DNA of 64,000 nt from Candidatus Altimarinota bacterium (GTDB taxonomy: Bacteria > Patescibacteriota > Gracilibacteria > UBA1369). Below, piece after piece: positions 1-64,000 of this stretch. Below the pieces are notes generated by a model. The model had not been told where the DNA came from, did not search any database, and worked only from the letters and a program-made list of their open reading frames with translations. The stretch lies in NCBI GenBank assembly GCA_963677745.1, contig OY782391.1, positions 736,001 through 800,000 on the forward strand, written 5' to 3'. The position numbers and the translations under genes were made by a program. How positions within the stretch are numbered: position 1 is the first letter of the stretch; each line of letters opens with the position of its first letter.

Positions 1-630
1 CATCACCGGTATTTTCCGTTTGAAAGCGGAATCCAGCAGTCCCAGGCGCAGCAAACGGTACTGCACCGCCAAAAAGTCGGCACCGCAGGTTTTCATTCTT
101 CGCCATGGCAGATATTCACTGATTTTTTGTACCAGTCTGCCCACTCCCCTTCTTCTGAATTCTTCGTTATGCCCTCCCACCCCCAGGATCAGGCCGGTCT
201 TGATTGTTGGGAAGCGTTTTTTGATGCGAAGCAGTACGCCGTCCAGAAAGCTGGTTACCACGAATTCATCGGGCTGAAAGTGTTTGAGTAACGCCAGCAT
301 CACTTTCTCCTCATAGCCTGACTCCTTTAATTCCACGATTATTTTCATCCTGTTTTCCAGCTTTTCCAGCGTCTCCTCCAGTACCGGCAGTACCAGTCCT
401 TCCTGGTTGGCCAGGGCAGCCATGTCTTCATATTGGTTGCCTCTTATCCGGACTCCCTTAATCTCGCGGTCATGAAAAACCACCAGGACATCGTCCCTTG
501 TTTTGCGGATGTCCATTTCCACCATTTCCGCGCCGACGGCGATCGCTTTCTCAAAAGCCTCCAGTGTATTGTTCTGGTCTACAATTTTGCACCCGCGATG
601 CCCGACTATGGTGTTGGTTTCAAACAACAT
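1..630 (-). CDS. Glycerophosphodiester phosphodiesterase (3' end runs off the window)
   Basis: Not in the ORF track. Manual translation from ATG at 630 gives MLFETNTIVGHRGCKIVDQNNTLEAFEKAIAVGAEMVEMDIRKTRDDVLVVFHD, containing the GDPD motifs HRG, NTLxAF, ExD and HD. Confidence 0.9.
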   Translation of the reverse strand, partial: MLFETNTIVGHRGCKIVDQNNTLEAFEKAIAVGAEMVEMDIRKTRDDVLVVFHDREIKGVRIRGNQYEDMAALANQEGLVLPVLEETLEKLENRMKIIVELKESGYEEKVMLALLKHFQPDEFVVTSFLDGVLLRIKKRFPTIKTGLILGVGGHNEEFRRRGVGRLVQKISEYLPWRRMKTCGADFLAVQYRLLRLGLLDSAFKRKIPVM

Positions 631-760
631 AACCAAAAAGTAAATACAGTTAATAATTAATCCTCCTCAGCCAAAAGCCCAAAACAAAAAGCTTGCAATA
701 ATAAAACTCTGTTGTAATATACACTCCACTCCGGAATAATGATAATTTACACGCTATATC

Positions 761-1768
761 ATGACTAATCCCCCAAAACTGACTACCCCACAGGAAAATC
801 AAGACGAGCGGCGTCTCGATTTAATTTCCGGCGTACTGGTCGATCTGGTGGATATCTGCAGATTGACTCAAACTCCCGGCATGGCTCCGTTTATCAAAAC
901 GACCTCAGGCCTGCCCATGGCTTCTTTTCGCCAGAAAATAGCCTGGCTCCTGTCTCCCGTCGAACCCGGACGGTCACATCCGGAAAAAGAAGACGTCTTG
1001 GACGGCGCTGATCTGGAAAATATAGATTCCACCGAGATTAAAGAGTTTATCGAAACTTCAGGAGAAGCCAAATTGCTCGAACACCAGAATAAAATCAGAC
1101 AATTACTGCAGACCGTGCTGGGCCACCCGCAATACCGCCAGGCAGTCCATGATTACCTGAACCAAAGTTATTCGGCCGAAGTCAGGGCCGATCATTATAA
1201 GTTTTTGTCGCATCTGGGTTTTTTGGAAATACCTTTGGTTGGCAAAGATCAAAAGTTCTACCACGGAATTTCTTTGGGAGAATTTGGCGACGATGTCGAC
1301 AATCCGGAAGAAACACAATTAAAAATGGAACAACCCGGCGATTATTTCGACAGGATCGACAAAGTTCTCAAGCAGGGAATAAGAGCCACGGAATACCCTG
1401 AAAACCTGCCCGGACTGGAGTCGATTTCCTGCTCGGAAAACATTAATTATGTTCAGGGCATTGCCGGTGTCTGGTTCCGGCTTACCGATGGGGAAAAACT
1501 TTGGGGACGCACCCTTAGCGAGGTGGAGGGCCGGCACCTGGTTCAGCCGGTTAAAAAACCTCCCTTCCATCTGGTTCTAAGATCCCCCGCCTTCTATGAC
1601 GCCAAAGACCAACTGGAAGTCAGCGACATCTTCAGTGTGGTCAACCGAAAATATTACAAAAGATTTATCAGAAAACTGATTGCCCATCTGCGCACCGCCG
1701 AATTCCCTTTCCAGATGATTGATCCGAATGGGAAAACCCGCAATCCTGGCGCAGAGGACGAGTCCTGA
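761..1768 (+). CDS. Hypothetical protein; C-terminal half possibly an ADP-ribosyltransferase-like fold
   Basis: 335-aa ORF with an upstream TTGCAA..TAATAT promoter-like sequence. FYHG...VLKQGI...ISCS pattern. Confidence 0.6.
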   Translation: MTNPPKLTTPQENQDERRLDLISGVLVDLVDICRLTQTPGMAPFIKTTSGLPMASFRQKIAWLLSPVEPGRSHPEKEDVLDGADLENIDSTEIKEFIETSGEAKLLEHQNKIRQLLQTVLGHPQYRQAVHDYLNQSYSAEVRADHYKFLSHLGFLEIPLVGKDQKFYHGISLGEFGDDVDNPEETQLKMEQPGDYFDRIDKVLKQGIRATEYPENLPGLESISCSENINYVQGIAGVWFRLTDGEKLWGRTLSEVEGRHLVQPVKKPPFHLVLRSPAFYDAKDQLEVSDIFSVVNRKYYKRFIRKLIAHLRTAEFPFQMIDPNGKTRNPGAEDES

Positions 1769-1777
1769 TCATCCCGA

Positions 1778-2713
1778 TTATAAATGTTTTTTCAGGAGCG
1801 GCCCGATGTCTATCCCGTCCAGCTCCAGTTCTACCGCCGGCTTCCCGGCCCACCCGGGATCCTGTGCTTCATACGCGGGCCGCTCTGTCCGGTAAAAAAT
1901 TCCCAGCGGTAATCGCCCGTCCTTCTTTTTCCCGCCCGCGGCCGCCTTTCCCTCAGCAGTCTCCATCGCCCTTGCCATAGCCTTCTGCCAGTCGCCGCTG
2001 TCATGACCTGCCTCTTCCAGGCTGTAAGTATTTTCACGGTAATAATCAAAGGTCTGTGCCTTATTATAGGTCACGCAGGGTTGTAAAATATCGATCAGCG
2101 CAAAGCCGGGATGTTGCAGTCCTGTCTGTATCAACTTGACCAGTTGCGGCATATTGCCTGCAAACCCCCTGGCCACAAAAGTACCGCCGGCCGACAGAGC
2201 CACCGCCAAAGGGTTCAAGGGATCGGCAACCACACCATGCGGCGTGGAAGGCGAAACAAAACCCCGGGGTGAAGTTGGCGTCATCTGTCCCTTGGTCAAT
2301 CCATAGACCTGATTATGATGTACCAGACAGGTGATATTTACATTGCGCCTGATTGCCTGCAGCAAATGTCCCAATCCTATCCCATAGGCTCCCCCATCTC
2401 CCACGCTTACCAGCACCGTCAAATCACGATTGGCAAATTTCACGCCGCTGGCACAGGGAATCGCCCGGCCGTGCAGGCTGTGCAGACCGTAAGTATTGAG
2501 CCAGTGGGGAGTTTTTCCGCTGCAGCCGATGTCCGATATATAGGCCACCTGTTCGGGGTCAATCTGCAGCCCTGACAAAGCTTGTTTTACAGCCAGCAGC
2601 ACACCGAAATTTCCGCAGCCCGCACACCAGTCCGGCCGCGCCATGGTATTAAAATCAGACAGTTGGATAAGTTCATTCCTTTTTCCTCCTTTAATTGCCG
2701 GCTGCCCGCCCAT
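1778..2713 (-). CDS. korB: 2-oxoacid:ferredoxin oxidoreductase beta subunit (TPP-binding)
   Basis: WCAGCGNFG, DIGCSG, HGRAIP, GDGG..N TPP motif, YGLTKGQ, QPCVTYN. Confidence 0.92.
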   Translation of the reverse strand: MGGQPAIKGGKRNELIQLSDFNTMARPDWCAGCGNFGVLLAVKQALSGLQIDPEQVAYISDIGCSGKTPHWLNTYGLHSLHGRAIPCASGVKFANRDLTVLVSVGDGGAYGIGLGHLLQAIRRNVNITCLVHHNQVYGLTKGQMTPTSPRGFVSPSTPHGVVADPLNPLAVALSAGGTFVARGFAGNMPQLVKLIQTGLQHPGFALIDILQPCVTYNKAQTFDYYRENTYSLEEAGHDSGDWQKAMARAMETAEGKAAAGGKKKDGRLPLGIFYRTERPAYEAQDPGWAGKPAVELELDGIDIGPLLKKHL

Positions 2714-2770
2714 GTCGGTTTTATTAATGCCAGCCTAAAATACCATCAATGCCGCCGCATTTCTACAAAA

Positions 2771-3124
2771 CTATTTTTCCAGCGACTTTAAAATATCCTC
2801 CACCGCTTTGGTATCTGCCTGTGTTTCTTTGGCCTCGGCCTCCGCCTGGTCCATCCGGTTGGTAAGGGTTTTGACAGCCATCAGATCTGTACCGATTTTA
2901 TCCATCAGCGGAGCGGTTTGCCCGTTCAGTTTTTGGTCATTCTCTTCAATACTCTGTTTTTCTTTGACCAGAGTGTCATAAAGTTGCCTGGTCAATTCAG
3001 AGTCGGGATTTTTAAGAAGCTCCAGGATCTGTGCTTTCTTATCATCTGGCAAAGCCTGCATGGAGGCCGATTTTTCGATCAAAGCCACCAGTTCCTCGAT
3101 AGTAAATTGATTTTGATTGGGCAT
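2771..3124 (-). CDS. Small helical hypothetical protein
   Basis: 117-aa charged, helical ORF, co-oriented with its neighbours. Confidence 0.7.
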   Translation of the reverse strand: MPNQNQFTIEELVALIEKSASMQALPDDKKAQILELLKNPDSELTRQLYDTLVKEKQSIEENDQKLNGQTAPLMDKIGTDLMAVKTLTNRMDQAEAEAKETQADTKAVEDILKSLEK

Positions 3125-3148
3125 GATATGCGGACAAAAATTTGTAGT

Positions 3149-4726
3149 TTAAACAGTCTGGTTTTTTCTTTCCGAAGAATAAACCTGGGCATATTGCATC
3201 GGCTGGTCTTTTTTCTGGTCTTTTGCCGGTAATGGCCTGGAAACGATCACTTCATTATGGGCCAAAGCGACTTGGGTTGGCACGGGAGTATCTGTCTCTA
3301 ACATGTAGTTGGGGAAGTTGTGTTTTTTGGAGAATGTTTTTAGCTCGGCCACCAGATTTTTGAACATATCGGAATTTGTGCCGAAAACGGTCGCTGCAGC
3401 GATGTTACTGGCCAGACTGTCAACCTTTCTGCTCACCTCTTTATCGGTAAATTCCTTATTTTCCATCATTACCGGTGGCTGATCGGCGGTCACAGCTAAG
3501 CGTTCATCGGGACTTATCCTTTCCTGGCGTCCCCACTGGGCGGCCTGTGCGTCATCTTTGGCCTTTTCATATTTCAACAATCTGGGCTGTCCCAACATTC
3601 TGGCCGATGTTTCCCCGGCGCCCTGTATCATGGTTACATATTGCAGCTTTTCGTCGGCATTTTTCTGAATGCAATTGAACTGAGTAACTTCTCTACCGTT
3701 AACCGTCGCCTCTGTCATGGTCATTACCACCATCGTTCCCACCGGACATTTTTCCGACTGCAGATATTCAAGCTGTTTTGAAAGCTCCTGTTGATTTGTC
3801 TCCAAATTCTTTTGAGTTTTCTCGCTCTCGGTAGGAGTGCTGAATTTGGCTCCTTCCACATTGGTGCTGCCGTCCAGTGCCCTGACCACGTCTACAAAAG
3901 CTTTCTTTTCTGAAGGGGCCTGGGTGGCAGTGCGTTCGGCAATATTATGTTCCACTGTGATCTGAAATCTGATGAACTTTCCATCGGTAGAGCGATCCAT
4001 AATCACCGGATCACCATCCATACTTTTTATTTCCACATGGCTTCTGTTTCCCATCAGTTTTTTTAAACCGTCCGCTTCACTTTTGTCCAAAGGTTCATCC
4101 GATACCCGCAGTCTTTCCAGTAACGCCTGATTTAATCTGGCTTCGCCGTTAACCGCCTCGGTTACACCGGGGGCGACGGTAGCTTTTTCAGCTGCTGCCG
4201 GTGCGGCAGTTGCGGCAAATTCAACAGCTCTTCTGGCAGCCAGCGGGTTAAAATCAACGCCCAACGGATCCCCGGGCAGCGGTTGATAATCTGTCTTGTT
4301 TTTATCCAGTGCGGCGAAAATTGTATCAACCTGAGTGAGAGTCCGGCTAATTGCGTCTTTGTTTGCGCTGATATTTGTTCTAACGGCTTCATCCAGTGCT
4401 TTGTAACTTTCTTTTAATTTTGCGTATGCATCGAGCACAGCCTTGTCCTTTGGCTTGTTGGCGTCGAGTGTTGTTTTGTAACCGGTTTGTTCCTTGGTCT
4501 TGCCCTGGTCTTCCTGTTTCAAAACAAACTTAGCCTCCATCTTCTTAATCTGGGTGTCTACGTCCTCACGGGCGGACATCACGATTGCCTTAATTTGATC
4601 GGGAGTCTTGTCTTTGATCGGTTCGGCCACTTCCGGAGCTTTTTGTTCGTTCTCCGCGAAACAAGCCAGTCTCTTCTCTAAAAACAGTCCTCTGTCTGAT
4701 TGTGAAAATGCCTTTAAATTTTTCAT
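3149..4726 (-). CDS. Hypothetical protein (coiled-coil N-terminus, Ala/Pro linker)
   Basis: 525-aa ORF with no recognisable catalytic motif. Confidence 0.75.
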   Translation of the reverse strand: MKNLKAFSQSDRGLFLEKRLACFAENEQKAPEVAEPIKDKTPDQIKAIVMSAREDVDTQIKKMEAKFVLKQEDQGKTKEQTGYKTTLDANKPKDKAVLDAYAKLKESYKALDEAVRTNISANKDAISRTLTQVDTIFAALDKNKTDYQPLPGDPLGVDFNPLAARRAVEFAATAAPAAAEKATVAPGVTEAVNGEARLNQALLERLRVSDEPLDKSEADGLKKLMGNRSHVEIKSMDGDPVIMDRSTDGKFIRFQITVEHNIAERTATQAPSEKKAFVDVVRALDGSTNVEGAKFSTPTESEKTQKNLETNQQELSKQLEYLQSEKCPVGTMVVMTMTEATVNGREVTQFNCIQKNADEKLQYVTMIQGAGETSARMLGQPRLLKYEKAKDDAQAAQWGRQERISPDERLAVTADQPPVMMENKEFTDKEVSRKVDSLASNIAAATVFGTNSDMFKNLVAELKTFSKKHNFPNYMLETDTPVPTQVALAHNEVIVSRPLPAKDQKKDQPMQYAQVYSSERKNQTV

Positions 4727-4821
4727 TTTTTTATTTTTACGTAAATTTATCCTCTTATCTTACCATAAAAAGCCCGTTTTTTCAACAGGTTTACCGCTTC
4801 CCGGTTAGACAATCTCTGGCT

Positions 4822-5526
4822 TTAGGCAGCTCTGTATTCCACCACGTTGGCAAATTGTGCCAGAATCGAAGTCAACTCTTCCAGTTCGGCTTCCCCGAAC
4901 CCCCTCAATCCCTCAAACTCCTCACGCAGCGTTTTGGCGTTGCGGAAGCCCTGCAGCACCCATTTGTCTGCTCCCCGGATGGCTTCTCCCATTGCCCGTA
5001 AAACATGCAGATCATGAAAATCCGGCAAAATTGTGCTGCGAAACTCGTATTCCACTCCCGATCCTTTGATCAGTTCTATGCTCCGTCGAAGTACCTCCTC
5101 CCCTACGTCGACCCCCACCAGCTCCCGGCGATAGGGTAGGGCGTCTTTCAGGTCCATGGCGATGTAATTCACCACCCCGGCCGCCAGGGCACTCTCCAGG
5201 GCCGCCGGATTGGTCCCGTTGGTGTCAAGTTTCACCTGAAAACCCAGATCGCGGACCGCTTTCATTTTATCGAGCAAATCAGGGTGAATGGTCGGTTCAC
5301 CGCCGCAAAAAACCACGCCGTCCAGCATCCCGCGGCGTTCCTTCAGAAAATTCAAAACCGTTTCAAACGGTATCGTCTGTGTCAGCTCTTTCAGTCTCTC
5401 CGGCAGGACGAATTCGGCGTTGTGACAGAAACCGCAACGCAGATTGCATCCCCCGGTGAAGAGAATGCAGGCCAGCCGGCCGGGAAAATCGGTCGCCGTA
5501 AACTTGGTCAGAGCTGTTATGATCAT
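4822..5526 (-). CDS. nrdG: Anaerobic ribonucleoside-triphosphate reductase activating protein (radical SAM)
   Basis: DFPGRLACILFTGGCNLRCGFCHN (CxxxCxxC), GGEPT, KLDTNG. Lies downstream of nrdD. Confidence 0.93.
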   Translation of the reverse strand: MIITALTKFTATDFPGRLACILFTGGCNLRCGFCHNAEFVLPERLKELTQTIPFETVLNFLKERRGMLDGVVFCGGEPTIHPDLLDKMKAVRDLGFQVKLDTNGTNPAALESALAAGVVNYIAMDLKDALPYRRELVGVDVGEEVLRRSIELIKGSGVEYEFRSTILPDFHDLHVLRAMGEAIRGADKWVLQGFRNAKTLREEFEGLRGFGEAELEELTSILAQFANVVEYRAA

Positions 5527-5975
5527 TATTGGACATGCTTTTGCTGAATTTCCGAAACCTCATTGGCGCGCCAGATCTCTTTGCCGTTCTCATCCACGGC
5601 GATCAGTGTTGGTACGCTGCGGACATTGTATTTGTCGGCGATGTCCCAGAAATTGAGCATAGTGTTATCAATGCCGAAATATTCAATACTGCTGGTCTGC
5701 AGCCAGTTTTTGACGGCCGGACACTTGGGGCAGGTATTGGTGGTGAACAAAAGCAGTTTTGGCTTGGCCGGAACGGCGCTCTCTTCTTTCAGACAGCCTC
5801 CGTATTGATGTACAAACTTGGAATTGGCCTCACAGGTGGCCTTAAAATAAACCCGGGAATAAAACTCCGATTTTTTGCCGAAATTATACTGACTGACCGG
5901 ACGATGATAGCCCATTACTCTGGTCCAAATTTCGCACTTGGTGCGGTCGGCGACTAGCGGTGTGGCGTTTTCCAT
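5526..5975 (-). CDS. Stand-alone NrdD glycyl-radical domain fused to a glutaredoxin/thioredoxin-fold domain
   Basis: N-terminus CEIWTRVMGYHRPVSQYNFGKKSEF is the NrdD RVxGY loop. C-terminus LLFTTNTCPKCPAVK...YNVRSVPTL has CxxC plus the cis-Pro motif. Confidence 0.88.
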   Translation of the reverse strand: MENATPLVADRTKCEIWTRVMGYHRPVSQYNFGKKSEFYSRVYFKATCEANSKFVHQYGGCLKEESAVPAKPKLLLFTTNTCPKCPAVKNWLQTSSIEYFGIDNTMLNFWDIADKYNVRSVPTLIAVDENGKEIWRANEVSEIQQKHVQ

Positions 5976-5981
5976 TTTTGT

Positions 5982-7802
5982 TTATTGGTTAATGAGTAAG
6001 GCTTTTTGTTTGGAGATGTGTTTGGCGCGGATTTCCGTATCCAGCTTGGCGTCACCCTGATAACCGATTTCTTCGTCGCATCTTGGACAATAGTCGTGTT
6101 CGCCGGCGATATAACCGTGCTTGGGGCAGATCGAAAAAGTCGGGGAAATGGTGATATAGGGAAGCCTGAAACTGCTCAAAGCCCGTTTTACCAGTTGACG
6201 GCAGCTTTCGGCATCATGCAGCCGTTCACCCAGATAAAGATGCAAAACTGTGCCCCCGGTATATTTGGTTTGGAAACGGTCCTGCATCTGAAGTGCTTCA
6301 AATACATCGTCGGTGTATTCCACCGGAAGCTGGGTGGAGTTGGTATAATAGGGATAATCGGTAGTGCCGGACTGGATAATATCGGGATAGCGTTTTTTAT
6401 CCTCCTTGGCGAAACGGTAGGTGGTGCCTTCGGCCGGACTGGCCTCCAGGTTGTAAAGATTGCCGGTTTCTTCCTGAAAACGGATCAGTTGCTGCCGCAT
6501 AAACAGCAGAATTTCTTCGGCGAAATCGCCGCCGAACTGGGTGGTGATATCTTCTTCCCCGCCGGTGAAGTTCTTGATGGCCTCGTTCACGCCGTTGATG
6601 CCGATGGTGGAGAAATGGTTGTTCAGGTGACCCAGATAGCGCTTGGTGAAGGGGTAAAGACCCAGATCCATCCATTTCTGGATTTCTTTTCTTTTAAGTT
6701 CCAGGGAGGTTTTGGCATATTCCATCAATTGTTCCAGCCGGGCAAAAAAGCCGACCTTGTTGCCGCGGTACAGATATCCGAGCCGGGCGGTGTTGATGGT
6801 CACCACTCCCACGCTGCCGGTCATCTCGGCGGACCCGAACAGGCCGTTTCCCCTCTTCAGCAGCTCATTCAGATCCAGCTGCAGACGGCAGCACATCGAG
6901 CGTACATGGTGGGGTTTCAGGTCGGAATTGAGGAAGTTTTGGAAATAGGGCAAGCCGTATTTGGCAGTCATTTCAAAAAGAGAATCGGTATTGGGTCCGT
7001 ACCAGTCGAATTCCGGGGTGATGTTATAGGTGGGGATGGGGAAGGTGAAAACACGCCCTTTGGCGTCGCCCCGGAGCATCACTTCAATATAAGCCTTGTT
7101 GATCATTTGCATTTCCTTTTCCAGCTCGCTGAAGGTGTATTTGAAAGGTTGTCCTCCCAAAAGCAGCCGGCGGTCTTTCAGGTCGGGGGGGCAAACCCAG
7201 TCCAGGGTAATATTGGTAAAAGGTGTCTGTGTCCCCCAGCGGGAAGGAACATTCAGGTTGAACACAAAAACCTGGATGGAGTCATAGACGTATTTATAGG
7301 TTTTTTTCTCCACATAGTCTTCCAGTGCGGCCGCGTCGGCTACCATGTCCTTGAGCTCATCACGGGTCTCCTCGGCGTACTTGCGCACATAGGGGGCCAG
7401 ATAGGTGTCGAAAGAGGAAAAGGCCTGTGCGCCCGCCCACTCGTTCTGCAGAGTGCCCAGAAAGTTGACCATCTGACCGATGGCGCCGGCCAGGTTGCGG
7501 GGAGGAGTTGAATCTATTTTATTTTCAATACCGTTAAATCCTTCTTCCAGCAGTTGCCGGAGAGACCAGCCGGCGCAGTATCCGGAAAACATGTCCAGAT
7601 CATGTATATGAAAGTCCCCTTCGCGATGGGCCTTGCCGACTTCTTCAGGGTAAATATAGGATAGCCAGTAGTTGGCGGTAACTTTTCCGGATGTGTTTAG
7701 AATCATCCCGCCCAAAGAATATCCCTGGTTGGAATTCGCGTTTACGCGCCAGTCGGATTTCGAGAGATACTCCTCCAGAGTCTCCCTTGCCTCAATCGCC
7801 AT
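5982..7802 (-). CDS. nrdD: Class III ribonucleotide reductase catalytic core (no ATP cone, no glycyl-radical loop)
   Basis: DWRVNANSN, HIHDL, GYCAGW, SMCCRL, NLEASPAE, YTGG, CPKHGY..CPRC. ATG at 7802 is preferred because the GTG at 7826 falls inside an NrdR box. Confidence 0.93.
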   Translation of the reverse strand: MAIEARETLEEYLSKSDWRVNANSNQGYSLGGMILNTSGKVTANYWLSYIYPEEVGKAHREGDFHIHDLDMFSGYCAGWSLRQLLEEGFNGIENKIDSTPPRNLAGAIGQMVNFLGTLQNEWAGAQAFSSFDTYLAPYVRKYAEETRDELKDMVADAAALEDYVEKKTYKYVYDSIQVFVFNLNVPSRWGTQTPFTNITLDWVCPPDLKDRRLLLGGQPFKYTFSELEKEMQMINKAYIEVMLRGDAKGRVFTFPIPTYNITPEFDWYGPNTDSLFEMTAKYGLPYFQNFLNSDLKPHHVRSMCCRLQLDLNELLKRGNGLFGSAEMTGSVGVVTINTARLGYLYRGNKVGFFARLEQLMEYAKTSLELKRKEIQKWMDLGLYPFTKRYLGHLNNHFSTIGINGVNEAIKNFTGGEEDITTQFGGDFAEEILLFMRQQLIRFQEETGNLYNLEASPAEGTTYRFAKEDKKRYPDIIQSGTTDYPYYTNSTQLPVEYTDDVFEALQMQDRFQTKYTGGTVLHLYLGERLHDAESCRQLVKRALSSFRLPYITISPTFSICPKHGYIAGEHDYCPRCDEEIGYQGDAKLDTEIRAKHISKQKALLINQ

Positions 7803-7822
7803 GCTTAAAATTGTTAAAGTAG

Positions 7823-7870
7823 CCACATTATCTGGTGGAGGCGGCTACGAATCAATACTAGATATAGTAT
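7823..7870. promoter_or_regulatory. Tandem NrdR boxes upstream of nrdD
   Basis: ccacattatctggtgg (7823-7838) and atactagatatagtat (7855-7870) match the acaCwAtATaTwGtgt consensus. Their starts are 32 bp apart, the typical tandem spacing. Confidence 0.8.
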
Positions 7871-8001
7871 TTCCTTTTGACCAAAGAGGTGAAATTATTT
7901 CTACCATTAATTGGAGGCAAGGAAAGGGCTTAGGGTAGCGAACAAAAAATTAGAGCAAGGTTTGACGGTTTGGGAAGATTCTTGGGCGGTGGGATTTTTC
8001 T

Positions 8002-8823
8002 TCACAAACAAGAGATTTGTTTTGTGATTGCCGGAAAATTTGGGTAGTCATCCAGCAGTTGCCTTGACCTGATTGCATGTTTTAAAACTTTTGAGGAGAA
8101 GATTTGGGACTCCGTATTTTGATAAGGGGTGGAACCGTCTCCAATGGAAATTAAGGGAGGATAGTTTTCCTGGCAAACTGCAGACACCAAACTTTCAGTG
8201 GTGGGAAATTCAAAACTGCAGGGGTATGGTTCTTCTCCGGCCAGGGCGTTGAAAAGATTGTATCTCTCCACCACGATTAAGTCATAAGCATCTCCCGTAG
8301 AGGTTAGTTCTGCTATCTTTTTGGCCATTTTCCCAAAGGTGTCGACTTTTGTTTTGTCTCCTTGGGTGTCCCAGGACGGTCCATCAATAGCCTCGCCGGA
8401 TGGTGAAATCAGCGTCGCGTCAGCACCGAGAGAAACTAACTGAGCGTGAAGATCATCCTCCGCAGAAACATCCAGAACCCTCATACCTTCTAAAACCCGC
8501 CTTTTTTGCAAAGTGGGAAAAGGCAGCACGATGCGATAACCGTCTCTTGTCTGTGGCGACAAAACCTTTTCCAGTCTCTGCCTAAGTATAAAGCTCATAG
8601 TTGTCAGCAAAAGAGAGTCTTCAAAGGACAACCAAATTTCTTCATCTTCCGGTACAGGTCGGTACAGATTATCCAGAACCGGATAGGAATCATCAAAAAA
8701 GACAAAACGGCACTGTCTGGGGTCATTGGCTTTCTCGGAAGCGGGCAACTCGGTTTCCTGATAGAGACTGCGAATTATCAGGTCCGTTGCTTCATCGTTT
8801 TCTTTTAATAAGCGTTTGGCCAT
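8002..8823 (-). CDS. Hypothetical protein, weak resemblance to a degenerate class I methyltransferase fold
   Basis: 273-aa ORF. LEGMRVLDVSA and YDLIV resemble SAM-MTase strands, but the GxG motif is missing. Confidence 0.6.
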   Translation of the reverse strand: MAKRLLKENDEATDLIIRSLYQETELPASEKANDPRQCRFVFFDDSYPVLDNLYRPVPEDEEIWLSFEDSLLLTTMSFILRQRLEKVLSPQTRDGYRIVLPFPTLQKRRVLEGMRVLDVSAEDDLHAQLVSLGADATLISPSGEAIDGPSWDTQGDKTKVDTFGKMAKKIAELTSTGDAYDLIVVERYNLFNALAGEEPYPCSFEFPTTESLVSAVCQENYPPLISIGDGSTPYQNTESQIFSSKVLKHAIRSRQLLDDYPNFPAITKQISCL

Positions 8824-8831
8824 TTGAAAAT

Positions 8832-10715
8832 CTATATTACAGCCATATACTTAGAATATATTTCTTCAGCTGTCAATTGACGGCCGGACCATTTTAAAAT
8901 TTTAGCGTCCATAAAGATGCCGGTTTTTGCTGTGATATATTCGCACATTTGCGCTTGTTGATTCATTTCCACGCCGATTTTCCATTTACACCGGCTTAAG
9001 ATCTTCTTTACCTCCCTGCCGTGGAAAGGGACAAAGTAGGTGATTGGCAGCAGATTGGCTTTTACGCCGTCTTTTTTGAGCATCTGCAGCACTTCCAGCA
9101 AAGCATCTTTGGGCGACCCCCAGGTCACAAAAGTCACATCCGCTTTCTCTGCCGGATAGGCGGGACCAGCTGTAAACGATCCGTCCCTGGCCGGACCGAT
9201 CAGCTTGGGGGCCGGCAAGTCTTTCAGACAGGATTCCAGTTTTTTTAGCCGTTTGGCATGCATGGCAATGCGGTTTTCTTCAGTCTCGGTCAAATCTCCG
9301 CTCTCGTCATGTTCATCGCTGGAGGAGCGGTAACGTCCCCCTTTTGTTCCAGGCAGCAGGCGGGGCGAAACTTCGTCGTCGGTAAATTTATAACGCAAAA
9401 ATCCGCCGTCAGGCGATTGGTGTCCCAGTTTTTTAAGTGCTGCCACTCTGGCCGGATCCCGTATCAGTTTTCCCCGGTCGATTTTCAGTTCTTTTGTAAC
9501 GAATGGCCTGATATTTTTAATGCTTTCCGAAAGGTGTTTATCGCCCAGAATTATTGCGGGCATCTGGTATTTTTCCGCCAGATTAAAGGCTTCAAAAGTT
9601 TTGTAAAACAGCTCGTCAAAATCCCCCGGTGCCACTACCAGTCTGGGAAATTCCCCCTGCGAAGCATGAATCACAAATTGCAGATCGCTCTGTTCGGTGC
9701 GGGTCGGGAGTCCGGTGGAAGGTCCTCCGCGCTGTGCCTCATAAATCACCACCGGTGTTTCAGTCATGCCGGCAAAACCCAGGGCTTCGGACATCAGTGA
9801 AAACCCGCCGCCCGAGGTGGCGGCCATGCTTCTGGCGCCGGCCCAGCCGGCGCCGATGGCCATATTTATGGCGGCCAGCTCGTCCTCCGGTTGTTTGACA
9901 ATAATATTATAATCCCTGGCGGCCTTGGCCATAAAATGCAGCACCGAAGAAGCCGGAGTCATCGGATATTCAGCCACCAGTTTCACGCCGGCCCTGATCG
10001 CTCCCAGACAAACGGCATCGTTTCCTGTCAGCAGCAGGCGGCGCGGCTGTCCATTTACCGGGCGCAGGCCAAAACCAAAAGTGGTCACATCAAAATTTTC
10101 AACTACATAATTATAGCCCGCCCGCGCCGCCGCCAGATTCTTCTCCACCGTCTCCGTACCTTTCCTGGCAAAGTTCTCTTTTAAAACTTTTAATAATAGT
10201 TGTACCGGCAGTCCCAGCAATGCCAAGACGGCTCCTAGTCCAACTACGTTTCTGGCTGTGGACAGGCCTGCTTTTTCAGCCAGTCTGCTCAAGGGCACAT
10301 CAAAAATCAGACGGCCGTTACCGGCAGTCCCAATCCCCTTTTTCCACCCGCCCGGGAATTTATAATCGGGTGTTTCTGCGCCGTCATAAATGACGGCGCC
10401 CCCCTGGGCGATTTCCCTCAGATGCAAATCCAAAGTCTCCGCATTAAGAGCCAACAGTAAATCAACCTTATCCTTGTGTATGGAAACTTCAAAATCGGCA
10501 ACTCTGATCACGTTGGAATTATGTCCGCCGCGAATCAGTGAAGGATATTCAGCGTTACCGAATACCGAAAGTCCCGCCCGCGAACAGAGCAGTGCCATCA
10601 GGTGTCCGGCGCTCTGAATTCCGCTTCCGGCCTCCCCGCCGACCATCCAGTTCAAATCATTGATTTTTTTCCGGGCAACCGTTTTTCCACCGGTTCCGGG
10701 GGCCGCTTCTTTCAT
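8832..10715 (-). CDS. korA: 2-oxoacid:ferredoxin oxidoreductase alpha subunit (gamma-alpha fusion)
   Basis: GGEAGSGI, EYPSLIRGGHN, YPMTPAS, EDELAA, TSGGGFSLM, QRGGPSTGLPT. Confidence 0.93.
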   Translation of the reverse strand: MKEAAPGTGGKTVARKKINDLNWMVGGEAGSGIQSAGHLMALLCSRAGLSVFGNAEYPSLIRGGHNSNVIRVADFEVSIHKDKVDLLLALNAETLDLHLREIAQGGAVIYDGAETPDYKFPGGWKKGIGTAGNGRLIFDVPLSRLAEKAGLSTARNVVGLGAVLALLGLPVQLLLKVLKENFARKGTETVEKNLAAARAGYNYVVENFDVTTFGFGLRPVNGQPRRLLLTGNDAVCLGAIRAGVKLVAEYPMTPASSVLHFMAKAARDYNIIVKQPEDELAAINMAIGAGWAGARSMAATSGGGFSLMSEALGFAGMTETPVVIYEAQRGGPSTGLPTRTEQSDLQFVIHASQGEFPRLVVAPGDFDELFYKTFEAFNLAEKYQMPAIILGDKHLSESIKNIRPFVTKELKIDRGKLIRDPARVAALKKLGHQSPDGGFLRYKFTDDEVSPRLLPGTKGGRYRSSSDEHDESGDLTETEENRIAMHAKRLKKLESCLKDLPAPKLIGPARDGSFTAGPAYPAEKADVTFVTWGSPKDALLEVLQMLKKDGVKANLLPITYFVPFHGREVKKILSRCKWKIGVEMNQQAQMCEYITAKTGIFMDAKILKWSGRQLTAEEIYSKYMAVI

Positions 10716-10741
10716 GTCCGGACTGATTATTCTAAAACTGT

Positions 10742-11188
10742 TTATTTCAAAACTTCTCCGACCAGCCGGTTGATCATCCCGCCATCGGCTTTCCCTTTAA
10801 GCTTGCCCATTACCAGTCCCATGGCTTTTCCCATGTCGGCTTTGCCGGAAATTCCGGCGGCGGCCAAGGTCTCCGTGACCACGGCTCTCACCTCTTCTTC
10901 CGTCATTTGGGCCGGCAGATAGGCCATCAATACTTTCATCTCGGCCTCTTCTTTGGCCGCCATATCTTCCTTTCCACCGCTTCTGAATCCTTCGGCTCCG
11001 TCTTTTCTTTGTTTAACCTCTTTCTGGATCAGAGTTAGCACGGCCTCATCGGTCGCTTCTTTCTTTTCACCGTCCACTTCCCATTTCAGGATTGCCGCCT
11101 TCAACATGGACAAAGTGCTTTTTTTAACCTCATCCCTGGCTTTCATGGCCTCAATAAAATCCTGCTGAATTTTTTCTTTTAATGTCAT
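10742..11188 (-). CDS. GatB/YqeY domain protein
   Basis: LKEKIQQDFIEAMKARD...KEVKQRKD...YLPAQM...DMGKAMG..KADG. Confidence 0.92.
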   Translation of the reverse strand: MTLKEKIQQDFIEAMKARDEVKKSTLSMLKAAILKWEVDGEKKEATDEAVLTLIQKEVKQRKDGAEGFRSGGKEDMAAKEEAEMKVLMAYLPAQMTEEEVRAVVTETLAAAGISGKADMGKAMGLVMGKLKGKADGGMINRLVGEVLK

Positions 11189-11271
11189 AGTCGGTTAATA
11201 AAGGAATCTGCAAAATCTCCGCACTGCAGTCTAACCGAATCTTGCCTTACTGTAAAATTATCGGACGGAGC

Positions 11272-13239
11272 TTAGGCGGTCTGTAAAATTTCCTGTTCCA
11301 GAATCCTGTGGAAATTCTTATTCAAAGTCACCTCTTTTTGCCTGCCCTCCCCTTTCATCCCGGCTATGCCGATGAATCCATACCGTTTCATAAGTCCCTC
11401 AATTTTTGCCCGGTCGGCGCCCGGGTAAAGGGCTGCAATCTTATCTGCGGTCATTGGTAGAATGGCGGCATGTTCCTGCTTACTGGTTAGTCCGGCGTCT
11501 AGTTGAAGTTGCAGCGTGCGGGTTTTTCGGAAAAGTTCTTTTTCGGCAATACGCAGGTCCTGATCGGCGATTATTTTATCCCAGCCGGTTTCCAGTTGGC
11601 TGAGTCTGTTGCTATCAGATTCTTTCCGGTCCAGGTTGGAAACACCCAAGGGCAAATCATTCTGCATTTGAGTCTGTCCGGTTTCACCACGGCCTTTGTC
11701 CTGATCCGCGGCCGGAACGGGTTTTTCACGATCCTGTACTTTTTTATCGGTTCCAACATCGGAACTGACCGGCACCCGCTCAGGTGTTTTGTGGGACGAA
11801 TTTTCCGACAGTGCCGCCTGGGCGGACTTGCCTTCCAGAATTCCAAAGACGGCTTCCAGAATTACATGGTAGCTGCCGTTATTTTTTCGGAGTATCAGGG
11901 TATCCCCGGGCCGCTTGGCCTGGAACATATTTCCATTCACATAATCCCTGGACCGGGCATTGGAGCTGTCGCTCTGATCCAGTCCCAGCTCAGCACTGTC
12001 CGCAAAAATCCTCTCCGCCAGCCGGTACTCCTGCGGGAATTTTTCCTTGGTCAGATAAGTAGGCAGTCTGCCGCTTTGTTTCTCAGCCAGGGCTGTCCTG
12101 TACAGATTCTTCAGTTTTGAATCCTTCAGGCTTTCCGCCACTTTGGCGGGAGTTCCGAAATGTTCATTAAAGTAGACGCTGATACCCAGATTGATTGATT
12201 TTTGTAGTTGATTCAGTTCCAAAATTTGTGCATTGGTGGCGAGTCCCCGAAAAGGGGCAATCATGGTGTCGGTTACAGTGTTGCCGTTCAGTCTGGCTTC
12301 CCCTTGATGGATTATTTCCTGTACCAGCGGGCTGCGGGAATTTTCCAGTACGGAAGCGAAATGTCTCGCTTCAAAACTGCTGGGCGCCGGTTTTTCAGCC
12401 TTAATTTCAGGCACAACCGTCTCCGGCACCTGAGGTGTTAAATTCAGGGAAAAAGCGGTCGGGGCGACACTCGCCGACGGCGCAATATTAACAGTAGGTT
12501 TATTTTCGGGAAGCTGTACGCTGCTGGTATTGACGGAATTTAATGTGTCGTCTGTGGATTGGTTAATGATCAGTCCGGCAGTTCCGGCTGCAGCAGTAAC
12601 ACTGGCGGCCACGGCCGCTCCTCTCCAGTGTCTTTTGAAAAATCCGACAGCGGAATCAATTGCCTTCCCGATTTTCTCTTTAGCTTTATCCATCCAGGAC
12701 TTTTCCGGCAGAGACTCATTTATTATTACCCTGGGTATCTCGGGAAGATTTGAAACAGCCTTCCTGAAGTTTTCCGTCACAGGAACTTCCCGGCTGGGCG
12801 GGGCTGACAACTTGACCGGTTTTTCAGGTTCGGATGGTTTGATTGAAGCAGTGGGGACATCCGCCTGCTCATCTTGAGCTCTAATTGAGGCGGACAAATT
12901 GGAAACTTCCTGTCGAACCGGTTTAATTTCCTTGAAAGCCATATCCACAATTTCGTCCGGGTTGTCAAAAAGTTGGCGTAAATCCGGCAGACGGCTTGGT
13001 TTTGCCAAAACGCTCAATTCGCCGGAGATCCTTTCGGCGTTCTGTCTGGCTTCTTCTTCCTGCTGTTTCGAAACAGCAATAATCCCCGGTAACGGCAGGC
13101 CGGGGGGAAGCGTGGCTGGTTGTGAGGGCACCTGTGGGACAGATGTTCTCGGCATCAAAGGTTCAACTACCTGGCCCGGGGTTTTCTTCCCGTAATAGGG
13201 CAGAGTCTTCACATTCCCGGACTTATTGTTATTATCCAT
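11272..13239 (-). CDS. Hypothetical single-pass membrane protein
   Basis: 655 aa, Pro-rich N-terminus, one hydrophobic segment (AAVAASVTAAAGTAGLII). Confidence 0.75.
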   Translation of the reverse strand: MDNNNKSGNVKTLPYYGKKTPGQVVEPLMPRTSVPQVPSQPATLPPGLPLPGIIAVSKQQEEEARQNAERISGELSVLAKPSRLPDLRQLFDNPDEIVDMAFKEIKPVRQEVSNLSASIRAQDEQADVPTASIKPSEPEKPVKLSAPPSREVPVTENFRKAVSNLPEIPRVIINESLPEKSWMDKAKEKIGKAIDSAVGFFKRHWRGAAVAASVTAAAGTAGLIINQSTDDTLNSVNTSSVQLPENKPTVNIAPSASVAPTAFSLNLTPQVPETVVPEIKAEKPAPSSFEARHFASVLENSRSPLVQEIIHQGEARLNGNTVTDTMIAPFRGLATNAQILELNQLQKSINLGISVYFNEHFGTPAKVAESLKDSKLKNLYRTALAEKQSGRLPTYLTKEKFPQEYRLAERIFADSAELGLDQSDSSNARSRDYVNGNMFQAKRPGDTLILRKNNGSYHVILEAVFGILEGKSAQAALSENSSHKTPERVPVSSDVGTDKKVQDREKPVPAADQDKGRGETGQTQMQNDLPLGVSNLDRKESDSNRLSQLETGWDKIIADQDLRIAEKELFRKTRTLQLQLDAGLTSKQEHAAILPMTADKIAALYPGADRAKIEGLMKRYGFIGIAGMKGEGRQKEVTLNKNFHRILEQEILQTA

Positions 13240-13414
13240 ACGGTAAAACCAAACAAATTCAAATGGTATTAAACACTAAACTTGCGAAAAAATCAAGTAT
13301 ATTCAATAAAAAGCAAGTTAAACAGCTGAATATTTCAGATTATTTACAAAAACCCTGCCATAACTGGCGAGAGTTTTTGTGTAATCAAAAGAAATCTGCC
13401 GTTTAGCCGGAGGC

Positions 13415-13708
13415 TTACGGGGTTTTTACATCGTCAACTGCCTTTGCGGCTGCATCTGCTGCGGCCGGAGTAGTGGTGTTGGCTTCAGTGACGGTTACGG
13501 CTCCATCCACGCTTCCTGTTGTAGCAGGCATAATGCTGATAGATCCATTTACCTCTTTTTGGTCAGGTTGAACAATCGTGATTTCACTCGGAGTGGTTGC
13601 TGTCTTTGGAGTGGTTGTAGTTACAGGTGTAACTGGTTTTTGGCATCCGGCTACTACTAGGCCAGTGCAGAGTGCTGCCAGAAGCAGACTTGCGTGCGTT
13701 TTATTCAT
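13415..13708 (-). CDS. Small Thr/Pro-rich lipoprotein
   Basis: Signal peptide with lipobox VVAG-C. Confidence 0.75.
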   Translation of the reverse strand: MNKTHASLLLAALCTGLVVAGCQKPVTPVTTTTPKTATTPSEITIVQPDQKEVNGSISIMPATTGSVDGAVTVTEANTTTPAAADAAAKAVDDVKTP

Positions 13709-13851
13709 AGAAAATTTTTGTTTAGGATTTAAACACCATAATTGTATTTATCTTTGACAAAATGGCAAATATTCTTTTTAGCCAGATCAAAAAAGAATGT
13801 TTTAATCAATAATTTCGGCCTATAATAATATAGTTTTAATCCTCAACGATT

Positions 13852-14645
13852 ATGATCAGACATGCTGCGGTGGCCGGCTCTTTTTATCCCAAAAACTCCC
13901 GGCAGCTGGAAAATGCCCTCGATCGTGTTCTGAAAACTGCCGAGCCAAAGTCTCTGACCAATCTCAAGGGCCTGATTGTGCCCCATGCCGGCTATGTCTA
14001 TTCAGCCCTGGTGGCCGCCCAGGCTTATCGTCAGTTGCTTGAACTTCCCCGCCAGCCATACAATGTCTTTTTGATCGGACCCGCGCATCATGTTTCCACC
14101 AGCGTTTCCATCGGCATGTTTGAAGCCTTCGAAACCCCTTTGGGCCGGGTGGAAGTAAATCGGGAAATCTGCCAAAAACTGCTTTCCCAAAACACCTGGC
14201 TGACCTCTGACCCCACACCCCACCTACCCGAGCACAGTCTGGAGGTACAGTTGCCTTTCCTGCAAAAAACCCTCAATAACTTCCGTATTATCCCGATCTT
14301 AGTGGGCGATGCCAGAGCCGGCGACATAGCGGCAATTTTAGCTCCCTATTTCCTGCAGCCAGATTCCCTGTTTGTGTTTTCTTCCGATCTTTCCCATTAT
14401 CATCCCTATCGGAGGCCTGCGACATTGACCGGACAACCCTGGAAGTTATTCGGGCAATGGACTTGAATATGGCCCCCCGGATGGAAGCCTGCGGCGATAC
14501 CGGCCTTACAGTTGCCATGGCCTTGGCCGCCAAATTCGATTATCAGATTGAATTGCTGGATTACCGGAACTCCGGCGATACCGCCGGCGACAAAAATTCC
14601 GTGGTCGGGTACGCGGCGCTTGCCATCGTCAAATCACCAAAATAA
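13852..14645 (+). pseudogene. amrB: AmmeMemoRadiSam protein B (MEMO1 family), frameshifted near 14410 (pseudogene or assembly error)
   Basis: RHAAVAGSFYP, PHAGYVYS, EHSLEVQLPFLQ and SSDLSHY are in one frame. The expected continuation EACDIDRTT...EACG...NSGDTAGDKNSVVGYAA is in another frame; one base appears to be missing at tat-cg-gag. Confidence 0.85.
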
Positions 14646-14647
14646 AC

Positions 14648-15202
14648 ATGTATACCACCAAACAAAAAAATTTCCTGCTCCGGCTCGCCCGCCAGTCCAT
14701 CGCCAACTACCAAACTCACGGCCAGCTGCTGACCTTGTCAGATTCTCCCGTTGACCCCCTCTTGAAAGAAATACGCGCGGTCTTTGTTACCCTTACCATC
14801 GATGGTCAATTACGCGGTTGTGTGGGACACCTGAAAGCTGTTCAACCCCTCTATCAGGATGTCATTGAAAATGCCGCACGTGCCGCCTTCAACGATTCCC
14901 GCTTTTCCCCGCTGGAAGAAAAGGAATTACAGCAAATCAACATCGAAATTTCCGTGCTCACTGTTCCCCAAAAACTTTCTTACTCTAGCCGGGACGACCT
15001 GTTGACTAAACTCCACCCCCCTACAGACGGCGTCATCCTCAAAAAAGGCTGCTACGAAGCCACTTACCTGCCCCAGGTCTGGGAGGAGCTTCCCTCTAAA
15101 GAAGGCTTTCTCTCCAGCCTCTGCCAGAAAGCCGGCCTCCCGCCCGCTGAATGGGAGCAAGGCCAGCTGGAAGTTTTCGTTTATAAGGTAGAAAAGTTAT
15201 AG
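14648..15202 (+). CDS. amrA: AmmeMemoRadiSam protein A (AMMECR1 family)
   Basis: FVTL..LRGCVG, AAFNDSRFSPL, IEISVL, ATYLPQVWE, LCQKAG. Confidence 0.93.
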   Translation: MYTTKQKNFLLRLARQSIANYQTHGQLLTLSDSPVDPLLKEIRAVFVTLTIDGQLRGCVGHLKAVQPLYQDVIENAARAAFNDSRFSPLEEKELQQINIEISVLTVPQKLSYSSRDDLLTKLHPPTDGVILKKGCYEATYLPQVWEELPSKEGFLSSLCQKAGLPPAEWEQGQLEVFVYKVEKL

Positions 15203-15383
15203 CAATCAGTTTCTTTTCAGGTTTTTTCATTTCTCAATTCTCTCCGCCTTTACACGGCAGTTTATGTAGACCAATAGTGAAGAAGACCTGAGGCCAAAAT
15301 ACCTTCTATAAAGCGGAGATCTGTTGTTTCTATTTGCCCCCAAAAATGCTAAAATAATAAGATTATTATTTTTAACAGCGGTC

Positions 15384-18300
15384 ATGGACGGGCGGAATTT
15401 ACAAAAAGCGCTGGAAGAAAAACTCCTGGCCGGAGAAATCCGGGAAGCTGAAAATCAGGAAACCGGGGTTACGGAACTGGAAACTCAGAGAGCCGAAACG
15501 CCGGAAGTCCAGGCGGAAAACGATCAGTTAAACCAGCTCCTTTCCGACACGACCAACAAAATTAATTTCACCAGAGATCATCTCAAAATATTTGAGCTGC
15601 TTTCCCCCGGGGAAAGGGATCAGCTGTATTTATCGATAGCTGCCACCGACAGCCTGCAGGTCAAAGATATTGATTGGGAGAAGCTTTTTCAGCATCCCGA
15701 CGCCCACGCTCTACTTAAGACTATCCTGGCTATACCCGGAAGATTGAGTCTGCAAAGCGAACAGGACATAAAGATGATCTTGAAACTCCATGATGAAATT
15801 GGTCCGGCCAAACTTAAAGCCACCTGGAAAAAACTTGGCGAACCGCTGCTGGAGCGATCGTTTGTGTCACAGATCGAATCCGACCGGAAGTCCTTTGACT
15901 GGTCCAGATTTTATCTTTATCTGGTAATCGGCAGTTTTGAAAAGTCCACACTTAATCAATTGGAACTGCTTAGTGAAGCTCAGTTGAAAAAAATTGAACT
16001 GGTTTTAAAGGTATACGGCAAAGCCGAGCTGGAAAAACAATGGACCCCGGAAAACCTTGAAGATTTTGAAGAGCTGGAACAAATGAACGGGAATTATCAG
16101 CGGGATAGGGAAGATTTGCTCTCTGCCACCCAATTTACCGAAAATCTTTCCCCGGAAGTTATTAGACATCTTCCCCAGGAAACGGGAGGCGGAAGCGGTA
16201 CCAGCAGTAGAAAGAGACCCGATCACACCATCTGGCATTTCCAGGGAATTCATGGGAAATACGACCAGCTGATTAGATTTCAGAGATGTCTCGGTGTCCT
16301 TCCCACGGAACGGCTTGACCGGATATTGTCTGTCTTGAAACCAAGTAAATATCCGGTGCGTGAACCGGCTGAAAATATTTCTCTGGGACAGGCCGATAAT
16401 TTTTTGCAATTTGTCCAAACGGCCCGGCTGGAAGGCCGGCTGAATCTGGAACAGCTGTTTGATAATGCGGTGTCTTTTTCTCCCGAAAAATATGTTCCCA
16501 TAAAAGGCTTTCTCGCTTTTTTGGAAAATCAACATCTCTCCAATTCAATCACTGAAATTAATTTTCCGTCCTTCCTGAAAATGATCGGCGAGTCCACTGC
16601 GCAGGAAATAGAACAAATCAAAACAGGTACTGTCAAATACTGCGAACTCGGTTTGGCCAAAATGATCAACTGGAAACAGAACTGGGGCGACTTGCTTAAA
16701 AAAGTTAGTTTGCCGGAGTCCGAGACAGCTAATCAACTGCTCAAAGACTGCGTTGAACATCATGAGCAATATGTAGGGAAAAGGTATAGCGGCGAAAGAA
16801 ACTTCTCTCTGCTGAATCGCGATGGGAGCTCAGTTCTTGGTCTTTATGAAGCCATAAGCCAGATTGAAGAATATTTTCGGGACGATCAGGAGTTGATGTT
16901 TAAAATTGGGGAACTGGGTGAAGATAAGATGGAGATTATCCGGCTGGTTTTAAACGGGCAATATAAAAAAAATGGCAGTAAAGAATATGATTTGCCGGTG
17001 TTGGAAGGACTATTGGTCCAAATGCCCGGCCGTCTTCAATATGTAAAACCGATCCTGGACAGGGCCAAGACCTTATCTTCCGAACAGAAAAGGAGTCTGT
17101 TTTTTTTAAGCTCCTATTTTCACTCTTTTTGGGGGCACTTAAATCAACAAAATCTTTCCATTCTGGAAACGTATATAAACAGCGGTAAGGCACGGCAAAT
17201 GGAAGAATTTTTGAAAAATTTCCCAATCAAGGGGTTCGGCCCCGAAACCATTGAGAAAATGGCGGACTCCGGAGGGCCGGCAACGCTTTTTGCCTATATC
17301 GACCCGAGGAAATACAAGCCGGAAATTTTAACAGCGATTATCGACAAACTGATTGCCTTCCATTCCGCGGGTATGGACAAAAGACTCTATGAAAACCCAA
17401 CTCAAAACGGAATAAATCCGGAAAATATTTCACTGGAAAACCTTCTTTCCGTTGATGTCGGGAAATTTGTCCGCATAGCCAATTTTCTGGCCAATTACAA
17501 CTGCACTGATCCTCTTTATTATCTCACTAATTTAAACTTTGACGAAAGTGAGGAAAAACTGATGCGTAGGATCAGACAGGCTTCGGCGACCGATTATTTC
17601 TGGAACTACAGGGAAACCGTGCTTGACGAAGAGGACCTGCTTGTGCTCGAGAAAGAACAACTGAAAAAACAGACGGAAATCAGGGAGAGGATTAGTTTTG
17701 CGGGAAAACTATTTGGGGCAAAACTGACGGGAGAAAAAATTAAAAACTTAGAAAGTTTGGCAGAAGCGGTCTGGCAAAGGCTCAAGTCCAATCAAAAAAT
17801 TCTGGAATTATTCATTGAGACTTCTGGCAGAATAAGTCTGCGCGAGGAGGCCCTGGCTCTTTCTGACGCAATGCTGACTGAACCGCTTGTCTGGCAATAT
17901 CATCTACTTGAACAAATTTTTGACGACGCACTCATGGAAAGTGCGCTTCAAATGATTCTTGAATGTAAAAAACAGGGCGTAGAAGATATTTTCAGGGAAG
18001 AAAACTCTCCCAGTCGTATTGATCTCCGTGGATTGACCGAGGTAGCCAAAGTTTGGGATGAAAACAGGGAATATCTGCAGGAGCCGGGTTTTCTGAAGAT
18101 ATTTGAAGGGCGCGGGGGTCTGCTTCGAGATTTTCTCAACATCAAAGACTCTTCAAAAAACAATTATCTTCCTCCCGCCCTGCGAAATAACGATCTGGAA
18201 CCGGATATGGATGAAAATCAGCAGCGGAAAATCTTGCCCTGGCTGCAGCACTTTGATGTCGAGAACGGCTGGGACTGGAAAGCCTTTATAAAGTGGATAG

Positions 18301-21300
18301 AGGACAAAAATTACCAGTTGCCCCCGGATGAAATCCTTTCGGTACTCCATCAATATCTGGGAGAAAGGATCCCCTATATTTTTGCGAAAGCCATTATCGA
18401 GCGTTGTAACAAAGGTGAGAAGCCGGAAGATATTTGTGCCGGACTGGATAACGGTTCTTCAAAAAATGATGAAGACGGTATTGATAATTACAGATGGAGA
18501 GATGCTAGAAATGACAATTATTCCCGGCAGATTCAGGCAATTCTTGGCAACGACGCCGAATTTACCTCAAAACATCTTACCGTGGGGCAGTGCGAGCAGG
18601 CTCTGAAAATGTCCAGACAGCAGCTGGAAAACCTCTGGAAAATGGGGGTGTTAAAAAGCCGCGGAGAATTTAAATATCCGCAGACAAATTGGGACAATGC
18701 TGTTTATATTGCCAACCATCCCAACTTTGATTTGATTGCTTCCGCCGACAATGATGGTTATCTATTTCTTCCCCTGTTCAGGGAGATTCCGGTCAGGATT
18801 CATTTTTTCTGTGACCGGATCGACTGGGACATCCTGCAAAAATGGCAAGACGTGCAGGCGGAGATGAAGCTTGATCTGGTCGACAGTGTGGACTTTTTCA
18901 ATTATCCCGGTCATCAGGAGATCATTGAATTTGCCGGACATTTGAAAGAAATTCTGGGGAAACAATTGCAGGTTTCCGCCTATGACCTGCTGATCATGGA
19001 CGTTCAGAAAGACCTCCCTCTCCTGAGAGAACTAAAGACAAACTGCGCACTCGGCCTCTCCGAGGACAATCTGAAAGCTTTGGCGGTTGCGTCCAGTGGG
19101 GAAATGCAAAACACAATCAAAAAAGTATTGTCGATACTGGACAACACCAGCCAGATCGACTACGGCCTGGCTGCCGAAAAAATCGGGGAGATGAGTCCTG
19201 GCCTCCGCTATGCGGTTCTAAAAAACAAAGGGATCTCAGCCTTCGGGCCGGATATTTTACGGTTCAAAGATCAGGTCAGGCAGCTCCTCAGCCGGGAGGA
19301 GTGGACGAAATTTGTGAGAGAACTTTTTGCGGAAAAGCACGACGCCTTCAATACGGAAGTGGATTTTGACATGGCCAGTATTATTCTCACCGACCCGTCT
19401 TTTGTTTTTACGGAAGAAAACGATTGGTATTTAAACAAGTTTCTCGATCTTTTCCGGGCCTTTAACGGCTCGGAAAAGGAATGGACGGATCTGATTGATC
19501 TGGCTGGGGATGACAGATTGGCCTGCACCTTCAAACGTGACTGGAATTCGATAGCTTCCGGGTTGAAAAAAAATCTTAGATACTGGCGATTATTGAAAGA
19601 CCGTAACACTGAACTTTTTTTCCAGCATCTGAAAGAATCGCCGGCTTCACTGGAGATTGAACAGGAATACCTGGAAAAAGCCATCGGATCGGTTTCTGTC
19701 ACCGGTTTGCATTTATTACTGGAACAGCATGAAAAGGGGCTGCTTGGTCTGACGGATGTTCAGACCGATCGAGTCCTGGTCCGCTACCTGTCCATCGGCG
19801 GACAGATATTCAGGCTGATGGAAACCGAATTCAACAAAACTTCTTTGGAAAAATTGTGGATAAAAACAGTCAATGGTTGGCCGGACTTTCCATCTCGGGA
19901 AAAGTTTCTCGGCAAAACCGTCACCACTGCCTTATCAACTACGGACTTTGGTCAGATTACGTTGCCCGCTCAGGCAGAGGCCCAGATGATCCAGGCTTTT
20001 ACTTCGGACAAACTGGATGATCCGGAGATAAACCGGTCACTTGGCACGCGTCTTTCCGGTTTCGGAGACACTGAAATTTCAGCAATCAGCCGCGTTTATC
20101 TAAAAAACAACATCAATAAACTGCAGCTTGATTATAGTAAATCCGGTCAACTTGGACTGCAGCCGGACAATTGGCTGGCTGTTCTGATGGCCTACATAAA
20201 AATCGCCGAAGATCTTGAAGAGGGTGGAAATTTTCACCCGCCCCTAGCGGAAACAATCCAGGAAATCTTTAAGGATGATCAGAATAAGGATTTTTGTCTG
20301 AAACAACTGGAAGGGCTCTGGAAAGAATATCTTTCCGGAGGGTCAAAAGAATCAATCCCGGCCAACCTGCTGCTGCTTGCCAACTTTGTCCGCAGGGCGG
20401 AAGGTGCGGGGCCGCTCAGTAAAATCGAGTCGATGCTTTTAATGGTGGAGGCCTACCTGCAGGCACAAAGGGGGCCCAACACCGCGCCCCGCACCAAGGA
20501 AGCACTGTTTGCCGGACAGAAAGATCTGGGGCGGCGCTTTGAAAAAGAACGCTGGTCCGAGGACGACCGGGCCGATTTTCAGAATATTTTCCGGACCATC
20601 ACCCTCGCCGCCCCCAGTCTGGCCACGGATTTTCTGGAAATGTTTAAAAAAATGAATCTCAAGGACATCAAAAAGTTCATGTCGGAACTTTTCCCGCTGT
20701 TCAATGTGGAGATTCTGATGATGGAGAAGGGACAGGGCCGGCCGGGCGCCCGTCACGACCTTCGTTCCTTAGTCGGATTGCGAAAAAAAATCAGGGAAAT
20801 CAAATCCCGCCTCCAAACCGGTTCAGCCAGTTTTGATCAGGAAAAACTGGATCTGATAAAAGATATCCAGCAACGTTTCCAGGCCCGTTTTGGCATAATC
20901 AAAACCCCTCAGGCTTTTGGAGCGGAACAGTTAAAAGCCTTGATTAACTGCAGTGTTTATCTCTCCAATCTGGTCAATCCCACCGATCAGAAACAGTGCA
21001 TTCTGGCTTTCTATCTGGCTCTTATTTTAAACGGTCAATGGGAGTCTTTCCGCAGGGGGGAATCAGTTGATCCGGGTGAATATATGAGTCCGCCGATTGC
21101 AGCAAGACTCACGGAAGTCATGGAGGGTAGACAGAAAATGCTCGACGGTTTATGGGCTCATTCAGGCATTCGAGAAGAGGACCAGTCCAAATTTCAGGAA
21201 TTGTTACAGACGGAAGAAGCGGTGATTGAAATAGGTAACGTTGAGACCGTGGATGTAAAGTTGGCAAATCTGGCCATCAACATGAAACGACTGGAGGATC

Positions 21301-22565
21301 CGGATCTTTACCCGGCACAACTCGACCGGGACCGGATGAAATTACTGGTGGAATTCGGCAATAAAAAAGTTGGTGCCGTCGTTGCCAAAACCTATCTTTC
21401 CCTTACCGGCAAACAGGTGGAATTGAACGAAGATGAGCAGCTACTGCGTCAGGAGATTGAACGGATCTTGATCGCTAATAATCTGCCTTTGCAAGCAGAG
21501 ACGGTCAAAAAACATTTCCAGGAGGAAATGAAGCCGCTGGCCTTGATCAGCAATGTTTTGTCTGACATCAATAATTTGAAAGTGGAAGAAGAAATCGAGT
21601 CACTGCGTAACCTTTTGCGCCCCGGCAATGAAATTATTTCTATTTTCAAGAGACTGGGAGAAGATTTTCAACCCGCCTCCGGCGCCTTGGCTCTTTCACA
21701 GGACCTGGATTTTTTGGACAACCTGATTGTTAAAAAAGAGGCGGTCTTGCAGGAAAGCGAAAAACGTCTGCTCCAGCAATACATTTCCGGAATCCGGGGC
21801 CAATTGGTCAAACTGGAAGGAATATATCAGCAGCTCAAACTTAAATTTGCCGGCGTCAAAGGAGCGCAGCACGGCAACGAACTGCTCAGGAGCAAACTTC
21901 AGGAAATTGACAGGATTCTCAACACCACGGACAGCGGCCAGGTATCGGTCAGCAGCGTGATGACCAATAACCTCAGCAATATAATCGAGAATATTCGCGA
22001 ATGTTTGTCCTGTGTCAGAAAAGGCATCAACAATGACACCAACTTAACCTTCGGCGACGGCAACAAGTTTTTTCTCTACAGTCATTCGGAACTCCAGAAG
22101 AGGGGCAGTCTGGCCGACCAGATTTTATTTTTGGAACCGGTTAGCTATGGACAGCCCACAGATCCTACAGAACAAGCGGAAACCTCAGACCGGGCCGGGG
22201 AGATAGTCCCAGCTCAGACAGAACTGGCTTTCGTTCTCGATCGTCTGTACGGCAACTGCACGCCGTTTGTTTTGATTAACCACGTCAAGGCGGTTTATAA
22301 AAAATATAAAGTAATAAAAGACAATTTCCCCGGAGCAAAACTTTCAATTTTTGTTTCCGAATCTGCCTTTCGGTCTTCCGGTACAGACTCCGGTCTTCTG
22401 GCGACACAATTATCAAATGCCTTGGGCAAAGAAGTTATCATCACGCCCTCCCAGGCAAAAGTTTACGTTCTTCCCTCCGCTCAGGGCGATCATTACGTGG
22501 AATTTGGCGGCGTGGCCAGGACCTCCGGCGAAAGAACGGTTAGTGGGTTGAAAATATCACTTTAA
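15384..22565 (+). CDS. Giant (~2390 aa) hypothetical protein
   Basis: Uninterrupted 7.2-kb ORF. ATG at 15384 follows a TGcTAAAAT extended -10 element. No signal peptide. Confidence 0.85.
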   Translation: MDGRNLQKALEEKLLAGEIREAENQETGVTELETQRAETPEVQAENDQLNQLLSDTTNKINFTRDHLKIFELLSPGERDQLYLSIAATDSLQVKDIDWEKLFQHPDAHALLKTILAIPGRLSLQSEQDIKMILKLHDEIGPAKLKATWKKLGEPLLERSFVSQIESDRKSFDWSRFYLYLVIGSFEKSTLNQLELLSEAQLKKIELVLKVYGKAELEKQWTPENLEDFEELEQMNGNYQRDREDLLSATQFTENLSPEVIRHLPQETGGGSGTSSRKRPDHTIWHFQGIHGKYDQLIRFQRCLGVLPTERLDRILSVLKPSKYPVREPAENISLGQADNFLQFVQTARLEGRLNLEQLFDNAVSFSPEKYVPIKGFLAFLENQHLSNSITEINFPSFLKMIGESTAQEIEQIKTGTVKYCELGLAKMINWKQNWGDLLKKVSLPESETANQLLKDCVEHHEQYVGKRYSGERNFSLLNRDGSSVLGLYEAISQIEEYFRDDQELMFKIGELGEDKMEIIRLVLNGQYKKNGSKEYDLPVLEGLLVQMPGRLQYVKPILDRAKTLSSEQKRSLFFLSSYFHSFWGHLNQQNLSILETYINSGKARQMEEFLKNFPIKGFGPETIEKMADSGGPATLFAYIDPRKYKPEILTAIIDKLIAFHSAGMDKRLYENPTQNGINPENISLENLLSVDVGKFVRIANFLANYNCTDPLYYLTNLNFDESEEKLMRRIRQASATDYFWNYRETVLDEEDLLVLEKEQLKKQTEIRERISFAGKLFGAKLTGEKIKNLESLAEAVWQRLKSNQKILELFIETSGRISLREEALALSDAMLTEPLVWQYHLLEQIFDDALMESALQMILECKKQGVEDIFREENSPSRIDLRGLTEVAKVWDENREYLQEPGFLKIFEGRGGLLRDFLNIKDSSKNNYLPPALRNNDLEPDMDENQQRKILPWLQHFDVENGWDWKAFIKWIEDKNYQLPPDEILSVLHQYLGERIPYIFAKAIIERCNKGEKPEDICAGLDNGSSKNDEDGIDNYRWRDARNDNYSRQIQAILGNDAEFTSKHLTVGQCEQALKMSRQQLENLWKMGVLKSRGEFKYPQTNWDNAVYIANHPNFDLIASADNDGYLFLPLFREIPVRIHFFCDRIDWDILQKWQDVQAEMKLDLVDSVDFFNYPGHQEIIEFAGHLKEILGKQLQVSAYDLLIMDVQKDLPLLRELKTNCALGLSEDNLKALAVASSGEMQNTIKKVLSILDNTSQIDYGLAAEKIGEMSPGLRYAVLKNKGISAFGPDILRFKDQVRQLLSREEWTKFVRELFAEKHDAFNTEVDFDMASIILTDPSFVFTEENDWYLNKFLDLFRAFNGSEKEWTDLIDLAGDDRLACTFKRDWNSIASGLKKNLRYWRLLKDRNTELFFQHLKESPASLEIEQEYLEKAIGSVSVTGLHLLLEQHEKGLLGLTDVQTDRVLVRYLSIGGQIFRLMETEFNKTSLEKLWIKTVNGWPDFPSREKFLGKTVTTALSTTDFGQITLPAQAEAQMIQAFTSDKLDDPEINRSLGTRLSGFGDTEISAISRVYLKNNINKLQLDYSKSGQLGLQPDNWLAVLMAYIKIAEDLEEGGNFHPPLAETIQEIFKDDQNKDFCLKQLEGLWKEYLSGGSKESIPANLLLLANFVRRAEGAGPLSKIESMLLMVEAYLQAQRGPNTAPRTKEALFAGQKDLGRRFEKERWSEDDRADFQNIFRTITLAAPSLATDFLEMFKKMNLKDIKKFMSELFPLFNVEILMMEKGQGRPGARHDLRSLVGLRKKIREIKSRLQTGSASFDQEKLDLIKDIQQRFQARFGIIKTPQAFGAEQLKALINCSVYLSNLVNPTDQKQCILAFYLALILNGQWESFRRGESVDPGEYMSPPIAARLTEVMEGRQKMLDGLWAHSGIREEDQSKFQELLQTEEAVIEIGNVETVDVKLANLAINMKRLEDPDLYPAQLDRDRMKLLVEFGNKKVGAVVAKTYLSLTGKQVELNEDEQLLRQEIERILIANNLPLQAETVKKHFQEEMKPLALISNVLSDINNLKVEEEIESLRNLLRPGNEIISIFKRLGEDFQPASGALALSQDLDFLDNLIVKKEAVLQESEKRLLQQYISGIRGQLVKLEGIYQQLKLKFAGVKGAQHGNELLRSKLQEIDRILNTTDSGQVSVSSVMTNNLSNIIENIRECLSCVRKGINNDTNLTFGDGNKFFLYSHSELQKRGSLADQILFLEPVSYGQPTDPTEQAETSDRAGEIVPAQTELAFVLDRLYGNCTPFVLINHVKAVYKKYKVIKDNFPGAKLSIFVSESAFRSSGTDSGLLATQLSNALGKEVIITPSQAKVYVLPSAQGDHYVEFGGVARTSGERTVSGLKISL

Positions 22566-22658
22566 AGCGATACAAACTGCCGAAAGTCAGACCGATTTAC
22601 TGTAAAAGGTCTTGTTTCTTTCCAACTGTGCTACACTCCATTTATATAATCACACATT

Positions 22659-23036
22659 ATGCCACTTCCCGATATCCTCAACACCGGTTTTAAGTCAGAC
22701 GAACAAAGACTCAGGGATGTCGATATTCCTGTCGAGGAAATTGCTCTTTCCGACTTGGATAATAACCTGGACATTGCCTACCTTGAACAGGAAGGCACCG
22801 ACGATTGGAACCTCACGCCACGGATGTTATTGGATAGTCTGGCCAAAGAAGTCACTCATGCCAAACAGGTGGAAAAAGTGAATTTCAACTATCCCATTAA
22901 TATCTATTTTCATCAGGGGCAGTGGATTATCCTGGACGGAGTTCATCGCTACGTCAAAGCCCATCTCAAAGGTGCCAGAACCATTAAAGTTCGTCGCATC
23001 AGCGAAAAAAACGCCCAGCAGAACAGGATGAACTGA
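22659..23036 (+). CDS. ParB/sulfiredoxin N-terminal-like domain protein
   Basis: YPINI...WIILDGVHRYVKA motif. Confidence 0.7.
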   Translation: MPLPDILNTGFKSDEQRLRDVDIPVEEIALSDLDNNLDIAYLEQEGTDDWNLTPRMLLDSLAKEVTHAKQVEKVNFNYPINIYFHQGQWIILDGVHRYVKAHLKGARTIKVRRISEKNAQQNRMN

Positions 23037-23057
23037 CCGTAATGTTTCCATGGGTAA

Positions 23058-23315
23058 CTATTCTTTCCCCGGGAAATCGGACAGCGATTCATTCCCTTCT
23101 TCCGTCAGGAAATACAAACGCCGGACCTCCCCGCTGGTGGTAATGTACATCCGGTTTTCTTTCGGTGAGGCGGGTTCAGTGAAAAAATATTTTTTTCCTT
23201 CTTCCTTTTCAAAAAAACTGTTCCAATAACTCTCCGTCCAGCCGCTGTAGGGAGTGGAGTATTTAAAATAAAGTGACTTGAATTCTTCTTTGGTAACTTC
23301 TTTTTCCTGATTCAT
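23058..23315 (-). CDS. Small hypothetical protein
   Basis: 85-aa ORF with native-looking composition. Confidence 0.6.
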   Translation of the reverse strand: MNQEKEVTKEEFKSLYFKYSTPYSGWTESYWNSFFEKEEGKKYFFTEPASPKENRMYITTSGEVRRLYFLTEEGNESLSDFPGKE

Positions 23316-23386
23316 CTCGAATAGATAAAATTACTCAAATTATACGACAATACAAAGACGTCTGGAACAGCTACTGAAAAAGCCGA

Positions 23387-23839
23387 TTATTGTGATAATT
23401 CCTCCGGTGCAGGTTTTCTAAAACCATCTCCCTCCCCGGTGAAGATTTCATAAGGAGGTGAAGCTGTTTTACGCACTATAAGATTTTTGAAAGAGCCCCT
23501 GCCGTAGGGGCTTACAAACAAGGTTTGAACGGCCGCATTAGCACCAAATTCCTTCTTATATTCCATATATGTACCATATCCGGGATTTCTTTCTGTCGGT
23601 TCAATATAAATAACTTTTGTTTTTTCTTCTTCAAAAGGCTGTTCATCGGGAAAAACACATTTGAACTGGTCGAAATTGGAGGAAACATCTTCGCGCGACA
23701 TCACAAATTCTTTCGCCAATGAACATGAGGCAATTTCCAGAGCTGTCTTCCCTTCCACCACTTTGTTATTATCCTGGCCACACCCGTTTAAGATAACGAG
23801 AGCGACCAATCCTACAGTTATGTCCTTGATAATATTCAT
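23387..23839 (-). CDS. Hypothetical lipoprotein
   Basis: Lipobox ILNG-C. Start overlaps the upstream GNAT stop (ATGA). Confidence 0.7.
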   Translation of the reverse strand: MNIIKDITVGLVALVILNGCGQDNNKVVEGKTALEIASCSLAKEFVMSREDVSSNFDQFKCVFPDEQPFEEEKTKVIYIEPTERNPGYGTYMEYKKEFGANAAVQTLFVSPYGRGSFKNLIVRKTASPPYEIFTGEGDGFRKPAPEELSQ

Positions 23840-24348
23840 AATTCAATCCAGTAACGCTGTTGTATCTTGCCCTCAATCACTGGCTCGTTCTCCAGCACGC
23901 CGCCATTGTTGATAATTGTCCTGGCCGATCCGATATTGTCTTTATCGCAAACCAGCAACACCCGCTTCAACCCCAGTTCTCTGGCTTTTTCCAGAGTCAG
24001 TTTGAGCAGCGTTGTGGCATATCCTTTACGCCTTTCGGAGGGTCTGATTCCATAGCCGATATTGCCTCCACTGGCCAGCAGTTTTTCAGTTAATTGATGC
24101 CTGAAATTGGCCACGCCAACCAGCTCGCCGTCGTTGATCAGCCAATAAGTCGAGTGGGGAACCTTGCCTTTCTCCAGACCAATCCCCCGCCCATAATCAT
24201 TTAATTCGCGCACATATTTCTCAAAATCACTGCTGTCCAGGTCGAGCACCCACGGTACCAGATTCTCACCCGTGGCTTTCCATTCGGCCAGCATGTCATA
24301 GAATTCCTGTTTGTAGCGGACATCGGGATCAGACAAAAACATCGTCAT
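23836..24348 (-). CDS. GNAT family N-acetyltransferase
   Basis: GGNIGYGIRPSERRKGYAT, CDKDNIGSARTIINNGG. ATG at 24348 is the likely start. Confidence 0.9.
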   Translation of the reverse strand: MTMFLSDPDVRYKQEFYDMLAEWKATGENLVPWVLDLDSSDFEKYVRELNDYGRGIGLEKGKVPHSTYWLINDGELVGVANFRHQLTEKLLASGGNIGYGIRPSERRKGYATTLLKLTLEKARELGLKRVLLVCDKDNIGSARTIINNGGVLENEPVIEGKIQQRYWIEL

Positions 24349-24437
24349 ACATAGATCGGATAAATCACGATTAAGAGCATAACAAAGAGCTTCGCCAAAT
24401 GCCAGCTGCAAAATTACCTCTATAGGTAACCCGGCAC

Positions 24438-24466
24438 TTGACAAAAAGAGGAAAGGGTATTATAAA
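24438..24466 (+). promoter_or_regulatory. Sigma70-type promoter for the 24574 gene
   Basis: TTGACA-N17-TATAAA. Confidence 0.7.
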
Positions 24467-24573
24467 GACTCCTCTCGTCTGAATTAACTGTGTGCCGCAA
24501 AGGCGCGGCAACGGTTCTGGATGAGTGCTCCTTGTTTTTGGCAAAGCAAACAGAAAGGGAAAGAGCGGGAAAA

Positions 24574-25164
24574 ATGAGAAAGATCATGTGCACGTTGGTC
24601 CCGGCAGTCTTCGTACTGCTCACGGCCCCGGCGGCACGGGCGGATACTACGTCGAAGTGGAGCGGTACAGAAGTTCTGACCAGCGCCCAGACCAATTTCT
24701 CGGTCTTCCGGGCCTCGGCCACGCACTTCTGGATCCCGAAAGCTGACGTCAACATCCTCATCAGCTACTTCGGACCCAAGCTCAAGCTGGGCGACTGGGG
24801 ATGGATCTCTCCGCAGATCGGCGCTGCCGCCAACTGGAAGAACCGGAAGGATTTCTTCGACGCCTCTCTCTGGGCATTCGCGGAACACAAGGGTTTCTCG
24901 ATCTTCCTGGAGGGCGACTACTTGTTCGCGAGGGGTCAGAAGCCCGACATCTACTCCTTCGGTAGCCTGGACTACGGCTGGTCCCGTTACAACGCCGGTA
25001 TTCATTCCGAAGGCGTGAACCAGCACTTCGGGTTCGGCCCGCATCTGGGCATCTCCAAGAATCAGGGCGAATGGAGCTGGCATGGCGAAGTGCAATACTA
25101 CGCCAAACCCGATGGCGACACCGTCGGACACGCCATCCGTATCGTAAACGGATTCACCTTCTAA
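24574..25164 (+). CDS. Secreted beta-strand-rich protein resembling a small outer-membrane beta-barrel
   Basis: Sec signal ending ARA/D, alternating hydrophobic and aromatic strands, C-terminal IRIVNGFTF. TTC/ATC/AAG/TAC codons dominate. Confidence 0.7.
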   Translation: MRKIMCTLVPAVFVLLTAPAARADTTSKWSGTEVLTSAQTNFSVFRASATHFWIPKADVNILISYFGPKLKLGDWGWISPQIGAAANWKNRKDFFDASLWAFAEHKGFSIFLEGDYLFARGQKPDIYSFGSLDYGWSRYNAGIHSEGVNQHFGFGPHLGISKNQGEWSWHGEVQYYAKPDGDTVGHAIRIVNGFTF

Positions 25165-25326
25165 ACCCTTCCCGCCTCTCCCTCCCCCCCTCGGCCAATA
25201 TCTCGGCCAACAGCCAAAAACGAGGACAGCCCCCAATACAACGGGGGCTCTTCGTCGTTTACTCTGATTGTAAGACCAGGGGGGGAAATGGTATAATAAT
25301 AGGAAATCATTTGATAAATAATTTCT

Positions 25327-25785
25327 ATGTCGAATAAACTGACCATGGGCGAGGATAGCGAAACCCCCAAAATTACCAGACAGGAAGTGGTTGACGCTCT
25401 GCGCAAAGGTAAAGCAAGCGGCGAACCCAGTCCTTACGCCGATGGCACGCCTGAGGCCGCAGCGGCTCAGGATCTTCTGGATAAATGGTATAAGCAGGTT
25501 GAAGAGGACTCCAAAGCTGTTGGAACCGAAGTAGCCAAAATTGCAGGAGTAGTGGAAATGAATACCATCCTGATAGAAGCCGGATATAACGACCCGGAAA
25601 TGCTCGGCCAGGCCATAGAATGGCTCTATAACGACCTTTGGCAAGCTCAGGACCTGGGGCCGGAAGGTGAAGATTTATATATTCAAATCGCGGACAAAAT
25701 CATGGAACTGGAAGGCCCTGACGGACAGGAATTGGACGAAGATTCTCAGGACGAATATGACAGAATAAAAGCCTCCCGTAAGTAA
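25327..25785 (+). CDS. Acidic hypothetical protein
   Basis: 152-aa ORF downstream of TGgTATAAT. Confidence 0.7.
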   Translation: MSNKLTMGEDSETPKITRQEVVDALRKGKASGEPSPYADGTPEAAAAQDLLDKWYKQVEEDSKAVGTEVAKIAGVVEMNTILIEAGYNDPEMLGQAIEWLYNDLWQAQDLGPEGEDLYIQIADKIMELEGPDGQELDEDSQDEYDRIKASRK

Positions 25786-25804
25786 TTCATTGAATGATTT
25801 CCAA

Positions 25805-25825
25805 ACATGTCGGAACGGAGGGGAC
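25805..25825 (-). repeat. Degenerate copy of the tRNA-Asp 3' end (att-like scar)
   Basis: acatgtcggaacggaggggac versus acatggcggaagggaggggac at 27525-27545 (19/21). Confidence 0.7.
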
Positions 25826-25927
25826 GATCCTCGAACTTTTTTGAATGGGCAGGTTTAAATGATGCTCATTTAGTAACTATCTGATATAATTAATAGATAA
25901 TTATTTCTTACGTTAAATTTTGGGACA

Positions 25928-26635
25928 ATGTCAAAAACAAAAACGCCTAATCCAATTTTTCTCTTATTGTTTGGACTTATTGGTTTACTTCTTATGGGGC
26001 TCGGAGTTTTTTTCTATTTGCAATCCAGCGAGTTAGTCAGTCAGGGAATATCAGCAGAAGGAACGGTAACGAAAATATTCCATATTGGTTCGCACGACCC
26101 CTCGTATTATGCGAAAATAGAATTCAAAACGGATGATGGTAAAACAATTTCATTTGATTACACTATCAGGAACTCATATTCATTGTCAGTCGGTGAAAAA
26201 GTCCCGGTTCTGTATATGCGGGACAATCCTTCTTTGGCAACCAAGGATTCCTTCAATGGGATATGGATGAAACCAATCGGTTCTTTATTAATTGGTTTTC
26301 TTTTTTCCGCAGCGGGTTTTTGGTCTTTTTACTATCTGCAAAACCAACAGAAACTGAAAGCGGATTTGGCCATAAATGGTAGAAAAATAACAGCACCAGT
26401 TTATGAGGTTTACGCATTGGCTGGCAGCACCAACAAATCTGCAATCTGGGCCCAGTATGAAGAAAATGGCAAAAAATACCTTTACACCAGTGAAGAAATA
26501 AATTTGCCGGTCGAAAATCTGAAGGATTTAAAAACGGTTGAAATCACAGTGGATCCGAACAACCTGAAACGATACGTTTTTGATACGGAAAAGATCGCCC
26601 GGGAACATTCAAAAAACAGCCAATTAAGCCTCTGA
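25928..26635 (+). CDS. DUF3592-like membrane protein
   Basis: TM helix, AEGTV..Y..IEF...VGEKVPVLY..DNPS, second TM helix. AT-rich. Confidence 0.7.
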   Translation: MSKTKTPNPIFLLLFGLIGLLLMGLGVFFYLQSSELVSQGISAEGTVTKIFHIGSHDPSYYAKIEFKTDDGKTISFDYTIRNSYSLSVGEKVPVLYMRDNPSLATKDSFNGIWMKPIGSLLIGFLFSAAGFWSFYYLQNQQKLKADLAINGRKITAPVYEVYALAGSTNKSAIWAQYEENGKKYLYTSEEINLPVENLKDLKTVEITVDPNNLKRYVFDTEKIAREHSKNSQLSL

Positions 26636-26649
26636 AAACCGGTCCCCGA

Positions 26650-26668
26650 ACATGGCGGAACGGAGGGG
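26650..26668 (-). repeat. Second degenerate copy of the tRNA-Asp 3' end
   Basis: acatggcggaacggagggg, 18/19 identical to 27525-27543. Confidence 0.75.
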
Positions 26669-26728
26669 CTCCCCGGAAATCTCACCGGGCATACCAACTC
26701 AGACCAAAGCGGAAAGATCTTGGGAAAA

Positions 26729-27271
26729 TTATTTCAGAGTAGCTTTGATTTTATCTTGAACGGCCGTTGTCAAAGCTCCAGCATTAAGCGATTTCAGAAA
26801 TTCCAGATCAACGTTGTTATTGCTCAAACTTTCCAATACGACACGCACCCGGAAAAGAGCTTCACCATCCAAACCTGATATCTCGACAAGGTCCAGAATC
26901 TTCTTTTGAAGTTCGGTTGATATAATTCCGGCATTTTGGCCTGACTCTAAGCTCTTTTCGTCAACATCAGCCGCAAGGCCGCCCTGATCGGTTATGGGGG
27001 TAATTCCAAGGTCCAGACCGGATATGCCCGAAAGGTCTATTCCGCTCAGGTCCGGATTCCATTGGACTTTACTGGTGGCCCACACTCCCACCATTGAATT
27101 AAATAGCTGTTTTTTTAGGTCAGAATCAATTTCCGCATGGGAAAGTAAAGCTCTGGCAATCTCATTGAGTTCAGGTGAAGTCATTCTGGTAGCGATGACC
27201 ACTGAAACAGCAGCCCTGATAACATCTTCTTTGGTTGTTAACGAATTGCTTGAAGTTAAAGTCTCGGACAT
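26729..27271 (-). CDS. Hypothetical protein
   Basis: 180-aa ORF with an upstream TTGACT..TAATAT promoter-like sequence. Confidence 0.7.
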   Translation of the reverse strand: MSETLTSSNSLTTKEDVIRAAVSVVIATRMTSPELNEIARALLSHAEIDSDLKKQLFNSMVGVWATSKVQWNPDLSGIDLSGISGLDLGITPITDQGGLAADVDEKSLESGQNAGIISTELQKKILDLVEISGLDGEALFRVRVVLESLSNNNVDLEFLKSLNAGALTTAVQDKIKATLK

Positions 27272-27368
27272 GGGTTTTTAAATAAACAATAGAAAACAAT
27301 ATATTACATTGTTTTAAAGGTAGTCAAGAAACGCGGTGTTTAAAAGCCACTCTTCCACCGTCTCCGAA

Positions 27369-27520
27369 GCAAGGCAGATATTCGAAATTATCTCGGAATA
27401 AAATTGGCTGTATCCGAAATGTTGCCGTCAAGAAATTTTGCTTCAGCAAGTAAAATTTTAGGTAACATGAGAAAAATACAGCCCTTTTATGGAGAACATA
27501 ATTGAGAATATTTGCCTTGC
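27369..27520 (+). repeat. ~150-nt imperfect inverted repeat (long hairpin) abutting tRNA-Asp
   Basis: Nested complementary arms 27369-83/27506-20, 27406-13/27476-83, 27419-26/27461-68 and 27433-43/27448-58. Confidence 0.8.
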
Positions 27521-27527
27521 GCAGACA

Positions 27528-27604
27528 TGGCGGAAGGGAGGGGACTCGAACCCCCGACCTCCACAGTGACAGTGTGGCGTTCTAACCAGCTGAACTACCC
27601 CTCC
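27528..27604 (-). tRNA. tRNA-Asp (GTC)
   Basis: GGAGGGGTAGTTCAGCTGGTTAGAACGCCACACT-GTC-ACTGTGGAGGTCGGGGGTTCGAGTCCCCTCCCTTCCGCCA forms a cloverleaf with encoded CCA. Confidence 0.96.
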
Positions 27605-27716
27605 ATGGCCATTGGTCTTGCAGTTCCCATATCAAACCCGCGTCACGAGTGGAATTTCAAGCTAAACTGCGCCGCAAATATAACCAACCATTCCCCTTTT
27701 TGCAAGAAAAAATCCA

Positions 27717-28964
27717 TTATTGTGCTACTGCCACTTTCTTCCTGCCGGCAAAGATGTTGAATATGACTCCCGCCAGGATAATCACAAAACCGGAAATAAT
27801 GATCGAAGATTCCGGCCCGATCGAGGCCGCCACCAGTCCTGACAAAATCGGTGGAATGGCATTGGCCAGCGCAGAAACTGCAGACAGAATGCCCAGTACT
27901 CTCCCCTGCATATCCGCCCCCACCGACCGGCTCACCAGCCCGTTCAGATTGGCCTGCGTCAGTCCATTAAATACAGCGAAAAACGGCACAATCAGATACA
28001 ACTGCCAGGCTGCCACCGGTAAAAAATACATCAACAAAGCCAACCCCGTACCCACCAGGCTCACCCTCAGCACCTGTGCCTCGCGATATTTTCTGCTGAC
28101 CAGCCGGGTTATCACCGCCTGTGTAATTACTATAAAGATGCCCACCACCGCGAAATAATCTCCAATTCCCCCCTGATCAAAACCGAATTTATTGATCAGA
28201 AAAACCCCAAAAAAGGTGGTAAAAAAGGCAAAACCTCCCTGAAATAAAAATCCGCTCAAAAACAGATGCCGGACTTCTTTCATCAGATAGGCCGCCCTGA
28301 TCTGGGACAGGGCTTTGCCCCAGTTGACCTTCAATTCATTACTGGCGTTTTTCAAAGTTTCCGGCAAAAAAAGAAACAGCGCAAAGCAATTGATCAGAGT
28401 AAGTATGGCGGCAAACCAGAACGGAGTGGCCGCGCTGAACCAGGACACCAGCTCCGGATCGGAGAGCTTCCCGCCCAACAGTGGTCCGAAGATAAATCCC
28501 AATCCAAAAGCTGCTCCAATCAATCCAAAGCTCTTGGCCCGGTCCTCCGGCTTGGTAATATCCGCAATGGCGGCCTGCGCTACAGAAATATTGCCTCCGG
28601 TGATACCGTCCAGCGCTCTGGCAAAAAACAGCAACGGCAGGTTTGCGATGAGAATTCCGATGGCAAATAATACATAGCCGACAAACGTGCCGAACAGGCA
28701 GATCAATAAAACTTTCTTTCTACCGAATTTATCGGACATTTGCCCCAGAATCGGCGTGGCAACAAACTGCATCAGCGGATAAATCGCGCTCAAAAATCCC
28801 AATAAAATAAATCCCTGGCTGATGTCCCATCCGGCCGGCAAAAGATAATACGGCGACAGCGGATCACCCAGCAGCAGCGGAATGACCGGTATCAGCATTC
28901 CCACCCCCAGCATATCCAGGAAAATTATTGCGAACACCATCAGCAAAGTTTTGTTCTTAAACAT
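27717..28964 (-). CDS. MFS transporter, TetA/DHA1 family
   Basis: About 12 TM segments, motif A GQMSDKFGRK, ARALDGITGGN, LGGKL, LPET. Confidence 0.92.
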   Translation of the reverse strand: MFKNKTLLMVFAIIFLDMLGVGMLIPVIPLLLGDPLSPYYLLPAGWDISQGFILLGFLSAIYPLMQFVATPILGQMSDKFGRKKVLLICLFGTFVGYVLFAIGILIANLPLLFFARALDGITGGNISVAQAAIADITKPEDRAKSFGLIGAAFGLGFIFGPLLGGKLSDPELVSWFSAATPFWFAAILTLINCFALFLFLPETLKNASNELKVNWGKALSQIRAAYLMKEVRHLFLSGFLFQGGFAFFTTFFGVFLINKFGFDQGGIGDYFAVVGIFIVITQAVITRLVSRKYREAQVLRVSLVGTGLALLMYFLPVAAWQLYLIVPFFAVFNGLTQANLNGLVSRSVGADMQGRVLGILSAVSALANAIPPILSGLVAASIGPESSIIISGFVIILAGVIFNIFAGRKKVAVAQ

Positions 28965-29171
28965 CTCTTATCTTTTTCTTATTAACTATGATTCCCAAAT
29001 ATACCCATACGGTTAGCCCGCAGCAAGTCTAAACAATCATCTATTTTACATTTGGCAAATAAAAATCCCCTCTTTTTCGTAATGACTTTTCATCCGGGGA
29101 ATTTTCTTATATGAGGACTTGGCAAAATTCAATTTAAGCGCTATTTTAAGTCCACCTAACCACCAGGCTAC

Positions 29172-30335
29172 ATGCGCATCGGCATCGATTGCAGAATGTA
29201 TTCCTCGCATTTCACCGGCATCGGCCGCTATGTTTTCGAATTGGTGGAAAATCTGCAGAAGATAGACCATCAAAACGAATATTTTCTTTTTTTCAATCAA
29301 CCGGAATTCAACAATTTTCAGACCGAAAATACCAATTTCCACAAGGAGCTGGTCAATGTTAAGCACTACTCCTTTGGCGAACAGACCAGGTTTAAAAAGA
29401 TCCTGGATCTGTACAATCTGGACCTGATGCATTTCACCCATTTCAACGCGCCGATTTTGTATAACCGCCCCCGGATTGTGACTATTCACGATCTGACCCT
29501 GCACTTCTACCCCGGGAAAAAAATGACGTCTTTTTTCCATCGCCTGGCCTACGGTTTGACTATCCGTGCTTCCGTGCGCAAAGCCGCGCGGATCATTGCA
29601 GTCTCCCGTTCCACGGCGCGGGATGTGGAGGAAATTTTGCATGTGCCTCTTTCCAAAATCCAGGTGATCTACGAAGGGGTAAATCCCGATTTCAAACCGG
29701 TCACCAATCAAAGTCAGATTGCCCACACCCTGACCAAATACAACATCCACAAGCCCTTTTTGATTTATACCGGAGTCTGGCGCGACCACAAAAATCTCAA
29801 GGGTCTGCTGGAGGCTTTTCAGTTGATCTACAAAAAACATGATTTGCAACTGGTGATTACCGGACGCAAGGAAAATATTTATGCCGATGAGATTTTCACG
29901 CTGGCCAAAGAGATGGGTCTGATGAACGATAATCAGTCGGCCCGCGAAACCCCCCGGGTGATTTTCCCCGGTCTGGTCAATGAAGACGAATTGATCATGC
30001 TGCTCAATGCCGCGCATCTTTATGTGTTTCCTTCCTTTTATGAAGGATTCGGTCTGCCGCCACTGGAGGCCATGCAATGCGGCACGCCGGTGGTAGCGTC
30101 CAATGCTTCCTGCATTCCGGAAATATGCGGGGACAGCGCGGTCTTTTTCGATCCCAATTCCCCCGAAGACATGGCGGCCGCCATCGAAAAACTTTTAACC
30201 GACCAGAAACTTTACCAGCATCTGGTGACTTCCGGTCTGGAACATGTTAAAAAATTCTCCTGGGCCAAGATGGCCAGGGAAATCCACGATTTATATCTAT
30301 ATGTCATTGCCGACAGCCGACAATCAGCGAAGTAA
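29172..30335 (+). CDS. Glycosyltransferase family 4
   Basis: MRIGIDCR..TGIGRY, TIHDL, HKN, FPSFYEGFGLPPLEAM. Confidence 0.93.
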   Translation: MRIGIDCRMYSSHFTGIGRYVFELVENLQKIDHQNEYFLFFNQPEFNNFQTENTNFHKELVNVKHYSFGEQTRFKKILDLYNLDLMHFTHFNAPILYNRPRIVTIHDLTLHFYPGKKMTSFFHRLAYGLTIRASVRKAARIIAVSRSTARDVEEILHVPLSKIQVIYEGVNPDFKPVTNQSQIAHTLTKYNIHKPFLIYTGVWRDHKNLKGLLEAFQLIYKKHDLQLVITGRKENIYADEIFTLAKEMGLMNDNQSARETPRVIFPGLVNEDELIMLLNAAHLYVFPSFYEGFGLPPLEAMQCGTPVVASNASCIPEICGDSAVFFDPNSPEDMAAAIEKLLTDQKLYQHLVTSGLEHVKKFSWAKMAREIHDLYLYVIADSRQSAK

Positions 30336-30678
30336 TCCCTATCAGGACGTATCCCCTCCTCCGCGTTTTGATCCTTCCCGCAGCAGCCAGGGCGATTTTC
30401 AAAGTCTGTTTGAGGTCGCCGCCGCCCGTCTGGGCATGGGCCGCCAGTTCCGCGCCATCAAAATCTGCCATGACGCCGGCCTGATTTTGCAGCGGCTGCT
30501 CCCCGAACACAGCGGGCAGTATCGCATTACCAGCTTCAAGGATGGCGTACTCACCATCACCTCCGGCAACTCCAGTCTTTCCCAGAAAATCCAGATGCAG
30601 GCCCATCTGCTTCAATCTGAATTGAATACAGCTGCGGGCACGCCGGTTATTGACCGCGTAAAGCTGAAAAACGCCTAA
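30301..30678 (+). CDS. DciA/DUF721 family protein
   Basis: ITSFKDGVLTITSGNSSLSQKIQMQ..L..ELN..IDRVK pattern. Start uncertain. Confidence 0.7.
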   Translation: MSLPTADNQRSNPYQDVSPPPRFDPSRSSQGDFQSLFEVAAARLGMGRQFRAIKICHDAGLILQRLLPEHSGQYRITSFKDGVLTITSGNSSLSQKIQMQAHLLQSELNTAAGTPVIDRVKLKNA

Positions 30679-30777
30679 AACTAATGCCCGGCCAGTTTCC
30701 CCAACATTTTCTTGACTTTAATTTCGGCCGACCCTACACTTAGGCAGCTTTTAGATATTCCTTTAACCAGAAAACTC

Positions 30778-31185
30778 GTGTTAGTAATCAGACTCACTCG
30801 CACCGGAAAGACTTCCCAGGAAAGTTTCAGGATGGTGGTAGCCGAAGGTTCCAAAGCTGTTAAGAGACAGTATGTTGAACTTGTCGGTCACTATGTCCCG
30901 ACAACCAATCCTAAAGTCTTAAAATTCAATAAGGATCGAATCCTCTATTGGATTTCCAAAGGTGCTCAACCGTCGGAAAGTGTTGCTTCGCTGCTCAAAG
31001 GCGAAGGCGTTCCGGGTATGGAAAAATACATTAAGTTCACGTCCGACAAAAAAGGCAAAAAGAAGAAGGGCGGCGACAAACAGGCAGCTCCCGCTGCAGC
31101 AGCTCCGGCCAAACCGGCCGCTCCTGCTGCCAAGGAAGAGTCTCCTGCTCCGGAAGCTCCGGCAGATGCTCCTGCAGCTTCCTGA
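30778..31185 (+). CDS. rpsP: 30S ribosomal protein S16 with an Ala/Pro tail
   Basis: GTG start, (M)LVIRLTRTGK..FRMVVAE..VGHY.P..YWISKGAQPSESV. Confidence 0.95.
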   Translation: MLVIRLTRTGKTSQESFRMVVAEGSKAVKRQYVELVGHYVPTTNPKVLKFNKDRILYWISKGAQPSESVASLLKGEGVPGMEKYIKFTSDKKGKKKKGGDKQAAPAAAAPAKPAAPAAKEESPAPEAPADAPAAS

Positions 31186-31241
31186 TCAAAGTTTCAAATT
31201 AGCAGTAGTCGTATATCTTTAAAAATCTAACCACTACAATC

Positions 31242-31553
31242 ATGACAACCATGCAAGATCAAGATTTTGTTGAATACATAGTTAAGCAAATTGTCGATAA
31301 CCCTGACCAGGTTTCCGTCGAGAGAAGCGTAGATGAGATGGGAGTTTTAATCACCCTCAAAGTCGCCAAGGAAGATATGGGAAAAGTGATTGGAAAGAGC
31401 GGCCAGACAGCCAAATCAATCAGAATCCTGCTCCGTGTTATCGGTTCCAAGAACAATGCCCGCGTTAACCTGAAGATTGTTGAACCGGATGGTTCCACGG
31501 CTCCCGGCAGCAGCGGTTCCAGCGCCAACATCGACGACAGCCTCGGCATCTAA
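31242..31553 (+). CDS. khpA: KH-domain RNA-binding protein
   Basis: IVDNPDQVSV...DMGKVIGKSGQTAKSIR, in its conserved position after rpsP. Confidence 0.92.
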   Translation: MTTMQDQDFVEYIVKQIVDNPDQVSVERSVDEMGVLITLKVAKEDMGKVIGKSGQTAKSIRILLRVIGSKNNARVNLKIVEPDGSTAPGSSGSSANIDDSLGI

Positions 31554-31595
31554 TCCTCTCCTGATTACGACCAGAGGAAAATGAAAAAACACTTT

Positions 31596-31627
31596 AAAAG
31601 GGCGGCCCGCACGGGCCGCCCTTTTTT
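31596..31627 (+). terminator. Intrinsic (possibly bidirectional) terminator
   Basis: aaaagggcggcccg-ca-cgggccgcccttttt. Confidence 0.85.
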
Positions 31628-31957
31628 GTCCCCTTTTTTTAAACCAGACCAACAGGATTGGCAAAGTGGGTCGGGGAAGAGAGATTTCTGAGATGGCTGC
31701 GGTCAACTGAAAATACAATACCTAGTTGGACAGGGGGTGTTGATGAAATAATTACGAAAAAAATTAAGAATTATCCGCAGTTTGAGCGTCAAGAAATTTC
31801 GATTAAGCAATTGAAATTTTAGCGAAAACAAGGAATATAATTCTAATTTTTGAAGTACCTTATTGAAGAGACATCCCCTGTCCTTACATTTAATTTGCCA
31901 ATCTCCTACTTTCCTTGTAACCTATTACCCGTAAAATACTTCTTTAAAGAGCACTTT

Positions 31958-32335
31958 ATGGCAAGCAGTGGCACAATCATCAGCGATGTTTCCAATTACA
32001 ACATTCCCGACGTAATCAACAAGGGGTTGGCCTACGCTATCCTGCTCGCAGGTATTTTATCGGTTGTTTTCATCATCGTCGGAGGTTTTTCTTTCATTCT
32101 TTCCGGAGGCAACGAAGAAAAAATCAAACAGGCGGTCGGTACGATCAGATATGCCATTATCGGCTTGATTATAACGATTTTGTCAGTTGTGATTGTTCAG
32201 GCGGTCGGCCAGTTTATAGGACTGAATGTGGTTAAATATCTGGATCTTGGCGAAATCTACCGCAATGTCCAGAGTCTCGGCGAAGCCTTCCAAAGCAGTG
32301 GTGGCAGCTCCGGAGGCACGGTCTCCCTGGATTAA
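31958..32335 (+). CDS. CPR-type pilin (TrbC/VirB2-like)
   Basis: ILSVVFIIVGGFSFILSGGNEEKIKQAVGTIRYAIIGLII two-helix motif. Confidence 0.85.
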   Translation: MASSGTIISDVSNYNIPDVINKGLAYAILLAGILSVVFIIVGGFSFILSGGNEEKIKQAVGTIRYAIIGLIITILSVVIVQAVGQFIGLNVVKYLDLGEIYRNVQSLGEAFQSSGGSSGGTVSLD

Positions 32336-32341
32336 ACCGTT

Positions 32342-33187
32342 TTATTTGGTCAGCAATATCAATACCAGAATCAGCAGAAACCCAATAAAAAGTTTCTGCT
32401 TTTTGTGATCCTCTTTGAAATACAGCAGTCCCGACAGGGATGACCACAGTATGCCGCTGGCTCTGCGCGCGGTCAGAATGACCGAAGGGGCGGCAAAGAC
32501 ATAGGCATAGGAAGATAACATTCCCCCAAATGCCATGCTCAGGGCCTGTACCATTGAGACCGGTTTGAAAAGAAATTTGGAAAGTTTCTCCCTGGTTTTA
32601 AACCTCAAAATAAGCAGCAAAAACAGTGTCAAAATCGCATAAATGATCAGTTGTTCAGCCGCCACCGAATTAAAATTGGTTATGTCGTATTTATAAATGG
32701 TAATGGCCAGCACGGGATTGATTGAGGAAAAAATCAGCAGAGCCAAACCTTTTTTACTCGTTACGTTTTTGGAAAAACTGTAAAGAATAATGCCGCACAA
32801 AAGCAGCATGGCAATGATTTGAATCGGGTCGATCAGATAGCCGATGCTGATGTCGATCAACAAAAGCAGCGGGACTGTCAGAATTTTAACAAATGAAAAA
32901 GCTGTTCTCTCGGCTATTTCAATTGCCTTCAGCGTAAAGTATACCTGGGCCATATCCAGCACCGCCCGCATTCCCAGAAAGGGCACACTGGCCCAGTTGA
33001 ATCGGAATTGCTCAAATCCCAGCAGAACTATCAGCAGCATTAAAATCATCGTGCTGAAATGTTGCAGAAATCCCATCATGAAAATGCTTTCGTGGCCTTC
33101 CTGTGTTTCTTTTTTACCGACGCTGCAGGAAATCTCCTCGAAGAGGTTGGCGATGCTTTCCAGAAATATTCCCAGGGCTGCGCCCAT
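32342..33187 (-). CDS. EamA/DMT-like multi-pass membrane protein
   Basis: About 10 TM segments in a two-repeat layout, with ...GLLYFKE.. near the C-terminus. Confidence 0.65.
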   Translation of the reverse strand: MGAALGIFLESIANLFEEISCSVGKKETQEGHESIFMMGFLQHFSTMILMLLIVLLGFEQFRFNWASVPFLGMRAVLDMAQVYFTLKAIEIAERTAFSFVKILTVPLLLLIDISIGYLIDPIQIIAMLLLCGIILYSFSKNVTSKKGLALLIFSSINPVLAITIYKYDITNFNSVAAEQLIIYAILTLFLLLILRFKTREKLSKFLFKPVSMVQALSMAFGGMLSSYAYVFAAPSVILTARRASGILWSSLSGLLYFKEDHKKQKLFIGFLLILVLILLTK

Positions 33188-33192
33188 GATAA

Positions 33193-33936
33193 TTATCTAA
33201 AAAGTTTTCTCACGATGTGCTGCCAGTCATAGGGGAATTTGAATGTTTCCAGGGCTCTGACCATGGCTGCAAAAACGCTCCACAGGTCGTGTTTGTCGAA
33301 TAAAAAGGCGTTTCCGGTCTCTTCATTGGGTTTATAATTTTCCAGCAGCACCGAAGTTTCTTCGGCCACAATTACCACACCGTAATTCATCAGAAGCTTG
33401 ATCAAATCTTCCTGATGATGGAATATCACGGCAATATCCGCGGCCAGCAGCAGCCGGTCGATTTCCTTTTCTTCCCTGCCCCGTCCGCTGTCATCCTGTT
33501 GGGGGTTATACCAGATGATCTGGCCGGCCTTGTGATTGGCCAGCTCCGAAAGATTATTCAAATCCGAAGGTTGCTGTGTATCTACCACCACTACCTTGAC
33601 GTTCAAAACAAGCAGACCATCCAGCAAGCTGAAAAGTTTTTCGCGAGGAAAAAGTTCTCTTTCTCCGTTCAGTTCGGTGGCGAATACCATTACCAGAGCG
33701 GTTTTCAGGTCTTCTTTGCTTTCACATTTTCCCTTTTTATCAAAATGACAGAGTATCTCCTGTTTGGCCTCTTTTTTTGCCTGCATCAGCATTGACAGCA
33801 TTTTCTGGCCGTGGGCGGTGCTTTCCTCCTCCATCATGTCCAGATAAACCTGGCCCTTGGAAAAGGCTTCCAGATCGGTCTTTTTGACAGTTTTTTTGAG
33901 GAGTTTTTTACCGGTGATGTTTTTGGACTTGGGCAT
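33193..33936 (-). CDS. Degenerate glycogen-synthase C-terminal (GT-B) domain protein
   Basis: LLAADI..., MNYGVV, NYKPNEETGNAFLF..WSVFAAMVRALETFKFPYDW. No EPxG catalytic motif. Confidence 0.65.
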   Translation of the reverse strand: MPKSKNITGKKLLKKTVKKTDLEAFSKGQVYLDMMEEESTAHGQKMLSMLMQAKKEAKQEILCHFDKKGKCESKEDLKTALVMVFATELNGERELFPREKLFSLLDGLLVLNVKVVVVDTQQPSDLNNLSELANHKAGQIIWYNPQQDDSGRGREEKEIDRLLLAADIAVIFHHQEDLIKLLMNYGVVIVAEETSVLLENYKPNEETGNAFLFDKHDLWSVFAAMVRALETFKFPYDWQHIVRKLFR

Positions 33937-34042
33937 GGTTGGTGACTATTGTTTAAAACGGTTGGATTCTGTAAATTGCTTTTGAAATTGATTGATCTCT
34001 ACATTTTAGCAAATTTTTCGTTTTCCATAAAGCCCCCGGCCC

Positions 34043-34960
34043 ATGAAAAAACTACTTCTGATTGACGGAAATGCGATTTTCCATCGCGCATTCCATGCCC
34101 TTCCTCTTCTTACCGATGCCCAGGGGCGTGTTACCAACGCGGTTTATGGTTTTACCAGAATGCTTTTTGAGATAATAAAAAAGGAAAAACCGGACTATTT
34201 GGCCATTGCTTTCGACCATAAGGACAAAACCTTTCGTCATCATGAATTTACGGAATACAAGGCTACCCGGGCCGCCCCTCCCCCGGAACTTTACCCGCAG
34301 CTGCCGCTGCTGATGGAGCTGCTGGAAATTTTTGATATTCCCGTTTTCCAGAAATCCGGATTCGAAGCTGATGACATTATCGGGACTCTGGCTACCCAGG
34401 GCGAACAGCAACCGGAATTGAATACTCTGATTCTGACCGGCGACAAGGACGCTTTTCAGCTGGTTTCACCGCATGTCAGCGTGATCGTTCCTATCAAGGG
34501 GATGAGTGAGACAGCTACTTTCGACCCCTCCGCCGTGCAAAATAAAATGGGCCTCAAGCCCGAGCAAATCGTCGACTACAAAGCCCTCCGGGGCGATGCC
34601 TCCGACAATATTCCCGGCGTCAAAGGAATCGGTGAAAAACAGGCGGTGGAGATGCTGCAAAAATACGACAACCTCGACAATCTTTACCGGCACCTTGATG
34701 AACTGAAGCCGGCCCAACGGCAGAAACTGCAGGAGAAAAAAGAGACCGCCTACCTCAGCCGGAAAATGGCCACGATTATCCGTGATATGCCGATTCATCT
34801 CGATCTGGAAGCCTGCCGGTTACACACCCTGCCTCTGGAAAAAGCCCGGGAAGCGCTGACGACACTGGGTTTTAAGACTCTGCTCAAAAATCTGAATGAG
34901 CTGTCTTTGCTTTTTGAAGCCAGACAACATCAGGAAAGACAGCCAAGCTTATTCGAATAA
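34043..34960 (+). CDS. Stand-alone 5'-3' exonuclease/flap endonuclease (PolA N-terminal-like)
   Basis: LLIDGN..RAFHA, TNAVYGF, YKATR, EADDIIGT, TGDKD, GDASDNIPGVKGIGEK. Ends at 305 aa with no polymerase domain. Confidence 0.92.
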   Translation: MKKLLLIDGNAIFHRAFHALPLLTDAQGRVTNAVYGFTRMLFEIIKKEKPDYLAIAFDHKDKTFRHHEFTEYKATRAAPPPELYPQLPLLMELLEIFDIPVFQKSGFEADDIIGTLATQGEQQPELNTLILTGDKDAFQLVSPHVSVIVPIKGMSETATFDPSAVQNKMGLKPEQIVDYKALRGDASDNIPGVKGIGEKQAVEMLQKYDNLDNLYRHLDELKPAQRQKLQEKKETAYLSRKMATIIRDMPIHLDLEACRLHTLPLEKAREALTTLGFKTLLKNLNELSLLFEARQHQERQPSLFE

Positions 34961-35028
34961 AAGTTGTTTTTTAGTAGACTTTACTATATATTTTCTGGCG
35001 GACTACAAGCGAATTTTCATTTTATCAA

Positions 35029-36267
35029 ATGGCAAAAGTAAGAGTAATCGCCAGTCTCGACATTGGTAGCTCCAAAATTCGTACCGTTGTTGGTACCCTG
35101 GAGGAAGGATCACAGGTGCCAAATATCATTGGGGTGGGCATTGCTCCCTCCACCGGTATGCGTAAAGGAGCCATTATCGATGTGGAAGAGACTATCAATT
35201 CTATTTCCTCCTCACTGGAGGATGCTGAAAGAATGGCTGGAGAACCTATCAACCACGTATTTCTGGGTATTGGCGGCAATAACATCGAATCGATCAATTC
35301 CAAAGGTGTAATAGCTGTATCCCATGCCGGCAACGAAATCACCGAGGATGACGTGGACCGGGTTCTGGAAGCCGCCCAGGCTGTTTCCATCCCCTCCAAC
35401 CGCCGCATTCTGCGCATCATTCCCAAATCGTTTACGGTTGATGAACAAAAGGGCATTAAATATCCGGTGGGCATGACGGGTATCCGTCTGGAAGTGGAAG
35501 CCCATATTATTACCGGACTGGTTCCCGCCATCAAGAATGTCGAAAAATGTGTTCTGCAGGCCGGCGTGGACATCGATGATATTATCCCTTCCTGTCTGGC
35601 TTCCGCTGAAGCGGTCTTGTCCAAGAGACAAAAAGAGCTGGGCGTGGTGGTGGTGGACATCGGTTCCGGCGGAACTTCCGTCAGTGTTTTTGAAGAAGGC
35701 ACCACCCTGCATACAGGAGTGATTCCGGTGGGCGGGGAAAATGTCACCAATGACATCGCTATCGGACTGCGGACTTCCATCGACACCGCTGAAAAAATCA
35801 AGATTGAATACGGCACCTGTTCACCTCTGGACGTTAACGAGCGCGAAATTATTGATCTCTCCCTGATCAGCAAGATCGACACGCAGAAAGTGGCCAAGAG
35901 GCATATGGCTGAAATTATTGAAGCCCGTTATCATGAGATCTTTTTGCTGGTTCGAGATGAGCTGGCCCGCATCAACCGTGACGGCATGTTGCCGGCCGGA
36001 GCCATCCTTACCGGCGCTTCCGTGAAAATCCCCGGAATTCTGGATCTGGCCAGAGAAACTTTGAATCTGCCGGTACAGATAGGATTCCCCCAGAACTTCG
36101 ACGGCGTGGTTGATAAAATCGACGATCCGGCGTATGCTACCGCCATCGGTTTAATACTGTGGGGCTCCAGACTGGAACACCGTTCTTACGGTTTCAATCT
36201 CAAGGGAATAAATATCAAAAAATCACTGGGCGGCGTCAAGGATTGGTTTAAGAGTTTGTTTCCTTGA
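35029..36267 (+). CDS. ftsA: Cell division protein FtsA
   Basis: LDIGSSK, GMRKG, VDIGSGGT, GGENVTNDIA, LTGA. Adjacent to ftsZ. Confidence 0.97.
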   Translation: MAKVRVIASLDIGSSKIRTVVGTLEEGSQVPNIIGVGIAPSTGMRKGAIIDVEETINSISSSLEDAERMAGEPINHVFLGIGGNNIESINSKGVIAVSHAGNEITEDDVDRVLEAAQAVSIPSNRRILRIIPKSFTVDEQKGIKYPVGMTGIRLEVEAHIITGLVPAIKNVEKCVLQAGVDIDDIIPSCLASAEAVLSKRQKELGVVVVDIGSGGTSVSVFEEGTTLHTGVIPVGGENVTNDIAIGLRTSIDTAEKIKIEYGTCSPLDVNEREIIDLSLISKIDTQKVAKRHMAEIIEARYHEIFLLVRDELARINRDGMLPAGAILTGASVKIPGILDLARETLNLPVQIGFPQNFDGVVDKIDDPAYATAIGLILWGSRLEHRSYGFNLKGINIKKSLGGVKDWFKSLFP

Positions 36268-36443
36268 TTGATTTGAGAAAAAAGCCCTGAAAGCCCCGTC
36301 TGTGAATTAGAAAATACTATTGACACATAATCAAATTAACGGTAATAATTATCCCCTCCTTGTAAAAAGGAGCAAGGTATAGCCACAGGTTAAAAATAAC
36401 ATTAACAATATACCGTCCAAGTAATAATATAGCACCACAAACT

Positions 36444-37664
36444 ATGGCAATCAGCAATCACCAAAAAGACTCTCTCCGAAACCTCTTTTCCGGTTCCAGT
36501 TCATTGGGAAAAAAGACCATGGAAGTAGTCCCGGAAGGGGTTACACCGGTTGCCCGTATTAAAGTGGTCGGAGTCGGAGGTGGTGGAAACAATGCTCTGG
36601 AAAGAATGATTAAATCCAACCTCAACGGTATTGAATATATTGCTGTAAACACCGATGCTCAGGCTCTGCATCATTCCAACGCCAATTTCAAAATCAACAT
36701 CGGCAAGGCCACCACGCGTGGTCTGGGAGCCGGTGCCAATCCGGATATCGGCCGTCAGGCCGCTGAGGAAAGTGCCGAGGAACTGCGCGAGGCGTTGATG
36801 GGTACCGACATGGTTTTCATCACTGCCGGAATGGGAGGTGGAACCGGTACAGGTGGTTCTCCGGTTATTGCCGAAATTGCCAAAGAACTGGGTATTCTGA
36901 CTGTAGCCGTGGTTACCAAGCCCTTCTCCTTTGAAGGCAACCGCCGCAGACAACAGGCCGAAGACGGTCTGGAAAATCTGCGCAATAAGGTTGATACGCT
37001 CATTACTATTCCAAACGACAAAATCCTTTCCATTATTGATAAAAAGACTCCTATTACCGAGGCCTTTACCGTGGTTGACGATGTTCTCCGCCAGGGCGTA
37101 CAGGGTATCGCCGACCTGATCACCGTACACGGCATGATCAACGTGGACTTTGCCGATGTTAAGACTGTCATGGAAAATTCCGGTTCCGCTTTGATGGGTA
37201 TCGGCTATGGTACCGGTGAAAACCGTTCCATTGATGCCGCCAAGGCCGCCATTGAATCTCCTCTGCTGGAGCTCTCCATCGACGGTGCCAAAGGCGTGCT
37301 GTTCAACATTACCGGTGGTAACGATCTGAGCATGTTTGAGGTTGATGAAGCTGCCAGAATCATTACCGAAGCCGCCGATCCGGATGCCAATATCATCTTC
37401 GGTGCGGTTATCAACGACTCTTACACCGGCGAAATCAAGATCACCGTGGTTGCCACGGGCTTTGATGACAGCCCCCGCGAAAAACCGACTATCCTGCGCC
37501 AGCACATGCCTTTGACCAGCGGTATCAGAAGCTCCAGCGTCAATACTTCCGAGGCTATTGCGGCTACCCGCAATACCGACGGCAGCGGCAATGTCAGTGC
37601 CACCAAGAGTATTGAAAGCGAACTGGATGTTCCCGCTTTCATCCGCCGCAAGATGGACAGATAA
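36444..37664 (+). CDS. ftsZ: Cell division protein FtsZ
   Basis: [26 protein letters not shown]-terminal LDVPAFIRR. Confidence 0.98.
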
Positions 37665-37709
37665 GCAGTTACCCTGCTTTTCTCCGTGCCATTGTCTATC
37701 TGGAATTAT

Positions 37710-38579
37710 TTATCTCCCGGTTTTGTTGTGCGTGGTCAGCAGGGCGGTCATGATCAATCCCCGCGTTGCTTCGCCCAGGTCGGTTCCTTCCGGCAGCAGA
37801 CTTTGAGGACTGCGGCCTTCGGTATCACCGGTCAGTATCGGCAAAACGAGCTTCAGTCCGGTGCGCACCGAGACGGGTGGCAGGCTGTCTGTAGTTTGAA
37901 TGTTTTTTCTCACAAAGGCTAATAGCTGCTCCTTGAATAGCCACAATTTTATGTCATCAATCACTATATCCCGGCCATCAATCCGGTGTTTTTCCGGATG
38001 CCCGGCGGTCGGGGAAGTGACAGCGGCATTTTCCAATAAGGGCAGCGCTTCAGCAAAATCGGGTTCCCTCGATTTTGACAGGTCATTGCTCACGCCAAAA
38101 GTTTTCTCCAGATAGGCGGTCACAACTTCCAGCAGATTTAACGATTTTAACAGTAACTTATGCGGTTCTTTCGACAAATGCTGATCAGGGAAAATCGGAG
38201 GTTTTACATTTTCCAGCACCCTCAGCACATCGGTGTGTTTTTCATCCGGACTGGAGTTAATGTCCAGGGAATAGGCGGTGATTTCCAGATCACCGGACTG
38301 CCTGTTGATTCTGAGCACAGGCAAAAGAGCAATCGAAGGGGGCACCGAAACTGCAATTGAGGAAACCCTGCCCTGTCTGATTTTTTCGGCTATCAGCATC
38401 ATAATTTCACGGCAATCCTGCACGAATTCGTCCGTACTCTCCTGTGTCGCCACCAACAGGAGCTGCATCAATTCCAAATCAGCTTTTTCCTCCTGTGAGG
38501 TAGATCTGTCCGCAACTTTGTCCTCCACTGCACCGTCGCCGCCAGAAATCTCTTCTGCCCCTCCTTTTTGCATGGACAT
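37710..38579 (-). CDS. Hypothetical protein
   Basis: 289-aa ORF with an acidic, disordered N-terminus. Confidence 0.65.
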   Translation of the reverse strand: MSMQKGGAEEISGGDGAVEDKVADRSTSQEEKADLELMQLLLVATQESTDEFVQDCREIMMLIAEKIRQGRVSSIAVSVPPSIALLPVLRINRQSGDLEITAYSLDINSSPDEKHTDVLRVLENVKPPIFPDQHLSKEPHKLLLKSLNLLEVVTAYLEKTFGVSNDLSKSREPDFAEALPLLENAAVTSPTAGHPEKHRIDGRDIVIDDIKLWLFKEQLLAFVRKNIQTTDSLPPVSVRTGLKLVLPILTGDTEGRSPQSLLPEGTDLGEATRGLIMTALLTTHNKTGR

Positions 38580-38657
38580 AAGCCAAAATTAGGTTAATCA
38601 AATTATTCACATTCCTCAAAAAAGTTTACACCCCCCTCCCTAAAACACAACATAAAC

Positions 38658-39638
38658 TCAGGATGGGGCAAATTCGTCATGCAGAAAACCGTGCTCGCCC
38701 ACCAATGCCACTTCCCTTTCCATTTTTATCCGGAACTTTTCCCATACTGTTTTTTGGATTTCCCGGCTCAACTTGATAATGTCTTGTTGTGTTGCAGTTC
38801 CGTCGCTCATCAAAAAATTGGCGTGCTGTTCACTGATATACGCGCCACCCAGATGTTTGCCTTTAAATCCTGATTGTTCGATCAGCTGCCCGGCCGATTG
38901 CCCCACACCGATCGAATTGCGGCAGGGATTTTTGAAAAAAGATCCTGCCGATGGCCCATGGGGATGTTTTCCCAGTCGTGAAGTGATTATTGCTTTAGCT
39001 TCTTCCAGAGCGGCCTGGCCATCACCGGGAATCAGTCTCAGCCAGACTTTCAGGACAATCTCATTGTTGGTTTTGAATTTGGAATGTCTGTAGGAAAATC
39101 CGGCATAATCCGGGCCCACCTCTTTAATTTCTCCGCTTTCCGGATCCAGGACCAGGGCTTTCTCAAAAAGATGTTTGATTTCCAGTCCGTAAGCACCCGC
39201 ATTGCCCCTCACCGCTCCGCCGATTGAGCCCGGAATTCCCATCATTTTCTGCATACCGGTAAGATTGTGTTTCAGGGCATACTGAATGATCTGTGAAAGC
39301 AGGGTTCCGCTGTCGGCTTCCAGCAATTGGCCTGCCGGGCGGTAATTGTCATCGCCTTCCCCGCCGACTGCCTCAGCCGGCTCGCCGAGCGTTATTTTGC
39401 GGGCGAGATTGCGTATCACCAGCCCCCGGAAACCCTTTTCCGAAAACACAACATTACTGCCCCAGGCCAATAGAATAAAAGGCAGTTTGTCCTTGCGACA
39501 GCCCTCAATCACGGTTGGAATAGTCATAATGTCACGGGCCTCATAAAAATAGTCGGCCGGCCCGCCGATCTGAAAAGTAGTGAACTGGGATAAAGGCACA
39601 TTTTTCTGTATTCCCTCAATTTTTTCCAAAAAGGACAT
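38658..39638 (-). CDS. murB: UDP-N-acetylmuramate dehydrogenase
   Basis: TTFQIGGPAD, GSNV, GIPGSIGGAVRGNAGAYG, FSYRHS, SAGSFFKNP, HANF, EREV. Confidence 0.95.
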   Translation of the reverse strand: MSFLEKIEGIQKNVPLSQFTTFQIGGPADYFYEARDIMTIPTVIEGCRKDKLPFILLAWGSNVVFSEKGFRGLVIRNLARKITLGEPAEAVGGEGDDNYRPAGQLLEADSGTLLSQIIQYALKHNLTGMQKMMGIPGSIGGAVRGNAGAYGLEIKHLFEKALVLDPESGEIKEVGPDYAGFSYRHSKFKTNNEIVLKVWLRLIPGDGQAALEEAKAIITSRLGKHPHGPSAGSFFKNPCRNSIGVGQSAGQLIEQSGFKGKHLGGAYISEQHANFLMSDGTATQQDIIKLSREIQKTVWEKFRIKMEREVALVGEHGFLHDEFAPS

Positions 39639-39759
39639 AACAAAAAAATCAAAATTATTAACGCGCCGACAGGTTACACCAAAATAAAAAATTTTCCAAC
39701 AAAGGGGTGGGTTGGCCGGCCGCGGAGCTCTCAAAGCGCCCGCAACCGGCCAAAACCTC

Positions 39760-40443
39760 TCACAGCTGGTCAGAATGATGGATGATGTCGTCCGGCCGGG
39801 TCGAGATCACCTTGAAGATGTCCCCCATTTCCTCTGACGAGGCCATCCTGGTGAATCTCACGTTCGCCAGGGCAAATATCTCCATGATATGCAGGACCCA
39901 GAGATTCCACTGCAGATCGTTGAGAGGCCCGTAATACGGCGACGTGATGTATCGTGTCTCCATGATCTTGGGACCGCCGGGAGTGGGGATGCTCGTCATG
40001 ATCCGGCCACAGTCACGCCTGTTCACCACGATCTGAACATCGGGGCAAACGGAGGGCTTGTGATGGCGACGGACCGGCAGCTTCAGCAGGTCTTCACCTA
40101 CCAGCATCAGGGCCTGAAGGTTGATCGAGGCCGAGTTGCAGATGTTGGTCTCTCCCACCTGATAGCCGCACCAGTCGAGCAGCTCTACAATGATTCGCAC
40201 CAGCTCATGCCTCAGAAACATGGGGATTCCCAGTTCCCAGGCATTATGGAGGAACCACGGTTGGCCACGAGTGGCCGACAAGAATCCCATCGGCTGAAAC
40301 CAGCATTCGGGATCTTCGCGAATCAACGCGACTCTTCCTTCTGCTTTCAGCACCAGATGTGTCGCATCTTTCAGCGACCTGCGCGTTCCCCGGTCATCCA
40401 GATAGGGATTCCACTGTCCCGGGAAAAATTCGACTTGATTCAT
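39760..40443 (-). CDS. Hypothetical protein with atypical codon usage
   Basis: 227-aa ORF with its own TTGACT-N16-TAAAAT promoter (40539-40512), hairpin leader and GC-rich 3' hairpin. Confidence 0.65.
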   Translation of the reverse strand: MNQVEFFPGQWNPYLDDRGTRRSLKDATHLVLKAEGRVALIREDPECWFQPMGFLSATRGQPWFLHNAWELGIPMFLRHELVRIIVELLDWCGYQVGETNICNSASINLQALMLVGEDLLKLPVRRHHKPSVCPDVQIVVNRRDCGRIMTSIPTPGGPKIMETRYITSPYYGPLNDLQWNLWVLHIMEIFALANVRFTRMASSEEMGDIFKVISTRPDDIIHHSDQL

Positions 40444-40644
40444 CCTATTCCGCCTTGTGAAAGGTCAAACAGCCTGCATTCCCAACCAGTTGAGAAGCAG
40501 ACAACGCCGGCATTTTAGTTATTATTTGTCAAAAGTCAAATAACATTTAAAAAGTAATTTTGCGAGCTTGACTTGCCCAACCCTTTCGCCTATCATCAAG
40601 CCCGCCAAAGCAGGCAGCAGAACTTAAACAATTGGCTTACTTAT

Positions 40645-40720
40645 GCCACTTTAGCTCAGTTGGTAGAGCAACTGTTTTGTAAACAGTAGGTCGTCGGTTC
40701 GAGTCCGACAAGTGGCTCCA
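40645..40720 (+). tRNA. tRNA-Thr (TGT)
   Basis: GCCACTTTAGCTCAGTTGGTAGAGCAACTGTTT-TGT-AAACAGTAGGTCGTCGGTTCGAGTCCGACAAGTGGCTCCA. Confidence 0.96.
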
Positions 40721-40842
40721 GTTTATAATCAACAGGCCGGCAATGCTTATCTGCACCGGCCTTTTGATAATCCCCCCGTTTTTGCTCCCAACTACTTCTC
40801 CCGCTACACAGAAAACTTCACATAAGCATAGTCCGGCAGCGC

Positions 40843-40895
40843 CCTTTTTCCCAGGTGCGACATCCGCAAACGTAAGATTTTCTTACTTTTTCGAA
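40843..40895 (+). repeat. Dispersed ~53-bp intergenic repeat, copy 1 (palindromic core gtaaga-ttt-tcttac)
   Basis: Aligns with 63775-63828. Confidence 0.7.
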
Positions 40896-41036
40896 TCCCG
40901 TTAGTCCCGTTACTCCTTCCACCAGCTTACTGGAAGAGGCGATCCGGGCCATGTCGGATTGCGTAAATTCTATTGCCAAAAAAAATACCGCCGCTTATAT
41001 TTAACACGCCGAAAACTACGGTACATTGACAGTCCT

Positions 41037-41123
41037 GGGCGGGTACTCAAGCGGCCAACGAGGACAGACTGTAAATCTGTTGACTTCTAGTCTACGAAGG
41101 TTCGAATCCTTCCCCGCCCACCA
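41037..41123 (+). tRNA. tRNA-Tyr (GTA)
   Basis: GGGCGGG acceptor stem, ACAGACT-GTA-AATCTGT anticodon arm, long variable arm, GGTTCGAATCC, CCA end. Confidence 0.96.
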
Positions 41124-41293
41124 TGAAAAAACAGTCTCAGCAAAGCTGAGATATTTTTTTCATTGGGGAAGGATGAGAACCATAGGTTCGTTGACTGCAG
41201 CGAGCGAAACACAATCTGAAAATTTGTTTTCAGATTGTTGAGCGAGCAAAGGAACCCAAATGCGCAGCATTTGGTACACTTCCCCGCCCACCA
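41124..41293 (+). repeat. Hairpin-rich insert ending in a 15-bp direct repeat of the tRNA-Tyr 3' end
   Basis: cttccccgcccacca occurs at 41109-41123 and 41279-41293. An inverted T-arm copy lies at 41165-41180. Confidence 0.8.
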
Positions 41294-41435
41294 GAATAAA
41301 AACGCACCCGCCGGGTGTCTTTTTATTCAAATTTATCCACTGATTATATTGTCATTCATCTAACAGACCGGAAGTTGACGGGGGGAGAGAAAGATGTTAA
41401 ATTGAGTGTCCGTTGTGATTTACAATTATAAACTT

Positions 41436-41828
41436 ATGACTAATTTAAAAGGAATTATAGCCGTTGGTGGTATGGTGTTAAGTGCTGCCGGCAGCACCGG
41501 TTGCAAAGCGGAAAACACTTCTCAGCCCGACTATCAATGTCAGCAGATTCCCCTGCCCGGAGAAAGAGAACTTACCGATCGGCAGGCCGTCGATCAATAT
41601 TGTCTGGAAAAACGTAATGGTATATTAAACTGTCTGGTGTCGTCCGGATTTCCCAAGCAATTAAGCGTGGGCTTCGGCCAGGTCGCCTGTCAGGATCCGG
41701 ATTTTGCCAAAAAGATGGACTACCTTTATTCGTCCGAAAATCATGTCAGCCATTCCTGTGTCACCGGCGGCGAGCCCTTGTCAAAATCATGTGAGGAGAT
41801 CAAAGTCAAAATCACCTCCCTTCCCTAA
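41436..41828 (+). CDS. Cys-rich hypothetical lipoprotein
   Basis: Signal peptide ending STG-C, followed by six further cysteines. Confidence 0.65.
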   Translation: MTNLKGIIAVGGMVLSAAGSTGCKAENTSQPDYQCQQIPLPGERELTDRQAVDQYCLEKRNGILNCLVSSGFPKQLSVGFGQVACQDPDFAKKMDYLYSSENHVSHSCVTGGEPLSKSCEEIKVKITSLP

Positions 41829-41843
41829 CCAAAAGTTTTAGCA

Positions 41844-42341
41844 ATGTCCCAAGAGAAAAAAGATGGCCCTGAAGTGCCGGGAGAAGATGGTAAAGCCTTA
41901 CCGGAATTAGCTAAACCCACCGCCGATCCCCTTGCTTTACCTTTGTCCGCACCAATTGACGACACCGCGCGGGATACCCGCGACCGGGTAACTTTCAGTA
42001 CGACTTTTATCGAAGACGTTGATTTGCTGGCCAAATACCATATGGATTATCAGTTGCTGATGGCAATGCAAGATAAGGAAAATGAGTGCCATAATTTAAC
42101 CTTTCCCAACTTACTGCAATCCCTGCGCAACGTTGTGGAATCTTATGATTATCTCTACAAAAAACAATTTTCCATCCCCGACCATCTGGTTGCAATCAAA
42201 TTTATTTGCAGTGACGGTGAATTTTATTTGGGATTGAATAACGGTTATCCCTGTTTATTTAAGGATCCACATGCCAAAGACAGAATTCCTTTTCCTCTGG
42301 TGGAAGGCCCTCTTAGTCAGGAAATCAGACGATCCAACTAA
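41844..42341 (+). CDS. Hypothetical protein
   Basis: 165-aa ORF with a Pro/acidic N-terminus. Confidence 0.65.
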   Translation: MSQEKKDGPEVPGEDGKALPELAKPTADPLALPLSAPIDDTARDTRDRVTFSTTFIEDVDLLAKYHMDYQLLMAMQDKENECHNLTFPNLLQSLRNVVESYDYLYKKQFSIPDHLVAIKFICSDGEFYLGLNNGYPCLFKDPHAKDRIPFPLVEGPLSQEIRRSN

Positions 42342-43666
42342 TCCGCCCTGCCTGTCAATTTCTCTTTGATTTTCGCTTCCAACCCTCTGTCCGTGGGATG
42401 ATAAAATTTGGTGCCGGTTAGTCTGCCCGGCAAATGTTGTTGTTCCACTACCGCCCCCTCAAAATTGTGGGCATATTTATAGCCTTTACCATAACCCCAT
42501 TCTTTCATCAGCTTGGTCGGTGCATTGCGGATTTCCAGCGGAACTTCCAGATTTCCGGTATCACGGATAGCTTTTTTGATTGATCCCACGGCCATATACA
42601 GGGCATTCGACTTCGGCGCCATGGACAGGTGAACGACTGCCTGGGCCAGATTGACTTCGCATTCCGGCATACCGTTAAAATGGCAGGCGTCCTTGGCGGC
42701 CACGGCCACCAGTAAAGCGTGCGGATCGGCCATACCGATATCCTCGGAAGCAAATCTGATTAGTCGTCTGGCTACATAAAGTGGATCTTCTCCACCCTCC
42801 AGCATCCGCATCATCCAATACAACGCTCCGTCCGGATCGCTGTCCCGCATACTCTTATGCAAAGCGGAAATAATATTGTAATGCTCCTCGCCTTTTTTGT
42901 CATAACGCAGATTTTTCTTCTGCAAAATCGTCCGCATTTGCTCCACATCCACCGGCCATTTATCAGCTACTTTCAGGATAACCTCCAGGGTATTCAACAT
43001 ATTACGCGCGTCGCCGTTGGAAAAGCCGATCAGAAATTCCATTGCTTCCTTTTCCAGTTCAAATTTCGCACCCTGGACGCCGTTCTCTGCCGAAACCATC
43101 TCAGCCGCTTTCCCCAGAGCCCGTGTACCGATATTTTCCAGGGCGGTCTCGTCCAGTTCTTTAAAAACAAATACCTGTGCCCGTGAAAGCAAAGCGGAAT
43201 TAACCTCAAAAGACGGATTTTCCGTGGTTGCGCCAATCAAAGTAATCGTTCCTCTTTCGGTATGAGGCAATAAAAAATCCTGCTGCGATTTATTAAAACG
43301 GTGGATTTCATCCACAAACAGCACCGTGGCGGTACCCAGCCTGCGGTATTCATCTGCTTCGGCCACAATTGTCCGCAATTCAGGTACGCCCGCCGTCACG
43401 GCACTCACAGTAATGAACCTTGAAGCCGTCTTCTCGGCAATAATCTGGGCTAAAGTCGTCTTCCCCACCCCCGGCGGGCCATAAAAGATCATCGAATGCA
43501 GCTGGTCGGATTCGATCAGCTTCTGCAGGGTCTTTCCCTGCCCAACCAGCTCCTCCTGCCCGTAAAATTCCTCCAGTGTCTTGGGACGCATCAGATTGGC
43601 TAACGGTTCATGTAAAACCGCACTCATTTTAGTCGGGATTTTGGTCGCTTCAGGCTTCTTTTTCAT
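42338..43666 (-). CDS. rarA: Replication-associated recombination protein A (MgsA AAA+ ATPase)
   Basis: PLANLMRP, GPPGVGKTT, DEIHRFNKSQQD, GATTENPSF, ISALHKSMRDSD, ASEDIG. Confidence 0.96.
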   Translation of the reverse strand: MKKKPEATKIPTKMSAVLHEPLANLMRPKTLEEFYGQEELVGQGKTLQKLIESDQLHSMIFYGPPGVGKTTLAQIIAEKTASRFITVSAVTAGVPELRTIVAEADEYRRLGTATVLFVDEIHRFNKSQQDFLLPHTERGTITLIGATTENPSFEVNSALLSRAQVFVFKELDETALENIGTRALGKAAEMVSAENGVQGAKFELEKEAMEFLIGFSNGDARNMLNTLEVILKVADKWPVDVEQMRTILQKKNLRYDKKGEEHYNIISALHKSMRDSDPDGALYWMMRMLEGGEDPLYVARRLIRFASEDIGMADPHALLVAVAAKDACHFNGMPECEVNLAQAVVHLSMAPKSNALYMAVGSIKKAIRDTGNLEVPLEIRNAPTKLMKEWGYGKGYKYAHNFEGAVVEQQHLPGRLTGTKFYHPTDRGLEAKIKEKLTGRAD

Positions 43667-43769
43667 GGCCTCACAGTACACCCGTTCTTCAGCTTTGACA
43701 AATTCCTAAAAAATGCGATAATACTGGCCTGGCAGAGCTCAATGTCTGCCGAAATTTACCCAATCAATT

Positions 43770-45830
43770 ATGCCTCCCCAATTAAAAGAAAATTTCCTCG
43801 GCGATTATCCCGAACTGGGAAAGTTTGACCTCAAAGCCCTCAACCCGGCATTCGAGGAAACCATGTTTGATTTGGCCAAACAGGTTCCTGAATACGGCTT
43901 CTGGGAGGACGAATATATCGAACCTTTCGCCGGTAAAAAACCGGAAACCCTCATCACCCCCGCCACGCGCCGGGCCATCGATCAGGTTTTGGGGCTTTTT
44001 CTGCATAAAGAGGGCGGTAAATTGGAAGCATATTCAAATAAGGGGATCAGAAACCATATCGCCGCTTTTATCATCAGTGTACGCGCCAGAATTTGGCAAA
44101 TGTCGCCTAATCAGCGCTGGATTGATAATATGTACGGACGCCTGCAGGCCGAAGATGAACGGGTTGAAAACCACAGAAGGCTGATTGCAGCGGGTCAGGA
44201 AAATGTCTGGTATCCGAACATCACTCACCAGCCGGTTCAGAGCTGCACAAAGCAACAATTCGAGGCATCCCCCAATAACCATGCCAAAAGAGTACAGAGG
44301 ATCATGACCAATGAAACCGACAGGCTGATTATTCCGGATGAAAAGGAAGCTTTTACCCCGGAAGCGATTGGCTCTTTAATTATCGACCCTTACGGACTGA
44401 CCGATCGCCAAGTGGAGGGTTTGGGGATCAGTCTCCCCTGGACCGGGAAAAAACGCACATCCAGACTGGAAAAAATCGAATACTTCAGTACTCTGCCCCC
44501 CCGGCTCAAAACAGAGCTCTCCGCCTTAAATCCTATTGGCAAGGGTGATCCCCATGACAAATTTGGTCGTTGGCGTCTATATGGCAACGTTGAAGGTAAT
44601 GTCCTTAGTACAACCACGTCATCAGGCAAAGACAGCTATAATGTAGCCCGTTTAAAGGATGCTATCCGCGCCCGGGAACATACCCGCACCGGCTCTTTGT
44701 CAGAAACCGGTAAGATAGCCGGGGTAATCAGGAGAATTCTTGATGTCGATAAGCAGCTGCAAAAAGGTAAATGGGAACAGGTTAAGGACAACGAAAAGCT
44801 GGCCGAAGCCAAAAACACTCTTTTTCAAGCTTTCGACGCCCTCAAAAACGTTCGTAATCCGGACAAAAAGGAAGCCAGGGATTTGCTGGAAAAAGCTATG
44901 ACTTTGGAAACAACCTATACCAGAGTTATCAAAAGAAATGGAAAGCCACCGGAGACTATTGTTACAGTCAAACTGAATCCCGGCGCCAAGAGATCGCAGC
45001 TGGAAAAAGCCCTGCGCAAATTGAAAACCAGAAAAGCTCATTCCCTGCCCCGCATTTCACGTTATACCGCCAATGACCGGCAGATTCTGGAAGAAGAATT
45101 GGCCGAGCACCAGAATATTCCCTTCAATCAATTGGAGGCTTATCTGGACCGCCACTTCCGTGGCTCCAGCCCGCTTGACCACAAAAAAATGAGTCCTGCC
45201 CAGAGGGAGGGAGTTGTTTCCCGTCTCAACGAATGGCTGGAACGTTTTGTTGAGTTTCCGGCAGAAAGAAAGGCCTGGCTTGAGCCATACCGCAGTTTTG
45301 TGGATCTGATTCAGGAAGATCTCAACCAGGCAATAGAAACCGTGGATAATGAGGAAACGGCTGTCAGTGATCTTAAAACCGACCTTGCTGAATTAAAAAT
45401 TTCCCTGCGTCTGAAAAAATTCTGGGAAAGTTGGGAGCAGCTTTATGACCAGCATCTGACCCAGAAAAAATTGCCGACTTTCGTCTATATGATAAGAGAC
45501 CTGGTCTTGCTCAAGAAAGAAATTAATGATATCCCCACCACTTCTCGATCCGGGTTTATTTTTGAGACCTATCTGACCAAGATTGATGAAATGACCGCTC
45601 TCTGTCGGGAAGCCTTTGACAATTGGCATGAGCCCGACGGTAAGAAGAAAGCCAAAGTCATTCATCAGCAATTGAAAGTCAAAGCGCGCGAAGCGGATAT
45701 CGTCGCCCTGCTGAAAAAGAAAAAGGAATTTGAATATGAAGAAAAGCAGCTCGATGATATGTTCGGGCCACCGTCCGCAGATGAGGATGGGTACCTGGGG
45801 GAACTCGGGGAGGATGGCTTTGACGATTAG
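43770..45830 (+). CDS. Large helical hypothetical protein with an acidic tail
   Basis: 686-aa ORF with an upstream TTGACA..GATAAT promoter. Confidence 0.8.
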   Translation: MPPQLKENFLGDYPELGKFDLKALNPAFEETMFDLAKQVPEYGFWEDEYIEPFAGKKPETLITPATRRAIDQVLGLFLHKEGGKLEAYSNKGIRNHIAAFIISVRARIWQMSPNQRWIDNMYGRLQAEDERVENHRRLIAAGQENVWYPNITHQPVQSCTKQQFEASPNNHAKRVQRIMTNETDRLIIPDEKEAFTPEAIGSLIIDPYGLTDRQVEGLGISLPWTGKKRTSRLEKIEYFSTLPPRLKTELSALNPIGKGDPHDKFGRWRLYGNVEGNVLSTTTSSGKDSYNVARLKDAIRAREHTRTGSLSETGKIAGVIRRILDVDKQLQKGKWEQVKDNEKLAEAKNTLFQAFDALKNVRNPDKKEARDLLEKAMTLETTYTRVIKRNGKPPETIVTVKLNPGAKRSQLEKALRKLKTRKAHSLPRISRYTANDRQILEEELAEHQNIPFNQLEAYLDRHFRGSSPLDHKKMSPAQREGVVSRLNEWLERFVEFPAERKAWLEPYRSFVDLIQEDLNQAIETVDNEETAVSDLKTDLAELKISLRLKKFWESWEQLYDQHLTQKKLPTFVYMIRDLVLLKKEINDIPTTSRSGFIFETYLTKIDEMTALCREAFDNWHEPDGKKKAKVIHQQLKVKAREADIVALLKKKKEFEYEEKQLDDMFGPPSADEDGYLGELGEDGFDD

Positions 45831-46768
45831 TTCTGTGGATAATAGCCGAAAATATGACTGGTATTGTCCTTGCCGGGCAGGGATTTGATCATGGAACAGC
45901 TGGAGGTTCGCGCCCACAACTGGAAATTCCCGCTCCCGGAATCTTTCATCAATTTCGTCATCAGATAAATCACCGGGGCCGAATCTATTGCCACGGCATC
46001 AGGGGTTTCCGTGTCCAGACTGGCGGAAACCATTTTGGAAGACTCACAAAGGTCGGCGGAGGCGGGAGGGGTTTCCAGCCATTTAATGGTGCGCCAATCA
46101 TTTTGGGCGGCCAAACTTTCGGCGCTGTAATGGGTAAAATCCAGACTGGCCAGAAAAAGCGTTTTCCCCCCCGACAGTTGGTCCAATTCCTCCAGTTTGG
46201 CCGCCAGCTCATCCAATTTGATACAGGAAGTATTATTTTTTACGGTGATGGGGACTATCTTCGCTTCCGGAAAATATTTTTTCACAAAAGGATAATGGAC
46301 ATAAATGCCGTGTTCTTGGCCAAAATCTTTTGGTTCTATTGCTGCCAGGTCACTTTCATCCAATAATTTTATCGATTGCCGGTCGAGTGCCACTCCCTCC
46401 GCTCCTTTGACGCCCTCGACCTGATCGGTTGTCTGCACATAATTGAATCCGTATCCGAAATGATTGGGTGACAAAATAACCACTCTGTCGTAAGAATTTT
46501 CCCGCGCGATTTCCGTGTAAAACTTATCTATATAAGCGGACACCAGCAGATGGTGGGGCAGTATCATCCCTTTCACTTTGGCGACCGTAACCCCGTCGCC
46601 CTGGGGAAATTTTGTCTCCGTAGTGGACACGGGACTAGACAGCTGTTGACACCCTGTAGACAGCAGTAGACAACAAACCAGGAGCGCCGTCGCGGCACCC
46701 CTGGTTCTGATGATTTCCCCAAATGAATTTATCTTATTTGCCATCCGTCGGATGAAGTGCCTCCCCAT
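45827..46768 (-). CDS. Exported MEMO1/AmrB-like lipoprotein
   Basis: Lipobox-like LSTG-C, then LPHH, ILSPNHF, EHG...PF, ASLDFTHY. Start uncertain. Confidence 0.75.
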   Translation of the reverse strand: MGRHFIRRMANKINSFGEIIRTRGAATALLVCCLLLSTGCQQLSSPVSTTETKFPQGDGVTVAKVKGMILPHHLLVSAYIDKFYTEIARENSYDRVVILSPNHFGYGFNYVQTTDQVEGVKGAEGVALDRQSIKLLDESDLAAIEPKDFGQEHGIYVHYPFVKKYFPEAKIVPITVKNNTSCIKLDELAAKLEELDQLSGGKTLFLASLDFTHYSAESLAAQNDWRTIKWLETPPASADLCESSKMVSASLDTETPDAVAIDSAPVIYLMTKLMKDSGSGNFQLWARTSSCSMIKSLPGKDNTSHIFGYYPQN

Positions 46769-48585
46769 TCCACGACCGTAAATCCTTTTCTGGGTAGTGC
46801 CGTGAAGGTCTGTGCCGGCATCTCAATTTTCTGCCAGAGCGGTTGATAGTACATGAATACGCGGATTACCGTATCGGGTTTTGGTTCAATGGTCAGAGGG
46901 GCAATTTTATTGAATTCGGTCGCTCCAACAAAACTTACCAGTACATATGGTTCTGAGGTTGCCATCATTTTGGGTACCCAGAATTCCCTGAACTCGGCTG
47001 ACTCTTTTTCATTCAGTCCCAATTTGGTCAGACTGTCCTTCAGAAATCCCTCAAGGTCGGCCTTGGCCACCACCGATCCGCTGTTCATACTCAGTTGTTT
47101 AGCACTTTTGCCTTCCCAGAACAGATATTCATACTGTTTTCCGTCTGCCAGATTGGTCAGATCCCCATTGGGTTCGGCCATTACATTCCAGCCGTTTCCA
47201 TAGGCGGGCTCGGTGACGGTAAATTCATCGATTCCCACTTTTACGCTGACTGAGGAGGTCTTTTCCGGATAGAGGTAAATTACCGGCTTGCCGCATTCGG
47301 CCGGAGCCTTGAATTCGGTGGCGATTATTCCGGAATATCTTCCAAACGGATCCTGCCAGTAAACAATTGGTTTTTCGGCCAAAAATTCCTCATAAGTTTT
47401 TACTTTTGCTGCCCGGGAATCATCCGGCAGATATTGCTGCATATCCACGTACAGATTGTAGTAGTAGTTCAGAGCCCACTGTGGCTGATCTTTATCCACC
47501 AGACCGTCCAGGTCGGTTTTATCCTCAATCCGCTGATTGTTTTTTGCCACAAATATTTTTGTCCCTTTCTGAGTCTGTCCGACTTCCACCAGCTGGCTGG
47601 CATCGGTATTTTCCACGTTATAACAGGAATTGCCGATTCCGCAGCCCCCGGTCATATAATCATATCCGACTCCAAACCACCCGGATCCTGTACCGTCATT
47701 CCATTTAACCGTATCCCCGGCCTTATCCCCGACCAGATCGGGATCAAATTTATAGGTGGAAATTACACTGTCCGGTCCGATTACAAACACACAGCCGGTC
47801 ATTTCGAGAGCCGACAGATAAACCGGTCCGACTTTCGGGTCGGTGAAGGCGACTTTTCCCAGATCGACAAACACAGTTCCATCCTCATTGCCATTTTCTC
47901 TGGTCATACCGGACCGGAAATCCACGTCTTTGCTGACCAGCTGCACTGAATTGCTGCCATCCGGCAGCATGATGCTGTTGGGCAGAATTAAGGCCTTGAG
48001 CGTGAGTTCCTTGTCGGAGTTTTTCAAAACAGGATTGAGAAATTCCGGAATATAATCACTATAACTGTGATTGGTCAGATAGGTTAACTTGCCGCTTTGT
48101 TCATCCCAGGCAAATCTGGAAATTTGATCGGAAAAACAGGGGCCTTCACAGCCCTCGATCATCACCAGCAGCTTTTGGCCCTGATATGGATCGGCTTTTA
48201 ACGTCCCGACTTCATAGAAAGCCAGCATCGTTTTTACATAAGTATTTTCATCGCCGTTTTTTCCGGTATTGATGTCGGTGGTCGCCGATTCTCCCAGAAT
48301 TTTATTCATTTCTTTCAGATTGTCTCCCAGCACCTTTAACGTATCCAGTTTTTTCGGACTGGAAAAGTCCACCTGATCGTCTTTCACCACCGGAGTAACC
48401 ACCTCATTCTCGGCGGTTTCGGTTTTCGTGGAAGTCTCTTCTTTGTTCTCTCCGGTTTGAGTTTGTGTCGATTCGGTCTTGGTATCGGGTTTATTTTCTT
48501 CTCCTACGGTACAGGCGGACAGCATGGTCAAGGCCAGTAATCCGGACAGCAAAAGAGCAAGCAGCTTTTTCGAGTTCATGGACAT
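46729..48585 (-). CDS. Lipoprotein with a C-terminal KPVIYLYP-family domain
   Basis: Lipobox LSA-C. CGKPVIYLYPEK...YLFWEG...F.EFW.P...RVFM...RKGFTVVEWGG. Confidence 0.8.
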   Translation of the reverse strand: MSMNSKKLLALLLSGLLALTMLSACTVGEENKPDTKTESTQTQTGENKEETSTKTETAENEVVTPVVKDDQVDFSSPKKLDTLKVLGDNLKEMNKILGESATTDINTGKNGDENTYVKTMLAFYEVGTLKADPYQGQKLLVMIEGCEGPCFSDQISRFAWDEQSGKLTYLTNHSYSDYIPEFLNPVLKNSDKELTLKALILPNSIMLPDGSNSVQLVSKDVDFRSGMTRENGNEDGTVFVDLGKVAFTDPKVGPVYLSALEMTGCVFVIGPDSVISTYKFDPDLVGDKAGDTVKWNDGTGSGWFGVGYDYMTGGCGIGNSCYNVENTDASQLVEVGQTQKGTKIFVAKNNQRIEDKTDLDGLVDKDQPQWALNYYYNLYVDMQQYLPDDSRAAKVKTYEEFLAEKPIVYWQDPFGRYSGIIATEFKAPAECGKPVIYLYPEKTSSVSVKVGIDEFTVTEPAYGNGWNVMAEPNGDLTNLADGKQYEYLFWEGKSAKQLSMNSGSVVAKADLEGFLKDSLTKLGLNEKESAEFREFWVPKMMATSEPYVLVSFVGATEFNKIAPLTIEPKPDTVIRVFMYYQPLWQKIEMPAQTFTALPRKGFTVVEWGGTSSDGWQIR

Positions 48586-48756
48586 TTAATTATTTAATAA
48601 AATTATTTCTCGTCAAATATAACATTTCTTCGCCTAAATGTATTACAAAACAGAAGACAAAAAACAAAAATTTGATCCAATACGGTTCAAAGAGGCCTGA
48701 AAAACATTTAAATATACTGAAAAACATGCTAAAATAAAAAGATTTAACTGTATCTT

Positions 48757-50202
48757 ATGGCACCAGGTGACGGTAACCCATCAATGGATTCCCCGGTCAA
48801 GGCCGGTGATCAGGCCAGAGTGGAGGCTGTAGAAGCCGCCAAGAGATTTGAGGAACAACAGAAAAAGGCCGAAGAAGAATGGAAAAGACAGCATGTTGAG
48901 GCTGCTACTGAAAGACGTGAGGCTGGACGTGATGCTGTAAAAGATAGTGCCGCCAAAGCACGTGAAGGTATATTTACCCCTGCACCCGTAGCGTCAGCCG
49001 CTCCAACAACTGCACCTTCAACTTCTGAGACCGTCCCTGCTCCTTCGACGAGCCCGGAAGCCGCCCCTCAGGCTGCCCCGGCTCCTGCGGCGACCGCACC
49101 GGCAACTCCTGCGCCCGCTCCCGGTACAACGCCGGCCCCATCAGCAGCTCCCAGCGCTGCTCCTGCCGCCGCACCAACACCATCAGCTGCACCAACCGCC
49201 GCCCCCTCAGCAGCACCAAGTGCCGCACCTTCATCCGCTCCATCATCAAATCCCACCACGACTCCCACCAGCTCCCCTGCTGCGACACCGGGGGCGTCAA
49301 CCCCCACCTCCGGCACGGAAGCACCTCCGGTTCCCCCTCCTCCGGCGGCAGAAGAAGGCTTTGGGGGGAAAATCAAAGAATTTTTCAAAACTTTTCTTGC
49401 AGGAATGTTTGGCGGAAAGATGCCTGACTGGTTAAGTAAATTTTTTGGCGGGAAAGACACGGGCACAGCTACAGCATCAGCTTCCTCCACACCCTCCTCA
49501 ACGCCTGCAGCGTCACCTTCGGGCACATCAGAAAGTTCTCCTGAAAGCGGAAAAAGCTGGCGTGAAGTAGTCAACGCCGAAGCAGCCAGACTTGGTATCG
49601 AGCCGCCTTTTGCGCTGGCCATCGTCACCGTCGAGGCGGGCAAGGAAGGAATACAAAAAGACGGCAATCCCACCATCCGTTTTGAACCCGGATATTTCAA
49701 CAGATTACTGGCCAAAAAAGGCGTCAACGAACGTCATGCCACAGCCAACGGTTACAGTGACAGAAAAGTCGACGGAATCTCCTGTGAAGGAGGACAGGCC
49801 GCCGAGCAGGCCTGTCTGGCCAAAGCAATTTCCATCGATCCCGAGGCTGCCTATCAGTCGGTCAGTATGGGCCTGGGACAGATTATGGGTGAGTATTCAA
49901 AGTCAGCCGGCTATCCGACCGCCGAGGCCATGTATAAGGCCTTCAGTGCTTCCGGTGGTGGAGAAGCCGCCCAAGTGAAGGGCATGTTTAAAATTATCGA
50001 AGGCAGCCCCGCTCATCTCAGGGCCGCCCGCAACAAAGATTTCAGTGCTTTTGCCAACGTTTATAACGGCGCGAAAGTAGGTACTCCCAAACACAGCCAA
50101 TACATGGCGGCCCTGGAAAGAGCCTACCGCAATAATGGCGGAACCGGTGGATCCGGTACGGGTAGTCGCCCCTCCTCCGGCAGTCCCAGCGCAGTGGCGT
50201 AA
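48757..50202 (+). CDS. N-acetylmuramidase (DUF3380/PF11860-like) with a long Pro/Ala/Ser/Thr linker
   Basis: AIVTVEAG..G.P.IRFE..YF, SVSMGLGQIMG, FANVYNG. APSAAP repeats at ~49130-49250. Confidence 0.85.
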   Translation: MAPGDGNPSMDSPVKAGDQARVEAVEAAKRFEEQQKKAEEEWKRQHVEAATERREAGRDAVKDSAAKAREGIFTPAPVASAAPTTAPSTSETVPAPSTSPEAAPQAAPAPAATAPATPAPAPGTTPAPSAAPSAAPAAAPTPSAAPTAAPSAAPSAAPSSAPSSNPTTTPTSSPAATPGASTPTSGTEAPPVPPPPAAEEGFGGKIKEFFKTFLAGMFGGKMPDWLSKFFGGKDTGTATASASSTPSSTPAASPSGTSESSPESGKSWREVVNAEAARLGIEPPFALAIVTVEAGKEGIQKDGNPTIRFEPGYFNRLLAKKGVNERHATANGYSDRKVDGISCEGGQAAEQACLAKAISIDPEAAYQSVSMGLGQIMGEYSKSAGYPTAEAMYKAFSASGGGEAAQVKGMFKIIEGSPAHLRAARNKDFSAFANVYNGAKVGTPKHSQYMAALERAYRNNGGTGGSGTGSRPSSGSPSAVA

Positions 50203-50337
50203 CATCCGCCGCCACTTGATCATTTCCATTCAAATTCAGTTTCGTACCCCAATCCCAATCGCAGCCGCTGACCCCCCCGGTTAAGTTGATAATACCAAAA
50301 GCGGCAGGGGGGAAATTCCCCCTGCCGCTTATCTGCA

Positions 50338-52473
50338 CTAATCAATCAATATCGGTATGATCAGCGGCTGGCGGTCAATCTTGCTGACCACAAACTGATC
50401 CACGCTCTCGCGTATATGCAGTTTGGCCTCTTCATAATTGAATCCGGGATTGGATTTCACGAATTCGGTATAGGATTCGGCTGCTCGGCGGCAAATGCCG
50501 TTGATGATTTCACGTGATTCCTCCATATAGATAAAGCCGCGGGTTTCCACGCGAATTTCTCCGCGTACCGCCCGGGTGTTTTTATCAATGGGAAGAGTCA
50601 GTATGATTACGCCGTTCTCGGCCAGGATCTGCCTGTCCATCATAACCTGCGAACCGATGTCTCCACCGCCCATACCATCAACCAGAATATAATTGGTCTT
50701 AACTTTTTCACCGGTTACTTTGAGTTCGCCGTTGCACATTTCCAGCACGTCACCGTTTTCCACCATGATGGCCCGATTTTCCGGATGGCCCAGTTCATGC
50801 GTCATCAATTCGGCATGGGCTTTTCTCATGAAAAACTCGCCGTGTATCGGCACGAAGTATTTGGGTTTGACCAGACTGAACATCAGTTTCAGGTCTTCCT
50901 GGTGTCCATGCCCGGAAGCATGCACATCCATAATATTGTTATTGATCACCTTGGCTCCCAGTCTGACCAGGTTGTTGGTCACCCGCACCACGGCCATTTC
51001 ATTGCCGGGAATCGGTGTAGAGCTAAGTACAACGGTATCACCTTTTCCGACTTTCACCTGGGCATGTTCGTCCAGAGCCATACGGCTCAAGGCGGCCACG
51101 GGTTCACCCTGCGATCCGGTAGTCAGAATAATCGAATTGTCACCGGGATGTTTCTTGGACTTTTTAATGTCCATGATCAGTCCCTGGGGATATTTGAGAT
51201 ATCCCAGTTCAGCCGCCATCACGCAGTTATCAATCAGGCTCCTGCCGCTCAGGAAGATTTTCCTGTTATGGAGGATAGCTGCGTCGATAATCTGCTGTAT
51301 GCGGCCGATTTGCGATGAAAAAGAAGCGATGATTACTCTTCCTTTGGCCTCCTTGATTATAGTTTCCAAGGTCTGGCCGATTTTCTTTTCGGACATTGTA
51401 TAGCCGGGTCTGGTGGCATTGGTGGAATCACTGAACAGAGCGGTAATATTACGCTCGCCCAGCGCGGCTATTTTGGAAAATTCCGGAGGCATTTGTGCCC
51501 CCGCGGGACTCAGGTCGATCTTAAAGTCGCCAGTATGTACCACCGAACCTGCCGGAGTCTCAATCAAGAGGCCGGAGGCATCGGGTATGGAATGGGTAAC
51601 GCGGAAGAATGAAACTTTCATTTTTCCGAAATAAAGCACGTCGGATTTAAAATCGACCACTTTTAGATTGGCGCTTTGCATCAATCCGTGTTCCTCCAGT
51701 TGTTTGGAAATCAGTCCCATCGTCAATTTGCCGGTATAAATGGGCGGATTGCCCAGTTTATTGAGCAGATAAGGGATTCCTCCAATATGATCCAGATGTC
51801 CGTGAGTTACTACTATTCCTTTGATTTTATTAATCTTATCTTTCAGATAATTAATATCGGGAATCACATAGTCCACCCCCAGCATGTCTGCTTCGGGGAA
51901 TTGAAAACCCAGATCCACCAGGAATATTGCGTCTTCGTATTCGAAGATCATGGTGTTCTTGCCGACTTCATCCAGACCGCCTATCGGTATGATGCGGAGT
52001 TTCCCCCGGGGATCATACGTTTGTTGGGCAGGCTGCGCTTCGCTTGCCCGCCTAAGAGCACTCTGAAACTTGTGCCGCTGGTTGAAATTACCCTGAAAGG
52101 CATTTTTGAAGCCGCCCTTGCGTTTTTTTCCTGCGCCTGGCTGATTTCCACCACCACCGGGACCTTTTTGAGGAGGTCTCTGAGGCGGTTTTTGCCCGCC
52201 CGGCTGATTATTGTGGGTCTGATTGTTCTGGCCGCCGAAATTCCGCTGCATCGCCGGATTGTTCTGCCGTTGGTGGGGGTTGTTCTGCTGCCTTGGTTGG
52301 TTTTGATTGCCTTTTCTTTGTTCAGGGCGGCTATCCTTAAAAAACCCTGTCTTTTGTTCGGGAGTTGACTGTGTCGCTGGTGCTTCTGTCTTTCCTATGT
52401 TTAAAGTTTGCTTTAACCACTGGTCGAGAATATCTAGCTTCTTGCCTTTCTCCTCTTTTCTGAGATCGTCCAT
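50338..52473 (-). CDS. rnj: Ribonuclease J with an N-terminal Q/N/G/K-rich disordered extension
   Basis: GGLDEVGKN, THGHLDHIGG, HSIPD, HTGDFK, GSQGEP, HASGHG, PIHGE. Confidence 0.96.
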   Translation of the reverse strand: MDDLRKEEKGKKLDILDQWLKQTLNIGKTEAPATQSTPEQKTGFFKDSRPEQRKGNQNQPRQQNNPHQRQNNPAMQRNFGGQNNQTHNNQPGGQKPPQRPPQKGPGGGGNQPGAGKKRKGGFKNAFQGNFNQRHKFQSALRRASEAQPAQQTYDPRGKLRIIPIGGLDEVGKNTMIFEYEDAIFLVDLGFQFPEADMLGVDYVIPDINYLKDKINKIKGIVVTHGHLDHIGGIPYLLNKLGNPPIYTGKLTMGLISKQLEEHGLMQSANLKVVDFKSDVLYFGKMKVSFFRVTHSIPDASGLLIETPAGSVVHTGDFKIDLSPAGAQMPPEFSKIAALGERNITALFSDSTNATRPGYTMSEKKIGQTLETIIKEAKGRVIIASFSSQIGRIQQIIDAAILHNRKIFLSGRSLIDNCVMAAELGYLKYPQGLIMDIKKSKKHPGDNSIILTTGSQGEPVAALSRMALDEHAQVKVGKGDTVVLSSTPIPGNEMAVVRVTNNLVRLGAKVINNNIMDVHASGHGHQEDLKLMFSLVKPKYFVPIHGEFFMRKAHAELMTHELGHPENRAIMVENGDVLEMCNGELKVTGEKVKTNYILVDGMGGGDIGSQVMMDRQILAENGVIILTLPIDKNTRAVRGEIRVETRGFIYMEESREIINGICRRAAESYTEFVKSNPGFNYEEAKLHIRESVDQFVVSKIDRQPLIIPILID

Positions 52474-52658
52474 ATCGTAATTTAGTTCTATTTATTATTT
52501 ATTATGTATTTTGAAGGAACTTTACTTCAACTAATTTCATTATACCACGAAACTAGTAAAACATTCTTACATAATATTTACAAAAACACAAGGAGTGTTG
52601 TCCAAAAGCCCCTTCTCGAACGGAGTTTCCGGCTTGGTGGAGGGGATTTGGAGCTAAC

Positions 52659-52686
52659 TGGACAAAAGTAAAAAAGTTGTTATAAT
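52659..52686 (+). promoter_or_regulatory. Sigma70-type promoter for the 52765 small gene
   Basis: TGGACA-N16-TATAAT with an extended -10 TG. Confidence 0.65.
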
Positions 52687-52764
52687 GCAAACGTGTCCAA
52701 AGCTGACTAAGACAATGTCGGTCGGCTGTACGACTGATAAGAAAGGAAAAAAGGCAATAAACAG

Positions 52765-52959
52765 ATGGGGAAAATCTTCTCAAGGGCCGTCATGGGCGTC
52801 GAAGTAGGCGATCACTCCATCGTCATCAACAAAAGGTGGTATCATTTCTGGCGGCTTGCCGCCCTGAGCTACCTTCCGGCGATGGCATTCAACCTCCTGT
52901 TCGGACATCGAACTGTCTACCAGGAGAATTCGGAGGAGATCGAGATATACTTCCTCTAG
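52765..52959 (+). CDS. Small hypothetical protein with atypical codon usage
   Basis: 64 aa. TTC/ATC/GAG/GTC codons dominate. Own promoter, hairpin leader and 3' hairpin. Confidence 0.6.
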   Translation: MGKIFSRAVMGVEVGDHSIVINKRWYHFWRLAALSYLPAMAFNLLFGHRTVYQENSEEIEIYFL

Positions 52960-53030
52960 CCGCATCCTTTCACCGATTGCTCCGCGCTCGCAGTCCAAGC
53001 TGACTCGCGCGGGGCACTTCGTCCTGCCCG

Positions 53031-53834
53031 TTATTCGCTTTGCACCCCTTTCAGAAAACCCTCTCTATATAAATAACTGAGCACCCGTCCGTCTTCGCTG
53101 TACTTTTCCAGAGCTTCCCCGACGCTGATTTCCCCGGCTTTAAGCATCCGGATAATTTCATCGGCCTGCCGTTTGGAGTGTTTGTGCATTTTGTCTTCGC
53201 GCACGATCAAAGACATTCCGATGGTGAATATCACTGCCATCATCATCCAGAACACCGATCTTTCGATTTCCACGCCCAGTGTTTCAAAGGACAGTTTGAC
53301 GCCCACAAAAAACACCAGTTGATAAGCCAGATCCTCCAGTTTCGGAAATCTCTCAATGGCTTTTACAAAGTATCCAGAAAGATATCTCATCAAAATAATT
53401 CCCATTATTCCGCCAAACCACAACACCCACAACTTATCGCTGAAAGCCACGGCGGTGGTAATGCTGTCGATCGAGAATACAATGTCTGTCAGTTCCACGG
53501 CCAGCACCACGCCCCAGAAAGCTTTGGCGGTGGAGTAGGTTTTAACCTCTTTTTCTACCCCGATCCCAAAAAACATGTGCTTGATGGCCAGATAAATCAG
53601 ATATGCGCCGCCCAGCAGCTTGAACACCGTGAATTTAATCAGGTAAGTCGCAAAAATCAGGGCGATAAAACGGAAAATAAAAGCTCCCCAGATACCATAA
53701 CGCAGGGCTTTTTTTCTGGTGTTTTCCGGCAGCGGACGCACCAGAATCGCCAACACCAGGGCATTGTCCACCGACAGAATTCCTTCCAACAGGGCCAGTG
53801 TGACTACCGTCAATATGTCGTGAACATCAAACAT
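53031..53834 (-). CDS. TerC family membrane protein
   Basis: LEGILSVDNALVL, GAFIFR, ELTDIVFSIDSI, GIILMR, FPKLE. Confidence 0.92.
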   Translation of the reverse strand: MFDVHDILTVVTLALLEGILSVDNALVLAILVRPLPENTRKKALRYGIWGAFIFRFIALIFATYLIKFTVFKLLGGAYLIYLAIKHMFFGIGVEKEVKTYSTAKAFWGVVLAVELTDIVFSIDSITTAVAFSDKLWVLWFGGIMGIILMRYLSGYFVKAIERFPKLEDLAYQLVFFVGVKLSFETLGVEIERSVFWMMMAVIFTIGMSLIVREDKMHKHSKRQADEIIRMLKAGEISVGEALEKYSEDGRVLSYLYREGFLKGVQSE

Positions 53835-55360
53835 CAGTCTAATTCGGGATAAAGTCTAAATTTTTCCAGGAGGATTTTAACCTGATTTTTAATGGAAGTC
53901 TTCAGATTATTATCCAGATGGTATTTGGAAAGGGTCGGTTTACCGTCGGGACCCGGTAAGGCCTTGGTAGCAGACAGGACAGCCTGTATCATTCCGGCAA
54001 TTTCTTTCATTTCTTTTGTTCCCATGCCCAGAGTGGTCAGAGCCGGTGTTCCCAGTCGCAGTCCGCTGGTATACCAGACACCTTTCGGGTCAAAGGGAAT
54101 GGCATTGCGGTTCATTGTCAAACCGCATTCGCGCAGGGCGTCTTCGGCCTGGCGGCCGGTCAGTCCGAAACTCTCAAAGACATTGATTTGGAGAAGATGA
54201 TTGTCCGTGCCACCCGTTAATACTTTCATGCCCAGTGTCATACACTCGGCGGCCAAGGCTTGGGAATTTTCAACTATCTGCTGTGCGTACCGGCGGAATT
54301 CCGGCTGGAGAGCCAGTTTGAAGGCCACGGCCTTGGCCGCCATCATCTGCGGCAGCGGGCCGCCCAGCATGGTCGGGCACCCTTTATCCACATATTCGGA
54401 CAGCCACTTTTTGCAGAGTACTATACCGCCGCGCGGCCCGCGCAATGTCTTGTGGGTAGTCGAGGTCACAATATCCGCATAGGGAATCGGATCAAATTCG
54501 CCCTGAAAAACTTTCCCGGCCACCAGCCCGGCAAAATGTGCCATGTCCACCATCAGTACGGCGCCTACCATATCGGCGATTTTCCTCATTCTGGCAAAAT
54601 CGATCTTGCGCGGATAGGCGGAAAAACCGGCCAGCAGAATCAGTGGTTTTACTTCCAGCGCCATTTTTTCGATCACATCATAATCCAGCACTCCGGTTTC
54701 CTTTGATACCGAGTATTGGTGAATTTCAAACAGCCAGGAGGAAATATTCATGCGGTAGCCATGGGTCAGATGTCCGCCCGAACCGATATCCAGAGCCATC
54801 ATTTTCTGATGCAGCGTCTTTTCCCGCAGAGTATCCCAATCCTTGGCCACCAGCCCGCGTATATCCTTGGGGGCCATTTCCGCACCTTTGCCCTGTTTGG
54901 TCAGCATGGCACTCACCTCGTCCAAAAAACCTCGATGCACTTTGGCGGCCAAAATTGCCGTAAAGGCGACCATGTTGGCATCCGCACCGGAATGGGGCTG
55001 TACATAGGCATGCTCTGCCCCGAATAATTCAGTGGCCAGCTTAACCGCTTCTCTTTCAATAGTATCAACATTCTCGCAGCCGGCATAGAAACGTGCACCG
55101 GAAATACCTTCGGCATATTTATCTGTCATCAAATTACCCATGGCCTGTTGTACGGCCAGATTGGAATAATTTTCCGAGGCAATCAGTTTCAGATTGGATC
55201 TTTGATCCGCCAGTTCTTTCAAAATCGCCTCGGCAATCAGCGGATTGACGGCTGTCACAGTGTCCAGGGAAGAATAAAAAGACACCGCTTCACTTCTGGC
55301 GTCGGCGGGTGAACGGTCTTTCAAATAATTTTTCAGATACGATGTAGTTTGCATGTTCAA
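53834..55360 (-). CDS. glyA: Serine hydroxymethyltransferase (long form)
   Basis: LIASENY, KYAEG, QPHSG, GGHLTHG, DMAHFAG, STTHKTLRGPRGG, GTDNHL, SGLRLGTPA. Confidence 0.97.
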   Translation of the reverse strand: MNMQTTSYLKNYLKDRSPADARSEAVSFYSSLDTVTAVNPLIAEAILKELADQRSNLKLIASENYSNLAVQQAMGNLMTDKYAEGISGARFYAGCENVDTIEREAVKLATELFGAEHAYVQPHSGADANMVAFTAILAAKVHRGFLDEVSAMLTKQGKGAEMAPKDIRGLVAKDWDTLREKTLHQKMMALDIGSGGHLTHGYRMNISSWLFEIHQYSVSKETGVLDYDVIEKMALEVKPLILLAGFSAYPRKIDFARMRKIADMVGAVLMVDMAHFAGLVAGKVFQGEFDPIPYADIVTSTTHKTLRGPRGGIVLCKKWLSEYVDKGCPTMLGGPLPQMMAAKAVAFKLALQPEFRRYAQQIVENSQALAAECMTLGMKVLTGGTDNHLLQINVFESFGLTGRQAEDALRECGLTMNRNAIPFDPKGVWYTSGLRLGTPALTTLGMGTKEMKEIAGMIQAVLSATKALPGPDGKPTLSKYHLDNNLKTSIKNQVKILLEKFRLYPELD

Positions 55361-55747
55361 AATTGGTTAATAGATACCAGGTCTGATCGCTCCATGAGGG
55401 GTAAAGCAATGGGGGCAGCCATTGCCGACCGGCCAAAAAAGCCACTTTGTTGTGCAACTAAATCATACTTTATAACCTAAGAAATAAGCTGCCGCCAGAT
55501 TAACACAGGAGTGTTGTCGTGCCAAGAAAAATAGACTTGTGTAGGAGTTTGTGTTGGGAGTATATTCCCGCCTTGCCTTAAAAGGCTGATATTTGATTTT
55601 TAGAACAATTTTTAACCGTAATCAGGAGAGGGCTCTCTGCCGTTAACCAGAGATAACTCCCCGGAAGAACTACGAAGTGGCAAGTTTGGGCACTTGTAGT
55701 CAACCGGAGTGCTGCGTGAACCGGCGAGAGTTCACTCTCTGTCGGTT

Positions 55748-57055
55748 AAGGATTGGTACAAGTCAATGAAGCAGATCAATGTGATCAACTCTCTGACTGT
55801 CGCTGGACTGCTGGCCGCGATCTTCGGCGACGAAAACACGTCGCCGGTTCAGATCAAACTCCAGCGCAACAAGGTTGCGGAGAAGACAGGCCGGTGGGCA
55901 TGGAGCGTCTCGCTGCCTCTGAAAAACGGGGAAGTCGAGAACCTCTTCGAGTCGCTGATTCTGCGTTCGCTGCAGGTCACCAACGACGAGCTGCCCGCCA
56001 CTCTCACCATCACGGCGTGCGCTACGAATGTTGGGTACGAGCCCTGCTTCCAGCTCATCAACTGCACCTTCCTCAAGCGCGGCGTGCGCCGGCTGCGAAG
56101 AGCGTTCACGGAGACCATGGAACGCTGGGAAGCTGCGCGCGGTTGCGTCGCCTGTGCCTGGGAGGTGGGGGGACTTCAGATTCAGACGGAGCTCAAAGCC
56201 ATCCAGCTCAGCCAGTGTGATTCTCCCGGTCTCGTTCACAGCCTTCAGGTCAGGATGCGACCCGTCAACTCTCAGAAGGGGCTCCTGGCCATCATCAAGG
56301 CACAGAGCGAGGACGCCCTGGTGTTCTTCGATTTTGATCGCTCCCTGGCCGAGTCAGGGTTCCGTTCAGCCGTTCAGCAAAAACTGGAGGACTACCTGCG
56401 CAACCTGATCAAGAAGGGCATGGCCGAATGTCTCGACCAGATCCAGGAAGAAGTGGTCGGGTACCACCCCACAATTCTGCTGAAGACACTTTTGGAACTC
56501 GGCGAGCAGCGGGAACGGGTGGAAGAAGCTGGAATCCCCATTACGTTCAATCACCTCCTTCCCGAGTTGATTTCGCGTCTGCAGGAATACCTCGACTACA
56601 AGAAGCAGGCGGAGAAGCCGGGGATTCCCATCACCTTCAACGTCTACAGGTCCGGCGCGCTGGTCGGGAAGCACACCCTCTCCAACAAGGTCATCAAGAT
56701 CGGCCGGACTCCCGGAGATAACGTCGTCCCGCTCCAAGTCAAGGACACTTTCATTCCCGGCATCCACTCCGTGATCGAACAGAGCTGCGGGAGGATCTGC
56801 CTGATCGATCTGGCTACCGAGCTGCCGACATTCGTTAACGGCGAGCCGGTGCCGGGCAAGCGCAACCTGCACAGCGGCGACCAGATCGGGGTGGGAGACC
56901 TCTTCACCATCAAGGTGGAGTTCCAGGAAACCGCCACCGATGACGTCCCGGCCCAGGAGGCCTTCGCTGCACCTGACCCCGAGACTGCTTCGTCGCAGTT
57001 CGACAACCAGCCCGCCTAGTCACCCGCAGTCGGCCCGGCCTTTGTACCAATCCTT
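55748..57055 (+). repeat. Perfect 14-bp inverted repeat bracketing the FHA gene
   Basis: aaggattggtacaa (55748-55761) and ttgtaccaatcctt (57042-57055). Confidence 0.85.
55766..57019 (+). CDS. Protein with a C-terminal FHA domain, GC-rich
   Basis: VIKIGR...IHSVIE...LIDL...TFVNGE..LHSGDQIGVG. ATG at 55766 follows AAGGA. Confidence 0.8.
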   Translation: MKQINVINSLTVAGLLAAIFGDENTSPVQIKLQRNKVAEKTGRWAWSVSLPLKNGEVENLFESLILRSLQVTNDELPATLTITACATNVGYEPCFQLINCTFLKRGVRRLRRAFTETMERWEAARGCVACAWEVGGLQIQTELKAIQLSQCDSPGLVHSLQVRMRPVNSQKGLLAIIKAQSEDALVFFDFDRSLAESGFRSAVQQKLEDYLRNLIKKGMAECLDQIQEEVVGYHPTILLKTLLELGEQRERVEEAGIPITFNHLLPELISRLQEYLDYKKQAEKPGIPITFNVYRSGALVGKHTLSNKVIKIGRTPGDNVVPLQVKDTFIPGIHSVIEQSCGRICLIDLATELPTFVNGEPVPGKRNLHSGDQIGVGDLFTIKVEFQETATDDVPAQEAFAAPDPETASSQFDNQPA

Positions 57056-57180
57056 TTGCTCTTCGTGAGCGTCTGGTCTGCCAACCAGAAAATCTTCGAC
57101 AGGGGGAAAATAATCACCGGCCGGGCAGGGTCGGTGATTTTCAATATCCGTTGATTCTAAAATATTTCCCAGCCGGAAGC

Positions 57181-58917
57181 TTAAGGATTTCCACTATCGT
57201 TAATTTCCGCACTGCTGGCTTCAACAACATTTTCATTGGCGGCGCCGGCCTTGGCCACCGTTTCCAGATTGGCTTTCGCCCCGTCACCGGTTACCGGCAT
57301 TTTTTTCTTGATCACCAGCATCATCATTTCCTTGGTCAGAGCTCCTGTCAGAATCAGCACGGCAAAATAAACTATTCCGCCCAGCGGAATCAGTAAGATG
57401 AAATTTTTATTCTGCATTCCCCACAGATAATAAGTCGGCTCTTTGGCATAATAAACCACTGCGGCCATCAACCCCGTGGCCAGCAGCATTTTGAAAAATC
57501 GTCCCAGTTTGATTTGGAATTGTACATAGCGGCGCGCCAAAATATAGGTGGCCACAAAAATATAAAATTCGGTAATGATGTTGGCAAACGCCGCGCCGCG
57601 TACTCCCCACTGGGGTATCCACCACCAGGAAAGCAATACGGTTAAAGCCGCTCCGATGATATTGCGTATCAGTAATTTATCCTGATGTTCGGAAGCAACC
57701 AGTACATAGCCGAAAAGCCCGTTTAGGAAACTGAACAGCAGGGCGATGATCAATATCTGCAGGACAATGTCCGAACCGACATAGCCGGCGCTCCAGTTGG
57801 TCAAAAATTCCGGGGTGGAAATCAGATAGATAAACTGATAGGCCAGAATAAAAGTTCCTGTCACTATTGGCAGGGCGCTCATCATCAGAAAATCAAAACA
57901 GGTTTGGATAATCGGTTTATGAGATCCGTCCTTGGCATGTAGGGCGCGGGTCAGAAAGGGCAGAATGGCATTCATGAAATAAAGCGGTACTATCCCCGCC
58001 GCTTCCAGCATGGTGGAAGGAGCGGAATAAGTAGCCACATAGGTGGCGCCAAAACCCGGCATGTTCAAAAGCATCACCGAACCGATCCGGAAATAAATCT
58101 GATTCAGGATCAGGGCTATCCCATAAGGCAGGGCTTTCCAAAGCACTTCTTTCCAGAACCACAGATCAAAACGGTAACGGATTTTTACCAGTTTTCTGGC
58201 AAAATAGGCCGTCACAATATACATGGCAATGTTGCCGACCAGACCGGCCAGTACCAACTGGATAAAAGCCCCGTCCGATACGGCGCAGGCACTGCCGTCG
58301 TTGACCAGAAATTGTACTGTCTGCGGAGCACAATCATGGGGAAAAAAGAAATATATTACCACTGCCATATAGGCCAGCGAGACCAGTTTCCCCACCACCG
58401 AACCCAGCGAATTTTTTTCCATTTGCAGATGCACCTGCAGGGCGGTCGAGACTGTTCCGGTCAGTATTGCAAAGACCGAACCAACCGCCGCCAGGGCCAC
58501 GGCATAGGGTGCGATTGACCCCTTATATTCATCAATCAAAAACGCCACGGCAAAGGCAACTACGGAAATCAGCACAATTACGATTGTCCTGGCCATCATC
58601 ATATTTCCCAGCACCATCTCCTCACGCTTGGGATCCTTGCTCATTTCCCGGACGCCGATCGTGTACAGTCCCATATCCGCCACGATGGCGAACAGGGCCA
58701 GATATTCGTAGATCGACTTGTAAATTCCATATCCCTGTTTACCCAGATAGGTCGTCAGCATTTTCAGAATAAAAACCGAAAAAAGACCGATTATTATTTT
58801 GGCCGCCACCTGGGAAGCGGTATTCATCAGTATTTTCCGGGCAACATGCGGCTGCCCCGCTTTGGGGGCAAAACCTGACCCCGAATGACCGGTTGAGGAG
58901 GATGCTGTCAGTGCCAT
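57181..58917 (-). CDS. Oligosaccharide flippase (Wzx/MOP superfamily)
   Basis: N-terminal KILMNT..Q, YLG..GYG.Y, DMGL....VRE, many TM segments, IPQWGVRGAA. Confidence 0.88.
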   Translation of the reverse strand: MALTASSSTGHSGSGFAPKAGQPHVARKILMNTASQVAAKIIIGLFSVFILKMLTTYLGKQGYGIYKSIYEYLALFAIVADMGLYTIGVREMSKDPKREEMVLGNMMMARTIVIVLISVVAFAVAFLIDEYKGSIAPYAVALAAVGSVFAILTGTVSTALQVHLQMEKNSLGSVVGKLVSLAYMAVVIYFFFPHDCAPQTVQFLVNDGSACAVSDGAFIQLVLAGLVGNIAMYIVTAYFARKLVKIRYRFDLWFWKEVLWKALPYGIALILNQIYFRIGSVMLLNMPGFGATYVATYSAPSTMLEAAGIVPLYFMNAILPFLTRALHAKDGSHKPIIQTCFDFLMMSALPIVTGTFILAYQFIYLISTPEFLTNWSAGYVGSDIVLQILIIALLFSFLNGLFGYVLVASEHQDKLLIRNIIGAALTVLLSWWWIPQWGVRGAAFANIITEFYIFVATYILARRYVQFQIKLGRFFKMLLATGLMAAVVYYAKEPTYYLWGMQNKNFILLIPLGGIVYFAVLILTGALTKEMMMLVIKKKMPVTGDGAKANLETVAKAGAANENVVEASSAEINDSGNP

Positions 58918-59053
58918 TAATGCGATTCGTAAATAAAGCGCGGCAATTCTATCACCAAATTATTTTCGTGGCGAACATTCGTTTACAGTTTTCCACATCT
59001 ATAATATGATTCCCTGCGTACGAAAACCGCCGCAATCATTAATAGCCAACAGT

Positions 59054-61417
59054 ATGTCTGCCATCAAAAAGAAATTTTATTGTCTGGACATGTTCCCCTA
59101 TCCCTCCGGCTCCGGCCTGCACGTGGGGCACGTGGAAGGATATACCGCCTCCGACATTGTCAGCCGGCTGATGCGGATGAAGGGCTTTGATGTAATACAC
59201 CCCATGGGTTGGGACGCTTTTGGACTGCCCGCCGAAAACTATGCCATCAAGACCGGTGTTCATCCCAGCCAGACCACCGACACCGCCATTGCCAATTTTA
59301 AACAGCAGATGAACCGTGTCGGGCTTTCTTATGATTGGGAGCGTGAAATACAGACCAGCAAACCTGAATATTATAAATGGACACAATGGTTTTTCCTGCT
59401 TTTTTATAAAAACGGACTGGCCTACAAAAAGAAGGCCAAAGTCAACTGGTGCGACCATTGCATGACTGTGCTGGCCAATGAACAGGCCGAAGGAGGCGTC
59501 TGTGAACGATGCGGCAATCAGGTTGTCCAGAAAGACCTGGAACAGTGGTTTTTCCGCATTACCGATTTTATCGAGGATCAGAAATATGAAGGCCGCACCA
59601 TCAAAGGTCTTTTAAGCGGACTGTCGGATCTGGACTGGCCGGACTCCACCAAATCGGCACAGATCAACTGGATCGGCCGCAGTGAGGGGTCAATGGTCAC
59701 CTTCCCGGTCAAAGACAAAAAATCCATACTTTCAGAATTGGAAGTATTCACCACCCGTCCCGATACTTTATTCGGATGCACCTATATGGCCATCAATCCC
59801 GAGCATCCGATTTTGCAAAAATATGCCGGACAGATTGAAAATATTGCCGAAATCAAGGCTTACGCCAAAGAAGCACAATCCAAAACCGAGCTGGAAAGAA
59901 CCGATTTGAACAAGGAAAAAACCGGCGTGGAAATCCAGGGACTCACCGCCATTAATCCGGTCAACGGCAATGAAATAAAAATCTTTGTGGCCGATTATGT
60001 GCTTTCCACCTATGGAACCGGCGCAGTGATGGCCGTGCCGGCACACGATGAACGCGACTATGATTTTTGCAAAAAATACAAACTTGAGATGATCGAAGTG
60101 GTTAGCGGCGGAAATATCCAGAAAGAGGCCTACACGGAAAACGGCGTCATGGTTAATTCTCATTTTCTAAACGGACTGCAGTCTGACGAAGCCAAAACCG
60201 AAATGATCAAATGGCTGGAAAAAGGCGGTCATGGCAAAATGCATATCAACTACCGCCTGCGCGACTGGCTGATTTCACGTCAGCGTTACTGGGGCGCCCC
60301 CATCCCGATTATTTATTGTGATAAATGCGGCACCGTGCCGGTTCCCGAACTAGAGCTGCCGGTTTTGCTGCCGACAGATGTTGACTTCAAACCCACCGGC
60401 GAATCCCCGCTGGTCCATTCCAAAACCTTTCATGACGTCAAATGTCCGACTTGTGGCGCCGCCGCCCGCCGCGAAAGTGACACTATGGACACCTTTGCCT
60501 GCTCCTCCTGGTACTTCTTCCGCTTCCTCGATCCGCACAATGACCGTGAATTCGCTTCCCGCGCGGCCATCGAAGCCGGCCTGCCCGTGGATATCTACAT
60601 CGGCGGCGCCGAGCATTCCGTACTCCATCTCCTCTACGCCCGCTTCTTCACCAAAGTTCTCCAAAAATACGGTTACATCGATTTCAACGAACCTTTCCTC
60701 AAGCTCCGCCATCCCGGCACCATCCTGGCCGAAGACAATACCAAGATGAGCAAGTCCAAAGGCAACGTCATCAATCCCGACGACGTGGTTAAACAGTTCG
60801 GCGCGGACAGTCTCCGTCTCTACGAAATGTTCATGGGCGTTTTCAATGAGTCCAAGCCCTGGAACACCAAGAGCATCGTCGGGGTACGCCGCTTTCTGGA
60901 CAAGATTTTGGCCCTGGCCGACCGGGTCAGTGACAAAGTTGAACTGGATGCCCGCCATCAAAAGCTCACCTTCGAACTTCACCGATCCATCAAAAAAGTC
61001 GGTGATGATATCCGTGATTTCAAGTTTAATACGGCCGTTTCCCAGTTGATGATTTTGGTCAATGAATTTGCCAACCACAACGCCATCCCCCGCGACTATT
61101 TCGAGAAATTTCTTCTGATTCTGTCCCCTCTTGCCTCCTTTACTGCCCAGGAATTGTGGCAAAAACTCGGATATGGCGATTCCATCCATGAACAGTCCTG
61201 GCCCGAATATGACCAGTCCCTGCTGCTTCAGGAGGATGTCACGCTCTCGGTGCAGGTGAACGGTAAATTGCGCGGGGTGATTCAGATACCGCGTGATGCC
61301 GCCGAAGCGGAGGTTCTGAAAATTGCCCAGGAAGATCCGGCCATCGGCAAATACCTCGCTGACGGTTATAAAAAGCATATCTACATACCCAACAGAATCC
61401 TCAATTTTGTTGTTTAA
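59054..61417 (+). CDS. leuS: Leucine--tRNA ligase
   Basis: MFPYPSGSGLHVGH, GWDAFGLPAEN, TTRPDT, SRQRYWG, KMSKS, QVNGKLR. Confidence 0.97.
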   Translation: MSAIKKKFYCLDMFPYPSGSGLHVGHVEGYTASDIVSRLMRMKGFDVIHPMGWDAFGLPAENYAIKTGVHPSQTTDTAIANFKQQMNRVGLSYDWEREIQTSKPEYYKWTQWFFLLFYKNGLAYKKKAKVNWCDHCMTVLANEQAEGGVCERCGNQVVQKDLEQWFFRITDFIEDQKYEGRTIKGLLSGLSDLDWPDSTKSAQINWIGRSEGSMVTFPVKDKKSILSELEVFTTRPDTLFGCTYMAINPEHPILQKYAGQIENIAEIKAYAKEAQSKTELERTDLNKEKTGVEIQGLTAINPVNGNEIKIFVADYVLSTYGTGAVMAVPAHDERDYDFCKKYKLEMIEVVSGGNIQKEAYTENGVMVNSHFLNGLQSDEAKTEMIKWLEKGGHGKMHINYRLRDWLISRQRYWGAPIPIIYCDKCGTVPVPELELPVLLPTDVDFKPTGESPLVHSKTFHDVKCPTCGAAARRESDTMDTFACSSWYFFRFLDPHNDREFASRAAIEAGLPVDIYIGGAEHSVLHLLYARFFTKVLQKYGYIDFNEPFLKLRHPGTILAEDNTKMSKSKGNVINPDDVVKQFGADSLRLYEMFMGVFNESKPWNTKSIVGVRRFLDKILALADRVSDKVELDARHQKLTFELHRSIKKVGDDIRDFKFNTAVSQLMILVNEFANHNAIPRDYFEKFLLILSPLASFTAQELWQKLGYGDSIHEQSWPEYDQSLLLQEDVTLSVQVNGKLRGVIQIPRDAAEAEVLKIAQEDPAIGKYLADGYKKHIYIPNRILNFVV

Positions 61418-61536
61418 TCAAGCATTTTAGGCCTTTCCAGCGGTCAGGGGCCGCTCCATTCAGCTTGTCAGTAAAGGCGTTGACAAGAAAGCTAAAAGGT
61501 GGTTAAATAAGCTCTTGGTTGTTTTTTAAATTAAAT

Positions 61537-62805
61537 ATGGATATTCCCAAGTATACATATAGCGAGCTGGCAGAGCTGAAAGAAAGGCAGGAGCAAAATC
61601 AGCGCCGTAAAGATAAAATGATTAAGGAAATCCTTGAGGGGAACCCCACCTTCAGAGAGATGCAGTCCCGTGTCCGCGGTCATTTTGAACAGTTGCTGAA
61701 ATACCGTGCCGATAATTTATATTGGATTTTTCTCAGCGCCAATGTGTCCTTAAAAGTAAAACGGGTACTGGATTCGACCGAAAAACTCAAAGCTCCGAAT
61801 CAGGAAAACTTCGATCAAACTGTTCAGGTAATCGATTACCGTGACATTGAAACTATTTTTTCCGAATTTGATACAAGCAGTCTGATGTCTTTACTGTCCC
61901 CCCATCTTCATTCCGACAATAAAAACACCGCAATAGGTTATGATGTCTGTAATAATTTACTGGATTGGAAAGACCCAAAACACAAACTCACTTTTACGGT
62001 CAACCTGTTATTTTTGATTATGTCGCTTATATATTTTTCCGACAGGTCAGGCGCGTTCGGACACCGGTTAACCAACATAGATTTTTCTCCGGCCACTGAC
62101 CTTATCAGCGGAGGAGCATTATTAATGGAGACTCTGCTTTTTGCCCTCGGGCTTTATGTCATTTATTCAAAATACAAATATCATCCGGAACAAAATATTT
62201 TCAATCTATTGGAAGGCAAGGCCAAGCACGCTCCTGAAATGGTCAAATTGCTGCCGAAATTGCAGAAAGCGGCAGGATTCTTACAGGAGAGCAGCCAATC
62301 CAAACGTGATGACGCGCAGCTCCGTGAAACCGTTGCCGAAGTTGCGGAAGCTTTGGTGGAATTGGAGGAATTCCTCTGCACCGAAAAAGTCACTCCCAAA
62401 ATTGTTGATCTTGGAGCCTATCGGGGTCTGCATTTAGCCGAGCAGCCGGGAGGTTCGGAAAATGACCCGGGAGACATAATCAAGCAGGTCAGACTTGGCA
62501 CTGAATCCCTTCGCAGAAAGAACAGGGTCAGAAATTGGAGTCCTCTTCGTACCGGTCAAAAGAAACAAGATGACACAAAGGCTTTACAGACTTTCTCCGA
62601 AAAAATTATTGATGCCGAATTGGAAGAATCACCGGTAGACCGCTCTGTTTTGGCTCAAAAGCCCAGGCTGAGAGTGGCGATTTCACCAGAATCTTCTTCC
62701 AGCCAGGTGATTGCCGAAATGGAAAATGATGAGGCGGAATTGGAACAGGAACAGCACAGTCCCGTCCAGAGTTCTCCGGTTGACTTTGCCGCCGGGAAAT
62801 CCTAA
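61537..62805 (+). CDS. Hypothetical membrane protein (two TM segments)
   Basis: Long ORF with two hydrophobic segments and an upstream TTGACA. Confidence 0.75.
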   Translation: MDIPKYTYSELAELKERQEQNQRRKDKMIKEILEGNPTFREMQSRVRGHFEQLLKYRADNLYWIFLSANVSLKVKRVLDSTEKLKAPNQENFDQTVQVIDYRDIETIFSEFDTSSLMSLLSPHLHSDNKNTAIGYDVCNNLLDWKDPKHKLTFTVNLLFLIMSLIYFSDRSGAFGHRLTNIDFSPATDLISGGALLMETLLFALGLYVIYSKYKYHPEQNIFNLLEGKAKHAPEMVKLLPKLQKAAGFLQESSQSKRDDAQLRETVAEVAEALVELEEFLCTEKVTPKIVDLGAYRGLHLAEQPGGSENDPGDIIKQVRLGTESLRRKNRVRNWSPLRTGQKKQDDTKALQTFSEKIIDAELEESPVDRSVLAQKPRLRVAISPESSSSQVIAEMENDEAELEQEQHSPVQSSPVDFAAGKS

Positions 62806-62838
62806 CATTTCACCTCCTTTGTTACCCTATCTTTTATT

Positions 62839-63759
62839 ATGGGATCCGAAAAACAACTTTATCATGTTCAGAGCGCGGGTGAAAAAACCCTTCTGCTGAA
62901 AGATCATTTACCCGATCTCAATCTGATTTCAGCAGTCCGTCATCTTTCTGAATTTTCGCAGGAAGATTTAATCAAATTAAAAGCGGGAGCCTTTGGCAGT
63001 CTGGCTTTTGATGTTGTCTTCAGCCCCGGCATTATTCCCAAAAAACGGGAACCGGAATATCGGCAGGCCTACTGTCATTTTTTCCGTGAACAATATGGTA
63101 TGGAATTGTTTGATCAGGAAGATTTATTTGTTTTCCCCAAAGAAGAGGACTTTTATTTTCAGCATCCCCAGGCCGGTCCCAATGAAGAAAGTTTTTTGAG
63201 AGAATGGGTAGCCAACCTGCGGGCCGTGGCCATGCTGCTGCGGCGTTACAGACCGATGGAAAACACCCCGGCCACCATCACCAACAATCTGATCGAAGCA
63301 GCTCTCTGCCGCATGGCCGAAAACGGTGAAGAATGGCCTGCCGATTTAATCTATGCGCTCCCCTATCCAATGCAGGAAAGGTTGGACACTCTGAGGAGTG
63401 AGGTCAAGCGTGAAACGTCAGCCGGCCGCAATCTTGCTCCCGGTCAATTTTTCCAGATGGCCAATCAACTGGAATTCAGGGAAAGAGAATTTATGCGCCA
63501 GAGCACCCATCAACGCGTGGATATGGTAATTACCGAAATTCAGGGTCATCAGACTTTGCTTCCCCCCGAGCCTGGCACCGGGCTGCGTTTTGATCTCGGC
63601 GTCGACTGGCACAATCCCACGCCGCGCCAATTCCGTCAGGTCAATTTGTCCTCCATTATGCATAACCTCGAGCAGGCCCAAAGATGGGCAGATTTATTGC
63701 TTGGCCTGAAAAAAAACAGCAACCCCCAGGCACTTCCTGATACCACGCGTTCCGTCTAA
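62839..63759 (+). CDS. Hypothetical protein
   Basis: 306-aa ORF. Confidence 0.7.
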   Translation: MGSEKQLYHVQSAGEKTLLLKDHLPDLNLISAVRHLSEFSQEDLIKLKAGAFGSLAFDVVFSPGIIPKKREPEYRQAYCHFFREQYGMELFDQEDLFVFPKEEDFYFQHPQAGPNEESFLREWVANLRAVAMLLRRYRPMENTPATITNNLIEAALCRMAENGEEWPADLIYALPYPMQERLDTLRSEVKRETSAGRNLAPGQFFQMANQLEFREREFMRQSTHQRVDMVITEIQGHQTLLPPEPGTGLRFDLGVDWHNPTPRQFRQVNLSSIMHNLEQAQRWADLLLGLKKNSNPQALPDTTRSV

Positions 63760-63774
63760 GAAATTTCTCCGGGA

Positions 63775-63828
63775 CCTTTTCCGCAGCTTGCGACTTTCGC
63801 AAACGTAAGAAAATCTTACTTTTACGAA
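63775..63828 (+). repeat. Dispersed ~53-bp intergenic repeat, copy 2 (core gtaaga-aaa-tcttac)
   Basis: Aligns with 40843-40895. Confidence 0.7.
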
Positions 63829-63919
63829 CACCAACATTGCCCTCACGCCCTCTCCCCTCTTCCACCATCCTGTCCGGCGTGTTATCATTATCGCCGACCC
63901 TCTGTTACAAATATTTCTC

Positions 63920-64000
63920 ATGCAAGAACACAAAGACAAACTGGCTACTATCAGTGCAGAAATTGAACACGCTCTGGAAAAGATTGATCTGGAAAAAATG
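63920..64000 (+). CDS. 5' end of a gene, possibly peptide chain release factor 2
   Basis: MQEHKDKLATISAEIEHALEKIDLEKM resembles the RF2 N-terminal helix. Only 27 codons are visible. Confidence 0.4.
   Translation, partial: MQEHKDKLATISAEIEHALEKIDLEKM

Follow-up and report, generated by a model that had tools for sequence, protein, structure and literature searches.

Four dispersed genes in the window, the 64,000-nucleotide stretch analysed here, belong to a distinct class of GC-rich, stand-alone units that are led by Shine-Dalgarno (SD) sequences in an otherwise SD-poor genome, as a first-pass annotation had proposed. The genome is small and symbiont-type (Peribacteria; 1.34 Mb, 47% GC), and we refer to the four units, giving the span of the parts described below, as cassettes A (24439-25260, + strand), B (39640-40539, - strand), C (52659-52971, + strand) and D (55361-57143, + strand). 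The explanation we favour, tentatively and at a little under an even chance, is that they form part of a lineage-maintained, SD-dependent class of about 20 units, some of them gated in cis by icaR- or hbs-like pairing between transcript ends.

A GC-rich gene class led by Shine-Dalgarno sequences

The codon bias that the first-pass annotation had noticed in the four reading frames holds at genome scale. Ranked within our own crude gene call (n = 1128), A-D fall at percentiles 98.0-99.6 (the top 0.4-2%) for both GC3 and an index of TTC, ATC, AAG, TAC and GAG usage. GC3 is 0.79, 0.71, 0.73 and 0.79 for A, B, C and D against a genome-wide histogram peak at 0.50-0.60; the index is 0.85, 0.63, 0.80 and 0.75 against a genome median of 0.35, with B weakest, as the annotation had said. 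About 23 such genes were found genome-wide, with composition shifted at all codon positions. The G fraction in Lys, Glu and Gln codons is 0.68 in these outliers versus 0.31-0.33 in ribosomal-protein and high-scoring genes, which prefer the A-ending forms, so the bias is not translational optimisation. The genome has tRNAs of its own for all three of these G-ending codons. The class encodes fast-evolving, lineage-restricted products, many of which are exported or sit at the surface; they include proteins with MopE-type Cys repeats and, judged by eye, lipobox lipoproteins, with Sec-type signal peptides or lipoboxes on A, the product of locus 850296 and others.

We then compared gene starts with the genome's own 16S rRNA, whose canonical tail, GGAUUACCUCCUUUCU, matches the cassette SDs. 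Genome-wide, no SD signal was found upstream of genes, and G makes up only ~10% of positions -15 to -1. Calling an SD where the duplex at the first start was -6 kcal/mol or lower, we found one on 16 of 26 outliers (61.5%), compared with 2.9% of 1102 others and 8% of random positions (Mann-Whitney p=1e-6, outliers versus others). The contrast drawn earlier between SD-bearing cassettes and SD-less ordinary genes is thus borne out and extends to the class. SD-like windows occurred at 17.6% of random places inside outlier coding sequences versus 69.6% of outlier first starts. Binned by GC3, SD frequency is 2-4% at 0.35-0.65, 21% at 0.65-0.70 and 58% above 0.70; among AT-rich outliers it is 6%. The SD-GC3 link was replicated in another genus (G020), with SDs on 5 of 8 GC3 outliers versus 5.8% of 313 genes, and an SD of -7 kcal/mol or lower was kept in all 15 orthologue or homologue sequences tested, whose GC3 is 0.64-0.86.

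Cassette structure

Cassette A opens with a promoter-like site, TTGACA-17 nt-TATAAA (24439-24473), that was read by eye and is not listed by the promoter scanner, which requires the sixth base to be T. In the sister species, homology starts exactly at the -35, and L023 and L024 carry TTGACA/TTGACG-16-TATTAT/TATAAT at the aligned place. The leader (24474-24573; single-sequence z = -1.43, no Rfam match) combines a long predicted 5' stem-loop (CUCUCGUC... pairing with ...GAUGAG) with a purine-rich SD tract whose duplex is -8.6 to -9.1 kcal/mol; RNAalifold on four homologues yields 25 pairs, 4 of them changed on both sides. Gene A (24574-25164) encodes 196 aa with a signal peptide, and AlphaFold (pLDDT 91.6) predicts a KdgM/NanC-like 12-strand beta-barrel (TM 0.55/0.62 to KdgM, about 0.50 to NanC), that is, an outer-membrane-type porin-like protein. 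Of the 116 representatives in its family (E<=1e-3), one carries a name from Candidatus Uhrbacteria. The trailer (z -4.48; 0 of 200 shuffles equally stable) carries a terminator-like hairpin, AGCCCCC..GGGGGCU with a U-rich tail (25228-25260), identical in the sister species.

Cassette B has a promoter-like TTGACT-16-TAAAAT (40512-40539, - strand; 10/12), and TTGACA...TAAAAT also stands 5' of its orthologues in the sister species G002 and in the relative G001. Gene B (39760-40443) is a 227-aa ORFan with GC3 0.71 and no Pfam family. Its trailer (39640-39759; z -2.40), a long GGCCGG..CCGGCC hairpin with a U-run, lies 5' of murB, the start of which we re-read from conservation at about 39633. Cassette C combines a promoter-like TGGACA-16-TATAAT with TG (52659-52686; 11/12) and a 64-aa gene with one hydrophobic stretch (52765-52959). 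For the upstream non-coding region and leader of D (55361-55765), the promoter scan found no sigma-70 site and Rfam gave no credible match. Gene D (55766-57019) encodes 417 aa with a C-terminal FHA domain (Pfam, 1.3e-7), and its trailer (z -2.98) holds a terminator-like hairpin with UUUUC (57113-57143) that is conserved in G002.

The earlier claim of single genes behind sigma-70 promoters therefore mostly holds: sites of that type were found for A, B and C but not D, and the strands of their neighbours isolate A, C and D, whereas B sits ~125 nt upstream of murB. Likewise, of the hairpin-rich ends, the trailers stand out (z -4.5, -2.4, -2.0 and -3.0 for A, B, C and D) and the leaders are mild, hardly more folded than shuffled sequence (-1.4, -1.0, -1.9 and -2.05). 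As a shared motif, the 'one RNA architecture' dissolves, with no sequence similarity among leaders or trailers of different cassettes. No integrase or transposase was seen among the 10 neighbouring proteins scanned, in agreement with the annotation.

These features also bear on the suggestion that the cassettes are end-protected messages tuned to a GC-rich, SD-using diderm host, delivered and translated there. Their codon usage and SDs would suit a typical GC-rich bacterium, their transcript ends are structured, and the barrel predicted for gene A would be unusable in a monoderm's own envelope. However, we have no evidence of an RNA export route, and the producer's own 16S tail and tRNAs for G-ending Lys, Glu and Gln codons fit the cassettes. 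The promoters are conserved and of its own sigma-70 type, and the Sec-type signal peptides and lipoboxes seen by eye imply export as protein by the producer. RNA delivery and diderm tuning thus find no support here, and we consider them extremely improbable.

Conservation and origin

A, B and D have syntenic orthologues in G002, and class proteins are 28-85% identical between species versus 82-92% for their neighbours. B orthologues are syntenic at 34% identity in G002 and 29% in G001. Gene C was not found in G002 but has a homologue in the syntenic place in G001 (63 aa, 45% identity, GC3 0.81, SD AGGAGGG). D and its G002 counterpart share 68-87% of coding positions per 100-column block and 61% of the protein, compared with ~95% of the leader over 55605-55765; the UTRs are more conserved than the coding sequence. 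The whole D cassette is missing from G001, which has a clean 53-bp empty site, and A occupies another genomic context in L024. Such gain and loss among close relatives fits mobility or foreign origin.

We therefore weighed whether the cassettes are single-gene islands acquired horizontally from GC-rich, SD-using bacteria, possibly the host, each with its own SD, promoter-proximal sequence and terminator. The SDs and GC content would then be relics, any helices donor features or chance, and there would be no system. The composition shift, towards G-ending codons shunned by highly expressed genes, speaks for this, as do the patchy distribution (within the order, A occurs in 3 and full-length D in 2 of 205 genomes) and the protein types unexpected in a monoderm, namely the outer-membrane-type barrel, MopE-type Cys repeats and lipoproteins whose lipobox was recognised by eye. 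In A, synonymous changes, once polarised, show a 25:3 excess of GC to AT, which amelioration would predict, in a count biased by the GC-rich outgroup. On the other hand, 5.8 billion proteins yielded no donor-type homologue of A, B or D, only four homologue clusters for A, two for D (63% and 60%) and, for B, one 54% homologue besides itself; those with readable DNA lie in low-GC, Peribacteria-like or unassigned contexts. Plasmid searches with A, B and D gave no hits, nor did a phage search with A. In 2-3 species the orthologues retain both SD and high GC3 despite diverged leaders, and the greater conservation of the D UTRs over its coding sequence is likewise at odds with relics. Members of the A family form GC islands in 7 of the 8 genomes or contigs, distant Patescibacteria among them. 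Even where 4-fold divergence is saturated (0.67-0.75), A homologues sit 0.25-0.3 above the level of their own genome in GC3, which tends to be higher where the flanks are richer in GC. Moreover, Cys-rich, strain-variable extracellular proteins have already been described as a Peribacteria trait (PMC4736985). The lack of a donor homologue, together with syntenic orthologues that keep SD and high GC3, weakens the annotation's conservative view of repeated, recent capture from a host. An old foreign origin may nevertheless apply, and we rate island acquisition overall as rather unlikely.

Complementarity and possible pairing between transcript ends

According to the first-pass annotation, three of the four SD tracts find complements just after the stop codon and the fourth in a local hairpin, with hok-type locking as the precedent. 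A narrow test of this, pairing the initiation region (-24..+3) with the first 70 nt after the stop, gave p values of 0.19, 0.19, 0.36 and <0.001 for A, B, C and D; 4 of 39 sequences passed at 0.05, which is background. The claim thus holds for D only, which in this respect resembles hok and icaR. In C, the post-stop UCCUUUC (52965-52971) complements GAAAGGA at 52741-52747, a 7-mer that at p=0.36 is background (runs as long are present in 35% of genes); its G001 counterpart has UCCUCC opposite GGAGGG. In B, a leader element, ACCUUUCA (40458-40465, - strand), can form 8 bp, by eye, with UGAGAGGU around the stop codon (39755-39762); local pairing with the SD is the other option. In G002 the same places offer 11 perfect bp (ACCTTTAACTG/CAGTTAAAGGT), in G001 only 5 bp, and the pairing alone is not significant (p=0.15-0.19).

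The predicted helix of D joins AAGGAUUGGUACAAG (55748-55762), spanning the SD through -4 of the AUG, to its complement UUUGUACCAAUCCUU (57041-57055) after the stop. With 15 bp, 14 of them perfect, it is the longest run among all genes tested (others <=13; p=0.004 versus 552 non-cognate pairs). It is identical in G002 even though the 3' arm has shifted, from +21 after the stop here to +63 there. A wider 5'UTR-3'UTR test placed 7 of 24 class genes, including A and D, at p<=0.05 versus the 552 non-cognate pairs. In A, TCCTTGTTTTTGGC (24529-24542) pairs with GCCAAAAACGAGGA (25213-25226), immediately 5' of the terminator hairpin, over 14 bp including one G.U (p=0.011). This helix, whose 5' arm sits inside the structured leader at a good distance upstream of the SD, is not the one the annotation named. 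L022 preserves it through a compensatory G-C to A-U change, and in L023 it is longer (19-25 bp). The A-family duplexes outdo shuffled sequence, with 10, 10, 0 and 8 of 500 shuffles reaching the observed energy; the distant homologues G268 and G249 have no helix.

Across the genome, a helix score >=28 was reached by 7 of 23 outliers versus 1.6% of 1105 other genes, and versus 3.9% of the 152 non-outliers that have an intergenic gap of >=80 nt on either side. Helices are compensated or renewed in the A, 850296 and 1214874 families; that of 805880 is not retained in G002 and G001. G020 showed no enrichment: none of its 7 outliers reached 28, the top scores being 27, 26 and 25, in a small, underpowered sample. 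Class-wide, UTR complementarity thus exceeds controls in the wider test alone. For horizontal islands, the G020 result counts in favour, whereas helices that covary or are replaced, with no decay, count against.

Alternatively, the SD/GC class could be real and its end complementarity incidental, a matter of purine-rich leaders facing pyrimidine-rich, GC-rich trailers, with D the sole true case. The background-level narrow test and the result in G020 agree with this, as do the low-complexity purine/pyrimidine tracts that form several arms (850296, and the post-stop tract of A). Helices also score the same whichever strand is taken, sense or antisense (24.56 versus 24.72 between the two), so wobble pairs are no sign of selection on RNA. 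Yet 7 of 24 genes remain at p<=0.05 under a composition-matched non-cognate control, the arms of A, D, 914906 and 1214874 are not low-complexity, and relatives keep the pairing through two-sided changes or a new helix. We judge this reading to be unlikely.

The equal strand scores would also be expected of DNA-level inverted repeats, whose 12-15-bp arms might let recombination invert the coding sequence relative to the promoter and so phase-vary a surface protein. Indeed, the arms bracket whole coding sequences of surface-type proteins, and those of D are perfectly Watson-Crick and evolve in concert. Arms of 12-15 bp, however, are short for homologous recombination. They fall between promoter and terminator. 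As the arms of different loci have no consensus in common, a single site-specific invertase could not act on all of them, and there was no recombinase among the 10 neighbours scanned. The 5' arms of A and 1214874 lie far upstream of the SD in structured leaders and tolerate G.U-type mismatches and bulges. Inversion is, in our estimate, very improbable.

A candidate model of control in cis

Under our favoured explanation, the bulk of the genome would initiate without SD pairing, and the class would retain functional SDs and GC-rich codons. In about one third of the class, including A and D, the 5' and 3' UTRs of the same message would form a gene-specific 12-15-bp pairing. Once the transcript is finished, the 3' segment may fold back onto the leader, making output depend on RNA refolding or processing. 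In D it would mask the SD and start region, blocking initiation and/or creating a substrate for RNase III; this resembles icaR, whose 3' segment covers SD and start (PMC3868564). In A, pairing 5' of the SD might modulate attack by RNase Y/J or free the SD from a local pyrimidine tract. Here the likeness is to hbs, for which a published study describes a 14-bp 5'/3'-UTR helix upstream of the SD and RNase Y (PMC5737220). A further report offers a precedent for long-range repression by anti-SD-like sequence (PMC12697547). RNase III, RNase Y and RNase J are all encoded in the genome.

The ribosome may contribute as well. The SD of rpsU is -16.0 kcal/mol in this genome, and an extended SD (<= -11.5) precedes rpsU in 25 of 28 relatives, a feature in which the Peribacteria relatives are like Bacteroidia. 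By analogy, the order-wide extended rpsU SD points to a 16S tail that is occluded most of the time, in which case a subpopulation of ribosomes may be the main reader of SD-led messages. Against this, cassettes A, B and D have only modest SDs (-6.7 to -9.1) beside that of rpsU, and a Flavobacterium study of bS21/rpsU reports a response to bS21 loss for an extended SD only (PMC9976891). SDs kept by a minority of genes, and matching message ends on several of them, suggest a separately controlled set, largely of genes for surface proteins, and not recently borrowed DNA.

Codon usage and Shine–Dalgarno sites define a gene class

Codon choice had set four ORFs apart from their neighbours: cassettes A (24574-25164), B (39760-40443, minus strand), C (52765-52959) and D (55766-57019). 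This contrast was borne out. The genome studied, G000, is a single contig of 1,335,835 bp with 47.4% GC, on which a simple codon-model ORF picker called 1128 genes; all genome-wide figures depend on that crude call. Among the called genes, the codon bias of the four ORFs falls at percentiles 98.0-99.6. The preferred fraction over the five codon pairs named in the first-pass annotation (TTC, ATC, AAG, TAC and GAG preferred) is 0.85 in A, 0.63 in B, 0.80 in C and 0.75 in D, against a median of 0.35, and GC3 is 0.79, 0.71, 0.73 and 0.79, respectively, with the genome histogram peaking at 0.50-0.60. The property is common to about 23 genes genome-wide (index >=0.6 and GC3 >=0.6), hereafter the outliers. 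Translational selection for 'optimal' codons was rejected as an explanation, as the bias that accompanies expression in this genome is a different one at Lys, Glu and Gln. The 40 best-scoring genes and the genes of the ribosomal-protein cluster favour C over T at two-fold pyrimidine sites and A at Lys/Glu/Gln, where their G fraction is 0.31-0.33 versus 0.68 in the outliers. tRNAs for both the A- and G-ending codon types are encoded in G000. A separate gene for an N-acetylmuramidase-domain protein (PF11860; 48757-50202) is locally GC-rich (0.58 over 49001-50000), has a low codon score and lies outside the outlier set.

The outliers are also distinguished by their translation starts. The 16S rRNA of G000 ends in GGAUUACCUCCUUUCU, with a canonical anti-Shine–Dalgarno (ASD), and no positional Shine–Dalgarno (SD) signal was found upstream of starts genome-wide: these regions are A-rich, and G drops to about 10% at -15 to -1. 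SD duplexes of <= -6 kcal/mol precede the first start of 61.5% of 26 outliers versus 2.9% of 1102 other genes (Mann–Whitney p=1e-6), with random genome positions at 8%. Random windows within 23 outlier CDSs reach 17.6%, compared with 69.6% at the first starts of the same 23 genes. Binned by GC3, first starts have an SD in 6% of AT-rich outliers (GC3 <=0.35), 2-4% of genes from 0.35 to 0.65, 21% at 0.65-0.70 and 58% above 0.70. In G020, a genome from another genus of the family (400 kb), five of eight GC3 outliers have an SD versus 5.8% of 313 other genes. On the strength of the outlier enrichment, the GC3 bins and the recurrence in G020, the proposed contrast between SD-bearing cassettes and SD-less ordinary genes is therefore confirmed, as a class-wide property that goes beyond four genes. 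An SD of <= -7 kcal/mol is kept in all 15 orthologue or homologue sequences tested. As a separate observation, two AT-rich islands (G000:C1:240052-246525 and 301401-309960; gene GC 0.30-0.41, GC3 0.23-0.35) have an SD in one of 12 genes.

Promoters, leaders and trailers

Putative sigma-70 promoters had been proposed for all four cassettes, and the proposal holds for three of them. B (10/12) and C (11/12, with TG) each follow a sigma-70-like site, and A has TTGACA-17-TATAAA by eye, a site that the scanner rejects (position 6 is not T) and at whose -35 homology with the sister species begins exactly; the scan found no sigma-70-like promoter for D. The picture of hairpin-rich leaders and trailers fits the trailers, which fold well beyond shuffled sequences (z of -4.5 for A, -2.4 for B, -2.0 for C and -3.0 for D), and fits the leaders only mildly (-1.4, -1.0, -1.9 and -2.05). 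A long 5' stem-loop in the A leader is kept in four homologues, with RNAalifold predicting 25 pairs, four of them with changes on both sides. At gathering thresholds, Rfam matched only three tRNAs in the window and nothing in the A cassette; on D it gave two sub-threshold chance matches only.

Origin of the cassettes

The conservative reading in the first-pass annotation was repeated recent capture from a host. The cassettes resemble genomic islands and transferred ORFans in their atypical GC3 and codons, patchiness, own promoter and terminator, and single-gene insertion between conserved neighbours. The D cassette (55340-57193, about 1.85 kb), for instance, is absent from the close relative G001, where the flanking SHMT and polysaccharide-synthesis genes lie 53 bp apart (locus L040) and no target-site duplication was seen. 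Patchy presence fits mobility, as does the different neighbourhood of A in L024, one of the further A-homologue loci. The cassettes differ from such islands in having no integrase, tRNA-site duplication or donor, and in that orthologues and distant homologues still show the atypical composition and the SD. They sit among housekeeping genes (GNAT, MurB, RNase J, TerC, SHMT, polysaccharide-synthesis protein and muramidase), and no recombinase occurs among the neighbouring proteins scanned, in agreement with the earlier remark that no integrase or transposase is nearby.

Recent transfer predicts both atypical composition, which is present, and absence from sister species, which is not. A, B and D occur in the same-genus sister species G002 in the same order and with similar spacing, at protein identities of 85%, 34% and 61% versus 82-92% for neighbouring genes. 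Homologues of B and C are present in G001 (29% and 45%); C was not found in G002. Judged from these comparisons, the cassettes pre-date the species split. Searches of 5.8e9 proteins gave four homologue clusters for A (85, 62, 60 and 51% identity), two for D (63 and 60%) and one besides itself for B (54%). No plasmid homologues were found for A, B or D, nor phage homologues for A. No close donor-lineage or mobile-element homologue emerged from protein libraries that carry little taxonomy, so that an unnamed metagenome donor is possible. GC-rich Peribacter-like relatives, for which the available part of PMC4736985 gives 58.5% GC, were rejected as donors: A is found in three, and D full-length in two, of 205 genomes of the order. 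Because the cassettes appear to pre-date the split and no donor was found, they do not come out as recent islands, and the reading of repeated recent capture is weakened.

The A family offers a longer view. Its profile collects 116 representatives at E<=1e-3, including one cluster with a Candidatus Uhrbacteria protein, and the gene is a GC island with an SD in seven of the eight genomes or contigs with readable DNA. GC3 tends to rise with flanking GC, from 0.505 at 0.31 through 0.635 at about 0.36 to 0.78-0.88 at 0.44-0.49, and four-fold sites are near saturation between deeper pairs (0.67-0.75). Because of these three features, a persistent pressure for GC-ending codons makes the pattern easier to explain than repeated recent import does. 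Synonymous changes in A polarised by L023, a second further homologue locus, run GC to AT in 25 cases and AT to GC in three, a skew of which about 6:1 is predicted by a GC-rich outgroup (GC3 0.86) near saturation alone. Were the conservative reading true after all, the codon and SD outliers would still be old, retained and syntenic genes rather than recent contamination.

Complementarity between leaders and trailers

The first-pass annotation had also proposed that each SD tract finds its complement just after the stop codon in three cassettes, or in a local hairpin in the fourth. RNA.duplexfold over-extends on long windows and is confounded by GC; we replaced it with the best ungapped leader-trailer helix (G-C 3, A-U 2, G-U 1, mismatch -4), hereafter the helix score, and took non-cognate leader/trailer pairs from the same gene class as controls, which thereby control for composition. 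A narrow test of the initiation region (-24 to +3) versus the first 70 nt after the stop sustains the claim for D (p<0.001) and fails for A (p=0.19), B (0.19) and C (0.36); over 39 class and orthologue sequences, four pass at 0.05, which is background. A wider test (leader -70 to +3, trailer 0 to +110) gives p<=0.05 for seven of 24 class genes against 552 non-cognate pairs, with C showing no significant pairing (p=0.7) and B marginal. Helix scores of >=28 occur in seven of 23 outliers versus 1.6% of 1105 other genes, and in 3.9% of 152 other genes with intergenic gaps of >=80 nt on both sides. In G020, none of seven GC3 outliers, a small sample, reaches 28 (best 27, 26 and 25).

In D, AAGGAUUGGUACAAG (55748-55762), which spans the SD and extends to -4 of the AUG, is complementary over 15 bp to UUUGUACCAAUCCUU (57041-57055), and its 14 perfect nucleotides are the longest such run of any gene in the genome. 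The helix is unchanged in G002 even though the distance of the 3' arm from the stop differs between the genomes (+21 in G000, +63 in G002). Between the two species the 160-nt leader is about 95% and the trailer about 93% identical, and CDS blocks are 68-87% identical.

In A, the long-range helix involves different segments from those first named: UCCUUGUUUUUGGC (24529-24542), upstream of the SD tract, pairs over 14 bp with GCCAAAAACGAGGA (25213-25226), adjoining the terminator. The helix is kept in G002 (locus L022), with a G-C pair changed to A-U on both sides, lengthened to 19-25 bp with G.U pairs in L023 and replaced by another bipartite pairing in L024; nothing was seen in the distant homologues in genomes G268 and G249. 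The duplex energies of the family are reached by 10, 10, 0 and 8 of 500 shuffles. MAFFT alignment of whole A mRNAs set the L023 3' arm in another register; our statements on long-range pairs rest on the helix and duplex comparisons and on the sequences as read. In a single-sequence fold the 5' arm can pair with the local SD tract instead, so the 3' arm could be an activator rather than a lock. Directly downstream of A lies a gene (25327-25785) whose 152-aa product belongs to no Pfam family and is 86% identical in G002; its helix score is 31, and it possesses a promoter-like site, TTGTAA-18-TATAAT. Upstream of the region studied is a very long ORF (15324-22565; 2413 aa, TTG start).

[quoted passage not shown] In outlier 850296 neither arm is the same in G000 as in G002, but the two still match, the G002 form being 10+6 bp with a bulge and including the SD. 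For outlier 1214874, the G002 helix has a single compensatory change plus a single mismatch, and G001 has a new helix of 11-14 bp. Other parts of the genome contain high scores of their own: the highest in the genome (36) belongs to a 768-aa gene of ordinary composition (G000:C1:611315-613621), and two adjacent genes of an AT-rich island (240052-240759 and 240942-241514) score 33 and 35. An element of about 50-110 nt with 82-90% identity recurs in the trailers of paralogues 913698/914906 and 969279 (G000:C1:914607-914773, 915650-915860 and 969129-969281) and contains a palindromic GTCGAAG(A/T)TCAA arm; a small repeated element may be involved here, in place of pairing specific to each gene.

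Matching arms could alternatively be the recombination repeats of an invertible DNA segment. Promoter and terminator enclose both arms, and no consensus unites the arms from one cassette to the next; a site-specific invertase would need one, so its absence speaks against such an enzyme. Contigs from four runs (two studies) cover 39000-58000, with one contig in X1 spanning all of it; no strand-changing joint is listed at B, C or D, in contigs of a kind that drops rare variants and so has no bearing on inversion or expression. The position of the arms and the missing consensus are indirect indications that the pairing acts at the RNA level. Mean helix scores are nearly equal on the antisense (24.72) and sense (24.56) strands, so the G.U pairs give no sign of RNA-level selection.

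Products of the class

The 196-aa protein of A is predicted to be a 12-strand beta-barrel (pLDDT 91.6), with a signal peptide and a C-terminal Phe. The predicted fold is closest to the porins KdgM (4pr7 and 4fqe; TM 0.55/0.62) and NanC (about 0.50), at 10-18% identity over the fold alignments. Sequence membership in these families is absent: A has no Pfam match at E<=0.1, PF06178 included, and no NCBIfam match, and in the Atlas KdgM clusters appear only as feature neighbours (0.93). The group to which the organism belongs is held to be monoderm, lacking an outer membrane, and such a barrel has no obvious place in a monoderm envelope.

D (417 aa) ends in an FHA domain. In NCBIfam this domain comes nearest to the FHA portion of GltG, a gliding-motility protein of Myxococcus, with E 1e-14, a match that falls far short of the cut-off for that family. 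No family was found for B (227 aa) or for C, which has 64 aa and one hydrophobic stretch and is the only toxin-sized ORF of the four. NCBIfam returned nothing for eight of ten class proteins, and a MYXO-CTERM-type assignment for the tail of 850296 was dropped because no such NCBIfam model matched. Some class members have a 'diderm flavour', with MopE repeats and, by eye, lipoboxes and Gly-rich linkers. On Ca. Peribacter riflensis, PMC4736985 reports extracellular proteins that are rich in cysteine, vary between strains and weakly resemble Myxococcus repeats; on that report, the flavour is a known lineage trait. The first-pass annotation had speculated that these transcripts are delivered as RNA to an SD-using diderm host. 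We regard such host-directed delivery as very improbable.

Relation to known end-pairing systems

In hok/sok-type mRNAs, pairing of the 5' and 3' ends keeps the full-length transcript inert until it is processed, and the first-pass annotation drew this analogy. It survives as complementarity in A and D, is marginal in B and lapses in C. Unlike at hok loci, we saw neither a leader peptide overlapping a small toxin ORF nor an antisense RNA gene or plasmid context. A encodes a predicted barrel of 196 aa, B an ORFan of 227 aa and D an FHA protein of 417 aa, and the toxin-sized C is the cassette without significant pairing. With hok toxins at about 50 aa, A, B and D are too large, and by product size we rejected an assignment to hok-type loci.

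Closer geometries come from two chromosomal genes. For the icaR mRNA of Staphylococcus aureus, PMC3868564 describes a 3'UTR whose pairing with the SD obstructs the initiation complex and yields an RNase III substrate. D is similar in that a 3'UTR segment complements the SD region of the same mRNA. The icaR motif is described there as a short UCCCCUG anti-SD mimic, whereas the D arm is a unique 15-mer; the present case also involves several unrelated genes of one compositional class in an otherwise SD-poor organism. For hbs of Bacillus subtilis, PMC5737220 describes a 14-bp 5'/3'-UTR helix that modulates how RNase Y cleaves the structured leader preceding a strong SD. A likewise has a 14-bp helix between a 3'UTR and a structured leader upstream of a good SD, but its effect could be of either sign, given the local pairing of the 5' arm with the SD tract. 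G000 encodes RNase III, RNase Y and RNase J, the enzymes of both studied precedents. On these enzymes and the pairing geometry, we read D as icaR-like and A as hbs-like: the 3' arm of D would cover the SD, block initiation and feed RNase III, and the helix of A would modulate RNase Y cleavage. An explanation through CsrA and GGA motifs was set aside, as CsrA was not found in G000. Excerpts of a B. subtilis preprint (PMC12697547) report that pyrimidine-rich segments hundreds of nucleotides from the ribosome-binding site pair in vivo, lower translation and speed decay. They describe anti-SD-like sequences as depleted from native B. subtilis genes; here, a gene class seems to have kept such sequences in its 3'UTRs.

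Our best reading, to which we give slightly less than an even chance, is a maintained, SD-led gene class that is partly gated by end pairing. In its pairing it comes closest to icaR, hbs and hok among known systems, and in its SD-poor background to Bacteroidia. What appears new is that, in a lineage of Patescibacteria poor in SDs, a gene class set apart by its composition and SD also shows end pairing that is enriched and co-varies. Known cases of 5'UTR–3'UTR pairing are single genes; its enrichment in a definable class, co-varying between species, would make it a regulon-level device. The class also provides a handle on genes that an uncultured episymbiont regulates separately, including fast-evolving surface proteins and a porin-like barrel.

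rpsU and the translation system of Peribacterales

Outside the window, rpsU (encoding bS21; G000:C1:157606-157812, minus strand) is preceded by the extended SD GAAAGGGGGUAAU (-16.0 kcal/mol), the strongest among non-outlier genes of G000. Among Peribacterales relatives with a bS21 match (n=28, loci L053-L080), the rpsU SD is <= -11.5 kcal/mol in 25 and <= -16 in 19. The bS21 gene itself (G000:C1:157654-157800) was matched in 28 of 41 relatives; within the family, 22 of 24 other genomes have it. Peregrinibacteria are listed as frequently without bS21 in one survey (PMC9297842); a small divergent gene of this kind may escape annotation.

Published accounts of SD-independent translation combined with an extended SD specific to rpsU concern Bacteroidia and Chlorobia. 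In Bacteroidia, the 16S 3' tail sits in a pocket of bS21, bS18 and bS6, genes are SD-less and rpsU has an extended SD. Excerpts of PMC9976891 report that the tail is occluded and that rpsU is read by bS21-free ribosomes. G000 combines the same features: canonical ASD, SD depletion, A-rich and G-poor upstream regions and an extended rpsU SD. The last of these is, in Bacteroidia, the mark of tail occlusion and of bS21 autoregulation. G000 differs in phylum, and occlusion of its tail is putative. In those excerpts rpsU is the only obvious SD gene of F. johnsoniae, whereas G000 has about 20 further SD genes. By analogy, this arrangement suggests that SD-led messages in G000 may need a particular subset of ribosomes. 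Against carrying the Bacteroidia model over unchanged is the fact that rpsU has a stronger SD than A, B or D. In the libraries searched, by title and abstract, we found no papers on SD-poor translation or the rpsU extended SD in this radiation. The rpsU/SD signature across a Patescibacteria order suggests that 16S-tail occlusion is convergent or much more widespread.

A bolder proposal, which we consider unlikely, is two-tier translation in Peribacterales: ribosomes with occluded tails would read the SD-less bulk, and about 20 GC-rich, SD-led and often 5'–3'-clamped mRNAs would stand apart. This regulon of about 20 genes would be read only with bS21-free ribosomes or once processing opens the clamp. 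It would comprise fast-evolving surface or secreted proteins and an outer-membrane-type porin usable only in the envelope of a diderm partner. If this proposal is true, the episymbiont would gain a post-transcriptional switch for host-contact proteins.

Follow-up and report, generated by a model that had tools for sequence, protein, structure and literature searches.

Genes enclosed by complementary sequences, or accompanied by large structured RNAs, are known from several settings. MITEs and transporter insertion sequences (IS) carry a single passenger gene of atypical codon usage between perfect short inverted repeats, with no transposase inside. Intervening sequences (IVS) of rRNA are excised by RNase III, and in the leader of the MS2 maturation gene a set of hairpins lies within a pairing by which the initiation region is concealed. 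Silencing of bacterial mRNAs through pairing of their ends has been established chiefly for those of short toxins. For aapA3 of H. pylori, metastable hairpins are reported to be followed by a 5'-3' long-distance interaction, which is removed by 3' trimming (PMC6733600, where MS2 is mentioned as well). For HEARO/omega-RNA and IscB, PMC9755519 places a large structured RNA in the 5' UTR of a gene whose product carries an RRxRR stretch and Zn-binding motifs, and PMC4990558 describes IVS of 23S rRNA with an ORF in an inverted-repeat stem loop within a structured RNA.

The locus described here lies in a window of 64,000 nt (the whole stretch of DNA that was analysed) and consists of a 417-codon ORF with a structured RNA of ~160 nt before and ~100 nt after it. 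Like aapA3/IsoA3 and hok/Sok (PMC6733600), it would pair the initiation region of the full-length mRNA with sequence after the stop codon, by prediction in our case, and it would have an earlier, weaker upstream pairing over the same region during transcription. In contrast to these type I toxin-antitoxin systems, the ORF encodes a soluble-looking protein of 417 aa and not a peptide of ~30 aa, against a toxin criterion of less than ~60 aa; the stem contains no clear Shine-Dalgarno (SD) sequence, and the conserved RNA is much larger on both sides. No antisense RNA was identified, and the promoter scan at its threshold gave no site on either strand. A structured RNA upstream of an ORF whose product has an Arg-rich stretch and Zn-binding-type motifs is also reminiscent of HEARO/IscB (PMC9755519). 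Rfam, however, gave no HEARO match, and neither the window protein nor its relatives matched RuvC, HNH or RRXRR families of Pfam or NCBIfam; the RNA here continues past the ORF, and there was no sign of IS200/IS605 mobility. A RuvC-like fold was not among the listed matches of the fold searches with the N-terminal model, which was searched whole, alpha/beta part included. The enclosure of an ORF by an inverted-repeat stem is shared with the rRNA IVS (PMC4990558), but the host RNA is neither rRNA, for which the window has no match, nor any Rfam family, and the protein is unrelated. With MITEs and transporter IS the locus has in common a single gene of atypical codons between perfect short repeats and no transposase inside; it differs in that the repeats are not terminal, have no target duplication, occupy a fixed site and are single copy in the DNA examined. 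Unlike the MS2 leader, finally, it belongs to a chromosomal DNA gene, and the final clamp would come from 1.28 kb downstream. Searches of the literature, mainly openly accessible papers with supplementary motif tables outside their scope, returned no description of this RNA. We regard the observation as real and RNA motif and protein family as undescribed so far, best classed as a variant of long-distance mRNA silencing.

The 5' arm of the repeat, AAGGATTGGTACAA, occupies 55748-55761 on the plus strand, 4 nt upstream of the ATG at 55766. Its exact reverse complement is found at 57042-57055, the first base being the 23rd nucleotide past the stop codon (57017-57019), and the additional pair G55762.U57041 lengthens the long-range stem from 14 to 15 bp, so that its arms span 55748-55762 and 57041-57055. 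Both arms are identical in the orthologous locus described below. The initial annotation had pointed out this repeat and its one G:U extension, together with hairpins at 55669-55700, 55719-55747, 57058-57070, 57072-57089 and 57112-57139, and all of them are indeed present in the sequence. Length alone does not make the repeat rare, since 20 perfect inverted repeats of at least 14 bp occur within the window. A perfect repeat joining the flanks of a gene (60 nt before the start against 120 nt after the stop) reached 14 bp for this one of 43 genes, the next best being 10 bp, and exceeded 12 bp in none of 5000 shuffles. Analytically, the chance of a 14-bp flank complement is ~3e-5 per gene and ~1e-3 over 43 genes. 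By duplex energy the window ORF ranked first among 58 genes (z -4.5, 0/200 shuffles) and its orthologue third (z -3.3, 1/200 shuffles).

In folds of the full-length RNA the long-range stem formed in both genomes, with a mean pair probability of 0.92-0.97 over 11-13 of its pairs in the window and of 0.73-1.0 per pair in the orthologue. According to these computations, the long-range helix and the hairpins flanking it are predicted to form in both genomes. The panhandle proposed in the initial annotation is supported, as far as the stem is concerned, by folding in the two genomes and by plus-strand G.U-type changes in neighbouring stems, but the pairing does not join the ends of the transcript: outside the arms, conservation extends over ~140 nt on the 5' side and 85 nt on the 3' side, which makes the stem an internal helix of a larger two-part RNA with the ORF in its loop. 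The same annotation had placed the repeat over the ribosome-binding region; this holds by position, but in the arm the SD-like AAGGA is separated from the AUG by 13 nt. SD-like sites are absent from most window genes, and as the stem contains no well-placed SD, any blocking of initiation would be steric. Covariation had been suggested as a check on orthologues; the long-range stem, identical in both DNA sequences, shows none. No second copy of leader or trailer was found in 85,245 nt (window plus orthologous contig, one copy per genome), where models of leader and trailer picked up only generic terminator hairpins and self-palindromes besides. A 15-bp match to the leader at 31555-31569 was put down to chance, as it falls within coding sequence of no relation to the leader and stops at these 15 bp.

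On its 5' side, the RNA is preceded by a candidate sigma-70-type promoter (TTGTGT-18 nt-TATATT, 55537-55566, plus strand), a speculative assignment made by eye to which similar hexamers in the orthologous locus correspond; the promoter scan at its threshold gave no site on either strand. Transcription from this promoter would be predicted to start at ~55572. The presumed 5' end is an invariant block of 12 nt (55565-55576), identical in the orthologue, which could reflect conservation of promoter and start site or could pair with the loop of hairpin B. A poorly conserved spacer follows (55578-55604, 12/28 columns identical), and then the 5' half proper (55605-55765), with 155 of 165 columns identical over 55605-55768. 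Its first element is an upstream anti-arm (55606-55618) that can pair with 55743-55755, where hairpin C ends and the 5' arm begins (8 nt of the arm are included), both in the consensus fold of the two leaders and in leader-only folds of the window. In such leader-only folds, the rod comprising the anti-arm and the long-range stem are mutually exclusive. In the leader-only minimum free energy (MFE) fold of the orthologue the same arm is buried by a different, non-conserved upstream segment. Three hairpins lie between anti-arm and 5' arm. Hairpin A (55623-55639) is short and resembles hairpin C in sequence; none of its 6 pairs varies, it is weakly supported, and other local folds compete in this region. 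Hairpin B (55646-55717) is long and irregular with a stable apex at 55669-55700, and shows two one-sided G.U-type changes in the orthologue. Hairpin C (55719-55747), with a UUCA loop, sits flush on the long-range stem and is a perfect 13 bp in the orthologue.

On the 3' side, a variable linker (57020-57040) separates stop codon and 3' arm, 21 nt long here and 64 nt in the orthologue, with 18/64 columns identical. The arm is followed by hairpin D (57057-57071), in which a U.G pair at the base became C-G in the orthologue, by hairpin E (57072-57089), which has an invariant CUGCCA loop, and by the weak hairpin F (57094-57106, U.G to U-A), for which the window MFE favours other pairings. The U-A to G-C double change in hairpin E is the only two-sided change seen in DNA. 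An 11-bp terminal hairpin with short U runs on both strands closes the RNA (57112-57141); it is identical in the orthologue, loop included. A terminator scan gave a terminator-like match at 57120-57135, beyond the 3' arm, and the terminal hairpin is likely a terminator common to the ORF and the convergent flippase gene. Hairpin C, the long-range stem, D and E are arranged consecutively with linkers of 0-1 nt. Among the invariant loops, loop B could form 5-6 bp with loop E, and so could loop E or a segment of A with the terminal loop. This complementarity can serve as a lead only; matches of five bp easily arise by chance. Both halves were more stable on the plus strand than their shuffles (z -2.96 to -3.97), the 141-nt core of the leader reaching z -3.41 in the window and -3.95 in the orthologue. 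On the minus strand the leader was similarly stable, the trailer less so.

Related loci were sought with two peptide patterns in GTDB species genomes (185,579), and 1 of 36 pattern matches was confirmed. This sole confirmed orthologous locus (L001) is on CAZNDB010000002.1, a contig of an uncultured Candidatus Peribacteria bacterium (MAG). The two genomes agree in gene order: a divergent gene, which from its sequence we take to be serine hydroxymethyltransferase-like (glyA-like), then the ORF and a convergent flippase gene. The window would thus most likely come from a related CPR genome. At fourfold-degenerate sites the genomes were 0.37-0.61 identical over 7 orthologue pairs, and the ORF itself showed 60% protein identity with 78/132 fourfold sites identical. 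The leader (55605-55768) was 94% identical and the trailer (57041-57141) 91% (93/102 columns); past the last hairpin this fell to 26/61 columns. Three other intergenic regions reached 41-56%. Two further 5' regions of the same genome pair were as conserved, however, the one upstream of an RNase J gene (132/141) and the glyA leader (102/112), so that conservation between two genomes is by itself not distinctive. Among 65 modelled pairs, 5 have a change in one partner, in every case through G.U on the plus strand, and 1 has changes in both; these counts do not beat their own shuffles and have no statistical power, because there are two sequences and the structures were derived from them. Two pairs were broken in the orthologue, the helix-end pair A55656-U55710 of the window MFE and G55667-C55701. 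As computed, the non-coding halves are under constraint at the nucleotide level, and for the leader this reaches a relative with 30% identity (P0005, below).

Some neighbouring regions deserve mention in their own right. The glyA-like leader (window 55361-55470, orthologous contig 9595-9706, both minus strand) has no Rfam match and no excess folding stability and is a candidate regulatory leader. The AT-rich region upstream of the gene that is presumably RNase J-like (window 52474-52614, orthologous contig 7485-7623; 132/141 identical) is a candidate autoregulatory leader or small RNA. Between these two genes the window has a TerC-family gene (53031-53834, minus strand); the corresponding, shorter gap of the orthologous contig contains no ORF of at least 120 aa that matches it. 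At 48757-50202 (plus strand) the window encodes a low-complexity protein with a C-terminal N-acetylmuramidase domain, and the gene in the same position of the orthologous contig (4176-5366, plus strand) has a different-looking C-terminal domain; cell-wall hydrolase modules have possibly been swapped here.

The deeper conservation of the leader was read from a protein. P0005, a relative of the window protein that is 30% identical and lacks the FHA domain, carries a 31-residue N-terminal extension ending VHSLSVKDWYKH-M, and in the window, translation of the frame in front of the ATG gives VHSLSVKDWYKS-M. Eleven residues of the extension correspond to 55730-55762 with zero nucleotide changes (11/11), whereas the next best of 127,934 sites needs 10; for a block of 19 residues, 7 changes are needed at the leader against 19 at the next site. 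The matched segment runs from the 3' side of hairpin C through the complete 5' arm, which reads KDWYK in P0005, and lies at the same distance from the AUG. The extension is probably a translated leader resulting from a mis-called start, to judge by this match. Since 11 of 11 leader "residues" recur at the same spacing, the leader is deeply conserved, and so is where it stands with respect to the start codon. For residues 1-9 the best position is 55672-55698 in the apex of hairpin B, where the protein would imply a change of C55673-G55696 to U-A, and in hairpin C the three minimal changes it implies would all keep pairing. Taken alone, residues 1-9 are weak (a distance of 5 for the top site, 55672, against 6 for 8 sites), and residues 13-19 fail to single out the leader site. 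That the leader encodes a genuine peptide (VHSLSVKDWYK, starting at an upstream GTG) was considered and rejected: the 36 nt are all identical in both genomes, third positions included, and a 1-nt indel just upstream shifts the frame, so that the GTG starts are not homologous. These two points make a conserved peptide unlikely; moreover, both close homologues start at ATG 55766. A protein search with translated leaders for other cargo ORFs returned 2 matches among 2610 candidates, both already known, and is a weak search because it requires a mis-called start and admitted E up to 10.

The ORF (55766-57019, plus strand, 417 aa) begins at the ATG that is the start in both close homologues and has a GC3 of 0.79, the highest of 43 genes, with neighbours at 0.56-0.57. 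The locus had at first been called an FHA gene. A profile match to FHA is there (PF00498, E 1.3e-7, 32.4 bits against a cut-off of 20.7), but it covers only residues 311-377 of 417 (56696-56896), and the core of the family is a 285-residue N-terminal domain (55766-56620). The phosphothreonine-site motif of canonical FHA domains includes a Ser and an Asn. Both appear replaced here, and the domain is probably non-canonical; within NCBIfam it comes closest to the FHA stretch of GltG. When 1.84 billion representatives were searched with a profile, 1605 proteins had E up to 0.001, with 150 matches listed, among which at least six (P0002-P0007) cover the N-terminal domain and the others the FHA region only. 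P0003-P0007 are 23-33% identical and have no FHA domain, and of the at least 8 known members of the N-terminal-domain family the FHA add-on is found in 3 of 8. A further expansion of the family among 8000 candidates yielded 3 proteins, all known. The N-terminal domain has a conserved basic helix, KRGxRRLRRAF, and a CxxCxxYH motif in 4 of 5 distant members, which would suggest nucleic-acid binding. It matched no Pfam, PHROG, NCBIfam or PADLOC family; a PDB sequence search gave a best E of 0.036, ESM Atlas no usable match, and tblastn against phages and plasmids none. After a first structure model from 3 sequences (pLDDT 50) had been set aside, the model used had a pLDDT of 86.5. Foldseek found nothing for it at E up to 0.001. 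Its best structural alignment was to an MHC-I-like platform of a sheet and two helices (Z 7.8, rmsd 3.3 over 101 residues), and a wide VIA fold list contained helical-hairpin matches with Z up to 7.3. Both are within the range of common arrangements, and the former is below what the tool rates as distinctive.

Our preferred reading, to which we give a probability of about 45%, is that the full-length mRNA is silenced in cis by an RNA clamp over its initiation region. The transcript would carry a single gene, and its two untranslated ends would together make up one structured RNA, in which a helix of 14-15 bp closes a loop formed by the ORF. During transcription, the sequence preceding the AUG would be held by the upstream segment; when the 3' half has been made, the long-range helix would replace this pairing and stack between hairpins C and D. 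The full-length mRNA may then be stable and poorly translatable, with the helix 4 nt from the start codon, until translation is triggered. The trigger might be cleavage by an endonuclease, trimming of the 3' end or the binding of a protein, for which the basic N-terminal domain encoded by the ORF itself is a possible candidate. The invariance of the 3' arm beside a linker that changes from 21 to 64 nt would be in line with such a clamp, and the conserved spacing of 4 nt to the AUG points to control of translation. A plain translational clamp, however, needs neither invariant loops nor 260 conserved nt, and there is neither a well-placed SD to be sequestered nor a promoter past the scan threshold. 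As the simple clamp leaves the invariant loops and the conservation at sequence level unexplained, the main rival sees the product of the locus in the RNA, which would be an independent non-coding RNA, ribozyme or RNP of ~260-300 nt with the ORF as an insert in one loop, comparable to rRNA IVS or to ORFs encoded in introns. Excision of the ORF, whether by RNase III or autocatalytic, might leave an RNA in two pieces or a ligated one, and this RNA may be bound by the encoded protein. The helices C, long-range, D and E joined by 0-1 nt, the invariant and mutually complementary loops, the retention of sequence and not just pairing in a relative of 30% identity while the cargo gains or loses FHA, and the Arg-rich helix and CxxCxxYH motif (4/5 distant members) of the protein would all fit. 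Yet neither genome gave an Rfam match beyond chance at E up to 10, no core motif of a hammerhead, group I/II intron, RNase P, SRP or T-box was present on the plus strand, nor a tRNA or tmRNA, the conserved spacing of 4 nt to the AUG favours control of translation, and five-bp loop complementarity easily arises by chance; we consider this rival unlikely, if to be kept in mind. Still more doubtful is its wider form, a class of ORF-in-a-loop RNAs in CPR bacteria, two-part and with tertiary loop-loop contacts, in which the RNA is itself the functional unit, self-processing or RNP-forming, with a fast-evolving protein of unassigned fold that binds it, and which possibly swaps cargo or moves between genomes. 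If the RNA were the functional unit, it would be a new class of non-coding RNA, of a kind missed by searches of intergenic regions because the ORF splits it.

Two other readings take the repeats as something else than a clamp, and both appear quite improbable. A non-autonomous mobile or invertible DNA cassette, with the 14-bp repeats or the whole hairpin-rich flanks as signals and its enzyme elsewhere, would agree with the GC3 of the ORF compared to its neighbours, with the sparseness of the family (1 locus in 185,579 species genomes by two peptide patterns) and with invariant perfect repeats that suit a recombinase. The terminal inverted repeats of such a cassette had been offered in the initial annotation as the alternative to a panhandle. 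They are disfavoured since the repeats are internal, with conservation extending 140 nt to the left and 85 nt to the right, since no target duplication exists at the conserved borders in either genome, as had already been remarked for the window, and since site and orientation are the same in two genomes with a fourfold identity of 0.37-0.61. A second copy was likewise not found in the 85,245 nt. Furthermore, no attC core sites (RYYYAAC/GTTRRRY) were matched in leader or trailer of either genome, the G.U-type changes fit pairing of a single plus strand, and the same codon style is found in at least three other orphan genes that lack this RNA. In the last reading, equally remote or slightly more so, the two halves are independent ordinary elements whose complementarity is incidental: upstream a leader, for instance a riboswitch or a leader that binds a protein, and downstream a terminator within a 3' end rich in hairpins. 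Other 5' regions of this genome pair are as conserved, deep conservation was seen for the leader only, and perfect repeats of this length number 20 in the window; against this stand the low chance of a flank complement (~3e-5 per gene, ~1e-3 over 43 genes) and an invariant 3' arm next to a variable linker. Were the cis-acting clamp to be true, a two-part RNA of 260 nt silencing across 1.25 kb would extend the mechanism to proteins of ordinary size, and its presence in reduced CPR genomes with few regulators would suggest a product that is harmful or tightly timed.

Several known RNA classes were considered for the locus as a whole. Patterns for the cores of hammerhead, group I/II, RNase P, SRP and T-box RNAs gave no match on the plus strand. 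RNase P RNAs of CPR bacteria can be diverged and missed by models (PMC8172020); a diverged RNase P RNA was nevertheless rejected here, as the core motifs were absent and E-value searches gave no hint. A retron was rejected in view of repeats that enclose a 1.25-kb ORF and of adjoining genes for a flippase and a serine hydroxymethyltransferase-like protein, and an Obelisk or viroid-like rod in view of a branched MFE fold with 26 hairpin loops and ORF windows at z -2.3 to +1.0 relative to synonymous shuffles. Rfam, at gathering threshold and at E up to 10, returned only chance matches in both genomes, and ARAGORN no tRNA or tmRNA at the locus. Where leader, core or trailer had any blastn match in phages and plasmids, it was short and weak.

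The codon style of the ORF recurs in at least three orphan genes without this RNA. Two of them, at 39760-40443 of the window (minus strand, GC3 0.71) and 19513-20556 of the orthologous contig (plus strand, GC3 0.77), have no flank clamp, and both have SD-like sites in a largely SD-less genome. A third, at 24574-25164 (plus strand, GC3 0.79 from ATG 24574), has a weaker leader/trailer clamp of 8+5 bp that ends 2-3 nt before the ATG and starts 4 nt after the stop (-23.1 kcal/mol, 2/200 shuffles), and may be a second case of end pairing in the same gene class. A small ORF close by (25327-25785, plus strand) is flanked by a 10-bp perfect inverted repeat, 14 bp with G.U, whose arms are 10 nt upstream of the start codon and 3 nt downstream of the stop codon (z -3.5, 0/200 shuffles). 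The window further contains an ORF of 2413 aa with no evident family (15324-22565, plus strand) and, at 41037-41330, a 13-nt repeat of the 3' end of tRNA-Tyr (at ~41280-41292) with hairpin-rich DNA between, which may be an integration scar.
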